Assembly (NCBI RefSeq): GCF_018350175.1
Contig: NC_058368.1
Span: 26,972,001 to 27,036,000 of the forward strand
Source: Felis catus
Taxonomy: Eukaryota
Length of the DNA stretch: 64,000 nt
Reading direction: 5' to 3'
Under the pieces are notes generated by a model. That model saw only the letters and a program-made list of their open reading frames with translations, did not search any database and was not told the DNA's origin. A program made the translations under genes and the position numbers. Below, piece by piece: positions 1-64,000 of this stretch. Positions within the stretch are counted from its first letter, which is position 1, and each line of letters starts with the position of its first letter.

Positions 1-489
1 GCTGTATATGGCAGACCCTGCTCGCTGTAAGTGCTTTGGTGGGAACCGGGCACGTTCTTTCCCACTGATGCTGTAATGAACCGATGACAGAATACCTGCT
101 ATAGTGTCTCCTTCATCACCTTCCCTGGGAATTGACTCCATTGCCCGATTGCACTGATCATGAAAAACTTAAAGTGTGCAGTCTACACTTCTCTCTCCTT
201 GGCTCGATGAGATTGCTGCTTGCCCTATTTGGCAGTCTCGAGAGTAGCTGTGAGCACCAGTGAGGTTATTGGCTGATGAGTTAAACAGAAGCTGGATAAA
301 GTGTGGCTCCCTGCATAGTCAGGGCAGAGCTTCTAGTCCCAGGGTTAAAACAACACGGAGACAGCAACTGAAAATGTCACTGAGCAGTACACCATGAATA
401 GCCTTTGATGCCCAATGGGGCCATCCATGCCTTGGTGCTGAAGTGCTGCTGCAGACTTCCAAAGCTCCAAATTTGTGCTCAAGTTTCTT

Positions 490-667
490 TAGTCTCAAAA
501 TCTTAGCGTGAAATATTTAGTACCCTAGGAAAGCTAAATTAATGGTGAGTCAAAGTAATTAAGGCAAAGTAAATAATCTCCAAGGTTCTCATTCCCCGTG
601 AAACTAATTTCATATCTTATCCTTCATGTGTTAAAAATAGTTCTCTGCTAATTCAAGATGCCCGTGC
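490..667. other. Unassigned dispersed duplicated element, copy A (paralogous to 61190-61360)
   Basis: 529-626 aligns without gaps to 61230-61327 at 73/98 identity (hand count), including the exact 19-mer gcaaagtaaataatctcca; weaker similarity extends on both sides. Confidence 0.85.
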
Positions 668-1899
668 TCTGTGTTAGTGAAGTGCACTTCAGTTCTATTG
701 AAAGGATGCAGATTAGGGAGTTATTTTCAATTGGGCATTTTTTTTTTTTTAAAAAAGAGAGACACTCATTTTGGCACCACGAGAGTGTGAATCTCTTTGG
801 GTGAACTGAGAGTTGGATACAGCTGTAGCCGGGCGGATGATGGGCCAGCTAGCTTACGATGACTTGCAGCTGGGACAGCCTCTTCATCCTTCTAGTGAGA
901 ACTCTCAGTTCCCATCCTTCCATTTGATGATGAGATTAGTTTAACTCCTTTGCAGGATTTTGACTGGCCAGAGCTTGTCCTTGTCTGTGACTACACGCGT
1001 AGGAAGTAGATCTGGGTAGGTTTTCTACATGATGGGAACATTGGGTCTTGAACATAATTTGAGAGTTATTTGTCACCTGAAAATAATCAGGACATATAAA
1101 TAAGGGGACGCTTGTGAGCTTATGGGTTTGTAGACTCCAGTGTAACCAAGCTGATCTTTCTACATTTGAGCCATTCCGGTGATAATGCCCCATTGTCCCA
1201 GGGCCTGAGAACACATGGTACTTTGGAGTCAGTGCATGGCTATGATACTGTGGCTTCCTCAAGCTAATGAAACTGCTTCAGAATTTATTATTGTTACAGC
1301 GGCGGTCTTGATCAAATGTGAGAATTCTTTTCTCTACGATCGGAGAGTATTTTGGTTAGAACGAACAGAGGTGGTTGAAGAGATGTTGAGCAAGCAGTCC
1401 TCAGTTACCTACAGCTGAAATATGCCATCGTTATCTTCTTGCTCACCTTCAGAATTCCTCAGTTATCTTTTTGTCTTCAAAGAGATGCCTTAGCTCTTCA
1501 GCACATCATGGGCCTGTTCTTCCAGAGAAATGCAGTTTTGCTTTTAATATGTTTTGAGATGGCAACCTGGGAGTGGAATATGCAGTACTCTGCTTACATC
1601 ACAGAGTGGAGTCTGTATCTCGCCACACATCCATGCGGAAAAATGCGCATAATTAATAGAAGGAGAATCATATGTAAAGTGATTCTCTTATGTTTGATAT
1701 TTGGTTTTAGTGTCATAAGAACATTTCTGTGGACAGTGAAGTGTCCCTTTTGCTAATTTTTTATTTCTCTTTCTGAAAAAAATACCAGAATTAAGTTGAG
1801 CATAGGTGCGTGGCATGTATGGATAATATTTTTACTGTATGTGAAGCCATCATACTATGGACATCATGGCTTTTTAGTATTTTATCATAATCATTCCAT

Positions 1900-2030
1900 T
1901 TATAGAGTACCTAACAAAGTGCAAAGCATCAGCTCATTTTTTTGATCATCATGACTTCTGAATGAGCAGGGTAACCATTTATTATCCCTGTTTTGAAGGT
2001 GATGAAATTCAAATTTGGTGAAGTCAGTTT
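1900..2030 (-). mobile_element. MIR SINE fragment
   Basis: Degenerate MIR core (attatccctgttttgaaggtgatgaaatt) in reverse orientation. Confidence 0.55.
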
Positions 2031-2039
2031 GTTGGTAAT

Positions 2040-2460
2040 CCCTTCATTGATTTGTCCTTTATTTCACAAACTTTTACTGAGCGCTTCTCAATGTTTGACG
2101 GTTCTGAAGGTACAAAGATGAGATGGTCCCTGCCCTCAAGGATACTAGAAGAAATGGACAGGCACAGATAACACTGTGTGGCCGGTATTAAGTTGCAAAT
2201 AGCGTTCAACTTTCCCACAGCAGGGTGCGGTTCATTCTGGCAAGGGAGTTGAGGTACTTTTTCACAGAGATGAGAATTAAACTAGGCTCCAGAGGGGTTC
2301 TCCAGGTAGGGAAGGTCTCATCCAAAGCTGAGCCACAGAAAGATGGAAGAGCACAGCGTGCCCCAGGAGAGCTGTGTGAAGTGGCTGGAACATTGAGAAC
2401 AAACAAGCAGGTGAGATGAGGCTTGGAAAGGTCCCATAGCTTGTAAATGACAGAGCCAGG
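2040..2460 (-). mobile_element. L2 LINE 3' fragment
   Basis: ttcattgatt...caaacttttactgagcgcttc...atggtccctgccctcaagga...ggaaggtctcatccaaagctgag pattern of a reverse L2 3' end. Confidence 0.7.
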
Positions 2461-4169
2461 AAGGGGCGGGGTTTTCTGCTTCCTAGTGTGATGCTTGTCC
2501 TGTACATTAGGTTCTCTGTTGCTTATTTAGGTTTTCTTTCTTTTTTTTTTTCTTTCTGAATACATCACTGGCACCCTCTACACAAGTCATGTTCAAGACT
2601 ACGACAACTAGGGATTTCATTTGACAAGGTTATCTCATATGGCTAGAGGTGTAGCTTGTGTTTTAGTCAGTGTATGAATGTGTGTGCTCCTATGGATTAA
2701 GGTGAAGTGACTGGGGGCTGAGGCCCAGTGGTCTCAGTTAAATGTTCTGACAGGAGAAGAGCAAGTGCCTTTTTATCAGCCACAAACAGGTGTGTTTCTG
2801 CTGCCTGACCCCAGCCCTAGACTGGAGGTCCCCCAGGTTATGTAGATATGGCACTTGGCAATCTAAAGGCTTTAGTCATTATTTGGAAGGGGTTGGTTTT
2901 TTGAAGCTGTTGCTCTGGTTGGAAATGATTTTTTGTTCACAGCGCTGAGTAAATGCTAGAAATAATTGAAAGTGACTTGAAGAAGGAGAGTAAAGTGGAG
3001 GTAAGGCATATTAGCTGCCGGCTGATGTTACTGCTTGAAAGCAGGCAGTTTTGTTAGATTTTGTACACTGTATGTGGTGTAAAGAACAAACCTTTCCATT
3101 TTTTTTTTCTGAGAGCCATGATGTTATCTCAGTAATTGAAAATAATCTTCTAAAGTTGCTCTTTAACTAGATTTACACAATCCCCTTTCAAATCGGCTGT
3201 TATCTGCCCTTACATTTCACAGTAAATGTTGCTGTCTGCACAGCCCCTGCTAACAAGAAGATCAAGTGTAACTCTTTTCATGATTTGAAGTAAAGTGTTT
3301 CTATTGTAATTATCCTGGCTCCTGGTTGTGGTGTTAGAAGGGGGCTCCTCTCTTAGCTGGGTTTACGAGGAATACAAGGCGTTGTGTTCCAGCCGCGTTT
3401 CCTTTCACGAACATCTTAAGCAATTGTCTAACTTTCTCAATCATTTAGATTTTTTATGTTTAAAAATGTTTTCATGGATAGTTCATGGTGTGGTCTGGGA
3501 TTAAGGAGAGGTGGGTTTTGGGAATTTTTACATCTGCTCTCCAGGGTAAACTTGAGAGCCACTATATCTCCTGTTTATATCTTCACTGACCTCATTTTGG
3601 CAAAATTAGAATAAACGTTATGCCTAATAAGCTGCAATAGGCAGGTTTTAAATGGGTGTTTTATGACGGTGGTGACAGAGGTAAACAGTAAAATGTGTTA
3701 CTAGAGAATGTTGTGAAAAGCTGGAATCTTGTTTGAAATTCTTCAGCAACAGGATAAGTTCTCATATGTTTGGAGCACAGATTCTCTGAGTCTCATATAC
3801 TGTGATAATACATTTAACTGTCTACTCCTAGATTGTGTTCACATTTTATTTTTAAATTGTGATGTCATCCCCCTGGCATTATTGACTTAGAAAAGCATTT
3901 TGCTTATTGGAGGCTAGCACTTTTCAATAAAGTTTCCTTTAAATCATATTGCTAATTGCTTTCTCATGGAAGAGACCAACCAACAACCACGGAAGAATAA
4001 AAGGACATGAAGTCCTATTTAAATTAGAGTATCGAATCAACTAGTAGCATTTTGTTAACTGGTATTTCGGAAAGGAAGTCCTGAGGGTTGAATGAAGGAT
4101 GGGGTGAGGGAGGGAAGACTCCAACTGAGGTTAAATATGCTCTTCTTCTTCATGATGTTAGTTGGGGTG

Positions 4170-4295
4170 GTTAGATTAAGGCCCAAATCTCAATAATTGT
4201 ATGAGTCCTTTGAACACTTTAAACCTAACTTCACTTGGGTGCAAAATAAGAGGGTTGGATAAAATGACCTTCTAAGAGTCTCAACTGCTCTTATC
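4170..4295 (+). mobile_element. MIR3-like fragment
   Basis: gcaaaataagagggttggataaaatgaccttctaag resembles the MIR3 core/tail. Confidence 0.5.
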
Positions 4296-6151
4296 TGAAA
4301 TGATGAACTCTGTTAAATTTAAAGACTATTCAGTGCACCTATATATTAATAATAAAGAGTGGATTTATGAGCCATAGCTAAAAAACTACATGGTCTGCCT
4401 TTTATCTCTTGTATTGATCAACTCCTTTAATAGAGATAATTGAGAATGGACTGAATCACTTTGACAGCTTCTTAATTACATTAACAAAAATAAAAATATT
4501 TTTTGCATTGCCAAGTATTTTACATTGCATAAATATTTCATGTAATATTCCACAGGCTTCATAGTATGTGACACCTTTTTCCAAAAATATCTTCTGACCC
4601 AGGTATAATAGGTATTGTATTGTAAATAGTAAGAGAGTAAATACCTTGTCTAATTCCCACAGTTGGCTACCCGCGGCGTCTTTTTTCGGACTGTAGGATG
4701 CCAAGTTAGTGCTTGCCCCAGATGATGAACTTCCATCTGGTGAAAATGGACACCATGGGCTTACTCATGTCCGAGGCCAGAGATCCAAGTTGTGCTACTT
4801 TTCGTTCTACATCACGTTTTGTCTCGTTGAGTACTTACTAGAACTACTGCTGCTTAAAAGACACAGGAGTAATCATAGGGAATTAAATTCAAATTTCATC
4901 CCATGGTTAATGAAACGGGTGAGGAAGTTAATAAGGAAGAAAACTCAGATCTGATCATTAAAAGAAAGCCAATGTATCCACCCCCAATCATCTCAGGAAA
5001 CTGAGACTTGGATGACCTGAAGAACAAATAATCGCTACCACCTGCCCACCTCCTTGTCCTTCTCAACAGTAGGCTGTTGACAGCACAGGGAATAAAGGGA
5101 AAATTGGAGGGGGGAGGTTTGTGTGGAAGAAGTCAGGTGGCTACATCTGTAGCTTACATGGGTCCTAGAGCTCAGAACAGAGAGTAAGTGGTCGGGAAGT
5201 TTAAATTGTCCCGGAGCCATTTTAATTTATGAGTTTCTCACGTAACTTACAAGTTTCTCATCTAATGGGCATATTGCCAGAAGAATTCTGTAAACTTTTG
5301 CCCACACTGAGCTATCCTTCCAGATAGATCTCAGCAGTCATATCCATCCCAGGTAAACCCGGGCACATTAACTATTATTCTCAATTATTCTCAATATTGT
5401 TGCACTAATAAGTCCAGCTTTATTTGACATTAGCCGTACAAAAAGTAAAGGAGGAGGATGTGCATGAAATAGATTTGCAGAAGGCAGCATGACCTAGAGA
5501 AGGTCAGAAACACATGCTTTTATTTTATTGTTTTTGTTTCCCTTCCTGTTCTCTGGCCACTTGGAACACTGTGTCCAATTCTTTTGTAGAGGTTTGTAGT
5601 ATTTTACTAATTGAGCCTGGAAAGTGACACAGACTTGGCCTCAAGCGGTGAGAACATTGGGAATGCTTAAAAATGTTATATCGCATAGCAAGAATCCTGG
5701 GTGACTGAGCAGACACAAATGAGGAGCGAGAAGAGGTGCCCAGGTCCCTATAGTTGAAAAGCAAGCAGAGGCGGGTCCTAATGGAATGACTGACATTCAC
5801 CTGCAGGCAATCCAGTCTACTGCAGGGAACCGAGGAGACATCCAAGATGGTGGGCAGGGAGTTGAGATTTGTAACATGCTAACGCAGGGGTTTCTGTTAA
5901 AGTATGCAAACAGTTGTATATCGATTGTTTTCTTCACTGTGTGAAATGTGCCCTGAGAGTTGCTGCATTTATCTGAAGTAATTTCAAGGTGTTTGGAAAG
6001 GTGACAAGCACATATGGTGGTAAAGAAAGATGTAGGTTTTCCTATGTTTTAGGTACTTTCCATTAGGTTTCCTGTGAAAAGGTGGTTTCCTTCAGACTGA
6101 AAAGATTAAAAATTTTTTTTTTACTATTCTTAGTTCTGAGGAACTTGGCAT

Positions 6152-6176
6152 TTCATTCATTCATTCATTCATTCAT

Positions 6177-6215
<39 letters not shown>

Positions 6216-6218
6216 TTT
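6152..6218. repeat. (TTCA)n(TTTA)n compound tetranucleotide microsatellite
   Basis: Direct reading. Confidence 0.95.
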
Positions 6219-7404
6219 TCAACCTCAATTTCTCTATCTCAGAGGAAGATTGGGTCCCCCTGGGCATTTCTGCTCTGGACGTGTTCTTTCCTAGAAAGAA
6301 ACTGAGGGCAAGGAAGCAGGAAGACCCTCAGGCCTCTTTCTGTGACTTGGGCAACTCACTTAGACTCTTGGCAATCACAGCTTGACTCTCAAAGTAGTAG
6401 GAATTATGCTCGCCTTTTTCTGTGTCTCAGGAATTTGGGGAAAATAAACGAGATAATAGGACAAATATTTGAACTCTTTGTAGGGAAAAATGTTGTATAA
6501 TCATAATTGACATAATTCATACTGCCAGACCAGTAGTACTTGCTCCTTTGTTTTTTCTTTGTTAGCCCTCTGGAAAATTTGTGATCCTGAAAAGAAGAAC
6601 CCTCTGGCTCCCTGAACATTTTTTCTACAAATCTGGTGCATTTGAACTCTGTTTTGGGCGAAGGGTCTTTTTACTTTAAATTTATGTATAGTGCCTGTTT
6701 TTTGGGTTCCCTTGGAAATTTCCATTTTTGATCTAGCTTATGAAATACAAGCAAGAGAGCAGGTTAGAGGGAAGGAATGATGGCAGAGGCAGACAGTATG
6801 GATAGAGCCAGTGGAGTTACCAGGCTCTAAAGGAAACAAAGCGTCACAGTACTCGGATGTGCAGTGTGGGGCAAACATGCTGATGTCCTCCCCGGTTAGA
6901 GGGAGGGCTGGGGGAGCATGCACAGATAGCAGGCTATGGTGTGCAGTGAGCTTCCAGTCCTCTGTACACCCCAGGAGAGTTCAAAGGGACTATGTGGTAC
7001 TGACATTCATAATGGTCACTGGGGGCCATTGAAAGCAAATTACAATCATTTGCCTGTTTTAGTGTTGTAGAGCAGTGCACAATGGCTCATTTTAGGATTT
7101 GGTTTTTACAGGTTTTAAGTAAAATTTTAGCCTAAGGTGATAGTTTTCAGCTTTCTAGAAAGTACACTGAAACGACCCAGAATACTCTTTGATGATGATC
7201 TATGAAGTGTTTATTTTCATTATGTAGATGGCAAAAATAAACGAACAAACAAATAATTGAGCGGTGTTTTCACAGCACATCATTGTATGGAAGAGAGTCT
7301 TACGCTGTTGATGAGCAGATGCTTGTGCATCCAATGAGGTATTCCCAAAGCTGCTCAGGAATCTCCATCATTGTACATTTTATGAATGATTAAGCAATTC
7401 TATT

Positions 7405-7540
7405 CCTCTCCTGATAGAATGTAAGTTTTGTGAAGGTAGAGACTGTGTCACTCTTGCTCATAATTGTAGCTCCAGCGTCTAATATGGCACTCAACACATA
7501 GAAGATGGTCAATGACTATCTGTTGAGTGGATGGATGGAC
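7405..7540 (+). mobile_element. L2 LINE 3' end
   Basis: tagaatgtaagttttgtgaaggtagagactgtgtc...gtcaatgactatctgttgagtggatggatg. Confidence 0.75.
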
Positions 7541-8005
7541 ATGCCTAAAAATAATGTGGCTTGATTATCCTGTACCCTGGCTACATTCAGACACCATCAA
7601 AGTAGTTACCTTAAAGTGTTGCTGATATCTACACTGAAGAGACAATCCTCTTTATCATTCCAGGGTGATATAAAATGTCATATCATGTGGAAACCATTAA
7701 CCCTTACTTTCAGTGCTTATCAGATGATTCTCATGTGCAGTTTGGAATGTCCACCTCTGATTTAGAATTTTACAATTACTGGGAAGGGTAGTGGCTTCTC
7801 CATTATCTCCATCTCCATCACTTTTGTTAAAAATTTATTATCCTAGGCGCCCCTCTATCATTTTTTTTAAGTGAGACATTTTCCATATCAGGCATTGTAG
7901 AGACTATTTCAGCATAACAGGAGGGATTTAGAAGTTAAATGGGGGATAGATTTAACTTACCTCCAAGATTCTGTGATTCTTGGGATATATGTTTAATTAT
8001 ATAGA

Positions 8006-8235
8006 TTTTAATGTATTTTTTAATGTTTATTTATTTATTTTTGAGTGGGGCAGAGTGAGCATGCATGGGAGCAGGAGGAGGGGCAAAGAGAGAGGGAGAG
8101 AGAGAATCCTAAGAAGGCTCTTCACTGTCAGTGAGGAAACCGACTGGGGGCTCAAACCCATACGAACTGTGAGATCATGACCTGAGACGAAATCAAGGGT
8201 CGGACTCTCAACCAACTGACCCACCCAGGCACCCC
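8006..8235 (-). mobile_element. CAN-SINE (SINEC)
   Basis: Ends ccacccaggcacccc; AG-rich body and T-rich tail; TSD taattatata (7994-8003, 8236-8245). Confidence 0.95.
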
Positions 8236-8586
8236 TAATTATATATCTTTAGGCATATTATAGGGACTAATCAATTTCCAGCCCAGGTTTTCATCTACCT
8301 AACTTTCTGACACATGTGTTAACTTGATCCCATTGTATAGCCTTTTCTAGAACAGAGCTACCTTTCTCTGTTTCCTCGTCCTTGAGCAACTAAGGCCTCC
8401 TGTTCCTTGCTTTAGGTTTGTTCTCTAGTTAGCACCTTGATAACATATGAATTGCTAATCTTTGCTAATTGCTTGCTTTCCATGCCCCAAAAATCTGACT
8501 GAACTTTAAACAATCAACATCGTTATTTGGGACTATGCTTATTACTTTTGTTACTGTTTGGGTTTGTTATTTGTCACTCTTGCTCC

Positions 8587-8760
8587 TAACATTTATTGCA
8601 TACTAATCATCCTCTAAGAGTATTATAAATATCACTTCTCTTAATCATCTAATTTAAGCCCTATTACATAGGTACTATTTTATCCCTGTTTTACAGGCCA
8701 GAAACCCAGAGCTTACAAGTTCCTTCAGTAACTTGCCCAAAGCCACTCACGTAGTTAGCT
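8587..8760 (-). mobile_element. MIR SINE
   Basis: aacatttattgca...ggtactattttatccctgttttacagg...taacttgcccaaagccac. Confidence 0.75.
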
Positions 8761-9752
8761 TTAAATTAAGCTTTTTGAGATAATTATAGGTTCACTTGCA
8801 GTTATAAGAAATAATAGAGTTCTCTTGTATTTTTTACATAGTTTATCCACATGGGAGCGTCTTGCAAAACTGTAGTGCAATATCACAACTGGGGTACTGA
8901 CTGATACAGTTAATATAGAGAGTATTTCCACCACAGGGACGATCCTCCATTTTGCCCTATTCTGTTTTAAGCCCACACCCATCTCCTATCTTGCCCATCC
9001 TCATAGTGACCCCAGCGACCATCAACCTGCTTTCCAGATTCTATAATTTTGTCATTTCATGAGTGTTATATAAGTACCGTATGTGAGGGGTACCTGGGTG
9101 GCTCAGTAGGTTGAGTGTCTGACTTCGGCTCAGGTCATAATCTTGCAGTTCGTGAGTTTGAGCCCCACATCAGATTCACTGCTGTCAGCCTGTCAGTGCA
9201 GAGACTGTCCCCCTCTCTCTGCCCCTCCCACACTTATGCTCTCCCAAAAAATAAATTAAAAAAAAAATACAATATGTGGACTTCTGGGATTGGCTTTTTT
9301 TTCCATTCAGCATAATTCCCTGGAGATTCATCTAAGGTGGGTGTACCGACAGTTTGTTCCATTCTATTGTTAAGGAGTAGTCCAGCTTTTTAATAATTTT
9401 CCCGTCAGAGAACTTGTGGGTTGTTTCCAGTTTTTGACTACTATGTATAAAGTTGCTTTGGATGTTCATGTATAGGTTTTTTTTTGTGTTTGAACGCGTC
9501 CCAGGCTTTTATTTTTCTGGGATAAATCCTCAAGAGTACAATTGGTGGGTAGTTTTATGTTTAGCTTTATAAGAAACTACCAAACTGTTTTCCACACTGG
9601 TAGTACCATTTTGCATTCCCACCAGTAGTGTATGAGTGGTCTGGTGTCTCCACATCCTTGCCAGTATTTGGGTGCTGTCACTATTTTTTATTTAGCTACC
9701 TGATAGGTATCTAATGATATCTAGTTGCGGTTCTAATTTGCATTTTCCAGAT
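8761..9752 (-). mobile_element. L1MC-like LINE-1 3' region, interrupted by a SINE
   Basis: tttttgagataattataggttcacttgcagttataagaaataat...cttgcaaaactgtagtgcaatatcacaac; ccaaactgttttccacactggtagtaccattttgcattcccaccag. Confidence 0.85.
9087..9267 (+). mobile_element. CAN-SINE (SINEC) inside L1
   Basis: ggggtacctgggtggctcagtaggttgagtgtctgacttcggctcaggtcat head, CT tract, A tail. Confidence 0.95.
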
Positions 9753-9769
9753 TCTTTGCTGAGATGTCA

Positions 9770-10140
9770 TGCCTCTGTTCACAAGGCGGCATGGCTCAGG
9801 GCTGGATGGTTAGATGTCCGGTGGTTGGCGGTCAGTTGGAGTAATGAGGATGGCAGGCCACATGGCCTCTTGTCTCCCACCAGCCAGCAGGCCAGCTTGG
9901 TGACTGGGCAGAGTTCTGAGAGAGTAGGTCTTTTGAGACCTTGGACCTCGCACACCTTTACTTCCCCTGTGTTCTGTTACTCAAAACAAAGTCGTAAGGC
10001 CAACCTAGATTCAGGGAGTGGGGGAATAGATTCTGTCTACCTCTTGATGGGAGAAGCTACACAGTCAAATATCAAAGGGCATGGATACAGAGAGAAAAAG
10101 GGACTTGGGGGGGGGGGCATTTCTCAATTAATATACCATA
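9770..10140 (-). mobile_element. MLT1 (ERVL-MaLR) LTR, MLT1H/J-like
   Basis: aagtcgtaaggccaacctagattcagggagtgggggaatagattc...acctcttgatgggagaagctac...aaagggcatggatacag. Confidence 0.8.
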
Positions 10141-10589
10141 TTGGGCATCTGGTATAATTATCTTTAACCCATTTTTTTTTCCATTCATAACACACATTAA
10201 CCTTGGAAACAGTGTGCCTTAGTGAAAATATATTTGAGTGGAAGTTGGAAAATGGTGTGTGTAAGAAATTGGATTAAAGATGTCTAGAGCCCGGATATTT
10301 TCCAGCTTATTTACTAACATTTACCTTTAACATATCCAGGATTTGCTTCCACCAAAATCACAATGGGACAGTTATAGCTAGAGATTATATTTTCATCTTT
10401 TTTTTTCTAGTGTGTTCCATAGGCTAGTTTCTGCCCAGTCAGTTTCAGTTCAACTGCTCTGGACAGCCCCTAAATTCATTGAGCATATCCTTACTAAGTG
10501 TCAGGCACTCAAGCTAAAAAGGAGTAATGACACCTACTGAGGACTTCCAGTCCAGTAAGAGACATGGATGTACATAAAAATGGCAAGTG

Positions 10590-10848
10590 GGGGTGCCTGG
10601 GTGGCTCAGTCAGTTAAGCATCCCACTTTGGCTCAGGTCATGATCTCAAGGTTCCTGAGTTCGAGCCCCACATCGAACTGTCAGTTGCTACTGACAGTTG
10701 CTACTGTCAGCACAGAGCCCACTTGGGGTCCTCAACCTCAACCTCAACCTCCCTCAACCTCCTCAACCTCCCTCTCTCTGCCCTGCCCCTGCTGATTCCC
10801 CCCTACCCTGCTCTCAAAAACAAACAAACAAACAAACAAACAAACAAA
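10590..10848 (+). mobile_element. CAN-SINE with internal micro-duplications and (AAAC)n tail
   Basis: ggggtgcctgggtggctcagtcagttaagc head; TSD atg(g/a)caagtgg. Confidence 0.95.
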
Positions 10849-11029
10849 CCATGACAAGTGGTATGTTTTATCGCCTACATCATACACATGTTTTTTTTCT
10901 GGATCTCTGGCACTTATCAAGTGTTTCCTTTTTCTCACCGGTAATGACATGACCTCAACTCTTTTCACTTTCTCAGCCCCCAAGTGTGCAACCACATGCA
11001 CCTATAGGCTGCTTATAACCTTTTCTGTG

Positions 11030-11266
11030 AAACAAAACATAAGAGACTCTTCAATATAGAGAACAGAGGGTTACTGGAGGGGTTGTGGGGGGGGGGCGAT
11101 GGGCTAAATGGGTAAGGGGCATTAAGGAATCTACTCCTGAAATCATTGTTGCATTGTTGCATTGTTGCATTGATGCTAACTAATTTGGATGTTAGCATCC
11201 AATTTAGCATTTTAAATTATAAAATTAAAAAAATAAAAATAAAATGATATTCTATAGGAAAAAAAA
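11030..11266 (+). mobile_element. 5'-truncated felid/carnivore L1 3' end
   Basis: aaacataagagactctt...gatgggctaaatgggtaaggggcattaaggaatctactcctgaaatcattgttgca; A-rich tail; TSD aac(c/t)ttttctgtg. Confidence 0.85.
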
Positions 11267-11761
11267 GAACTTTTTCTGTGGACAGGTGTTTCATGTGATC
11301 TGGGCGAGTGACAGTATTCTAGCTGTGGTTTTCTAATTAGTGGGAGATTTCTCCATTTGCTAGTTAATTCTGCTTGGGCTGGCTGGAGGTAATACACACC
11401 ATAATTATTTTATAGCTTTGGTTGAAGGTCTGATGTTCTTTGTAACATGTTACTTCTTTTGCTAAGATTGCACCAAAAAGTAATCAACATGTCTTTCTGC
11501 CCTATTACCTACCTGACAACTTAGAAGACAATAGTGGATAACTTTATGATTTCATTTTTGTTGAAAATTTTGTAACAGGAGAAAATTCTGGGAGAATATA
11601 TATCAAATGTCAGGAGTGGTAATCTCTGGCTGGTAAGCTTAATGATTATTTGTTTTCTTATTTAGGCTTAATTGTGTTTTCTTATGCTGTAAAAATGTCT
11701 TATGTTGTAATTTTTTTTTTTTTTTAGTTTATATGAAAGAAATTTAGGGCCCACAGGCAAT

Positions 11762-11764
<3 letters not shown>

Positions 11765-11802
<38 letters not shown>
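11765..11802. repeat. (GA)n microsatellite
   Basis: Direct reading. Confidence 0.95.
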
Positions 11803-11803
<1 letters not shown>

Positions 11804-13229
11804 ATGAATGTAAGAGGTGTTAGAGCCTCACAGGTGTACAAGACCCCGATTAAAGTGGTGACAGAGGCTTCCTGAATGACTGTTACATCAACACAGAGAA
11901 ATAGAAAGCAGGTTGAGGGACTTCTGACCAGACTTCATTCTTTGATGTTAATTCTGTATGCATTCCCCCTGGTGTCTCTATTTCTCTCTTCCCTTCATAC
12001 GGTGTGCCATTCATAGTCAACAATGATGCTTCTGACAGTGATGGCCATCTAGAGACATGGATGTAGCTGAAAATGCTCATATTCAACCCAAAGTCTTTTC
12101 AATTAGGAACATGCCTTGAAGTTTCTGTGTAGTGTGAAGTAGAGAAGTGGTTTGTGTTCTGGGGTTGGTAACAATAGAATCCTTTCTTTTGTGTCTGGAG
12201 CAGATAGAGCTCTGGTGATGTGAAGGATGGAGAAACATGTGACCTCTGAGTTTTCTATTGTGGAGGATGAGTGCAGCAAACAAGACCTACTGCATTGTGA
12301 AGCAGGCATCCTATTTATGGATGTGAGGTCAGCGGAATATAAGCAGATTTCGTGATGCAGGCAGTCAACATGAATTAATATGTACAATTTAGAGTCAGGA
12401 ACCCAAGACTAATCATTCAAAATGCAAATAGAAAAATAGAGGAGATACTCCTGTTTAAGTCCCAGTTCTGAAATGTACGGACTAGATATCTGTTAGGGAA
12501 ACTCGGTCATAGCAAGATGAGAGAAATAAGCAGAAACCAGCCTAAAGGATTCAAGACCTAAAGAAAAGTGAAGCGTTGTTGCTATTGGTCCCCTGGGGTT
12601 CTTCTTCTGAGGCGAGGGATTATACTGTTTCACATTTCAGAAACTATTGTAGCAAGAACCACGTGCATTAGTAGTAGAATTTTTTCTATACCACTTGGCT
12701 AATGAGCTCAAAGACTCTCTCAAACCATCTAGGCCAAAGACAGAGAAACAAAAATGCTGAAGATGTGTCTTTGCTCGTCCTCTCTCCCCTACCAGTTGTA
12801 AATATCTCTACAGCACAACTTTTTTTCGCTATGTAGCTGTGACCAACTTCCTTTGTCCTTCTAGGCATTGAGATGTTAATCTTAATTCTTAATTCCAGTA
12901 CCCTCTGGCAAGATTCCAGGATGGCATATCAATATATAAAAATCAATTCTAGTACTATATACTAGCAATTTACAATAAGAAATGAAATGAAAGTACCATT
13001 TACAATAGCACCAAAAATATAAAATACTTAGGGATAAATCTAACAAAAGATGTGCAAAACCTTTTCACTGAAAATACTTAAAATATTGCTGAGAAAAAGA
13101 AGACCTAAATACATGGAGAGCTAGAACTGAAGTCTCAATATTGTAATGATGCCATTTTTCTCCAAATTGATCTGTAGATTCAATGCAACCCCAATCAAGA
13201 TGCCAGCAGTTTTAAAAATAACAAGATGA

Positions 13230-13445
13230 GGGGCGCCTGGGTGGCGCAGTCGGTTAAGCGTCCGACTTCAGCCAGGTCACGATCTCGCGGTCCGTGAGTT
13301 CGAGCCCCGCGTCGGGCTCTGGGCTGATGGCTCAGAGCCTGGAGCCTGTTTCGATTCTGTGTCTCCCTCTCTCTCTGCCCCTCCCCTGTTCATGCTCTGT
13401 CTCTCTCTGTCCCAAAAATAAATAAACGTTGAAAAAAAAAAAGAT
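13230..13445 (+). mobile_element. Young felid SINEC_Fc-type SINE
   Basis: ggggcgcctgggtggcgcagtcggttaagcgtccgacttcagccaggtcacgatctcgcggtccgtgagttcg with CpGs intact; TSD aaaat(a/t)acaagatga. Confidence 0.97.
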
Positions 13446-13781
13446 AAAATTACAAGATGAATCTAAAAGGTCACACAGGTATGCAAAGAACCTAGAATAG
13501 CCAAAGCAACTTTGAAAAAGAAGAACAAAATTGAAGGACTAAAACTACCTGATATCAAGCTCAGTAATCAGAGTGAGGTAGGTTCTGGTATTACCATAGA
13601 CAAATAGATTAGTGGAGTGACTGAGTTAGAAGTAGATCCACGCATATAGAGACAATTGATTTTAGATACGGGTGCAAAAGCATATCAATGGAATAGTGAT
13701 TGTTTCTTTAACAAATGGCTCTGGAACACTTAGATATCCATAAGGGGAAAAGTAAACATTGAACCATACCTTATAGTATAT

Positions 13782-14031
13782 TTTTTGTTTTTATTAAAAA
13801 TTTTTTAATTTAATTTTGCTTTTATTTATTTTTTTTAATGTTTAGTTACTTTGAGAGAGAGAGTGTGCATGCATGTGGGGGAGGGGCAGAAAGAGAGGGA
13901 ATGAGAGAATCCCAAGCATGCTCCACACTTAGTGTGCCTGACACGGAGCTTGATCTCTTGATCAAAAAGATCACAACCTGAGCCAATTTCAAGAGACAGA
14001 CACTTAACTGACTGAGCCACCCACGTGTCCC
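13782..14031 (-). mobile_element. CAN-SINE (SINEC)
   Basis: cttaactgactgagccacccacgtgtccc end; long T-rich tail. Confidence 0.93.
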
Positions 14032-15289
14032 TATTTTTTAGATGGATACAAAATAGATTATAGACATACATGTAAAACCAAAAACTATGAATCCTGTCAA
14101 AAAAACATATGAAAGAAATCTTTGTGACATTGAATTTGACAAAGATTTCTCAGATATGATATCAAAACCACAATCCATAAAAAAACAAATTGGTAAATTG
14201 GCCTTTATCACATTTAAAAATTTGTTCTTCAAAAAATATTGTTAAGAAAATGCAAACATAAACCATAGATTGGGAGAAAATGTTTGCAAATATATCTGAT
14301 AAAGGATTTGCATCCAGAGTTTATAAATTACTCTCAAAAATTAATAGGAAAGCGAACAGTCCTCTAAAATAATGGGCAAATAATTTGAACAGATATTCCA
14401 CCAAAGAAGAAATATGGGTGGCAAATAAACTCATGGAAAGATGCTCAACATCATTAATCATTAGGGAAATGCAAATTAAAACCCCAATGGGATAATATGA
14501 TAGATGCATTAGAACGGCTATAATTAAAACAACTATCTATATAAAGTATTGATGAGGATATGGAGGAAATGGAGCTTTAACACACTGTGGGAATATAAAA
14601 TGGCACAGTCCTTTTGGAAAGTAGTTTGTCAGTTTTTTAAAAAATTGGACATCCACCTACCATATGATTCCTCTATTCTCACTTTTAAATGTTTACCCAA
14701 GAAGAAAGAAAACGTGTCTGTACAAAGACTTCTATATAAATGTTCATAGCATTGTACTTTGTAATAGTCAAAAAGTTGAAACGACTCAAATGCTCATCAA
14801 CAGAGGAAAGGACAAACTCACTGCAGCATCCATACCCATGCTGAAACTACTCAGGAATAAAATCTGATGAACTATTGATTTGTGCAACACCATGGATGAA
14901 TCTCAGTATAATTATGCTGAACGAAAGAAGCAAGACAAAATAGAGTTCATACTGTATAATTCCATATATCTAAAACTATAGAAAGCGCTAATGAATTTAT
15001 GGTGTCAGAAAGCAAATTGGTGTTTGCCTGGGGGTAGGGAAAGACGGGGAAGGGTGAGAGGGAAAGATGAAAAACTTCAGAGGTAGCAGATAAATATGTT
15101 CATTATCTTGATTGTGGTGGCTTCACGGGTATAACCATATGTGAAAACTTATGAAATTGCACACTTTAACATGTGCAGCGTTCTGAATTTGAGTCATTTC
15201 TCCATAAGGCAACTAACAACAGTACAGTTAAATGCTGTGGTGGGCAGGAGGGCAGGAGTGGACAGGGCATTTTGTGGACATAAAGAAAA

Positions 15290-15670
15290 GAGTGGGTCAG
15301 TCTTTCCTGGGATAGGAGATTTAACAAAGGCTTTATAGGGGAGGTCATCTTTGCTGAGTTGGGAAAGAAGAATAAATATTTGTCAATCTGCTGTAAAAAC
15401 AAAACATTCTAGGTACAGGGGTAGTGTCAGTGAGGGCTGAGAGGTGTGAAGGAGTGTGAAAAACAATTTGAGGACTTGCAGAGAGGTTGAACATCCTTGC
15501 AGCCACGGAGGTAAATGAGCCTAGACAAGTAGGTAGGGGCAGACCAAAGAGGTCTTGCTTGTATCCGGAAGTATTAGGATTCTGACTTTTAGGCACAAGG
15601 GAGCCACTGAAGGTGTTTAATCTGGGAAGTGACAAGCCACATTGGTTTTAAGGAAGAATATTCTCATCCT
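15290..15670 (-). mobile_element. L2 LINE fragment
   Basis: aacattctaggtacaggg...gggagccactgaaggtgtttaatctgggaagtgaca...ttttaaggaagaatattct. Confidence 0.7.
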
Positions 15671-17459
15671 AGAATGAACACTTAACTATGATAATTAAGG
15701 ATATGTAGACTTATTTAGTTAAATAAGACGAGAATTTTCCATTGTTAAAGTTTCCATCTTAAGACTTCCTATGCAAGTATTTTATTTTGAATGATCCTGA
15801 AAGAAATTTGATCAAATAGATAATTTGCCACCAAATACCAATTGTGTGGATGTATAAACATGGATACATATTCTTGGATTTCTCTTTTGTCTTCTCCTTA
15901 CCCCACCTGTCGATACAGAGGGCACATTCGTAACTTTGTTCTAAGGCTGTTTTGACCAAAGACTTCAGATCAGATGTCTTGCCTTAATCTGAATTGTCAA
16001 AGCACTCCACTCCACTACAGGATCATATGAGTAGAGTTGAGAACCACGCTCAGCAGCCTGGGGATTCGGAAAGCATCTCAGTATGCCTGAGCTCCAGTGG
16101 TCCAAGCACTAAAGACCAGTTCCGCCTCTCCCTGGGGTGCTTTGAAAAGCCCCTTTGCAAAGCCAGCATTGCAAGGGCAGCTTTTAATCCCTCAGCTGGA
16201 ATGTTTTACTTTGGACACCATTAAGGGAGGTTGGAAATAATAATACTGGCATGAGTAGAGCATCAAAGAGGAGAGCCCCTTAATTGCCAATCTGCCTAGA
16301 TTCTACTACTACATGGCACTCTCTGGTCGCTAAACTGAGAGCATGCCAAATTTTCCTTTCCTGGTAGAAACAACTTGTTTTTTCTTCTTCCTGGGAACAA
16401 ACCTTTAGCCATATGTGTTGGAAAATGAAATTTCCAAGGGATGCCTCTGTGTGCATCTGGGGAAAACCGAAAGATTTATTGCCTCTGACTTTTAACATTA
16501 ATGGTCTGGTAGTCTTTTGATCATTAGTTTAAAACATCAGATTCAGCACTTACATTTTTGTTGAGTACTGGGAATGGTGACGAGCATTAATTAGAATTAT
16601 TGGAGTATGTACTATAATTTGTTTTTAGTATTCTTTATCTTACATGCTGGGAGGGTTAATATTATATTCAGCAAAGAACCCTGAATTCTTCAAGCTCCTA
16701 AGTAAATAACAGTGAAATAAAATGATGGTGACAATAATTTCACCTGCTTCATCATTTTGCTATGATGACTGATTGTTGAGTTACTAACTATTCAACTACT
16801 TTAAAAGATGGGGAGAAGTGAATGTGTTTGTTACTATTATTATGGTTGTTTTTACTGTTACTCTTAGTTCAGAAAATGACGTCAGTTATATTCTCAGAGA
16901 TCAGTGGTTTGTGTAGGTTTTAAATTGAGTCAAACCATACTAATTACCAGGTGAGGAGCAAGGCCGGTCCCCTGCTGGGAAACAGGTGCATCTCTGTTCT
17001 CATGATGCTGACGTGGCCCTAGCTGTTGTCACTGAGCCCAGCATTTCCATGGCTCCTTTCTCCAAGGTGAGCTCCAGCCCGGGCCACAGAGGCCCCTCTC
17101 TACAGTCGTTTAAAGGTACAGAAGCAAAGTTATGTTTGCTCCTACATGACACAGATCTGTGGCCATAAAAGAAGCATTTCAAACTTTAAAGAATCTTCCG
17201 TGTGTAAGCTTTGACTTGGTTACAAAACCATGGTAAGTGGGGTCTTCTTATCCCCCCTAAGGCATAATTGTAGCTGAATTTCTTCCCTGCCATGTTCTTA
17301 TTAACATCAAAATATATTCATGTAAATACTTTCCTTTAAGCGGGACTAATTCTACTTCATTTATAATAAATCTTCACTAAAATTCAGATGAAGGAAAAAG
17401 GAAGAGTTCTTGAGTTTGATGAGAAACCATTGTATAGTAACTACTGATGATGATGATAA

Positions 17460-17700
17460 TAATAATAGTTGACAGTGACCAAGTATTTACTGTGTCCCAG
17501 GCACTTTTTAATGTGCTTCATGTATGGTTACTAATTTGATCCTTGTAACAATTCTCTTAGGTAGATATTATTATTTTCCACATTTCATAGGTCTGGAAGC
17601 TGAACCCCAAAAAGTAAGTAACTTAGAGTTACACAGCTTGTAAGTGGTAGAGGAAAATTCAAACCCAGGTAGTCTGTTGTTGGAGTCTGTGTTCTGAAGG
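17460..17700 (-). mobile_element. MIR SINE
   Basis: tttactgtgtcccaggcac...ggtagatattattattttccacatttcatag...acacagcttgtaagtggtagag...attcaaacccagg. Confidence 0.85.
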
Positions 17701-17789
17701 AGTGTATTATATTGCTTCTTAATTATATAATCTTTTAAAGAAATCATCTTAAAGACTCAATATAAATTATGACTTAGATGGTATTAATA

Positions 17790-18048
17790 ACTAAAATAAA
17801 ACAATTTATTGAGTGCTTACTTTGTCAGGTACTGTGCTAAGTACTTTGCATATATTATTTAGTGTTTTGGCTGTATTATTTAAACCTCTTAATAATGCTT
17901 TGAGGCAGGTATTATCATTCACATTTTGTAGATGAGAAAAATGAGGCTGAGAGAGGTTTACTGGCCTGCCCAAGGCCAGATAGTAAATTTGAGATAGGAT
18001 TCAAAGCCAAGTCCTTGACTCAGATACTTGTGTTTTTAACCCTATGCT
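17790..18048 (-). mobile_element. MIR SINE
   Basis: atttattgagtgcttac...cattttgtagatgagaaaaatgaggctgagagagg...tgcccaaggcca. Confidence 0.9.
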
Positions 18049-18276
18049 TAAAGGTAATAAAAAGAATTCGGATTGGATTGTTACATTCATAGGCTGCTCC
18101 ATAATGTAAGTTATGTCATTAATTTTGAAATTTTTAGTCAATACAAATAACTTGTACATATCAGAATGGTTGCAGATTCTCAAATGTTTTTGTCTTCCCA
18201 TTTAAAAGTGTTTCGAGCAGTGAGACTGGTGCCTACATAATGCTTTCAATTGTTGGACAAGTTGAAAATCTAGGGT

Positions 18277-18814
18277 CAGGTTTTCTTAACCGTTTTAGTG
18301 TCATGGACATCTTTTATCATCTTTTATAGTTGGCTGGAGTCTATGTCCTGTTTCTCAGGACATCGTGAAGTATGTGAGTGCATGAAATAAAATGCATGAA
18401 ATGATAAGGAACGGATTCTATTGATTACAATTTTAGCTATTATTAAATCAAAGTTGTTTTGTAGTAACACATATGCTTTTTTATTAACACATTATATTAG
18501 GTTTAAGAGTGGTATAATGACTACCGTAATTTCAAACTGCTTAGAAGTGATGATATACATGATATTCTGAAATATCAGCAACAATTACAAGGAGATATGA
18601 AAGTATCTGTGGCTTTGTGTTGGTGACAAATGTGGAAGTACCATTACCGCTACCATGATTTGTTGCCTCAATTCATATTGCAAGCAAATGCTAAATTTTA
18701 GCTGGATGATGGTGAAAATACACATCTAATTTTTTCCCATCTGAGTTTAAGTACCCTCATGAATTCTATCCATGGACCTCTTTGGGATCCATGGGCCTAG
18801 ATTAGGAAATTCTA
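18277..18814. mobile_element. hAT-Charlie DNA transposon (Charlie4a-like), near full length
   Basis: Degenerate termini caggttttcttaac ... agattaggaaattcta; internal actaccgtaatttcaaa, gatatgaaagtatctgtg, gaattctatccatggacc. Confidence 0.75.
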
Positions 18815-19108
18815 GTCCATAGGGTATGCTTAGTCTTATGCCTTTCAAGTAAAAGGTATCCGTTTTTGATGTGCTGTTCACAATTAGGTCCTCAAAATTA
18901 TTTTGCCTCAACATTGCCAAATGTTCTGGGATCTCTCCTTCACCAGTGAGGATCACTCCTCACTACCAAGAGGTTGGCACCAGCAGGGTCTCTGAGGACC
19001 TGAGGAAAACCTGGAAATACTTTCTTTTCTTCATGGCTTTATAGTGTTGGTAGGTTATTTGCCTTGAGGTATGAAGACACAGCCATCACCATTTTAGATT
19101 TTATAGTT

Positions 19109-19312
19109 TTTTTTTAATTTTTTTTTTTTTTATTTTAGAGAGACAGTGTCAACAGGGGAGAAGGGCAGAGGGGAGGAGAGAAAGAGAATCGTAAACAGGC
19201 TCCCCACTCAGTGTGGAGCCCAACACGGAGCTTGATCCCCTGACCCTGGGATCGTGACCTGAGCTGAAATCAAGAGTGGGATGCTCAACCGGCTGAGCTA
19301 CCCAGGCACCCC
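19109..19312 (-). mobile_element. CAN-SINE (SINEC)
   Basis: ctgagctacccaggcacccc end; TSD ttagatttta(t/c)agtt. Confidence 0.95.
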
Positions 19313-20467
19313 TTAGATTTTACAGTTCTAAGGAGAAAAAGCGAAAAGCACAGCAATACCCTTTCAAAGTTGAGAATGGGTTACAGATCCCCAGGAAGTT
19401 CTCTTATGAAGGGCAGTAACAGTAGTAGATGCAGTAAATGGGAGACTTTACTGTTAAAAGGACATTACTGCAGTGACAGAATCCACCAGGATTTTGCCTT
19501 TCCTATAACTTCTTTCCATGCACAGTACTGTATGGTGCTTACACATCGGTTCATTGTTCAGTCAGAAATACTGATTGTGTGTCTGCTATGTCCCAGGCCC
19601 TGAGTTATCATGTCTATCATTTGAATCTCACAATTCTTTGATGTTATACCCATTCTTTAGACTAGGAATCTGAAGCATGTAGTCATTTGAATGTGTCTGT
19701 AAGTCACAGAGCCAGTCATTTGACTTTTTGTGCTGAGTGGTGCCATATACCCTTGTCAGCTCTCCCAGCCTGAGCAAATTAGCTGCCCCAATTCCCAGGA
19801 ACATCTGAGACATGGTGACACAGACTAAAGTGATATATAGGAACGGTGATTTTCAACTGAAATTTGCTGAACTTGTTAAGGGCAGACAAACTGCATTTTG
19901 AAGTTCAGATTGCTATTTGGAGGCAAGAAAGCAGGTTTCAGGTTAATGGGTTTGAAGCCAGATTACTTTGTGCTTGACTGGCTCTTAGTAAATCAGCCAC
20001 ATGTTACGAGTCCTCTCATAAATTCTGTTTGTTCTCCTCCTGTTTTTCTTTTGTGCTGTTTTATTCACTGGTACCCAGTCGTTCTCAACCTCACTTTTCC
20101 ATGATTTTGCTGCCTCTCCTTTTCTACCTTTCTGAAGTTCCCCATCACTTTTTCTCAGGACTCTAGAGGAACAGTGAATCCTTTGTACCCTGTCAAAAAC
20201 CTTCTCCCAACTTTATATTAGATATTTTTCTCATTCCTGCTACCCCTCAACTTACGGTCATTGTTACTCCTGCTCAAGTTTTAGAGTTTAGCGTGACCCC
20301 TTATTTTCATTGCCTTAGTTACACTATCTTCCTGTATACTGCTGATCTTGACGACTCCTCAAAACTCCTCTTAGATTTTACCCCCCCCCCATTACTTCTA
20401 AAGTTTCCATATTCTAGTTGTTTTGATTTTTTAAATTAAATTTTTACTCTTTAAAATGTTTTCTCCA

Positions 20468-20690
20468 GGGGCGCCTGGGTAGCTCAGGCGGTTAAGCATC
20501 TGACCTTTGTTTTCAGCTCAGATCATAATCTCGCAGTTGTGAGATTGAGCCCCGCATCAGGCTCTGCACTGACAGCATGGAGGCTGTTTGGGATTCTATC
20601 TCTCCCTCTCTATCTGCCCCTCCCCCAGTCACTCACATGCTCTCTCTCTTTCTTTCTCAAAATAAGTAAATAAATAAATATTTCAAAAAT
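20468..20690 (+). mobile_element. CAN-SINE (SINEC)
   Basis: ggggcgcctgggtagctcag head; TSD tttaaaatgtttt...cca. Confidence 0.95.
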
Positions 20691-20789
20691 TTAAAATGTT
20701 TTTTTCCAATGACACATGTAATGCAAGGTTACACAAAATGCAGACATTACAGAAATAGATTAATGTAGGAAATGAAAATATGTGATCTC

Positions 20790-21380
20790 ATAATTATCCC
20801 TCCATTTAGGGTCTATTAATCCAAACTCTTTTTTTCCTGTGTGTATACTCACAAATATTAATATAGTTTTAAATTTTATGTGAATATGATTGTACCATAC
20901 ATCTTTTTTTTTTTTTGCAAATTTACTTTTAAAAATATTACTTGGCCGTAATTCACAGATATATATTCATGTCAATAGGAATAGATATACTTCAATTTTT
21001 AAAGTGGTATAGGAGATCATTTTATGTCTGTGCCAGGATTTATTTAATCTGTCTCTTATAGATAGATATTTGAGTTGTGTACCATTTTTTAACCATCACA
21101 GAGTTGCTGTGAATATTCACATATACTCTAATTACCTATAAAAATATAGTGTGTGGGTGTGTACATATGTGTATTGGCAGTAAGAGTAAAGGAAATTTCA
21201 AAAGCAAACTGATAAGTCCATAATTCTCCTCTCATCTAGTGCTTTTGAGTTTCGTATATTCCCTTCCAGACTTCAACTTTTTCGTATTCATGATTTTAAT
21301 CACAGTGTATTTATCATTTTATATCTTGCTTTTTCCATTTAGCATCATTTTATAAACACTTCTCCATGTTGATAAACTCT
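20790..21380 (-). mobile_element. Very old L1ME-like 3' fragments
   Basis: gatttatttaatctgtctcttatagatagatatttgagttgt; cttgctttttccatttagcat. Confidence 0.5.
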
Positions 21381-23269
21381 CTTGGTGTTCCTAATGGAAA
21401 TGTCATTTTCCATCATACTGATATTCTGGCTGATGTTTTTGTCTTCTTCTGCTCTTTTGCTTTCTGTTACCTGTCTCATGATGCTTTACCAGTTCAGGCT
21501 TTCTGCTGCAGTTCCTTCTCTTCTTGCATGTCCTTTGTTAGGCAACTTCATCTCTCCACTCTTGTGAAACCTGAGCAGAAGTGGTTGCAGCCGCTGACTC
21601 CTCTGTGAGGCTCAAGACCCAGCACACTCTTAGTGCTCACTAAATACACGATCATCATTTGTGAAGGAGTGCCTTCCCAGTCATCTCCCTAAGAAGTTCG
21701 TTCCTTCGTGTTGCGGTGCCTCTACAAATAGTACCTTCTGGAAGAATGTGTACCCTGTTGGTAATCCATAAATGCTAAGATGCGTTGTAGGTGTAATTCA
21801 TATTTTCACAGCCATTTATGCAGTGCTTTAGTTAGGCAGTTCAGCACCAAGGAGAGTGACTGTTTGCTTTAGCTTGGGTTCAAGGTCAGTGGAGGATTTA
21901 CTGTGTTTAGGCCTTTGTAGTGCTGTTGGCAAGATGTAATTTTTCCATAATAGATGAAAAGCCAAACCCTGTATAAACACACTTTAATAATGGTGAAAGC
22001 ACTTGTAGAGCTGTACACTGAGGAAATATTAAAGTTCACACTTCTGTAGCTTAGACTTAATTGAAGCAAATAGTCTTCATATTTACATTTGGGTTGTTTG
22101 TTTTATTATCACTTCCTGGAGTGGTTCATCACATGGCTTCCATTCCGCTACACATAACTGCTTAACAGCCTATTCCAGGATTCCATTTGGTCTTTGTCTT
22201 GTCTCCAGGCCTGGGGACAGATTTACATTTTCCTTTGTGGGTCTTCAAAATCCTTGACATGGTATCCTGGCCTCCTTTCCCCTGAATATCTCCAGTGCTG
22301 AGAGGCACTGTTTCCTCATTAGCTGTGGTTCACTGAAAAAAAAAAAAAAATGACTTGAGCGGCTTATTAGGATCTTGAACTGAGCTCTTTTTGTCCATTT
22401 GTGTAACAGGTTCTCAGAATTAGTTCAGGGTTGCCCCAAACCTGTTTTCAGAGAAGGCTCTAAGTCTCATGCTTTCTCTTAAAAGGAACACTAGTGATGC
22501 CTTTTGCCCCATGGACTCAGTAGATTTTTACTGAAACGGAAAGCTTGTCTAGGAGAGAAGAGAATGGAAAGCTGCTAAATCCAGAAGAAAATCACCCTGT
22601 TTTTATGCAGAAAGAGACAGCTTAAATGCTTCTATTTCCTCCCTGTGTGTTGCAGCACTTATCCTGCTTCACCTGCCTCTCCTGAGGCCAGGCGAGGAAG
22701 ATTAAGTCTCTTGAAGGGACACTAGAGCTGCAGTGCTTTTTTCCCCAGTGCAGTGGTGTGAGCTATTTGAGTTGTGCCTTGGCCATCTCCTCAAGAGGCT
22801 TTAATAGAACTTGAGGATTTATGCCCGAGAACCCCCTGAGCTGGACATATTAGAAGGTCTACTACAAAAGCTGCTTGAAAGAATTTCTCAGGTAATAAGA
22901 AATGAGGCTTTCTTGCCTTCCAGTGAAAATGTTCTGGGGGAGCGTGATTTGAAGGATGCCTAAAATCCCCACCAAGCTTATATCTTCTCCACTGACCTTT
23001 GGTGAGATTTGTAGTCATCACAATTAATTATGTATTTGAGTTTTGCCATCGTGTCTCTGAGAAGTACTAATGACAATTCAAATAAATTCCGAAGAGGGAT
23101 TATCACAGTAGTTTTTCACGGGTCCCTCTGCTTCTGTTTTCATCCCTTTACCATCTAATTTTAAAACAGAAGTCTGGGTGATCAAGCCAGACTTCCTTAA
23201 GCCAAAATTGTAGTCTGTCTGACTTCAAAACCAAAAACATTGGAGTCAGTTTTGTGTCCTGTATTTCTT

Positions 23270-23820
23270 TTTTTTCTAATATGAAATTTATTGTCAAATT
23301 AGTTTCCATACAACACCCAGTGCTCATCCCAAAAGGTGCCCTCCTCAATACCCATCACCCCCCCCGTCTCTCCCACCCCCCATCAACCCTCAGTTTGTTC
23401 TCAGTTTTTAAGAGTCTCTTGGAGCGCCTGGGTGGCGCAGTCGGTTAAGCGTCCGACTTTAGCCAGGTCACGATCTCGCGGTCCGTGGGTTCGAGCCCCG
23501 CGTCGGGCTCTGGGCTGATGGCTCAGAGCCTGGAGCCTGTTTCCGATTCTGTGTCTCCCTCTCTCTTTGCCCCTCCCCCGTTCATGCTCTGTCTCTCTCT
23601 GTCCCAAAAATAAAAATAAAAAAAAAAAATAAATAAATTTCAAGAGTCTCTTATGCTTTGGTTCTCTCCCTCTCTAACCTCTTTTTTTTTTTTTCTTCCC
23701 CTCCCCCATGGACTTCTGTTAAGTTTCTCAGGATCCACATAAGAGTGAAAACATATGGTATCTGTCTTTCTCTGTATGACTTATTTCACTTAGCATAACA
23801 CTCTCCAGTTCCATCCACGT
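23270..23820 (-). mobile_element. Young felid L1 (L1_Fc-like) 3' end, 5'-truncated
   Basis: aatatgaaatttattgtcaaattagtttccatacaacacccagtgctcatcccaaaaggtgccctcc; ccacataagagtgaaaacatatggtatctg; TSD t(g/a)tatttct. Confidence 0.92.
23421..23641 (+). mobile_element. Young felid SINEC_Fc-type SINE inside L1_Fc
   Basis: CpG-intact body; TSD aagagtctctt (23410-23420, 23642-23652). Confidence 0.97.
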
Positions 23821-24054
23821 TATATTTCTAACATCCACATTCAATCTCTAAGCAGGTTCTATCAGCTCAGCTTTCAAAACATATTCAAAATTTGATCATG
23901 CTTGCCACTTCTACTCTCCCACTCCTGGTTGAACCAGTATCATATCTTACCTGGTTTATGATAGTAGCCTCCTAACTGCTCTCTGTTTCTACCCTGGCCC
24001 ATTTGGTATATTTTCAAGACAGCAGCTAGACAAATCCTGTTAAAATTAATTTAG

Positions 24055-25565
24055 TCCAACAAAAATGCCAAGATAATTCAGTGCGGGAAAGAATAGTCTT
24101 TTGAAAAAATGGTGCTGGGACAACTGGGTTTCTATGCAAAAAGAATAAAGTTACACTTCCTTCTCTCACACCATATATGCAAATTAATTCAAAATGGATT
24201 AAAAACCTAAATGTAAGAGCTAAAACTATAGAATGCTTAGAAGAAGACAGAGGTGTACATCTTCGTGATCCTGGATTAGGCAGCAGTTTTTAAGATATGA
24301 CACCAAAAGCACAAGTGTCAGAAGAAAAAAGATAGATAATTTGGGCTTCATCAAAATTAAAAATCACCTGTGTGGCTCAGTTGGTTAAGCATCCAACTCT
24401 TGGTTTTGGCTCAGGTCATAATCTCACAGTTTCTGAGTTCAAGCTCCACATTGGGCCTCGTGCTGATAGTGCACAGCTTGTTTGGGATTCTCTCTCTCTC
24501 TCTTCCTCTCTCTGTCCCTTCCCCGCACACACACTCTCTCAAAATAATGAATAAACTTAAAAAATTAAAAACCCTTGTGTTTCAAAGCATATCATAAAAA
24601 AAAGTGAAAAGACAACCCACAAGGTAGTAGAAAATATTTGCAAATCATATATTTCACAAGAGACTTGCATCTAGGGTACATAAAGAACTCTTACAACTCA
24701 AAAAATAAAAAGATATAGCCTAATTAAAAAATGAGCAAAGGATCTGAATAGGCATTTCTCCAAAGGAGATATATGGTCAATAAGTGCATAAAAAGAGGCT
24801 CAATATTATTAGCGCATCTGTGAGATGCAAATCAAAACCACAATGAGACATCACTTCTTACCAACTTAGATGGCTATGACCAAATAGATAATTACAAGTG
24901 TTAAGGATATGGATACTCAAGTAGTACTGGTGGAATATTATAAAAGTTCAGCCGCTTTGGAAAATAGTTTGGCAGTTCTTCAAAAGGTTAAACACAGAGT
25001 TACCATATGACCCAGATATTCTACTTGTAGGTATTTAACTAAGAGAAATGAAAATATATATCTGCATAAAAACTAGTACATAGTTGTTCATAAAAGCATT
25101 ACTCATAATAGCTAGTAAGTGGAAACAACTCAAATGTCCACTGCCTGATGAATGGATAAGCAACACATGGTATATCCCTACAATGGAAAGTTATTCAGCA
25201 ATAAAAAAAAAAAATGAATTACTGACATAGGTTATAAGAGAGATGAACCTTGTGGGCTCAGGGATACACTAAGTGAAAGAAGCCAGTCACAAAAGACCAT
25301 ATACTGCACGATGCCATTTATATGAAATGTCCATAATAGGAAAATCTATAAAGATAGAGAATGTATTATTGGTTATGTAGGGCTGGGAGTTTGGAGGATG
25401 GAGAGTGACTGCTGAGGAGTATGGAATTTCTTTTTGGAGTGACGAAAATATTCTAAAGTTGATTGTGGTGTTTGTTTCACAACTCTGTGAATATACTAAA
25501 AACTATTGAATTACACACTTTATAAATGAATTAATGCATGTCAATCATATCTTAATTCAGATGTT
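24055..25565 (+). mobile_element. L1MB-like LINE-1, ORF2 end and 3' UTR
   Basis: aaatggtgctgggacaactgg; gagttaccatatgacccag; agtgaaagaagccagtcacaaaagaccatat; gttgattgtggtg...acaactctgtgaatatactaaa. Confidence 0.9.
24365..24560 (+). mobile_element. CAN-SINE inside L1MB
   Basis: cacctgtgtggctcagttggttaagcatcc; TSD aaaattaaaa. Confidence 0.92.
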
Positions 25566-28500
25566 CTGAAATTAATAACTGATGTTATCTCTCAAAGCAC
25601 TCCAGTAGCTTCTCTGCTCATTGAGAGTAAAAGCAAAGTCCTTTCAATGGTCCTTGGTATCTGTCTGACTTGAATACCCAGTAGACTTTGCCTCATTGAC
25701 CCCATTCTAGACACATTGGCAGCCCTTGTCTAAGATGTTAGACTTATAATTTGCTATGTCGGAGTCTACTGCTCCCTCTGCCTGGAGCACTTTCCCCTGG
25801 ATCTATCCATATGACTTTCTTACTTTCTTCAGGTCTTTATCCAGCTATCACCTTATCTAACCATCTTTTAAAATGCAACTCTACCCCAACAGTTCTTCTT
25901 TTATGTCATTGTTTCTTTAGTCTTCTCAGAGTCATTGAACTGAATATATATGTACACACATATGTGTGTGTACACACATATATATTCTTAACGTATTTAT
26001 GTATCATGTCAGTCTCTAATGAATGCAAGAAATTTGGTCTAGTATCATTCACCAGGATATCCCTGGGAACCAGCAAGGGTGCTGCCATATAGTAGGTACT
26101 CAGTGGATATTTGTTGAATGAATGAATAATATAAGATTGTTCATGGACGGTTGTTATCAACTAATCTGATCAGCAAGTTGGAACCTAAGAAACAGTAGGA
26201 GACAGAAGAAATGGGAGATAGGATAGATTTTTTTTCAAAATGTGCTTTTGGAGATTGGGTAAAATTCAAAATGGTTATTACTTCCCCCAAAGGGGCAACT
26301 CCATGAAGCCATGGATATGGAGGGCGAGGGTTTTGAGAAGGAGGTTCGGAGGGGAAATAGGATGGAAGGACTATTAAAGCAGTGAAGGTCGGGTTCAAGG
26401 CATTGTTTCTTCCTTTGCAGCTTTAATTCGGGTGAGTGTGGGCTTTCTTACGAATTTAGCTCCTGATTAGCAAGACTAGTATAGTTTGATGAGATGGTTT
26501 CTGAGTTTTTGAGGCAACCAGTCATCAATACATACTTGTTTGTTTTCGTCAGATATTGTGAAAAGGAACTGAGCAAACATAACCCAAGAAGAATCAGTTG
26601 CCATCTTGGTATATCTATTGGACATTAAACTCACCTTATTTTTTTTTTAAACATCTCTAATGATATGTAATTAAAGGATTATTGTTTGGAAGTCATTTCT
26701 CTGTGAAATGTGGTAAATGAAAATATTGTTTCTACTTAAATGTGGATGGGAGAAGGATCATTTAAATACAGTGAATTAATATTGTGTTTATCAATTAACC
26801 TTTTTAATTGATAATTTAAGAATTTGTTCCTTTGTAATTCTGTATACGGCACTAGAGAAAGGCAGTTAACTACAGAACAGATATTTTAGGTATAAGATAT
26901 TTCTTCTTTCTCATTTAATGTCACAGAGCTTTTGCTTAAATTACTGGATTGTTTGACTATACGCTTGACTGTGTAACTACATATTGTAATGTTGAAAAAC
27001 TGTTAAAAGACTCATATTTAAAATACTGTGGCCTAATGTATAAAATTATTTTCCTCTAGATTATATCATATACTGTGTGCTCTTCAAGCTTGGGTAAAAA
27101 GGCTTTTGAAAGTATTCATACTATAAAATGAAGAATATAGCATTTCTAGTGCTCTAAAATAATATTTGGAAAACACCATCGTATTAGTAACATTTCCTAC
27201 GCATTTTTTTTTTAATTTCAAATACACAGAATTTTCAGGGAAACTAGTTAGGGGATACGTTTAGGTTTAAGTTCAAGTAAGAATTCTATAGAAGGAAGAG
27301 AAAAATGATTTAAAGTCATAGCCCCGGTTCTCCAATCACAATTGGTTCCAGTGAGGCTTGACCCCCTGTGTGGGTGTGGAGCAGAAGGATTAGACCCCCA
27401 CATTATTACGTATGTTTGCTGTCTAAGGGCCTGTTGTATTTTCAATGTGATTGGCAAATTAGCTATACATGAACTTTAACTAATAAAAGCCAAAGCATAT
27501 TTAGGATCTTTTCAAATTATGATTTACTTGATAGCATTGATATTTGTGGATATCAGACCTTTAATCAATTGATCATTTCTGGACGGGAGGCCTCATCCTC
27601 TTGTTGTTCTTGTTGAATATGTGATCCTGCTTTTCACTCATGGTACGTAAATCTGTTAAATATGTACTCTGGGTAATGTATATAACCTATGCAAATGGGC
27701 GTTGTCCTTGGTCAGTGAGATCGGTTCTGAAGAATGGCTCCCATCTGTCTGGAATAGTTCAGTAAAGGTCTGAGCCAGAAGGAAGAAGCATTCCATGCTC
27801 AGAACAGTGAAGCTCAGAAGAGAGTAGAACCCGCCAGACTATTCAGCATCCATGGCCACTGCTGAACAATGCAGAGATATCCTACAGATCCAGACCAACA
27901 TTTTCTTGAGAAAATCTGCATCAGTCACTAGTCAATGGCCCAGGCTGTCTGGTAATAACTATAAACACTCCAAGATATGGAGCCCGTTCATTAATCGTTA
28001 GGACTCTTAGGCCAAAAAGCATCAGTTCCTCCTGCTGTTTTCTAGGACTAAGGAACCCTAAAAGACGGTGGTATTTAGCAATACAAATATAAATTATTTT
28101 TTTCTAATTTGATCCGTGATTCTTGGGGTGTCTTTTAGAGGTTATACTTGACTTTAATACACACACTATTGCCATGATGTTGGCAAGTGCAAGGGAGTAG
28201 TTAAGATATTTGCTGATCAATATTCAAAAAAAAAAATTCTAAGTCTGAGGCTGCCTTCTACCAGAAATCTATGGCAGAGTCAAATTAGACCTAGCCTGCA
28301 TTAGGACCGTATCTCCTGGTTCACTTGATTCATCCAAGTTTAAGTTGATGATTTGTCAAAACTCCCTGACGTGGGATTTGGGGGAGAGGTGAGAATTTGG
28401 ATAGGAAAGGATGGCAAGCCAATGTTCCACTTCTTTCTCAGCTTAAGCCTTTACTGCTTCCCAAGTCTTCATTAAGGGCTCCGCACCACCCTTTCCGGTC

Positions 28501-30740
28501 CTGCTGGAGGCTCCAGAACACATCCTTTCCTGGTAGCCTTGTGGCTGGGTCTGCAGAGTTTCCCACTCAGACAGGCCCCTTCGTGTCAGTTTTTAACCTA
28601 GTACCGAGTATCGGAGTGAGAATGAGTCTTTCCCTGGGAGTAGAGGACCATACTGTAGATTAGAGACACAATGTTAAGAACTAAGGCAAATGCATTAAAG
28701 TAGTTCACCAGACAACACAAGCTGAAGTTTTACAGCTGTTAGGACAGGATCTTAACCTGGTGGCGGTTTTGCAGGTTGCCCCTGCGATGACCTCTGTATC
28801 ATCTGAAGATTGCTACACCAAAATGGAACACTTGCTGGCCATTCCCAGGGCCAAATTAAGGGCATGTCAATAAATTTCTAGAAATTGAAAAAAAAAAACA
28901 CATATTTTCACACAGTGAGTTGTTCAGTCTTGTGTAATTCTGATTTTTAAGAAAAAAAATTCTTATTGGCAACACCTCTGAAACATACCCCGTTGACTAG
29001 CATGTTTAGAGGAAATAAGCAAACTGTCACGATTCGTTGCTGAAACTTTTTTTGATAATTTTCTTGCAATAATTTGGGAAATAAAAAATATTTACAATAA
29101 AGCTCTTCAGGTTTTCTGGCCTACATTAACAATTAGAAGATCAATAAATGCACTGTACCAAAAGTTTCTACGCAAGTATAAATGTGTATGATTGAATCAA
29201 TAAGGTACATTAAATGATGTTCGCTGCAGCCAAGCTGACTGAGAGAGTGCAAAGTGGGTTTAAAAAAAAAATCAATAAAAGGAGGGAAATGGAAGGAGTT
29301 AGTCCTGAAAATGGGTTTTGATCACCATTCTCTATCACTCACTTTACCTTCAATAATGTTGTACTTTTACGGGAAGTCTGGAGGCAAGGATTATTTTTGT
29401 CATTGTCTGTGCTGCGGTCAGTACTAAAAGGAAGCTCTATGCTGTTTTAAGCCTTAACCTTGCATGACCTTCTGGTCGATTAGATATTTGTGTATTAACT
29501 GTCCTTCCAACTAGGAGGTTTTGAATTATTTTTTCTCCATGGCCTTTCATCGTTTACATTTTATTTTTGCTCCAAGTTTGCCTTTTCCTTTCATGCCTCT
29601 CCATTCCACAAGTATTTGTATTATTTAAAATGACTGGTAGTAAATTTTATTGTTTGTTTCAGTTTGGTAAATACTGTAATGTGTTTTATTGATTATATTA
29701 TTGTTTTGTTATATATAGCAGGGAGGAATTTTTTATGTTCGTTCAGAAAAGCCAAGTTGTAATTGTGGTCTTTAGAGGCCCAGTTACTAGACTGTTACCT
29801 TAAATGTCATGCTTTCTGATACATTTCCACAATGAGTATTTTGATTAATTTTTATAGCATGGGAATATGTTCTCTATTTTCCTAAACCCATTTTCCACTT
29901 CAAAATGATAGACCTTGCTTGCTTGCTTGTTTTCTGACACAAAATTGGCTTTAGCTGGGATATCTAAAAGTGTATTATGAACAAACAACTATCACCCTCC
30001 CTCTTTGAAGACAGAGACGTAGACTGATTGCAGTCTGCTAGAGTCCGCCTAGCTCAGGGTTGGCAATGGTGTCCCAGAGATGTGCCCTGAACATGATTTT
30101 TCTCATCTATAAAATTATGATATGAGATCTCTAAAAAAAATAACTATCTCTAACAGTAAGTTCTCTGTTTCTTCCAGAGTTGCCCTCTGTCCTTGTGAAT
30201 GTATATCATTTATCTTTATTCCAAACAGAGCAAACCGGAATCTCCTTTACATTACATTTTTATTATAGTCTTTTCAACAGGAATACTCCATTTTCCCAGT
30301 TGCTGGTGGCGCATGCTGTGATTGCGTCAAATGATACAGAGCAGCCGTCATCTATGTGTTCATACCTGCGGATGCTAAAACATCGAGCTACTAAAGGTTC
30401 TTTAGATCTGAGTATTCTGCGAAACAAATAGCAAGGGTCAGAAGCTGACTGCTGGCGCATCTGCATTTGCCTCATTGCCTTCTCCAGGATGACTCCCTTA
30501 GGAACGGAGGGCAGGGTGGCCTCAGCAGGTTCCCCAGATACTTCCAGGTTTGAAGGTGGCGTGCTGCTTTCATGTGTTTTCATTTCTCTTTGGGTCGCAG
30601 ATACGGATTTCTGATTTCAGGGGATCTCACCCGCTGGGATAGAGTTCCATAGGGGTTCCGCGGCCTTAACTGAGTCTACCTATCAGGATTAATTTTCATG
30701 ACGTCCAACTGGAAGGGAAAAGAATGAAAGAGATGACCCT

Positions 30741-31180
30741 CATACTCGTTTCCTAGGGCTGCTGTAATAAAGTACCACAAACAAAGCAGCTTCAAATGAC
30801 AATTTACCGTCTCATAGTTCTGGAGGCCAGAAGTCTGCAATTAAAGTGTCAGTCAGCCCGGCTCCTTCGGATGCTTGTAGGGGAGAATCCTTCCTCGCGT
30901 CTTTCTAGCTTCCAATGGTTTGCTGGCAATACTAGGCTCTCCTTAGCATGCGCTTCGACATGTCAGTCTCTCCCTTGTGGTCACATAGTGTGTTCCATCC
31001 TGTGTCTGTGTTCTCTTCTTCTCATAAAGGTGTCAGTCCTATTGGGTTAGAGCCCACCCTAATGACCTCATTCTTAACTTGATAACATCTTTAAAGATCC
31101 TGTTTCCGAAAAAGGTCAAGATCCACAAGTACTGGATATTTGGACGTACCATTTGGGGCGACGCAATTTAGCCTGTAATA
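30741..31180 (-). mobile_element. MLT1B/C-like solo LTR (ERVL-MaLR)
   Basis: tttcctagggctgctgtaataaagtaccacaaac...ctcatagttctggaggccagaagtc...gcccaccctaatgacctca; 5-bp TSD accct at 30736-30740 and 31181-31185. Confidence 0.92.
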
Positions 31181-31624
31181 ACCCTGAATTTTTTTTCCCC
31201 ATGTCTAACATGCAGAGAGCCTCTTGGTGAGGGGTGAACCTGAAGATCAGTAATCCGAACAATTGAAGTTGGAAAACAAGTCTCTGGTACACGGAAAGAT
31301 GAGAAAGCTTTTTAAAGGACAGTGCTTTTGGTGCATTGAAAAACTGGGTCTCTATGTTTCTTTGGAGCATTCAGACAAAGTCAGGGATAAATCACCACAT
31401 TGGATATGGCTTACTCTAATGCCTTTTGATGCTTTGACATGTTTGTAAAGCCCAAGATACGTTTGTGCATGGAGGTTATTATCTTTCAGTTCTTTGTGTG
31501 GAAAATAACTGAGCTGATGGTGTTTTACAATAACACAGTCCCTGGACCTTCCACATAGCAATTGCTACCTGGTCTTTGCTCTTTTCTTGCTAAGAAAGGT
31601 ATTTTACATACCATTTGTTGTATT

Positions 31625-31654
31625 TTGTTGTTGTTGTTGTTGTTGTTGTTATTG
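31625..31654. repeat. (TTG)n microsatellite
   Basis: Direct reading. Confidence 0.9.
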
Positions 31655-33724
31655 CTACCCTATGTAGATGGTATAAAATTATTTAGAGTGTGTGAAACTC
31701 TTATACTTTTATTCCCCATCTCCCACAGTGCACAAAATTTTTGTGAGAATGGGGTCTGGTCATCCAGGTACAAATGTGTAGCTTGGAGAGAGATTTACTG
31801 TTTACCAAGTATGGAGGGTGGGGGGTTCCAGAAGGGACTAGTTAACAGTGAGACGAGCCAAGCCTGTTAGGTGTGAGCTGTCTTTTGCTCTGTGCCCTGG
31901 TGCAATTAGATTGAATTTGTGTCAGTGATGTGAACTGTCACTGTGAGCTGCCTGGCCGCTGACTTTGCCACATCAGAGCCTGATGGAAAGGTAGGGACCT
32001 TGCTTTGTCTCGCCTTCCTGGGCAGAGTGAAGGCGAAAGACGATCCAGTGAGTGCTGAAGTGAACCGATGCTTCACCCTCTGAGCTTTTTGAGCCCACCA
32101 AGTTCATTCTTTTAGGGATTCTCATTTATGAAAACTTGGAGCAAGATTTAAGGTGAGTACATCGGGATATTCTTTCATCGAATAGCACATTGTCTTTTCT
32201 TTAGGGTACCTGTTTGGTATTGGTTTTTAGCACTGGAAGTTAATTGACTTAATTTTTTTTTTTTTTAAATAGTTGGGGGCTGTTGGGTATTCATCCTTAT
32301 TTGATAACCAGTGTTCCAGGGACTTGGTAGAAGATGAAACTAACTTTATGAAAATGGATGCATATTCTAGAGGCTTAAGTTGTTATACATCAGTTTGAAT
32401 AGCCTTTAGTAGTAAGGATAAGAGGGTGCATACTTAGGGATCAACAAGGTATGAGGTAGAAATTGGTTCAGTGTGTTTTCCGTCATTGGATGCTTAGTCG
32501 CAAGGAGAGAGGGAAGACAAAAAAGTAAGAGAACTTTATTGACTCGTAAAACAGGAGTGGGTCCCTGGAGTTTATCTTATCTGTCCTGTGTCTCCAGGCA
32601 GGTCTGCCCTTGGCTGTGTGAGGCTGTACAAGAATCAGCCTTGCAAATATGCTGTTTTTAAGTATTAGCTAGAGGAGCAAGCACGTATCAGACTGGGCTT
32701 GGTGGTGTTGTAAGCCTCTTAAATTATATTCACATTACAGATGACTCCTATAAGGATTGAAGTGAATTCTGATGCTGTTAATATTGATTTTAATTTTCCT
32801 TCCCGTTTCCTTCTCTGCTTGGGATAAAATGTTAATGAACTCTTACCTGTGAAACTTGTGTGACTCATATTGCTTGTTTAATTTAGACTACAAGCCCACA
32901 GGGCAAGCTCCTTTCTTTTCTCTGCAGAGCGAAGGACCCCAATGGCAGAAATGTTTATTATTATTATGTATTATAATAATCATGATGTTCTCCTAAAATA
33001 TTATGCCAATTGCATTTGCTCAGAAGTAATAGCTTTAGTCCTTTTTAGCTTGAAAATATTTTATTTTGCTTTAAGGTGGTTAGACAGTGATTTCATAAGG
33101 AAGACTAAGCTAGGTACTAAATTGAAACGTAGTTTGAATGCATTTTTGAATTATGTTGGTTATTCTGAGCCAAAAGCAGTTACACCTTTGATGTAAAGTA
33201 TATTTTAATCATTTCCAATCTCTTCTTGCTCCAGAATGGCTAAGTGGATTTTTTTCCCCCTCAAATTATTCCCAAAGAAAGAAAAAAAAAAATAGGACCA
33301 AAACCAAGCTTAAAAAGGTTTGGCTGAGCAAGGGAGTTATGACTGAGTGCAAACAGGTGGCTGTAATATTCTGCTTAGAAATATCTGCCACAGGAACTTT
33401 TTAAAAATTGTAAACTCTGCCATTTACTGTAGAAGTCTCCATTCATAGAGAGTGACAGAGAAATGAGGCACATATCAGAATAATTCAGTCCAAAAAGCAC
33501 TCTATGTGAAATATCTCAACAGAGAAAAACTAATTAATTAAAACTGACTTGGAAAGGCCAGCCAAATTAGTGAAGTTTAAATTAGAGTAATCTCTAGTGT
33601 ATGGCAAATTGATGTGATTATCTAGGACCATTGCCTAGAACATGGCAGGGGTTCTAAGAAGTGGGGAGGAATTCAGAGACAAGGTGGGCTTATGGGTCTG
33701 TGTTTGTCATAACTGATTACTCAC

Positions 33725-34035
33725 TTTATTCATTCAATAGACATTTACCGCTCGCCTGTTATGTAACTGGCCCTGTATTAGGATTGGGCGCACACGGATG
33801 AGTAAGGTACTGCTTTGGCCCTCAAGGATGAGACACGCCGTAGAGAGTTAGGAAGCCGTGTTAAGGAGTGGTCACAAGTTATAGGGGATCACAGAAATAC
33901 CGAGAATGGATAGCTGTGGTCTAGACTGGGAGCCAGGGAACACTTCCTGGAGGAGGGGATGCCCGAGCTGAATCCTGAAGAATGAAGGTGAGGATGAGGG
34001 TAAAACACTGAGTACAAGCACTGAGGTCAGAAATA
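33725..34035 (-). mobile_element. L2 LINE 3' fragment
   Basis: ttattcattcaatagacattta...gccctcaagga...cttcctggaggaggggatgcccgagctgaatcctgaagaatga. Confidence 0.8.
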
Positions 34036-34579
34036 GCCTTTAATATATTCACTTTTAAAGTTTGTTTCTACTTTGTTCAAAATAGTGACTTCTGGAAAGT
34101 GATGGGGAGAGACATCAGAGAATATACATGTTTGCCTAAGACTGCCCTCAAAATATTTTTAGTGTCAATTTATTTATCAGGATAACAACAGCACAAACAG
34201 TGTTACAAAAATGTTTTAACAAATAGATGTAAAAACATGAGTTTTTGGTACGTTACTGTTAAGATGTTTGAAAAATCATCTTTTGTCTATCATCGATGAG
34301 TAAATGTTTCCAGTGCTGATCATATTTGCATTAGACACTTGTCCTCCTAAATAATGAAAGGGAGATATTTACCTAGGCCTAGCTGAATTATCCCAGATGC
34401 CAAATTTGCAAAGTATAGTTAAGAGGTTTTACTGTAATTTAATCAAAAGAGTTGTGTTTTAATCTGAGTTAAATAGATATTTATTTAGATTGCCTACCTT
34501 TATCTAAGCATATATGATTATATTCGTAGCATATAGTGAGTAAACACAATTTTGGAGAATGTTGGATATTGTGGAATAT

Positions 34580-34700
34580 CGGATTTTCTGTTCTGTGTTC
34601 TGCTTTCTCACTGAATGACCTTAGACAACGCAGATAAATTCTTTGGTCCTCAGTCTTCTCATGTGGAAAACAAAAAGAGTGGACTAAGTCAATGACTTTT
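34580..34700 (+). mobile_element. MIR3-like fragment
   Basis: tgaccttagacaa...cctcagtcttctcatgtggaaaa...gtggactaa. Confidence 0.6.
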
Positions 34701-35064
34701 GTGGTTATTGTGATTATTTTTCTTTTTGAATAAATAAAGCTGAAGGAGGGGCTCAAATGGAGTTGGACGGTAACTGTGGGCCAAGGAACGCACTGGCGGG
34801 TTGACTGGTCAAAGAAAGGGAGGAAACTCTCTCTCCAGCTTCCTCTCCTAGTCACACAGATTCTTGATGAAGCTCTCCACACCTTCATTTGCCATTTAAA
34901 ATAATGCGGACAAAATATTTACAAGTGTGTGTGATAAGGATTGTAAATATGTGGTCCCCTTGGTCTTCGGCTTGTGTTCTATAAAACATTGATGAGTGAC
35001 CTGTAACCCCGAAGAAATTAGTGGTCAGATCAACCTGACTTATCTGACTTGGAAGTCAGATAGT

Positions 35065-35252
35065 ACTCACTATTTCCCTCTCTTAGAAACTCCCAGAGCA
35101 TCTCACATTCTCCAAGAAGTTCTCCTATAAGCAGCTACGTTTTTCTTTTTAACCTAGTCGTTCTCAAGTGAATCTATTCCATTCCTATTTTAGTCAGAGT
35201 CTCTTACCTTCCCAGCATGTACTGATCTCAGTACACTTTATGGGAAACAGTG
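35065..35252. mobile_element. MER103-like hAT-Charlie fragment
   Basis: ccctctcttagaaactc...tttaacctagtcgttctcaa...acactttatgggaaacagtg. Confidence 0.5.
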
Positions 35253-35940
35253 ATGTCTCTGCCCAGGCTCTCCAGGTGTTCACTGAAGGGCTAGAATGTT
35301 AAATGCCAGAGAGGTGAGCGCCAGGCTGGATTCAAATGCACATCACCATCCTGTGAATTCTTACACTCTAAAGAGCCTTGAAAAATAGACATAGAAAGAA
35401 AGGAACTAAAGGCTTTTTCCCCCCACCAAAGTCTTCGAACTGACAAGTGCTGCAATGTGTTTAGATAGTCTTTAATTCCACTAAGCAAAAGAATTGAACT
35501 ACAACTTAGGAATTCGGGGGTTTCACTTTTTTCTTTTCTCATGAGGACATTCCTAGAAAAAGAACGGGCTCTGACTTGTGAGAGTCCAGCCTGGTTTGAT
35601 TCCCATGTCACTTGCCCTGTCCCGACCTCATTCCTGTCTCTTCACCCCTCTCAAGGGAAGAAGAAAAAGAAAAGAGAAAAGGAAAATAAGAGGAGGGGAG
35701 ATTGGATTTATAAAAGCCCAAAGGGTATTAAATTGTAGCAGCTGGCACCATGGCCTTTAGTACTCTAGACTACTGTGTATGTTTTATAATAGAAACCAGT
35801 GTTGGGGCGCTTTTGTTTTAAATTTATAATTATTTATTGTGCTGAACCGATGATATTAGTATTTGTACCAGATATGCCAATATGGTTATTTTGCATCTAC
35901 AACTAACCCTAAGATTCGATCTCTTTAAAACGAAAGAACT

Positions 35941-36153
35941 GGGGCGCCTGGGTGGCTCAGTCGGTTGAGCGTCCGACTTCGGCTCAGGTTATGATCTCAC
36001 AGTCTGTGAGTTCGAGCCCCGCATCGGGCTCTGTGCTGATGGCTCAGAGCCTGGAGCCTGCTTCAGATTCTGTGTCTCCCCATCTCTCTGCCCCTCCCCT
36101 GCTCATGCTCTGTCTCTGTCTCAAAAATAAATTAAAAAAAACATTAAAAAAAA
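35941..36153 (+). mobile_element. Felid CAN-SINE (SINEC_Fc family)
   Basis: ggggcgcctgggtggctcagtcggttgagcgtccgacttcgg; TSD taaaacgaaagaa(c/t)t. Confidence 0.97.
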
Positions 36154-36528
36154 TAAAACGAAAGAATTAATAAGCAAATGCCTAAAAATGCAATCCTTTC
36201 AGCAGCCAGCGTCTTAAAAAAAAAACCTCAAGGTTGGTAATATTTTTCAAATGGTTTCGTACATCTAACTGACAGTGGGGGCAGTAGGAGGAGGATAGGG
36301 TGGGAAGGAGAGTAGAGGGAGGCTGCCTAATGCTGTCCTCACTTGGCCATCTAATACAGGACTGAATTCAGACCACACCCTTCTCCTCCTTCTGCCCGTC
36401 TTTCCTCTCTCCCCTGTTCCTCCTCAGCAGCCACACATGGACTTCAGTACCATCTTTTGCCATCCCTGTTCTCCTGGTGGGGTGGAGCCCCTTGCCTCAG
36501 GGAGCCCTACACCTAGAACAAACTTCCT

Positions 36529-36746
36529 TTCTTAAAAAAAATTTTCAAGTTCATTTATTCATTTTGAGAGAGAGCGGGGAGAGGCAGGGAGGGGCAGAGA
36601 GAGAAGGAGAGAGAGAGAATCCCAAGCAGGCTCCACACTGTCAGCGCAGAGCCTGATGCGGGGCTTGAACTCACGAACTGCGAGACCACGACCTGAGCCA
36701 AAATCGAGAGTTGGACGCATAACCGACTGAGCCACCCAGGTGCCCC
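36529..36746 (-). mobile_element. CAN-SINE (SINEC)
   Basis: accgactgagccacccaggtgcccc end; TSD gaacaaactt. Confidence 0.95.
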
Positions 36747-36910
36747 TGGAACAAACTTGCTAGAGCAACTTTGTAATGACAGCCTAGTTATGTTGTCTGC
36801 CAGTCAAGTAGAAAAGAACATGGGTGGAATTCGTTTTAATCTATGTCTGTCTCGTCTGTGGACAGCGAGGACGGTGTAGTCCTGGGTGTCCTTGCAAAGC
36901 AGAGCTTCCG

Positions 36911-36912
<2 letters not shown>

Positions 36913-36954
<42 letters not shown>
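36913..36954. repeat. (TG)n microsatellite
   Basis: Direct reading. Confidence 0.95.
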
Positions 36955-36955
<1 letters not shown>

Positions 36956-37431
36956 GGAAAAGAATTACCTGTTATTGCTGGGTCTGCAGGAAGGTTTTTA
37001 ACACATATGATGAGGAATTAGCCATAGAACGATCATAAAAAAGGATGTAACCTGAGTCCATTAAAATGGCCTGGGGGGACCTTTGCTCCGGAGTCTGAGA
37101 TAGTGAGAAGGGCTCCAGGGAAGAGCCCGATTGCCAGTGCTGACACCCACACAGGGGGCAGAAACATGGAAAACTTCAGGATGCTCCTTGGCACAAACTT
37201 GGCCTTGAGGGCAAAATTCAGACACTTCTGTTTGAAAGAAGTGATGTGTTTCTTCAGTCTCTTAAGGTTTGAATTCTGAGGAGAGGACAATTTCTACTTC
37301 CCCTTAAAGCCAATTCTTGTCATTTTTCTTGATTGTTTAAAGCGTGTTTATTATATGTTGGGTGATTCAGGTGTTCTTCTGCAGTCCACTTTTTAAAATC
37401 AGGCAGAGCATAGAATGGTCGCTATTAATTG

Positions 37432-37475
37432 AATAATTAAAGTCAAAGCATGAAATAATTAAAGTCAAAGCATGA
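37432..37475. repeat. Perfect 22-bp tandem duplication (aataattaaagtcaaagcatga)x2
   Basis: Direct reading. Confidence 0.95.
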
Positions 37476-39551
37476 AAAACTGCCTAACAAAAGAGTTGAA
37501 AACCTTAAGATTTTTTTTTGACCTTTGGCGCGTGCTTTTCTGTGGATTTACATTTTTCCATTGCGCGGACCATACCTTGTTTCATTTCTTCGTGGCGTAA
37601 CAATGTTTGCTTTGAAAACCAGGTTTCCTTTGTTTGCTTTGAAAAGTAATATTGTCATCACTGAACCATATCTGGTTACCAAAAAGTCCGGAGCCACAAA
37701 ACTAACTTGGCTCATAGCTGGTCAGGAGGAGAAGGCGCCCGTGGAAAAAAACAGCAGCAGAGAGCCCGTCTCTCCTCTTGCGGAGATTTCTTACTTGTGG
37801 GAGATAAACTTGACTCCAGAGACAAAAGATGATGCCATTTGTAAAATTCTTGCTGCCCAATTCCTGCCCTGGTCTCAGGGAGAGGCACATGACTCTGGCT
37901 GACACTGTGTTTAGCTCTTTCGAGCTCTCTGGGACACCTCACAGCAAGAGACTAACATCACGACGTGTGATTCCTAAAGTCCATATACTTTAGATTAGCG
38001 GTGATTAGAAAGGCCCAGTGAGCCAGAGCCAGAGATCCCTTAACATGCCAGCATTTAAGGGAAGCAGGGTCCTTTATAGGCATTGTACCAGGCTCGGAGC
38101 GATTGGCTGATCATTGCTTAACCAGTGGGAAAGGAGACACCATTTAGCTTCCTTATAGAAACAGAATTAAAGAATAAAATGCTTCCATCACTCTTTCTAA
38201 ATACCAGTCAGAAAAGTCTTAGCTTATCTTTTCCTGCCAAGGTCAAATGCTTTAGAATTACAACTTAATAATCAAGGAAGTCGGGACACACATCTCGAGG
38301 AATCACATTTGAATTCCTGAAATGCAAGAGAATGTTACCTTAGCTTTGTTGTCTCAAACAGAGTATTCAGTGGTGGCAGTCGGGCTGTCTCTTTCCCTTG
38401 TCCAAGTGGGTCTGTGCTTTCTTGGGGAGAATAATAGAGTCAGATCACTGTTCTTTTGTAGTTCTCTCATATGTGCTGCATTCATAGCAAGATGAAGCAG
38501 GGCAACTAAATAACTAATGTAAAAGTGTATTTCTTGCATAGATTTAAATAGAAGCTGCATATATAAAGAGAGAGACAGGGAGGGAGAATGACAGAGAAAG
38601 AGAGGCAGAAAAAGAGAGGAAGGTCGTGTGGTTTTTGAGGAACAATAAATTAGATAAATACGAATATAAAACAATCTAGAATCTTTAAGCGCATTTTTTT
38701 AAGTTGAGTTTCCTCCCAAACCTGCTACCAGGGTTACAGTGCAAAGGCAAACTTGACTGGCTTTGTTTAACCTTTGCATATACATTTGGTGTTTGTTGAG
38801 TTTCTACTAGTCAGGGGAGATACACAAGTGAGTAAAATAGTGCTCGTGCTCAGGTACCGACAGGTGATTTCCTCAGCATGGTGCATAGTGTTGCCCAGGA
38901 AGGAAGGAGCATACGTGTGATGGGCGTTCCCTGTCCTGTCCTTCCCGTCCTCCTGACTTGGAGGTATTGATGAAACAGAGATGTCAGAAGATGAAACTAG
39001 CCATCAGACATATACAGGGCTCAGTCCATAGAGGATAGATAGGTCAGGCCCGAATTCAGCATTCTGGGTCCTGGGGAGGATAGATACGCCATTCCTATTT
39101 GTGCAGAAGCATGTGTTACCTTCCATGCATGAAAAGTCCTTTGTATACATGTGATTTATGTAATTTAAAGGAGAGGCAAAGTAGGCACTTCCATTTGGGC
39201 AGTAGCAAAAGGAACATGAAAAATGGATCCCTAGAATCTTTTCCTGGTGTTCACAGCATTATTTAAAAGACCTAATGTGATGTCATGTATGATTTATGCT
39301 GTGTAGGTATTTTTCTACTGTGTTCAAAGCAGATAGGTATTAGAGTGTAATATATTATGTAGTTTCAAATATAAAAACTGCCTAGTGATGTGAAGAGATA
39401 AGGTGTTGTACTGCTGATCAGATAGCCCAGAATAGCTGTTTTCGGTGGCAAAGCTTATATTTGGACATTTTTATCCTAATGAAACATTCAGGAGTCTAAT
39501 TTCCTTTTTTCCTACTTGTACCTTGAAGATTTGGTCCAATTCTTCTTTCTT

Positions 39552-39554
<3 letters not shown>

Positions 39555-39591
<37 letters not shown>
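39555..39591. repeat. (TG)n microsatellite
   Basis: Direct reading. Confidence 0.95.
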
Positions 39592-39593
<2 letters not shown>

Positions 39594-40699
39594 CTTTTTT
39601 TCTTTCCTCTGCGTATTTATAGATGCTTAAAGTGCCACCACGAGTTTGAAGGGGAGAGTCTTGGATCCCATTTACACGGTGGTATCGCCTTCCTTCTGAC
39701 TTTGAGTAGAAGTGCCTCCCACTTTGTCTTGGGCTTTCGCTTTTGCGCAAAGCGAAACACAAGTATGTTAAAAATGCATTCACAGAGTGCTTTGTTGCCT
39801 ACTTGAAATGAATGTAAGAAGATTAAGAGTTTGAAGTGCTTTTAGGAACAGCAGAGTCGGCTGTCTCGCAACTCTTAATTTTCAGCTGAAGTTTGTGGTG
39901 ATGTCATGTCAAAAACAATCCTAACAGGTAGAATACAGAGCACTTACGTGGCTCCTGAGTGAGTTTTAGAAAATGGAAGCATTTAAATGAGAATCCCAGC
40001 TTTGCATTTACAGATGCTAGTTTCAGTCATGTTCTGGGCTTAAGTGGTAGGAGACAAGCCAGAGACCGTGAACAGTATCCCACCCAGAGAGAATTTCACA
40101 CCTGCTAGACTTCCAAGTGCCGAGTGTGGCTTCCCTCGAGTGATTTTCAAGATGCTTAAGTATAAAAAGCTACAAAACTGGTCTTAAAATGGGACAAAGC
40201 TGCCGTCTGGCAGGCCCAGGCTCTCGGTCGCTCTGCCAAGGCGGAGGCTGAGGGCCGTGTTGAGGGATCTTCCGCATAGTGATAGAGTTCTAGAACCTCA
40301 GCCGTTTCTTCAGATGGAGGAACAGTTTGGGGAAGGCTTGAAACTCAGGCACTGTGCCGATGCCCTAGGAAAGAGAACCTGTTTTGGCTCCTAGATTTTT
40401 CAGAGCCCTGTTTTATAATGATGTGATCCTCCCCAGCGGGTTTAGTGATTCTTTTAACGATTCAGATGAATATCGTCGTGTCTGTGTGAAGTTGAGAAGA
40501 CCATTCTGGGAGTCTTTTACCTGCAGACATGAGATTTGTAATGATTCTTATTTCCTTCAGCATTTGGGTAAATGTTGCCCAATATTTCTGAATCTCACAG
40601 TTTGAAGAGAATTCAACGATAGGTGGCTGGCTTCGTAACATACTACCTTTGTGATCTGGAATAAACGATTTAAGGATAAGTAAGGGTAAGAGCTGTAAG

Positions 40700-40830
40700 A
40701 GGAACATCGCCCACCTCATGAATTTCGGTTGTTATGATTGAATAGAAGATAGTATGTATAGAGTGCCTCTCTTTGTCTGGTATTTAAGATGCACCAACAA
40801 ACAGTATCTGCCACCATCATTATCACTGAA
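40700..40830 (+). mobile_element. MIR fragment
   Basis: ccacctcatg...gttgttatgattgaatagaagatagtatgtatagagtgcct. Confidence 0.6.
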
Positions 40831-41117
40831 ATTTTGAAATAATGATAATGGCCAGTCTTTACCTGACAATACGTGTTTCTTAAAATACTCCTCTACTCCT
40901 TTAAGGGACAGGGAGCTTATTGTGTCCCCAGGCAGGTCCGTGTTTGCCTCTTCAGAAATCCTTCCTTATATTGTTTTTCTGTCTTATACATTTCTTCCCC
41001 ATGGTCCCTTCTGTGCTCTTTCTTACCTGCGACTCTTAGGCCTTCTTCTATTTTCTTTGTGACAGACGTTCATCTGTTAGAAGTCAGAAGTTGTGTTCCT
41101 CCTACGTCTTTTTTAAC

Positions 41118-41232
41118 AGCTTATTATCCATATTTTGCCAAACAGAAAACTGACGGTCACAAAGGTTAATTAATTTCCTTTTGGTTATAGAGCTAAGAAG
41201 ATGTCAAAATAATGTGAACCCAATACCTTTTG
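41118..41232 (-). mobile_element. MIR fragment
   Basis: ttattatccatattttgccaaacagaaaactgacggtcacaaaggttaa...tgaaccca. Confidence 0.65.
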
Positions 41233-41499
41233 ATGAATTCTTCTCTAAGTTCCTTTTTGAATGTGGCCCCTAGTACTGAGCATAGTACCCCAGGTGTTGT
41301 CCGTCCGGCACAGAGTAGGTTGAGAGAGGGATTATTGTTTTCCTACTTTGGGACCCTATTAGTTTCTGTTCTTTCATGTTCTGCAACTGACATATGTTTA
41401 GTGAATACTGAATGAACCCAACGTAGTAGCAGAGGTGCTGCAATCATGTAGCCGTGGGTATAGCAGCATCCCCACCCTTAAGGAACTTATGTCCTAGTG

Positions 41500-42445
41500 T
41501 CCTTATGTCCGAGCTAGTTTCAGGGTCCAGAGCAATTGAACATGCAGGAGCCCTTGTTCAGAAAAGCAGAGGAAATGGGTCCATTAAAGGTGTAAAATAT
41601 AAAGTTTCCTTTTTCTTTCTTCTGTGGTGTCTTGACTTAAGTTGTTTTTTTTCCCCTTGCTGTTTAATGTCATTCTAAATAAAGAAAAATTAAAAATTTA
41701 AATTATTAGCATGAACTTTACCATTCATCTTCATATTGTGCAATGCTGGTTTTGAGGCAGATATAAGGGCACTAAACTCATAGGCAGAATCAATGAAATT
41801 ACATGATTCATATGTATTCCATTCTTATTAGAACAGTGGAAACACTGCACAAAACTGCCTCAGTTGTTTTTATTTCATTTCTTGCTATGTGCAAATTCTA
41901 CCTACAGTGTCTACTTACTGATAAATAAGGAAGAACTGAAAGGAAAACAAACCATGGGTTACCTTCTCTTTCTGTGGCTCTATTTTCAGCATAAATGGTT
42001 GGTTAACATTTAGAACACTATGGCCTTCTTTCTGCAATCAAATCAAGTTCTGGTTCAAATGGAAAGAGCATGGCCTTTCGGGGCTGTCAGTGGGTCTGCT
42101 TGCTCACTACTTAGTCGTAAACATAATATGCCTACTTGGTACTTGCTTTGAATCTTGCTAACCTGCCCCACATTGTGGGTCCCTGGAAGTCTGTCATTGT
42201 GGGGGCTTGGAGAAAGCTGCATGCAGTGAGGTGGAGAGGACTGTGGTCGTACACGTTGTGTATACTCCTCTGCTCATGCACATGCTCCATTGTCTCATCA
42301 GATGTCACTAACACGTGGTTTCAGAGATAAAATTATTCCGAATTTGAAGATGTTGACAGAAGGGCATTAAACTGAGTGTGGGCCCTTTAGAGAGTAGGGC
42401 TGTGTTTGACTTCACAGGTCACACACATCCATAAGGATAACTCTG
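41500..42445 (-). mobile_element. MER45B-like hAT-Tip100 DNA transposon
   Basis: cagggtccag...catgcaggagcccttgttcagaaaagcag at one end; aatttgaagatg...gcattaaactgagtgtgggcccttt...tgtgtttgacttcacaggtcacac at the other. Confidence 0.8.
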
Positions 42446-42595
42446 CCTTCTGGAGAAGCAGATAAACCTAATCCAAGGCGTTTGGAAGCTGAGACAGCTC
42501 TACAGACTTGGGCACCTGGCAAGACAGGGGAGTTTCAAGGGGAAGATGATGTATGAGTAGCTACAGCGAGAAGGTGTTGAAAGAGAGAGGCACTG

Positions 42596-42800
42596 ATTGT
42601 ATTGTGTATTTGAAGGTTGTTAAGAGAGTAGATCTTAAAAGTTCTCATCACAAGAAAAAAGAAATTGTCACTTGTGTGGTGATGGATGTTAACTAAACTT
42701 ATTTTGGTGATCATTTCACAATAGGTACACACATCAAATCATTATATTGCATACCTGAAACGAATATCATGTTATATGTTAGTTATATCTCAATAAAAAG
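42596..42800 (+). mobile_element. L1MA-like 3' end, 5'-truncated
   Basis: taagagagtagatcttaaaagttctcatcacaag...gtgatggatgttaacta...ttatatctcaataaa; TSD-like aagagagaggca flanks. Confidence 0.9.
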
Positions 42801-45009
42801 AGAGAGAGGCATTGAAAGGGTTTCTACATGAGGGAAAACTTGTGCTAAGGCATGGAGGGATGGAAGTACAGAACTCAGGTTTAGGCAGCATCTGTATTCC
42901 AGGGTGGCCTGAACAAAGTGAACATGGAGGGTTAATAGAACATTTACTCTGTGTGGCATGAGAATAATTGAATAACATCCTTGCTTCTTTATTCTCATTT
43001 ATATTGCATAGGGTCTATAAATCTGCAAACATAGTCCTAAGAGAAACATCAGATTTATATACGTGATTTTTCAATAATAATATAAGTAATTTATATTAAC
43101 TTTAGACAGTTTCCCCCCAAAATGAAACACTATTAATTCCCTGTCTTGCTTTTAGAATGATTACAGTTAGAGATATAAATCTTGATTTTTTTCAACTGTA
43201 TCTGCTTGAAGAAAGGATTAGGTGAACACGATACCAGCTTCTTTCTTTAGATGTGAAAATTCCACTGAGTTTTAAAATATTACCTTTATCTTGTCTCACA
43301 GATATCGTTTGAGTTCTCATACCTTCTCCAGAAACCTGAGACGGGAGCTCCGAACTGGGCAAGAGACTTACTCATCTGGACAGCCTATGGGTTAGGATAT
43401 AGTATGGTCCGTTGAGTCCATGGCCAAAGGGTGTAGGAAGCCCTTTTAGGATTCTAACTTGTCTCTCAGAGTTTTGGCTGCACAGTTGCATGTTTTGAGG
43501 TAAAGCTGCATTTGGGTTTTCTGGCAGTTGCTGCTTTGGATTCCCTATGTTGAAGTGGGGGCTTAAGTCAGGCGCTTCTCTATGAATGCCTTAGGACTTG
43601 GTGCATCATAGTTTCCACTCCTTTCACTTGTGATTTTCCCTATATCTCATAGCTTCCCAGTCACTGTGTCATTACCATTGATTTGGAGATGATTCAGGGG
43701 GAGGCTGAATGCTCAGTCACTGCATTGAACAGCTCCAGCTCCTAGCAAGACAAAGTCATAGAAATCAAGGCCCAGACTTAACCCTGAACATATGAGTGCT
43801 GATGTGTATATGTGCACGTGTGTGTGAATGCGTGCATACTTCTGTGTGCATTCACTTCTGGGTGAATCTCTACAATTCAATAGGAAGTATGACACAGTTA
43901 TCACTGCTGAAGGACATCTGACTTCCTAAGGCAGAGGCTTAGGGGTCTTGGTGAAAGCCAATATCAGGAAGGGTGACTAAGCTCCAGATCTTTATGGAAG
44001 GGTGGCCAGTGGGAAGTTAAATGCTAATTATCTTACATATAGATCAGCTTAGAAATAGATCCTGAGCCTTCAGGAGGAGGCAGAGAAGGGTAGTGGTAGG
44101 AAGAAGAAATCAGGGGCTAACAACGACGTTTTCCTGTGCACGCAATATTTCTTCATTAATTCATTGCATCCATTGTAGAAGATCTCAACATAGTTTTACA
44201 GTGTCTCCATAGAGGTCTTGTGCATTCTGAAGTTAATTTAAAGATATTTTATTTTATTGTATCTGTCTTATTTTCTTTCATATTTTCTACTTGATGCTAC
44301 TTTTGTAGGATAATATTGTGGAGTTTTATAAGCCAATCTTGAGTTTAACTACCTTGCTCTCATTTCTTACTCTTTATTTTAATCTATGTATTGATTCTGT
44401 TACTTCTTATCTATTGCTTTTTTTATGTTGATGCTCACACTTTCTATTTATCTATTGATTGTGGTAATTTTTGTATGTTGATAATCATAAGTTCTGATAA
44501 CCAGTTTTTTCTCTCCTTCAGTCATATGCCTCTGATGCCTTCTTCTTGTCTCAGAGCATGGGCCTGAAGTGGCGAGAGCAAGTAGCATTCTATGTTTAAA
44601 GTTTTTCAGTTAATGGTGCTTGCTGTTAATTTTGGTATACAATCTTACGAAGTTACCTTCATTCTTAGTAGTCTGAGAATTTTTTTTATGTGAATCATTG
44701 TTAAACTTTTCCAGATATTATTTCTGCATTTGAGATAATTGTATGATTTTATCATTTAATCTATGAATGTGATAGATTACTGTAATAGATTTTCTGATGT
44801 CAAACTATCCTAGAATTATCAGGATATTTGTTTTACAGGCATATAATATATCTGGACATCAGGATAAACTCTATCTGGTCATGATTACTCCTCTTCCTTA
44901 TTTCTTTTAATACTCTGTTAGATTTGATTGGCTAATTTTTGCTTTAGGATACTTGCATTTGTGTTGATTAGTGGATTTTCTTGCATTGTGCTTATCAGGT
45001 TTTATATTT

Positions 45010-45455
45010 TTAAATATAATTTTTAATATAATTTTTTTTAACGTTTATTTATTTTTGAGACAGAGAGAGACAGAGCACGAACAGGGGAGGGGCAGAGAGA
45101 GAGGGAGAAACAGAATCTGAAACAGGCTCCAGGCTCTGAGCGGTCAGCACAGAGCCCAACGCGGGGCTCGAACTCACAGACTGTGAGATCATGACCTGAG
45201 CCGAAGTCGGACGCTTAACCGACCGAGCCACCCAGGTGCCCCTAATATAATTTTTTAAAGATTTATTATTTATTTTGAGAGAGAGCTAGAGAGCAAGTGG
45301 GGGAGGGACAGAGAGAGAGGGAGACAGAATCCCAAGCAGACTCTACACTGTTAGTGCAGAGCCCGGTGCGGGTCTCAAACCCACGAACTGTGAGATCATG
45401 ACCTGAGCCAAAACCAAGAGTTGTATCCTTAACCGACTGAGCACCCAGGTGCCCC
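45010..45455 (-). mobile_element. Older CAN-SINE whose tail hosts a younger SINE
   Basis: Head end gcacccaggtgcccc at 45455; TSD atcag(g/a)tttta at 44994 and 45456. Confidence 0.9.
45038..45242 (-). mobile_element. Felid CAN-SINE (SINEC_Fc family) inserted in the tail of another SINE
   Basis: gaagtcggacgcttaaccgaccgagccacccaggtgcccc; TSD taatataatttttt. Confidence 0.95.
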
Positions 45456-45764
45456 ATCAGATTTTACGTTTAAGATACCAGTGTTTTCATCCTACATGTT
45501 GGGCAACTTTTCTTCTTTTCCTATATACCTTAACAACTTACGTCAGAATTTTCTGTTCCTTGACAGTGGAGCTCGTTGGTTAAATTATCTGTTCTTTTTT
45601 GTTGTAGAAGAGATTTTTAAAAATTATTGTTGTATTCTATCATTAAATGCTTATTAAATCAAGGTTTCTACTTCATCTTAATTTTGACATTTAATATTTT
45701 CAAGAGAGTTTGACAATTATCCTTTTCTCATCTAAATTTTTCTGGCTTTAGTTGTGATTTTATG

Positions 45765-46322
45765 TATTTATTTGAGGTTTAATTGGCGTGTAACATTACT
45801 TAGTTTCAGGTGTACAGCATAATGATTTGATATTTGTCTATCCTGCAGAATGGTCCCCACAGTAAGTCTAGTTAACAGTCGTTTCCCTACAGAGAGGTAC
45901 ACATTTTCTTTCTTGCAGTGAGAACTTTGAAGATCTGCTATCTTAGCAACTATCAAATATACAGTATTCTTTTTTTTTTAATTTTTTTTTCAACGTTTAT
46001 TTATTTTTGGGACAGAGAGAGACAGAGCATGAACGGGGGAGGGGCAGAGAGAGAGGGAGACACAGAATCGGAAACAGGCTCCAGGCTCTGAGCCATCAGC
46101 CCAGAGCCTGACGCGGGGCTTGAACTCACGGACCGCAAGATCGTGACCTGGCTGAAGTCGGACGCTTAACCAACTGCGCCACCCAGGCGCCCCATCAAAT
46201 ATACAGTATTCTTAACTACAGTCACTATGCGATTGTACATTTCATCCCCAGGACCCATTTATTTTATAACTGGAAATTTGTAACTTATGACTACCTTTAC
46301 CCATTTTGCCCACCCCATCCCT
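45765..46322 (-). mobile_element. L1MA-like 3' end
   Basis: tttatttgagg...taacattacttagtttcaggtgtacagcataatgatttgatattt; tattttataactggaaatttgta. Confidence 0.88.
45972..46193 (-). mobile_element. Young felid SINEC_Fc-type SINE
   Basis: actgcgccacccaggcgcccc end; perfect 20-bp TSD atcaaatatacagtattctt (45952-45971, 46194-46213). Confidence 0.97.
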
Positions 46323-48208
46323 ATTCTTTTTGTTAATCTGTGAGTTCTTTCGTGTTCAGATTTGCCTGAGATATCGTTAATTTAGGCATCTTTTCAAAGA
46401 ACCAGTTTTGGTTTTGTTAATTGTCTTCTTTCCCTTTTTCTGCTTCCATCTTCCTCCTCCATCTTCTCCTCCACTTACAAGTGTTTTTGCACTGAATTTT
46501 GCCCTTATCATTCTTACTTCCTTTTTGCGTTCTTCATTTCGTTACTTACTCTTTTCAGATTCTTGTGTTGAATGTTTAATTTGTTTGCTTTCAGTATTTC
46601 TTGTTTGCTTAAAAACATATTGAAAATTATAATTTCCCTTAAGATTTCCTCTATCACAGTTATTCAGTGGTGTGTTATTTATTTTCCAGATATAGATTTG
46701 TTTTGTTTTGTTTTGAGCTCCTCCTTTATTATCAGTTTCTGATTTTATTACATTTTATGGTCACAGAACATTTTCTATATGATGTTTATCCTTTGGAATT
46801 TATTGTTTCTTGTAGCCTATTACAAAATCAATTTTTGAGAAGGTCCTAATGAACATTTCTCTGTTTTCATGCAGCATCTTATCTAAACTTATTAACTTCA
46901 GTTTATTCACTGTGGTACTGTTTGTATTGTTTTGCTCCCTTATTGTTTGCTTGATGTATCAGTTTCTGAGAGTGTGTGTTAATATCACGGTTATGATTTT
47001 AGATTTATCCACTTCTGTTCATATTTTCCATCTATTATTTTGTATATTCGGAGGCAGAACTATTAGGTGCATTTATGTACATGATGGATTTATGGCTTAA
47101 CCTACTGTTCCTTTTACTAATATGTAATTTGTCTCTTACGATTTTTCCCTGAATTCTTCTTTCTGTCAAATATTAAGATTGCTATGCTGGCTTTCTTTTG
47201 GTTCATACCCTTTTGTTTCTAGAGCGTTATATCCCTTTTTAAAAATTGTGATTCTTACAGACAAGATATTGCTTTTGCTTTTTTGGTGAGGAGGATAAAA
47301 CTAACACATATAAACTGTGCTGATTTTGTGTGTGTTTTGATGGATTTGCTACATGTATATACCTGTGTAACTACTACTCCAATCAAACAAAGGGTAGAGA
47401 ATTCCAGTCACCAGAATGATCCCTCGTGCTTCTTCCCAGTCACTTTACACACCCTTCTGTGAGGCACAGATACAATCACTTTTCTGGTATCTGTCAATGT
47501 ACCAGAATTGGACCTGTTGTGAAACCGCATATCACTGAAATTATGCATTATGTGCTCATATGTCTGGCTTCTTTTGAGACTTCTCCAAATTGTTGTTGGG
47601 ATCAGCAGCTCGTCTTTTTTTTTTTTTTTTTTTCTCATTGCTGTGCAGTATTTGGTTGCATGGGCATACCACACTTTGTTTATCCATCAATCTGTTGATG
47701 GGATTTTTAGTTGTTCTGATTAATTGGCTTTATAAATACAGCTGTAAGAAACGTGTGCAATGCCTTTTAGCGGGGGAGGAAAGGAAGAAATGCATAAATA
47801 CCTAGGAATGGATTTTTGGGTCGTGACATAGGTTTATAAGAAACTGCGAAATGGTTTTCTGAGGTAGTCATACCATTTTATGTTCCCATCAGTGATATCT
47901 GAGAGTTCTAGGTGCTCACGGGGTCAGTCAGATTTACTTACCAATCTAATAGGTAGGTCTCCTTGTGGTTTTAATTTCTATTTCTTGGATAACTAATGAT
48001 GTCTAATAGAACATCCTTACCTGTGGTAATTAACATTTGTATCTTGTGTGAGGTTCTGTTTAATTTTTTGTCCATTTTTTATTGTATTGTCTATTCCTTT
48101 ATCATTTGAATTACGGAATTGTAAAATATATTTTGTATATAAGATCTTTGTTAGGTATGTATATTTTGAATATTTTTTTTTCCTATCCATGGCTTGCCTT
48201 TTCATTTT

Positions 48209-48429
48209 TTTTTTTTTTTTTACAAATTTTTAAAGTATTTATTTTGAGAAAGACAGAGGGAGAGAGCAGGGGAGGGGCAGGGAGAGAGAGGGAGAGAGAG
48301 AATCCCAAGCAGCCTCCATGTTGCCAGCATAGAGCCCGACGTGGGGATAGAACTCACAAACTCTGAGATCATGACCTGAGCCAAAACCAAGAGTTGGATG
48401 CTTAACTGACTGAGACACCCAGGTGTCCC
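48209..48429 (-). mobile_element. CAN-SINE (SINEC)
   Basis: TSD ttg(c/a)cttttcatttt; canonical body. Confidence 0.95.
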
Positions 48430-48501
48430 TTGACTTTTCATTTTCTTAATGCTATCTTTTGAGTAGCAGAACTTTTAATTTTGATGAGGCCAGTATATGA
48501 A

Positions 48502-48597
48502 TTTTTTTAATTAAGCTCTAGGCCCAATATGAGGTTTGAACACATGACCCAAGATCAAGAGTCACGTGCTCTATCAACTGAGCCAGCCAGGCACCCC
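48502..48597 (-). mobile_element. Short old-type CAN-SINE (tRNA-like head only)
   Basis: agatcaagagtcacgtgctctatcaactgagccagccaggcacccc; TSD cca(gt/ac)atatgaa. Confidence 0.85.
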
Positions 48598-49035
48598 CAA
48601 CATATGAAAACTTTGCCTAGCCCTTATTGGTTTTGTGTACAGAAAGTTTTCTGTCATCATAAGGACATGAAGGTCTTCTCCTGTATTTTTTAGCTAGGAG
48701 CATTGCAGTTTCAGTTTTTATATTTAGGTCTATGAAACATCTTGGATTACTTTTTCTATATGTTTGGAAGCTCATTTATTCATTACGGATTTATAGTTGT
48801 TTAAACATCATTTGTTAAAAGCATTCTACTTTCTCCGTTGAATTATTTTGGTACCTTAATTGGAAGTTACTTGGCCACGTATGTCCACACTTATTTCTCA
48901 ATTCTTTATTCAATTCATTGATTTATTTATGCTTAAATCAGTACCTTATTTTCTTGATCACTGTAGCTTTTTTAAAAAAAAATTAAAATCAGTTTCTATA
49001 AATTCTTCAACTTTGTTCTTTCTAAAGATTGTTTT

Positions 49036-49231
49036 GGGGTGTCTGGATGGCTCAGTCGATTAAGCATCTGACTTCGGTTCAGGTCATGATCTCTCAGTTT
49101 GTGAGTTCGAGCCCCATGATGGGTTCTGGTGCTGACAGCTTGGAGCCTGGAGCTTGCTTTGGATTCCGGGTCTCCCTCTCTCTCTCAAAAATAAATAAAC
49201 ATTAAAAATTTTTTTAAATAAAATAAAAAAA
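49036..49231 (+). mobile_element. CAN-SINE (SINEC_Fc family)
   Basis: TSD taaagattgtttt (49023-49035, 49232-49244). Confidence 0.95.
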
Positions 49232-49650
49232 TAAAGATTGTTTTAATGACTATAAATCCATATATTTTCTTACAAGTTTTAGAATCAGCTGTCAGTTGCC
49301 ACAAAAATTCTGCTGAGATTTTGATTGGGATGGCATTGAATCTATAGATCAACTTTGGGGAATCTGACAGCTTAATGTTATTTGGACATCCAGTTCATGA
49401 GTGTGCAACATGAAATATCTCTTCATTATGTAGGTCCTTAATATTCTCTAATATTTTGTGGTTTTCAATATGGAACTCTTGCATATTTTCTCATTATATT
49501 TATACCTGAGTATTAATGTTTTATGATGCCATTATGAGTGTTATTTCAAATTTCATTTCCAGTTATTCATCACTGGTACATACAGTTGATTTTTATGTAG
49601 TGACTGTCTATCATCTCACCTTGCTAAATGAATGTTTGAGTTACAGTAGT

Positions 49651-49678
49651 TGTGTGTGTGTGTGTGTGTGTGTGTGTG
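49651..49678. repeat. (TG)n microsatellite
   Basis: Direct reading. Confidence 0.9.
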
Positions 49679-49741
49679 AAGTAAAATGGTTTCTTTTTCT
49701 GTAAACAACATGCTTGTTTATAGAGAAAATCTTAAGGAACC

Positions 49742-52700
49742 GTGTACAGGGGTTCTCTTTTCTCCATCTCCTTGCCGATATTTATTATCTCTTATATTCC
49801 TGATCATAGCCATTCTAACAGGTGTAGGTGACATCTTATTGCGGCTTTGATGTGCATTTCCCTGATGATTAGTGATGCTGAGTGCCTTTTCATGTACCAA
49901 GCAAATTTTAGGACTTTTAAAACTTTCCATGGAAAAATGCCATTGGAATTTTGATAGAGATTACATTGAATCTGTAGAATGTATGAACATCTTAAGAGTA
50001 TTAATTCTTCCAGTCTGTGATCACAGAATTTCTTGGTTTTTGTCTTCTTTGATTTCTTTCATCAGTGTCTTATAGTTTTTAGTTTATAGATCTTTCATCT
50101 CCTAGGTTATATTTATTCCTAAGTATTTTATTATTTTTGATGCTATGGTAAGTGAGGTTGTTTTCTTAATTTCTTTCTGATACTTCATTGTTCATGTATA
50201 GAAATGCACAGAGTTTTTATATATTGATTATGTATCCTGAAACATAATTGAATTCATTTATTAATTCCTAATAGTTTTTTTTGGTAGAGTCTGTAGGGTT
50301 TTTGATATACAGTATAATGTCCTATCATCCATAAATAGAGACAGTTTTACTTCTTCCTTTGTAATTTGGATATCTTTTATCTCTTTCTCTTGCCTATTTG
50401 CTCTGGCTAGGACTTCCAGTACTGTGTTAAATAGAAGTGGCAAGAGTAGGCATCCTTGTGTTGTTCCTGACGTTAGAGGAAAAGTGTTCAGCTTTTCACC
50501 ATTGAGTGTAATGTTAGCTGCGAGCTCACCATATATGGCCTTTATTACGAAGGTACCTTCTGTTTATACTCAGTTTGTTGAGATTTTATTATGAATCTTG
50601 TCAGATGGTTTTATGTATCTGTTGAGAGAATCATATGATTTATTATCCTTTATTTTGTTAATGTGGTATATCACATCGATTGTTTAGTGGATATTGAAAC
50701 ATCCTTGCATTCCTGGAATAAATCCCACTTGATCATGGTATATGATTCTTTCAGTATTCAGTTTGCTGATATTTTTTGAGGCTTTTTGCATCTGTGTTCA
50801 TCAGACATATTGGCCTGTATTTTCTTTTATTGTGGTGTTTTTGTCTAGCTTTGGTATCAGGGTAATGCTGGCCTTTTTAAATGAGTTTGGAAATGTTCCC
50901 CCTGCTCCTGTTTTTTGGAAGAGTTTGAGAAGAATTAATGTTATTCTTTAAAGGTTTGGTAAAATCTACCAGTGAAACCATCTGATCCCGGACTTTTGTT
51001 TGCTGGGACGTTTTTCATTACTGAATCAATCTTCTTATTAGTAATTGGTCTGTTCAGATTTTCAGTTTCTTCATGATTCCGTTTTATTAGGTTGTATGTT
51101 TCTAGGAATTTATCCCTTTCTTCCCAATTTGTTGTCATATAATTGTACATAGTAGTCTCTTATAATCCTTTGTATTTGTATGATATCAGTTGTAATGTCT
51201 CCTGTTTCATTTCTAATTTTATTTGAGTACTTTCTTTTTTTCTTGGTGAGTCTAGCTAAGTTTTGTCTATTTTATCTTTTCAAAACACCAACTCTTCAAT
51301 TACTTTTAAATCTCCATTTCACTTATTTACACTCTGATCTTTGTTATATGCTTTCTTTTACTATTTTTGGGTTTAATTTGTTCTTCTTTCTAGTTCCTTG
51401 AAGTACAAAGTTAGATTTTTTTCTTGATATTTTTTTCTTTTTTTTTTTAACGTTTGTTCATTTTTGAGAGACAGAGACAGAACATGAATTGGGGAGGAGC
51501 AGAGAGAGAGGGAGACATAGAATCTGAAGCCAACACCAGGCTCCGAGATGTCAGCACAGAGCCTGATACAGGGCTCAAACTCACAGGCTGTGTGATCATG
51601 ACCTGAGCCAAAGTTGGATGCTTAACCAACTGAGCCACCCAGGTGCCCCGATTGAGATTTTTTTCTCTTAATGAAAGTGTTTATTGCTATAAACTTTTCT
51701 CTTAGAACTGTTTTGTTGCATCTTACAAGTTTGGGTATGTGTCTCAGTTTTTATTTATCTTAAGATTTTTTTATTTCTCCTTTGATTTCTTCTTTGATCT
51801 CTTGGTTGTTCACTAGCATCTTGTTTAGTCTCCACATATTTGTTCCAGTTTTCTTTTTAAACTGATTTCTAACTTCATACCATTGTGGTTGGAAAAGATG
51901 CTTGGCATGATTTCAGCCTTCTTGAATTAATTAAGACTTGCTTTGGCGCCTAATATATGTTCTGTCTTGGCAAATGTTCCATGTGTGCTTGAATGTATTT
52001 TGCCATTATTGGATGGTTGAAATGTTCTGGAAGTGTTAGGTCCATCTGATCTAATGTGTGGTTTCCTTGTTGATTTTCTGTCTGGTTGATCAATCTATTG
52101 TTGAAAAGGGGTATTGAAGTCTCCAACTATTACTGTATTTTTGTCTATTTTTCCCTAAACATCTGTTAATACTTGCTTTATATATCTAGATACTCCTCTC
52201 TTGGGTGCATAAATATTTACTAATGTTATATCCTCTTGGTGAATTGACCTCTTTATCATTATATAATGGCCTTTGTTTCTTTTTATAGTTTTTGGCTTAA
52301 AGTCTGTTTTGTCTGATAGAAGTATAGCTGTTCCAGCTTTCTTTTGGTTTTCATTTGCATAGAACATCTTTTTATATTACTTCACTTTTAGTTTATGTGT
52401 CCTTGAAGCTGAAATAAATCTTTCATAGGTGGCATATAGTTGAGTCTTGTTTTTTTGTTTTGTTTTGTTTTCTTTTCTTTTTTACTTTTTTCCATTGAGT
52501 CACTGTGTCTTTTAGTTGGAGAATTTAGTCCATTTGTATTTAAAATAGTTATTGATAGGTATAGACTTACTATTGCCATTTTGTTCATTGTTTTCTGATT
52601 GTTTTGTGATTCTTTTGTTCCTCTTATTCATCTTGTGCTCTCTTCCTTTGTGGATTTCTCTAGTGGTATGCTTTGATTCTTTTCTCTTTACCTTTTTTTT

Positions 52701-54800
52701 GTATCTACTTTAAGTATTTGCTTTGTGGTTTCCATGAGGCTTACATAAAATATGTCCTATTTAAAATAGTGTAATTTAAGCTGATGAGAACTTAACTTCA
52801 AATGCATGCAAATGCTCAACATTTTTCAACCCCTCCCCACATTTTGTATTTTTAGTATCAAAATTTATATCTTTATCTTGTGAATCCATAAGATACAATT
52901 TCTATAATTTTGTGTTTTATCTTGTGTAGCTCTGTCTTTGAGTTCACTGATCCTTTCTACCACTTGATCTGGCCTACTATTCAAGTTCTCAATTGAATTT
53001 TTCAGTTTAATTATTGTATTTTTCCACTGTGTGATTTCTATTTTGTACTTTTTAATATTTTCTATCTCTGTTGAAACTCTCACTTTGTCCATGAATTACT
53101 CTTCTGACTTGGTAAGCATTTTAATGCTTTTGTGTCTTAATCTTCATGCTAGAATTATAAGCGATTTACCCACCATCGTAACAGTATTTAGAGTATTGTA
53201 AATTTAACTAAATATTTATTTTTACCAGTCAGTTTTATACTTTTATATGTTTTCCTGTTACTAATTAGCATCCTTTTATTTCATCCTGTAGAACTTCCTT
53301 TAACGTTTCTTGTAAAAGTGACTTAGTGTTGTTGAATTCCTTCAGCTTTTGCTTGCCTAGAACACTCTTTTTATTTCTCCTTCAATTCTGAAGGATGGTG
53401 TTGCCAGGTAGAGGATTCTTGGTTGGCAGTTTTTTCTTGTTGTTGTTTGTTTAACATTAAATATATCATCTCACTCCCTCAGGGCCTACAAGACTTCTGA
53501 TGAAAAATCTTATAGTCTTACAAGGGTTCCCTTGTATGTAGCAGATTGTTTTTCTCTTAATGCTTTTCAGACTCTCTCCCTGTCTTTAACTTGTCAAAAT
53601 TTTAATTATAATGTGTCTTGGTGTGATCTCTCTGGATTCTTTTTATTTGGTAATTTCTGGGCTTTCTGGATCTGGGTGTCGATTTCTTTCCCCAAGTTGG
53701 GGGTATGTAGAGCCATTATTTTTCTGAATAAGCTTTCTGCTCATTTCTCTCTCCTTCTGGGACCCCTATAATGCATATGTTGATCTGTTTGATGGTATCC
53801 TATAAGTCCCTTACACTATCTTCACTTTTTTTTCATTCCTTTTGCCTTTTGCTCTACTAATTAGTTGAATTTCACCCCCTTGTCTTTGAGTTCACTGCTC
53901 CTTTCTTCCACTTGATCTGGTCTACTGGTGAACATCTCAGTTGAAGTTTTCAGTTTAATTACTGTATTTTTCAGCTCTGTGATTTCTGTCTCTGATATTT
54001 TCTGTCTCTGTTGAAACTCTCACTTTGTGCATGCATTACTTTTCTGACTTTGGTGAACATATTTATGACCACTATTTTGAATTCTGTCAGGTAAATCACT
54101 TATCTCTGTTTCATTAAGGTCTGTTTCTGGAGATTTACTTTATTCTTTTGTTTGGAACATATTTTTATATTTATTCAAGGTACTTGGCTCCTTGTGGTGG
54201 TTTCTGCGCATTAAATGAAGCATCCATCTCTCCTCGTCTTGATAGAGTGGTCTGTGGAAGAGGTGAATCTTGTCAATCAGCCTGGCCCAAGCTTCTTGTT
54301 ATCTCTTAAACTTTTGTAATTGTCCAAGCTACCTTCTTTGTTCTTAGTCACTCCCAGAAATTAAAGGTGTGCCAAGGCCTGTCAGTTTCTCAGAGGGGAA
54401 GACCGCATTCATTACTTAGATGGAGGCTGACTGAAAGCTGGACCCTCAGGCAGCAGCTTAGGTAAGTATATAATTAAGCCCTTTCTAGGGTCAAATTGGG
54501 AGATGAGTGTTTTTTCCCTGCTTCTTCTGCACTGGGTCCAAATGTATACTGCTAGGGAATAGGGGTGCTCCTGTGCCCTACTCCTACAAAAACCACTGTT
54601 TTGTTCGCTACAGTCCTGTAGGACTCATGAATGCAAGCCCCATTAGTTGTCAGAGTCCAGTGATCCAGGTTCTGTCCCTGAGAAATAGCCACAAAAGTTA
54701 GAGAGGGTATAAGACCTTTTAGGGAGATACAGGTGACATGGAGATGGCTAGAGGGAGAAGGTGAGGGATGTAATTGCCAGCTTTTCCAGTTCTATGGAGG
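49742..54800 (-). mobile_element. L1MA-like LINE-1, inner layer: decayed ORF2 (RT, EN), ORF1 and 5' UTR; 3' UTR missing
   Basis: ORF-track peptides [22 protein letters not shown]...[10 protein letters not shown] (RT), ENLNRPIT...[32 protein letters not shown]...GHYIMIKRSIHQEDITLVNIYAP (EN), LSITILNTNGLNSPTKRH (ORF2 start); many stops and frameshifts. Confidence 0.92.
51438..51649 (-). mobile_element. CAN-SINE (SINEC_Fc family)
   Basis: aactgagccacccaggtgcccc end; TSD ttga(t/g)attttt. Confidence 0.95.
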
Positions 54801-55105
54801 GTAGCCAGTTCCTTAGTTTTTAAAATTTACTTCTTTTCAAGCTTTTTTTTTTTAGCATAGATTGTTCATTTTAAACCATTCTTATTTTTTAAGATATGCT
54901 TTTCTTAAAGATACAGATTTTCCCCTAAGCACTCTAGTTAAGTTCACAAATTTTTTATATGTTATGTTTTTGTTATTGTAAAGTTATAAATATTTTCTAA
55001 TTTCTTTTATGATTTCTTTCTTAGACTCATAAACTATTTAAAATTGTGTTGCTTCATTTCTAAATAATTGGCTCAGATTCCCTAGACCTCTTGATGTTGA
55101 TTTCT

Positions 55106-55276
55106 GAGGCACCTGGGTGGCTCAGTCCATTGAGCATCTGACTCTTGATTTTGGCTCATGGTTCTGAGATCAAGTCCCTCATCAGGCTCTGTGCTGGGTG
55201 TTGAACTTGCTTAGGATTCTCTCCCTCTGCCCGCCCCTGCATGTGCACATACACACACTCTCTCTCACAAAACAAA
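55106..55276 (+). mobile_element. CAN-SINE (older subfamily)
   Basis: ggcacctgggtggctcagtcc head; TSD at(g/a)ttgatttct. Confidence 0.9.
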
Positions 55277-55496
55277 TATTGATTTCTAATTTAAATTCTT
55301 TTAAATATTTGTGTGTGTCATACATATTCTGCATGATATTTTAAAGTTTATTGAGATTTGTTTTATGTTCTAATTTGTGGTATGTTTTATTGAGTATTCT
55401 ATAAAGTACTTGACAAGCATGCATGTGTGAAATCTGCATTGTTTAGTATTCTATATATATTTTAAGTTAAATTTGGTTAACTGTTTTTCAAACTTT

Positions 55497-55525
55497 ATAT
55501 ATATATATATATATACACACACACT
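55497..55525. repeat. (TA)n(CA)n microsatellite
   Basis: Direct reading. Confidence 0.9.
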
Positions 55526-58434
55526 ATTTTTTTCTATATTTTTATCACCTCCTGAGATATTTTTATAAATGTCCAATTATGTGTGAATTTTTCTATTTCT
55601 CCCCTAATTTCTATCAGTTTTTTGCTTCATGTATATTAAAATTCTTAAGTGCATATATATTTGGATTGTTACTTTTTATTAATGAAGTGGTCCTCTAAGT
55701 CATACCCCTTTATTATTCTAAAATAACTCAATTTTTATCTAGTAATATTCATTTGCTTGAAGTACTTTGATATTTATATAGCCACATCAGCTTTCTTATG
55801 TTTCATATTACATGATATATATTTTTTCCATTCTTTTTTTCAACATGTGTTTTTACATCGAATGTGTATCATTTTTATAGAGCATGTAATCGTGTGCTTT
55901 CTTACCTAGTTTGATGATCTATGCCTTGTAATTTGATGATTTAGTCTTTGTATATTTAATGTAATTTTGGTGTTTGTGTTTGTGCAACCTTGGTATTTCG
56001 TTTTTATTTCTTCTTTTATGTTATTTTGTTCCTTCTTTCTTGACCTTTTTTAGTTGAATATTTTTAGTACCTCTTACATCCTTAACTTTTTATTTTTTTT
56101 TCTAAATGATAGAAAACTTATAATTGGAAGTCATACCTATTTCCCAGCTGCCTTTAGTTCCTCAAAATAAATGTTTCAGTAAATAATCATTGACAATGAA
56201 ACATTTACTGCTAAAGAGACATGAGATTAGAGAAACCAATTTATGATATGTTTATGAATACCTATAAATTAAATAATCAGATCACTTCCTGATAAACCAT
56301 AAATAGCTCTTTATTTTTCAAATCTATCATCTATCCATCTATCATATATCTGTCATCTCCATTCTTTTCTAATAGCTTTCATTTGTATCTCTTGAATTAT
56401 TTTTTAATACTTGCTCTAAAGATTACAATATTTAGTTTTATCTCACTGCAAACTACCTTCAGTTAATGCTATAAAGTGCATATAGAATGGAAGAATCTTG
56501 TAACAGTACCTTTCTGTTTTCATCCCTTTGCTTTTGTGCTATTGATGTCTCATATTTTTCTTCTAGATGTTTTAAAATGCAGAATACATTGCTATTGCTA
56601 TTATTGAAATGCTATTGCTTTGCATTAGTGAACTGACTTAAAAATCAAAGTAAAAAAGTAGGATTTTATATCTATCCATATATTAATTGTTTCTGTCTTT
56701 TGTTCTTTCCTGGAGATCTCAATATCCAATATATCTCAAATGATATCAGTACCATTTCTCTTTAGTCAAAAATTTTCCTTTAGTCTCTGTTGTTATGCAG
56801 ATCTACTATAAATGGCTTTTGCTTACCCAAAAGTATCTTCATTTTGTCTTCATTTTTGAAGTGAAATGTACTGAAGGCTATTTTTTTGCCAAGTACAGAA
56901 GTTTACATGTTTTCCTATCAGCACTCTAAAAATGTTATTCCATTGTCTCTTGGCCTTCATTATTTCTAACAGTGGATCTGTTATCATTCTCTTCTCTTCA
57001 ATTTTCTTCTCTGTCTCGGTGCGTGTATATAGGCTGTTTTTCATTTCTTTATATTTTCTTTTTTAGAGTGTAAATATGACTTTTCTTAAGCTGTGGTTTT
57101 CTTTTTATTTATACCGGACTTGCCATTGTTGTTTTTGACAAACTGTAAAATTTTTGGTCAGTGTTTTTTTCTGCAGATAGTTTTCTTGTTCCAGTATGTC
57201 TCTTCACTCCTCTGAGGTTTCCAGTTACAAGTATGGTAGACTACTTTGGGATTACCCTCCGTCTGCTGAGACTCTCTAATAATAACAAATGTATTTATTT
57301 CTGCTTCCTGTGCTTTTGTTTGGATGATTTCTGTTGACTTCATTTCCAGTTTATTGATTCCTTTTTGTGGACAGTTTGCTGTTAATTCCATCTATTAAAA
57401 GTTTTAATTTCAGGCACTGTGTTTTTCATTTTAGGATTTCCATGTGTCCTGTTTTTATAGTTTTTATACTTTTCCTGTTATTCCCTATCTAGTCACCTTT
57501 AGACCTCAATTCTCTTATAGCTTTTGTAACATCTTTATCATAATTCAAAGATTTTTTGTTTGCTAATTCCAACATCATAGTTTCCATTAGCCTGAATTTT
57601 CTCTTGACTATCACATTTTCTTATGTATGTTTATGTCTAATGGATTTTTATTGCGTACTACTAGCGTGGATATTTTGTAGATACTCTGCATTATGTTATT
57701 TTCTTCTGAATACTTCTGAGTTGTGTTGTAGCAGCCAGTTATGTTTCATAATAATCGTGTTAAACTTTTGGAGCTTGGTATTAGGCTTTGTTAGGTCTAT
57801 TTTGGTTTTGCCTTTAGTCCTAGGACAAATAGGACAAATAGTCCTATATCAATAGTTTTTCTTCTAACTTGTTGTGGCCCTTCTGTAGTGTCATTGGAAA
57901 GCCCAAGTTGTTTCTCAAGTTCCACGTAAGGTAGCAGGACTTGTACTGCAGATTTAGTTTCCTTTGAGATGAGCAACTATCAAAATGGTTCTTTCTGTGT
58001 TCCACTGGTTGGTTTTCTCCTGTGCACTTTGAAGTCTTGCCCCAGGTATGCACAATTAATAATCAGCCAAGAATTCATATGCAAATTATAGGTCTGGTGT
58101 TTTCCTTCTATGCATTTCTTGTTTCCTGGATCCCCATTCTCACCTGGGCACTTTTTAAAGTGCTCTATTAGCCTCACACAATGTCTTCAGAGTCCTAAGA
58201 TCAATAAGACCATGGATTGCTGCTTGAATTCTGTTTACACTACGCTAGGGGAAAAGATGTATAAAAGTAGATCTTACCGGGTGTGGTTTCTTTCTTTCAA
58301 AGGTCAGCTCTCCTCTTTGTTTGGTTTCTCTTCAGGGCCTTCAAAGAGTTGTTTTTATATTTTGTATAGTTTGTACTTATTTTCAGCAGGAGATTTAGTC
58401 TGAGAAAAGCTATTCCACCATTATTAGAAGTCAG

Positions 58435-58790
58435 ATCTTTTCTCAAGGTCTTGGTTGCTGAGTTTAAACCATTTATAATGATTTTAATTGCTGTTAAATC
58501 AGGACTGATTTCTGCCATCATATTCACATTTTATATTTACTGGGCTTTTTTTTTTCACTCTTCTTTTCTAATTTTCTTTGAATATATCAAATTTTCTTTT
58601 GTTTGAAAAATACTCACTATATTTTTATTCTTCAGGCGCTTTTCCCTAACTTGTTAACATATATTCTTCTTCATTTTTTTCTATTAGTATCTTAATTGTT
58701 GTCCATGATCTTCCCTATCAAGAAAAGTACAATACATATATTTTTGGTGATTTTGTTGTCATTTTGGTATTTTAGAATTTTAGTTCTTTG
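58435..58790 (-). mobile_element. Continuation of the outer old L1 (ORF2 start)
   Basis: ORF 58297-58527 peptide MAEISPDLTAIKIIINGLNSATK matches the L1 ORF2 N-terminus. Confidence 0.65.
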
Positions 58791-59120
58791 TTCTCAAGGG
58801 TATTTTCTTCAGGTGTAAGCATGGAGAAGGGCTACAACAGCCTGTTGTAGTTTACTGTTTTGCCATTAATTGCATATAGCTTCTTTTAAGATAAAATGTA
58901 TTCCTCTGGATACAGCATCATTGTTTTAAAAATGTAAAACTGAGACACTACTAAAGGAATGGCTTCTAAAGGAAGGCTGATATAGAATTTTAAACATTGT
59001 GTACTTTTTATAGTCGAGATTCTTTTTTGAACAAACATCAGGGGAAAACAAAAGAGAGTCTTCATTTAGAACTTAATGTAAATTCTCTTAACTCCTAGCA
59101 TATCACCTGTTTATTATACA

Positions 59121-59326
59121 TGTTTTGAATGTTTATTTATTTTGAGAGACAGATAGAGAGTGACTGGGGGAGGGGCTGAGAGAAGAGGGGAGAGAAAGAA
59201 TCTCAAGCATTCTCTGCACTCTCAGCACAAAGCCCAACAGGGAGTTCGAAACCACGAACTGTGAGATCGTGACCTGAGCCAAAACCAAGAGTCAGATGCT
59301 TACCCGACTGAGCCACCCAAGCACCC
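59121..59326 (-). mobile_element. CAN-SINE (SINEC)
   Basis: ccgactgagccacccaagcaccc end; TSD tgtttatta. Confidence 0.95.
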
Positions 59327-60084
59327 TTGTTTATTAAAAATTTTACCTTGAGTGTCTCAGCTACTGAGTAAAAATCTACTATTGAGAAATAATGTTGACA
59401 TATTCTATAGATCTCAGTTAAGAATAAGCTTATCTCTGGGCTTTCTGACAATAGAAGAAATATGTGTAACATTCCCAGAGAAGCCTAAAAGAGGTAACTG
59501 ATAATACTATCTAAAGCTGCCTGGATTTATGGTCCTGATGAGTGGTTGCTATGCAGGGGGACAACCACATTTCTGGTTACCCATAAATGAAGGGGATAAG
59601 TAAAAATAAAGTGAGTGGAATGAGAGAAAAAAGCTAAATTCTTGGGTGGAAAAATTATTCCATATTCTTTGTGTTTCTGTAGAGGAGAGTAAATTTGTAC
59701 ACTTTGCTTGAGGACGGAAGAATATGGAAGGAGCACTACCCATTTCACCGTGTCTTTTCATTCGTTCTCCTGATGGGTTTGAGGCTCCTTGAGAGATTTG
59801 TTAGGGATTAGGAATTGGGTATGCCCCCTACTTTGAAATCTCCCATCAGTAGTTTTCTAGCTATGCCAGTGAATAAGTTTAATCCTTCACTAGAATGGTA
59901 GCCAATCTTTTGACAGCTAATATAAAGCCATGTTCTGCAATCAGATTGAATAGTAAAACACTGATATCTTTATCCCCTACTTATTTGCATCATTTGCCTT
60001 CTTACTTTGTTTGGAACTTCAGAGTATCATTTGTCAGTCCTTTAAAATACAACTGTACCCAGTTTGTATGATGATGAATATGAT

Positions 60085-60393
60085 AACAGTATTTCAAAGC
60101 ACTAAAAAACAGTGCACACCATTCATACATGCAACAATTTGGATGGATCTAAAGGGAATTATGCTGAATGAGAAAAAAGACAATCTGAAGAAGTTATATA
60201 GTGTACGATTCTATTTATATAACATTCTTGAAATGATACAGCTATAGAGATGGAGAGTACATTAGTGGTGACCAGGAGACAGGGATGGACAGGGGAGCAG
60301 CATAGGAACGTTCCTTGGTGGGGAGAGAATTCTGCATCTTGATGGTAATGGTGGTTACATGAATTTATGCAGGGGAGAAGATTGCATGGAAAT

Positions 60394-60433
<40 letters not shown>

Positions 60434-60630
60434 GTGCATGGTAAAGTCAGTTAAGTCTGAAAAAGGCCTGTAATCTGTAGAAGAGTATTGTACCAATGTA
60501 GTTTTCTGGATTTGATGTTGTGTCATACATGTTACCGTTTGAGGGAAACTGAGCTAAAGGTACACAGAACTCTCTATTATTTTTATGATTTTCTGTGAGT
60601 TTTTTATTATTTCAAATAAAAGGTAAAAAC
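60085..60630 (+). mobile_element. L1MC-like 3' UTR with internal (CA)n at 60397-60432
   Basis: catgcaacaatttggatggatctaaagggaattatgctgaatg; ttctgcatcttgatggtaatggtggttacatgaatt; gggaaactgagctaaaggtacacagaactctct. Confidence 0.88.
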
Positions 60631-61189
60631 ACAAAAATATTGTGCAAACACTGTCAATTAATCTAAGTCCCTCCATACCTAAAAGCCAACAAGCAGGGGG
60701 ATGAGTTAGAACTTAACAAAGCTGGGCATGCTATGAGAGTCTTTGCTGTCATCTGTTTTGTCTCAGCTAAAATCGTGACACAAGTAATCTTAAAAACCCA
60801 AGAAAATATCCTAGTAAAGAATGAATTTCTAAAGTTTATTTATCTCTTCCTAAAGACTTTTTTTTTTTTTTTACACTCAAAAGCAGATTTGATTTCTGTC
60901 CTTACTGGATGAGATTGTTGGTGCCCTGCTTCCCGGTTTAAAATCCAAGACTTGCGAAACTGGAGCTTGTTTGTGAGCATAAAAATACATTTTTGTTTAC
61001 TGTTGGCTCTAATAAAATCAAGTGCTTTTTAAAAACAAGTGATTGTTTTGAGGGAAAGAAGTGCAGACTTAGGAACAATTAATGGTTTTGGTAATTATTA
61101 CTCACTGCACAGGTATTAACCAGTGTTCGCTCTTTAGCAGTAAGATACACTTCAAGCCCCTAAATATTCAAAACATGAACTAATTTTTC

Positions 61190-61360
61190 TTCATTATTGA
61201 AATCTCTGTATGCAAACCTAGTAGCATTTGAAAGCTAATCTCCCTATGTGCCAGAGTAATTACAGCAAAGTAAATAATCTCCAGTGTTCTTAGTCCCTAT
61301 AGAAATGGTTTAATATCTTATCTTTCAAAACTGGTTTTTGGCTCATTCAGAAAGCCTGAG
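61190..61360. other. Unassigned dispersed duplicated element, copy B (paralogous to 490-667)
   Basis: Same orientation as copy A; 61230-61327 is 73/98 identical to 529-626 without gaps. Confidence 0.85.
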
Positions 61361-61462
61361 AAAAGTTCTTTAGTATTCAGGAAAGGAGTAACATTGCTAT
61401 TGTACCAGGGCCTTTTCTCCATCAGAGAAGGAGAAAACAAATCCCTTTGCTACTATTCCCAG

Positions 61463-61470
61463 GCGCGCGC

Positions 61471-61501
<31 letters not shown>

Positions 61502-61526
61502 TGCGCGCGCGCGCGCACGCACGTGT
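61463..61526. repeat. (GC)11(GT)9(GC)7 alternating purine-pyrimidine tract
   Basis: Direct reading. Confidence 0.97.
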
Positions 61527-62642
61527 TCGTGTGTCTGTTCCTCTGTAGAGCCTCAAACCAAAATCTGAACCAGAAGCCACTGTGTGTAAACATGAAGTGA
61601 TTTGTTTGGCTTGTTCATCATTCCATAGATGGCATCCTGCCATCAACTCATTTCTAAACCAATGCCCCAGTGTGATGTTAGGGGTCACCCAGCTTTTCCA
61701 TGAGATGTTACATAGAGGTCCTGAGTTGATTTGTTGATTTATTATCCACTGGGGTTTTTTAGCCCTTATAAAGTTTTGTGGTGTTTGTCCCAGTATCTGT
61801 ACAGGTTCCAGAATGAGTCATTATGCAGTCGCTTCCCAAGTTATAAGGCAGTAATGAGTTCTTTGCTTCTGTATCTGGAATGTTGGATATCAGACCTCAA
61901 AGTGCCAAAGCGATTCTTGCTTTTTAAAACTGTGAGATTGTTTTTCACAGGTCTCTTTACTAGCGTATGGGTTGGAAGCTCTGCATTTTTTCCCCAAAAG
62001 GTTAAAACTGTGAGGAGAGCTTCTCAGCATAGATGACTCATATTCCTTCTAGATCATTGGGAGACATTTTGTTTTGAATAAATATATCTTTGGTGAAATG
62101 TGCAAAAGACCTGACATGTGCTACTTGCAGTTTTCAGCCTGTTATAATTTCATGAGAAGTGCGGTGTTGATTGAAATTTTCTATTTTTGGTCTTGGTGTT
62201 GAGATAGTTTTTTGTTTTACTTTCTGCCTCAATAAAATACGAGGGGGAAAAAAACAACTGTTCATTTTTATGAAATTGTTTTTTTGTATTAAAGTTGTAA
62301 TGTTTTAAAATTTCCAAGATGCCTTTTCGTAATATAGTTTACTTGTCTAAATTTTAGTTCACAATCTATTTTGTAACCACTGAGTTTTACATTTTGTTCT
62401 TTATGCTGTGACTTGGCATTGTGCAGAATTTCTGATATTTTGCTGGCTACTCTAGGAATTAGGGCCTTTGGAGGTCTGTATTTCGAGTTTTATATTATTA
62501 TTGATGTTTTCTTGGCTTCTAAGATAGCTTCTAGATCAAGATTGGATGTGTTTACTGAAAGGTATTTATGTAGGACTTCCACTCTTAAATATTACTTGTC
62601 AAAAACAAAAAAAAGGGAACTTTCTAAAATGGGCCAACCAGT

Positions 62643-62844
62643 GGGGCACCACCTGGGTGGCTCAGTCAGTTGATTGTCCCACTTCGGCTCAGGTCATGAG
62701 CTCATGGTTCGTGAGTTCAAGCCCTGCGTCAGGCTCTGTGCTGGCAGCTCAGAGCCTGGAGCCTGCTTCAGATTCTGTGTCTCCCTCTCTCTCTCCTCCT
62801 ACCCCACTGATACTCTGGCTCTCAAAAATAAATAAACATTAAAA
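62643..62844 (+). mobile_element. CAN-SINE (SINEC_Fc family)
   Basis: TSD taaaatgggccaac (62625-62638, 62845-62858). Confidence 0.95.
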
Positions 62845-63829
62845 TAAAATGGGCCAACAACAACAACAAAACGTTATTTATGACAGTGCATCACTGCCGT
62901 GAAGTGGAAATTTTGGTGAAAACCAGTGAGATCAGTCAGGAGGGCCCCCTGGTGACCCATACGTTTCTTCTAAATCTCCTCCTCCTCTCGGAGGAGACCG
63001 CTTTGGTCTGCTTCTCGTCTGCTTCGTTGTCATGTTCTACTGCTATACAGAGTGTTGTTGAATGTTTTCTCTGCCTTATCTTTTTTCTCCTTCTTCCTCC
63101 TTTGCCTTGACAAAGGTGAATGTTCTTTATGGTTCTGTCCCTCCCTGCTTCTGGAGTAACTGAGTGTCTGTAGCTCACTTTCACTTGGTTTCTGGGCCTC
63201 TGCTGAGCAGGACAGAAAAAAAAAAACAAGAGAAGCTTTCTTTCTAGTAGCCTGTGGGGCCCCCAATCAGTCTTGCTCTGCTATAGGCCAGGTGTTGCGA
63301 GTGAGGAGACAGGGTGAGTCTCCCACATTCACACCAAGCTGTGTCCCTACCCTAGAGGCTGCTGAGTCTGTTCAGTCGGTGTGAACCAGAGTCTTCAGTG
63401 AACCCATCCCTTTGGATGGAATTTGGATATTTTGGATAAATTTTCCTAGCTCTTGCTGGTCCTGAGAGGCTGGACTCCGCCTTTCACCTCTTCAGTCAGT
63501 CGAAGGAGATCTGCTCTGACGTGGCTCAACTCTGATGGGAAATTCCTGCTGTTGTGCCTGGCCTCCTAGATTGAACCCGAAGCCCTGGCCTGATTAAACC
63601 CGAGTTTGCTGTGTCCTTCAGAACATGAACCTCAAGGATCAGCCCTAAAAGTAGGTCCCTTTCCCAAACTCTGGCCCTACCTAGCCCCGGCCCTTTGCTT
63701 CCCCGGGGATTAAGGTTTCTGTTTGGATGTGAGTTAAAACAGGCCCCTTCCCCTCTCTCTTCACCTACTCTGAAGGCTTCAGCAATGATATCCATTAGGA
63801 AATATTTGCGGAGCTCCAGTTCTGCATTG

Positions 63830-64000
63830 TCATCTGCCTGATGGACCTCTCACCTCCTTATGTTCCTCCGGTACTTTAAACTCAACGTATGTCTGAAATT
63901 GAACTCTGCCTTCCCACTCATACCAGCTCTTCCAATAGGCTTTCCTGTTATTTTCTGTACTGGCACTATCATCTGTCCTGTCTTCTATGCCAAAACTCTG
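63830..64000 (+). mobile_element. L2 LINE fragment running off the window edge
   Basis: ctgcctgatggacctctc...ctttaaactcaacgtatgtctgaaattgaactc...tggcactatcatctgtcc. Confidence 0.75.

Follow-up and report, generated by a model that had tools for sequence, protein, structure and literature searches.

Two similar stretches 60.7 kb apart in the cat genome are probably fossil copies of one ancient non-autonomous DNA transposon

Introduction

The closest described counterparts of the element considered here are short, old DNA transposons that carry no transposase of their own. The wnt5a enhancer AS3_9 includes X6b_DNA and MER117, two ancient non-autonomous DNA transposons that date back to therian or placental ancestors and are ~73-74% identical to their consensus; X6b_DNA contains a site for the homeodomain protein Msx1 and was recruited as part of the enhancer (Nishihara et al. 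2016, PMC5065162). MER127, MER121, MamRep434, UCON39 and the X_DNA series are ancient conserved non-autonomous Mariner or hAT repeats (Kojima 2018, PMC5753468; Jurka 2012, PMC3500645). Conserved ancient families have a median length of ~238 bp (266 families) and are hard to classify since short terminal inverted repeats (TIRs) decay (PMC5753468; PMC3500645), and four such families have 164-2815 human copies, 13-62% of which lie in conserved regions (PMC3500645). In Xenopus tropicalis, MITEs, which are short TIR elements without transposase, are found at liver-specific open chromatin and have been proposed as enhancer sources (PMC12676858). Duplicated shadow enhancers in the mouse are likewise similar non-coding pairs near one gene, some of them without flank homology (PMC13345019).

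Here we analyze two similar stretches 60.7 kb apart within the window, by which we mean the whole 64,000-nucleotide stretch of Felis catus DNA under study. AS3_9 is built of named families with shown conservation and activity (PMC5065162), whereas here two copies of a single family are likened to it by description, not sequence; the likeness to the MER127-type and X_DNA repeats, which are also short and old, is again by description only. The Xenopus MITEs belong to younger amphibian families with ATAC support, and no reference to Forkhead factors was found in that report (PMC12676858). Mouse shadow enhancers are defined by enhancer activity (PMC13345019), whereas the homologous unit in the cat is bounded by TIRs, pointing to transposition rather than segmental duplication.

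Results and Discussion

The similarity between the two stretches is genuine. An ungapped match of 529-626 to 61230-61327 at 73/98 identity, proposed in an earlier note on this DNA, was reproduced by self-BLAST of the window with an E value of 5e-11. The exact 19-mer said to be common to both occurs exactly twice in the window, and allowing up to 3 mismatches turned up no third match there, with 0.05 expected by chance. Similarity resumes downstream after a gap of ~7 nt, as the note had described. Local alignment joins 449-664 to 61150-61358 over 208 columns at 68% identity. The best local score was 122, whereas shuffling the query gave 36±3, and searching the window with a profile built from the two copies matched only these two places. 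The ~175 bp first given as the length is too short, since the TIR-bounded copies described below measure 287 nt (copy 1) and 266 nt (copy 2). Global alignment of copy 1 with copy 2 gives 168/266 identical positions and 4 gaps.

The flanks of the two copies are unrelated. When 80 tiles of 200 nt from positions 1-8100 were compared to 56001-64000, only 4 stood out, three over the element and one over a SINE, and three scores for flank against flank all fell inside their shuffled ranges. A neutral duplication of such age would leave alignable flanks, which disfavors a segmental duplication; that sequence of this age can still be aligned is shown by 15 equally diverged L1-like pairs (median 67% identity, K2P 0.44).

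Inverted arms mark where the homology stops. The earlier note had seen no TIR in either copy, and this proved wrong, as decayed 30-nt inverted arms bracket both copies but are visible only by joint scoring of all four. On this scoring copy 1 is a ~290-bp TIR-bounded element at 422-708, with true ends perhaps ~5-7 nt further out. Its left TIR (422-451, plus strand) matches the right arm of copy 1 at 19/30 and the right arm of copy 2 at 16/30, and its right TIR (679-708, minus strand) matches the other three arms at 19/30, 17/30 and 18/30. Copy 2 (61124-61389) has the same orientation as copy 1 and is ~21 nt shorter through internal gaps; neither copy, nor its core, is assigned a strand. The left TIR of copy 2 (61124-61153, plus strand) matches the right arms at 17/30 and 15/30 with 8 extra transitions each, and its right TIR (61360-61389, minus strand) matches the other arms at 15-18/30. 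The register of this last arm, offset by 60681 from copy 1, was taken from a direct alignment that predated notice of the arms.

Taken jointly, the four arms give 67/120 cross-matches compared to 54.2±2.3 for block-shuffled sequence (shuffle maximum 63, with 0/150 reaching 67), and a direct-orientation, LTR-like control gives 54, which is background. The arm edges are sharp, with 21-23/40 matches per 10 nt inside and 8-12/40 outside. Fifteen old-repeat control pairs put through the same test scored 50-61, none reaching 67, and the highest of them (61) had a z of 3.8 from 12 shuffles. The TIR test was post hoc, having been designed after a hint with search windows that were not blind, and with a 20-nt window its p value was only 0.013. 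The left arms of the two copies are identical at 11/30 positions compared to ~18 expected, and transitions account for 14 of the 19 differences. The arms escaped word searches for target-site duplications or TIRs in single copies as well as a search for 10-mer inverted repeats, and emerged only with similarity scoring; TIRs too decayed to spot in one copy can be recovered when the arms of two copies are scored together.

Both copies do lack a poly-A tail and a clear target-site duplication, in agreement with the earlier note, and no clean duplication of 2-9 nt was found at matching offsets in the two. The piggyBac and Kolobok groups have TTAA as their target-site duplication, and TTAA near the arms is exact at 1/4 ends with 1-2 mismatches at the rest. 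The target-site duplication of the hAT superfamily is 8 bp, and the best 8-bp candidate has 5/8 matches, found at several offsets and at chance level. TA, the Mariner duplication as stated for UCON39 (Kojima 2018, PMC5753468), is found 5 nt beyond the arm at 2/4 ends; the remaining two ends have CA there, which at one of them requires a slip of 2 nt.

Two neutrally decaying fragments of some other old repeat class, such as an internal LINE, an LTR or an unclassified Eutr/MamRep-type repeat, would suit the local identity of 68%, the K2P of 0.43 and the gap rate, all of which equal the values for the window's L1-like pairs. However, both copies begin and end at the same inverted arms, the LTR-like control stays at background, the copies have neither a B-box nor a poly-A signal or A-tail in common, and neither matches the window's own L1, L2, MIR or SINE copies, so that we regard this origin as quite improbable.

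A structured ncRNA family, or a duplicated and decayed exon, appears exceedingly improbable. Palindromic ends would in principle permit a long hairpin, and one minus-strand frame has a few synonymous-looking changes (p 0.07), which was the best value in a codon-position analysis of six frames that gave no signal and found at least 4 stops in each. The ncRNA option raised by the earlier note gained no support, since Rfam matches neither core and four folds, covering both strands of both copies with the arms excluded (466-662 and 61168-61356), were weaker than shuffles in every case (z +0.84 to +1.27). The one Rfam match in the window is tRNA-like and far from the copies, and the sub-threshold matches in the 600-nt regions around them, 4 and 18 in number, all miss the cores. 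As for coding potential, none of the 24 stop-free frames over the copies (24/24 searched) reached the cut-off for a Pfam family, a 38-aa frame in copy 2 had 0 matches among 1.84 billion proteins, and a search around both copies turned up no pair of splice sites. Among 143 stop-free frames of at least 72 aa in the window, only an L1 reverse-transcriptase remnant passed the Pfam cut-off, and no host coding exon was detected.

Because the arms are inverted, the flanks unrelated, and signals of coding or RNA structure absent, both stretches are most probably fossil copies of one ~290-bp non-autonomous DNA transposon, a MITE, representing two separate insertions. Of the origins offered in the earlier note, the ancient repeat is thus the one that stands, and it can be classed among the non-autonomous DNA transposons with TIRs at their ends. 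We infer a cut-and-paste mechanism, in which an element of ~290 bp with ~30-nt TIRs and without transposase would have had its arms bound by the transposase of an autonomous relative. The two insertion sites, separated by 60.7 kb, are unrelated, and the copies would have reached them independently of each other or through a hop over a short distance. If the family had 1000 copies, the probability of two in 64 kb would be 3.5e-4, which calls for an abundant family, local hopping or retention by selection.

The TIR-bounded copies differ by a K2P of 0.52 (0.41-0.66). With a rate of 2.0e-9 for ancestral repeats in carnivores (PMC1525190), this distance would date insertion to an early mammal of roughly 100-165 Myr ago, predating the placental radiation, and both copies would have been immobile since. 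The element probably belongs to an already catalogued ancient repeat family. The unassigned element then becomes an ordinary object, an old MITE very likely masked already by standard repeat libraries; should Dfam lack the family, one more ancient mammalian DNA-transposon family would be added.

Conservation along the element is uneven. The best-kept core (529-626 in copy 1, 61230-61327 in copy 2, 73/98 between them) has a K2P of 0.32, compared to 0.67 outside it. The best 98 columns hold 76/98 identities, an excess over the rest with p 0.0008-0.036 across five alignment settings, p 0.019 with the arms removed and p 0.003 in a uniform-rate simulation. At the same 98-column width, 0/7 control pairs had p<0.05, a contrast flattered by the controls being local alignments, which are biased to uniform identity. 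The central ~98 nt therefore changed more slowly than the remainder of the element, a modest hint of exaptation.

The earlier case for constraint, which relied on blocky conservation with fixed spacing, retains modest support through this core-versus-rest test (p 0.001-0.04), but the blockiness itself is a weak argument, being ordinary for old pairs. Fifteen non-SINE old-repeat pairs from the window served as controls (18 non-SINE hits minus the element, one 82-85% L1-internal duplicate and one hit of <60 nt), and runs of at least 19 occur in 2/15, as do gapless stretches of at least 100; the probability of 3 or fewer gaps at the control rate is 0.36. In a CAN-SINE-dominated set, put aside as non-independent, runs of at least 19 occur in 20/71 other pairs and gapless alignment over at least 111 in 3/71. 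The gap density and 19-nt run of the element are ordinary among the window's old repeat pairs.

Several candidate transcription factor sites lie within the core. A palindromic hexamer, which we take to be of homeodomain type, is present in both copies (556-561 and 61257-61262, no strand assigned). By pattern match, a putative Forkhead/FOXA-type site falls within the exact 19-mer on the minus strand (566-578 and 61267-61279), and its copy 1 version fits two FOXA consensus patterns, for which the window holds 14 and 12 occurrences. The tandem GATA-like 9-mer of copy 1 (613-621, minus strand) occurs three times in the window, two of them within the two copies, and is non-canonical for WGATAR; the corresponding motif in copy 2 (61314-61323, minus strand) is a pattern match to canonical WGATAR. 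A putative AP-1-type site matches copy 1 only (546-552, no strand assigned). Thus the Forkhead- and homeodomain-type motifs named in the earlier note are found in both copies, but its GATA block is canonical only in copy 2.

Could the pair instead stem from a regulatory element of the host that was duplicated locally a very long time ago, giving a cis-paralogous CNE or shadow-enhancer pair whose alignment survives just over the part under constraint, with arms that are due to chance? The better preservation of the core would fit, as would three motifs from a 15-motif panel lying in register, compared to 11 in 3023 control columns (p 0.04, with the panel picked after the motifs had been seen). 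There is precedent in mouse shadow-enhancer sets, 31.9% of which have body homology, with 31.5% of such pairs lacking flank homology (PMC13345019). On the other hand, this origin leaves four in-register inverted arms at both ends of both copies unaccounted for, flank homology is absent here, and identity, gap rate and longest run are like those of the window's old repeat pairs. The paralogous conserved elements of PMC3595034 derive from blocks of genome duplication, and its text nowhere uses the word "tandem". We consider such a duplication unlikely, and the anciently duplicated cis-regulatory module of the earlier note is unneeded to explain the homology, as the unit stops at inverted repeats and its flanks are unrelated.

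That at least one copy is now a FOX-dependent enhancer element is a real prospect but falls somewhat short of an even chance; we lean modestly towards both copies being inert. The copies probably sit in 5' introns of ENOX1. It is very unlikely that an uncatalogued therian-age MITE carrying a predicted Forkhead, homeodomain and GATA module supplied two copies to the ENOX1 5' region that were selected as redundant (shadow) enhancers, with the arms decaying while the core was kept. If true, such a pair would be an instance of redundancy arising through transposition. Should the cores of both copies prove to be under constraint and active, this locus would be a small, self-contained place to test whether transposons give rise to redundant FOX-dependent enhancers of a single gene.

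Wider searches were also made. Among the papers listed in literature searches, made by words rather than by sequence, none was seen to describe an element of this kind at ENOX1, and none of five neighboring gene names appears in the supplement of PMC9004415. A pattern scan of viral contigs gave 0 loci, and one of metagenome contigs gave three, which were rejected as chance and have unrelated flanks. In a search of sequencing runs, three rows with a small share are no evidence; the 24 rows returned comprise 18 from one organism and 6 metagenome-labelled RNA runs, the share of the latter tracking library size.

Homology and extent of the two copies

Two stretches of the window, 422-708 (copy 1) and 61124-61389 (copy 2), lie 60.7 kb apart in the same orientation and are homologous, as the earlier note had claimed. 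Their best-kept parts, the ~98-nt cores at 529-626 and 61230-61327, are identical at 73/98 positions without gaps (E 5e-11), and an exact 19-mer occurs twice in the window, with a chance expectation of 0.05 at up to 3 mismatches. Local alignment joins 449-664 with 61150-61358 over 208 columns (68% identity, 3 gaps), and end-to-end identity is 168/266. The element is real and its bounds are sharper than those first proposed; a two-copy profile run over the window found no third copy.

Tiling of the flanks gave above-background scores only over the element itself and one SINE, and three flank-versus-flank tests scored inside their shuffled ranges, indicating no relatedness. Fifteen pairs of old, non-SINE, L1-like repeats from the same window, used as controls, are still alignable (median identity 67%), so a neutral block duplication of similar age would be expected to keep alignable flanks. 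Because the flanks are unrelated where such similarity was expected, the unit that moved appears to have been short.

Terminal inverted repeats

The first hint of terminal inverted repeats (TIRs) came when left flanks were scored for similarity to the reverse complements of right flanks: two weak matches fell on the same anti-diagonal. A two-arm scan scored 36/60, equalled by 0/300 random segments and 1/300 composition-matched shuffles, and a fourth arm surfaced at the register already set by direct copy-to-copy alignment. The left and right arms lie at 422-451 and 679-708 in copy 1 and at 61124-61153 and 61360-61389 in copy 2. In a four-arm test designed post hoc, after the hint of inverted similarity, the joint score was 67/120 compared to 54.2±2.3 for shuffled sequence (maximum 63; 0/150 reach the observed score) and 54 for a direct-orientation control, with p 0.013 when a 20-nt window was used. 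Cross-identity is 21-23/40 per 10-nt block inside the arm edges and 8-12/40 in the six outside blocks. The same rule gave 50-61 on the 15 control pairs, where one pair (9252-9335 and 60139-60221) scored 61 at z 3.8 from only 12 shuffles; this pair adjoins a SINE tail. The left arms match each other at only 11/30 positions, and 14/19 of the differences are transitions. Decayed 30-nt arms bound both copies, contrary to the initial statement that neither had a TIR.

No target-site duplication could be fixed at the copy ends: TA lies 5 nt outside 2/4 arms, TTAA is exact at 1/4, and 8-bp candidates match at no more than 5/8 positions. For the superfamily, we lean slightly to Tc1/mariner.

Class, age and abundance

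TIRs, small size and unrelated flanks are the marks of a MITE, a short non-autonomous DNA transposon, and on sequence grounds both stretches are best read as probable fossil copies of an ancient one. Class II elements of this sort are short, TIR-bounded non-coding units that depend on an autonomous relative for the transposase acting on them in trans; such a transposase would have moved the present unit, and each copy would for that reason be one insertion. The family is most likely already catalogued. By type, the element may be likened to the ancient non-autonomous DNA transposons of Repbase (PMC5753468), and the short TIRs of ancient families are called notoriously hard for classification in PMC3500645.

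Other origins fit the copies poorly. A structured non-coding RNA, raised by the earlier note, is disfavored because Rfam gave no match over either core and all four strands folded less stably than shuffled sequence did on average (z +0.84 to +1.27). The coding or exon reading was dropped, since no splice-site pair was found near either copy, Pfam returned 0 families at cut-off in 24/24 frames over the copies, no codon signal was found in them, and a protein search with a 38-aa frame found no relative. Neither a B-box nor a tail common to both copies was found, which agrees with the initial observation that poly-A tails are lacking.

The K2P distance is 0.52 end to end (0.41-0.66) and 0.67 outside the core. 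At the ancestral-repeat rate given for dog, 2.0e-9 substitutions per site per year (PMC1525190), this corresponds to about 130 Myr (103-164), and about 165 Myr for the non-core part; orthologous copies are therefore expected across placentals, perhaps also in marsupials. The chance of two copies in 64 kb is 3.5e-4 for a 1000-copy family and 0.03 for one of 10,000. Since such a pair is improbable for a rare family, the element would belong to a fairly abundant family, one copy would have made a local hop, which is a habit of DNA transposons, or both copies would have been retained by selection. Four ancient conserved families are listed with 164-2815 human copies (PMC3500645, Table S2).

Possible constraint on the core

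The argument that blocky conservation signals constraint proved weak. Within the local alignment, p is 0.03 for the 19-nt run and 0.20 for the best 50-nt window; gaps are not unusual in number (p 0.36), and among control pairs runs of at least 19 occur in 2/15, gapless stretches of at least 100 in 2/15 and of 111 in 0/15. Comparing core with element is fairer, because the TIRs fix the element ends. The best 98 columns hold 76/98 identities against 63% overall (p 0.003, also under simulated uniform decay), with p 0.0008-0.036 across five alignment settings and 0.019 without the arms. At 98-nt width 0/7 control pairs pass and at 50 nt 1/7, a comparison in which the controls, being local alignments, are biased toward looking uniform. 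A similar excess could arise from differences between subfamilies, from local variation in rate or from gene conversion.

The core motifs, which we take to be a Forkhead-type site, a homeodomain hexamer and a tandem GATA-like motif, stand in register in both copies; canonical WGATAR is present in copy 2 only. Within the window there are 14 occurrences of the Forkhead 12-mer. Three shared motifs compare with 0.36 per 100 control columns (p 0.04, with a panel picked after the fact). Together these give a modest hint that the motif core may be under constraint, and exaptation of at least one copy seems plausible at somewhat below an even chance. If exapted, the element would have parallels in X6b_DNA and MER117 of the wnt5a enhancer (PMC5065162) and in the MITEs of Xenopus liver (PMC12676858). 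A functional reading, too, would be a known kind of event, because pairs of homologous enhancers whose flanks share no homology are reported as common in mouse (PMC13345019). Paralogous conserved elements from genome duplications, as described in PMC3595034, differ from the present element.

Genomic setting

The window comes from a cat-family genome and is non-coding. Its ~230-bp SINE copies are presumably of carnivore type, no CpG island was found in it, and the sole above-cut-off Pfam match among its 143 long stop-free frames is an L1 remnant. This reverse-transcriptase remnant, at 50264-50563 (-), marks a decayed L1 antisense to the plus strand, and a tRNA-like Rfam match at 48521-48592 (-), barely over the gathering score, is probably a SINE head. 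A direct duplicate of ~190 nt (52933-53126 and 53881-54067, 82-85% identity, 950 bp apart) lies within an old L1-like stretch.

On cat chromosome A1, the CAB39L-SUGT1 interval includes TSC22D1, SERP2, SMIM2, LACC1, CCDC122, ENOX1 and DNAJC15 (PMC10969784, Table 2). Interpolation with human coordinates would place the window within ENOX1, in its large introns at the 5' end. The gene is reported from the vasculature and stroma of tumours (PMC5363632), and no exon of it was identified in the window. The plus-strand T-over-A skew of 0.12 agrees with this placement, but antisense L1 inflates the value.

In a unique stretch at 37520-37900, seemingly CpG-richer than its surroundings, a Forkhead-type 12-mer sits at 37601 and one stop-free frame spans 126 aa, for which Pfam gave no match; the stretch may be a conserved element or an old SINE. 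An exact 12-nt inverted repeat (803-814 and 900-911) lies ~100 bp downstream of copy 1. The highest CpG ratio in the window is due to the alternating purine-pyrimidine microsatellite at 61462-61525, ~70 bp past copy 2, a tract with the potential to form Z-DNA.
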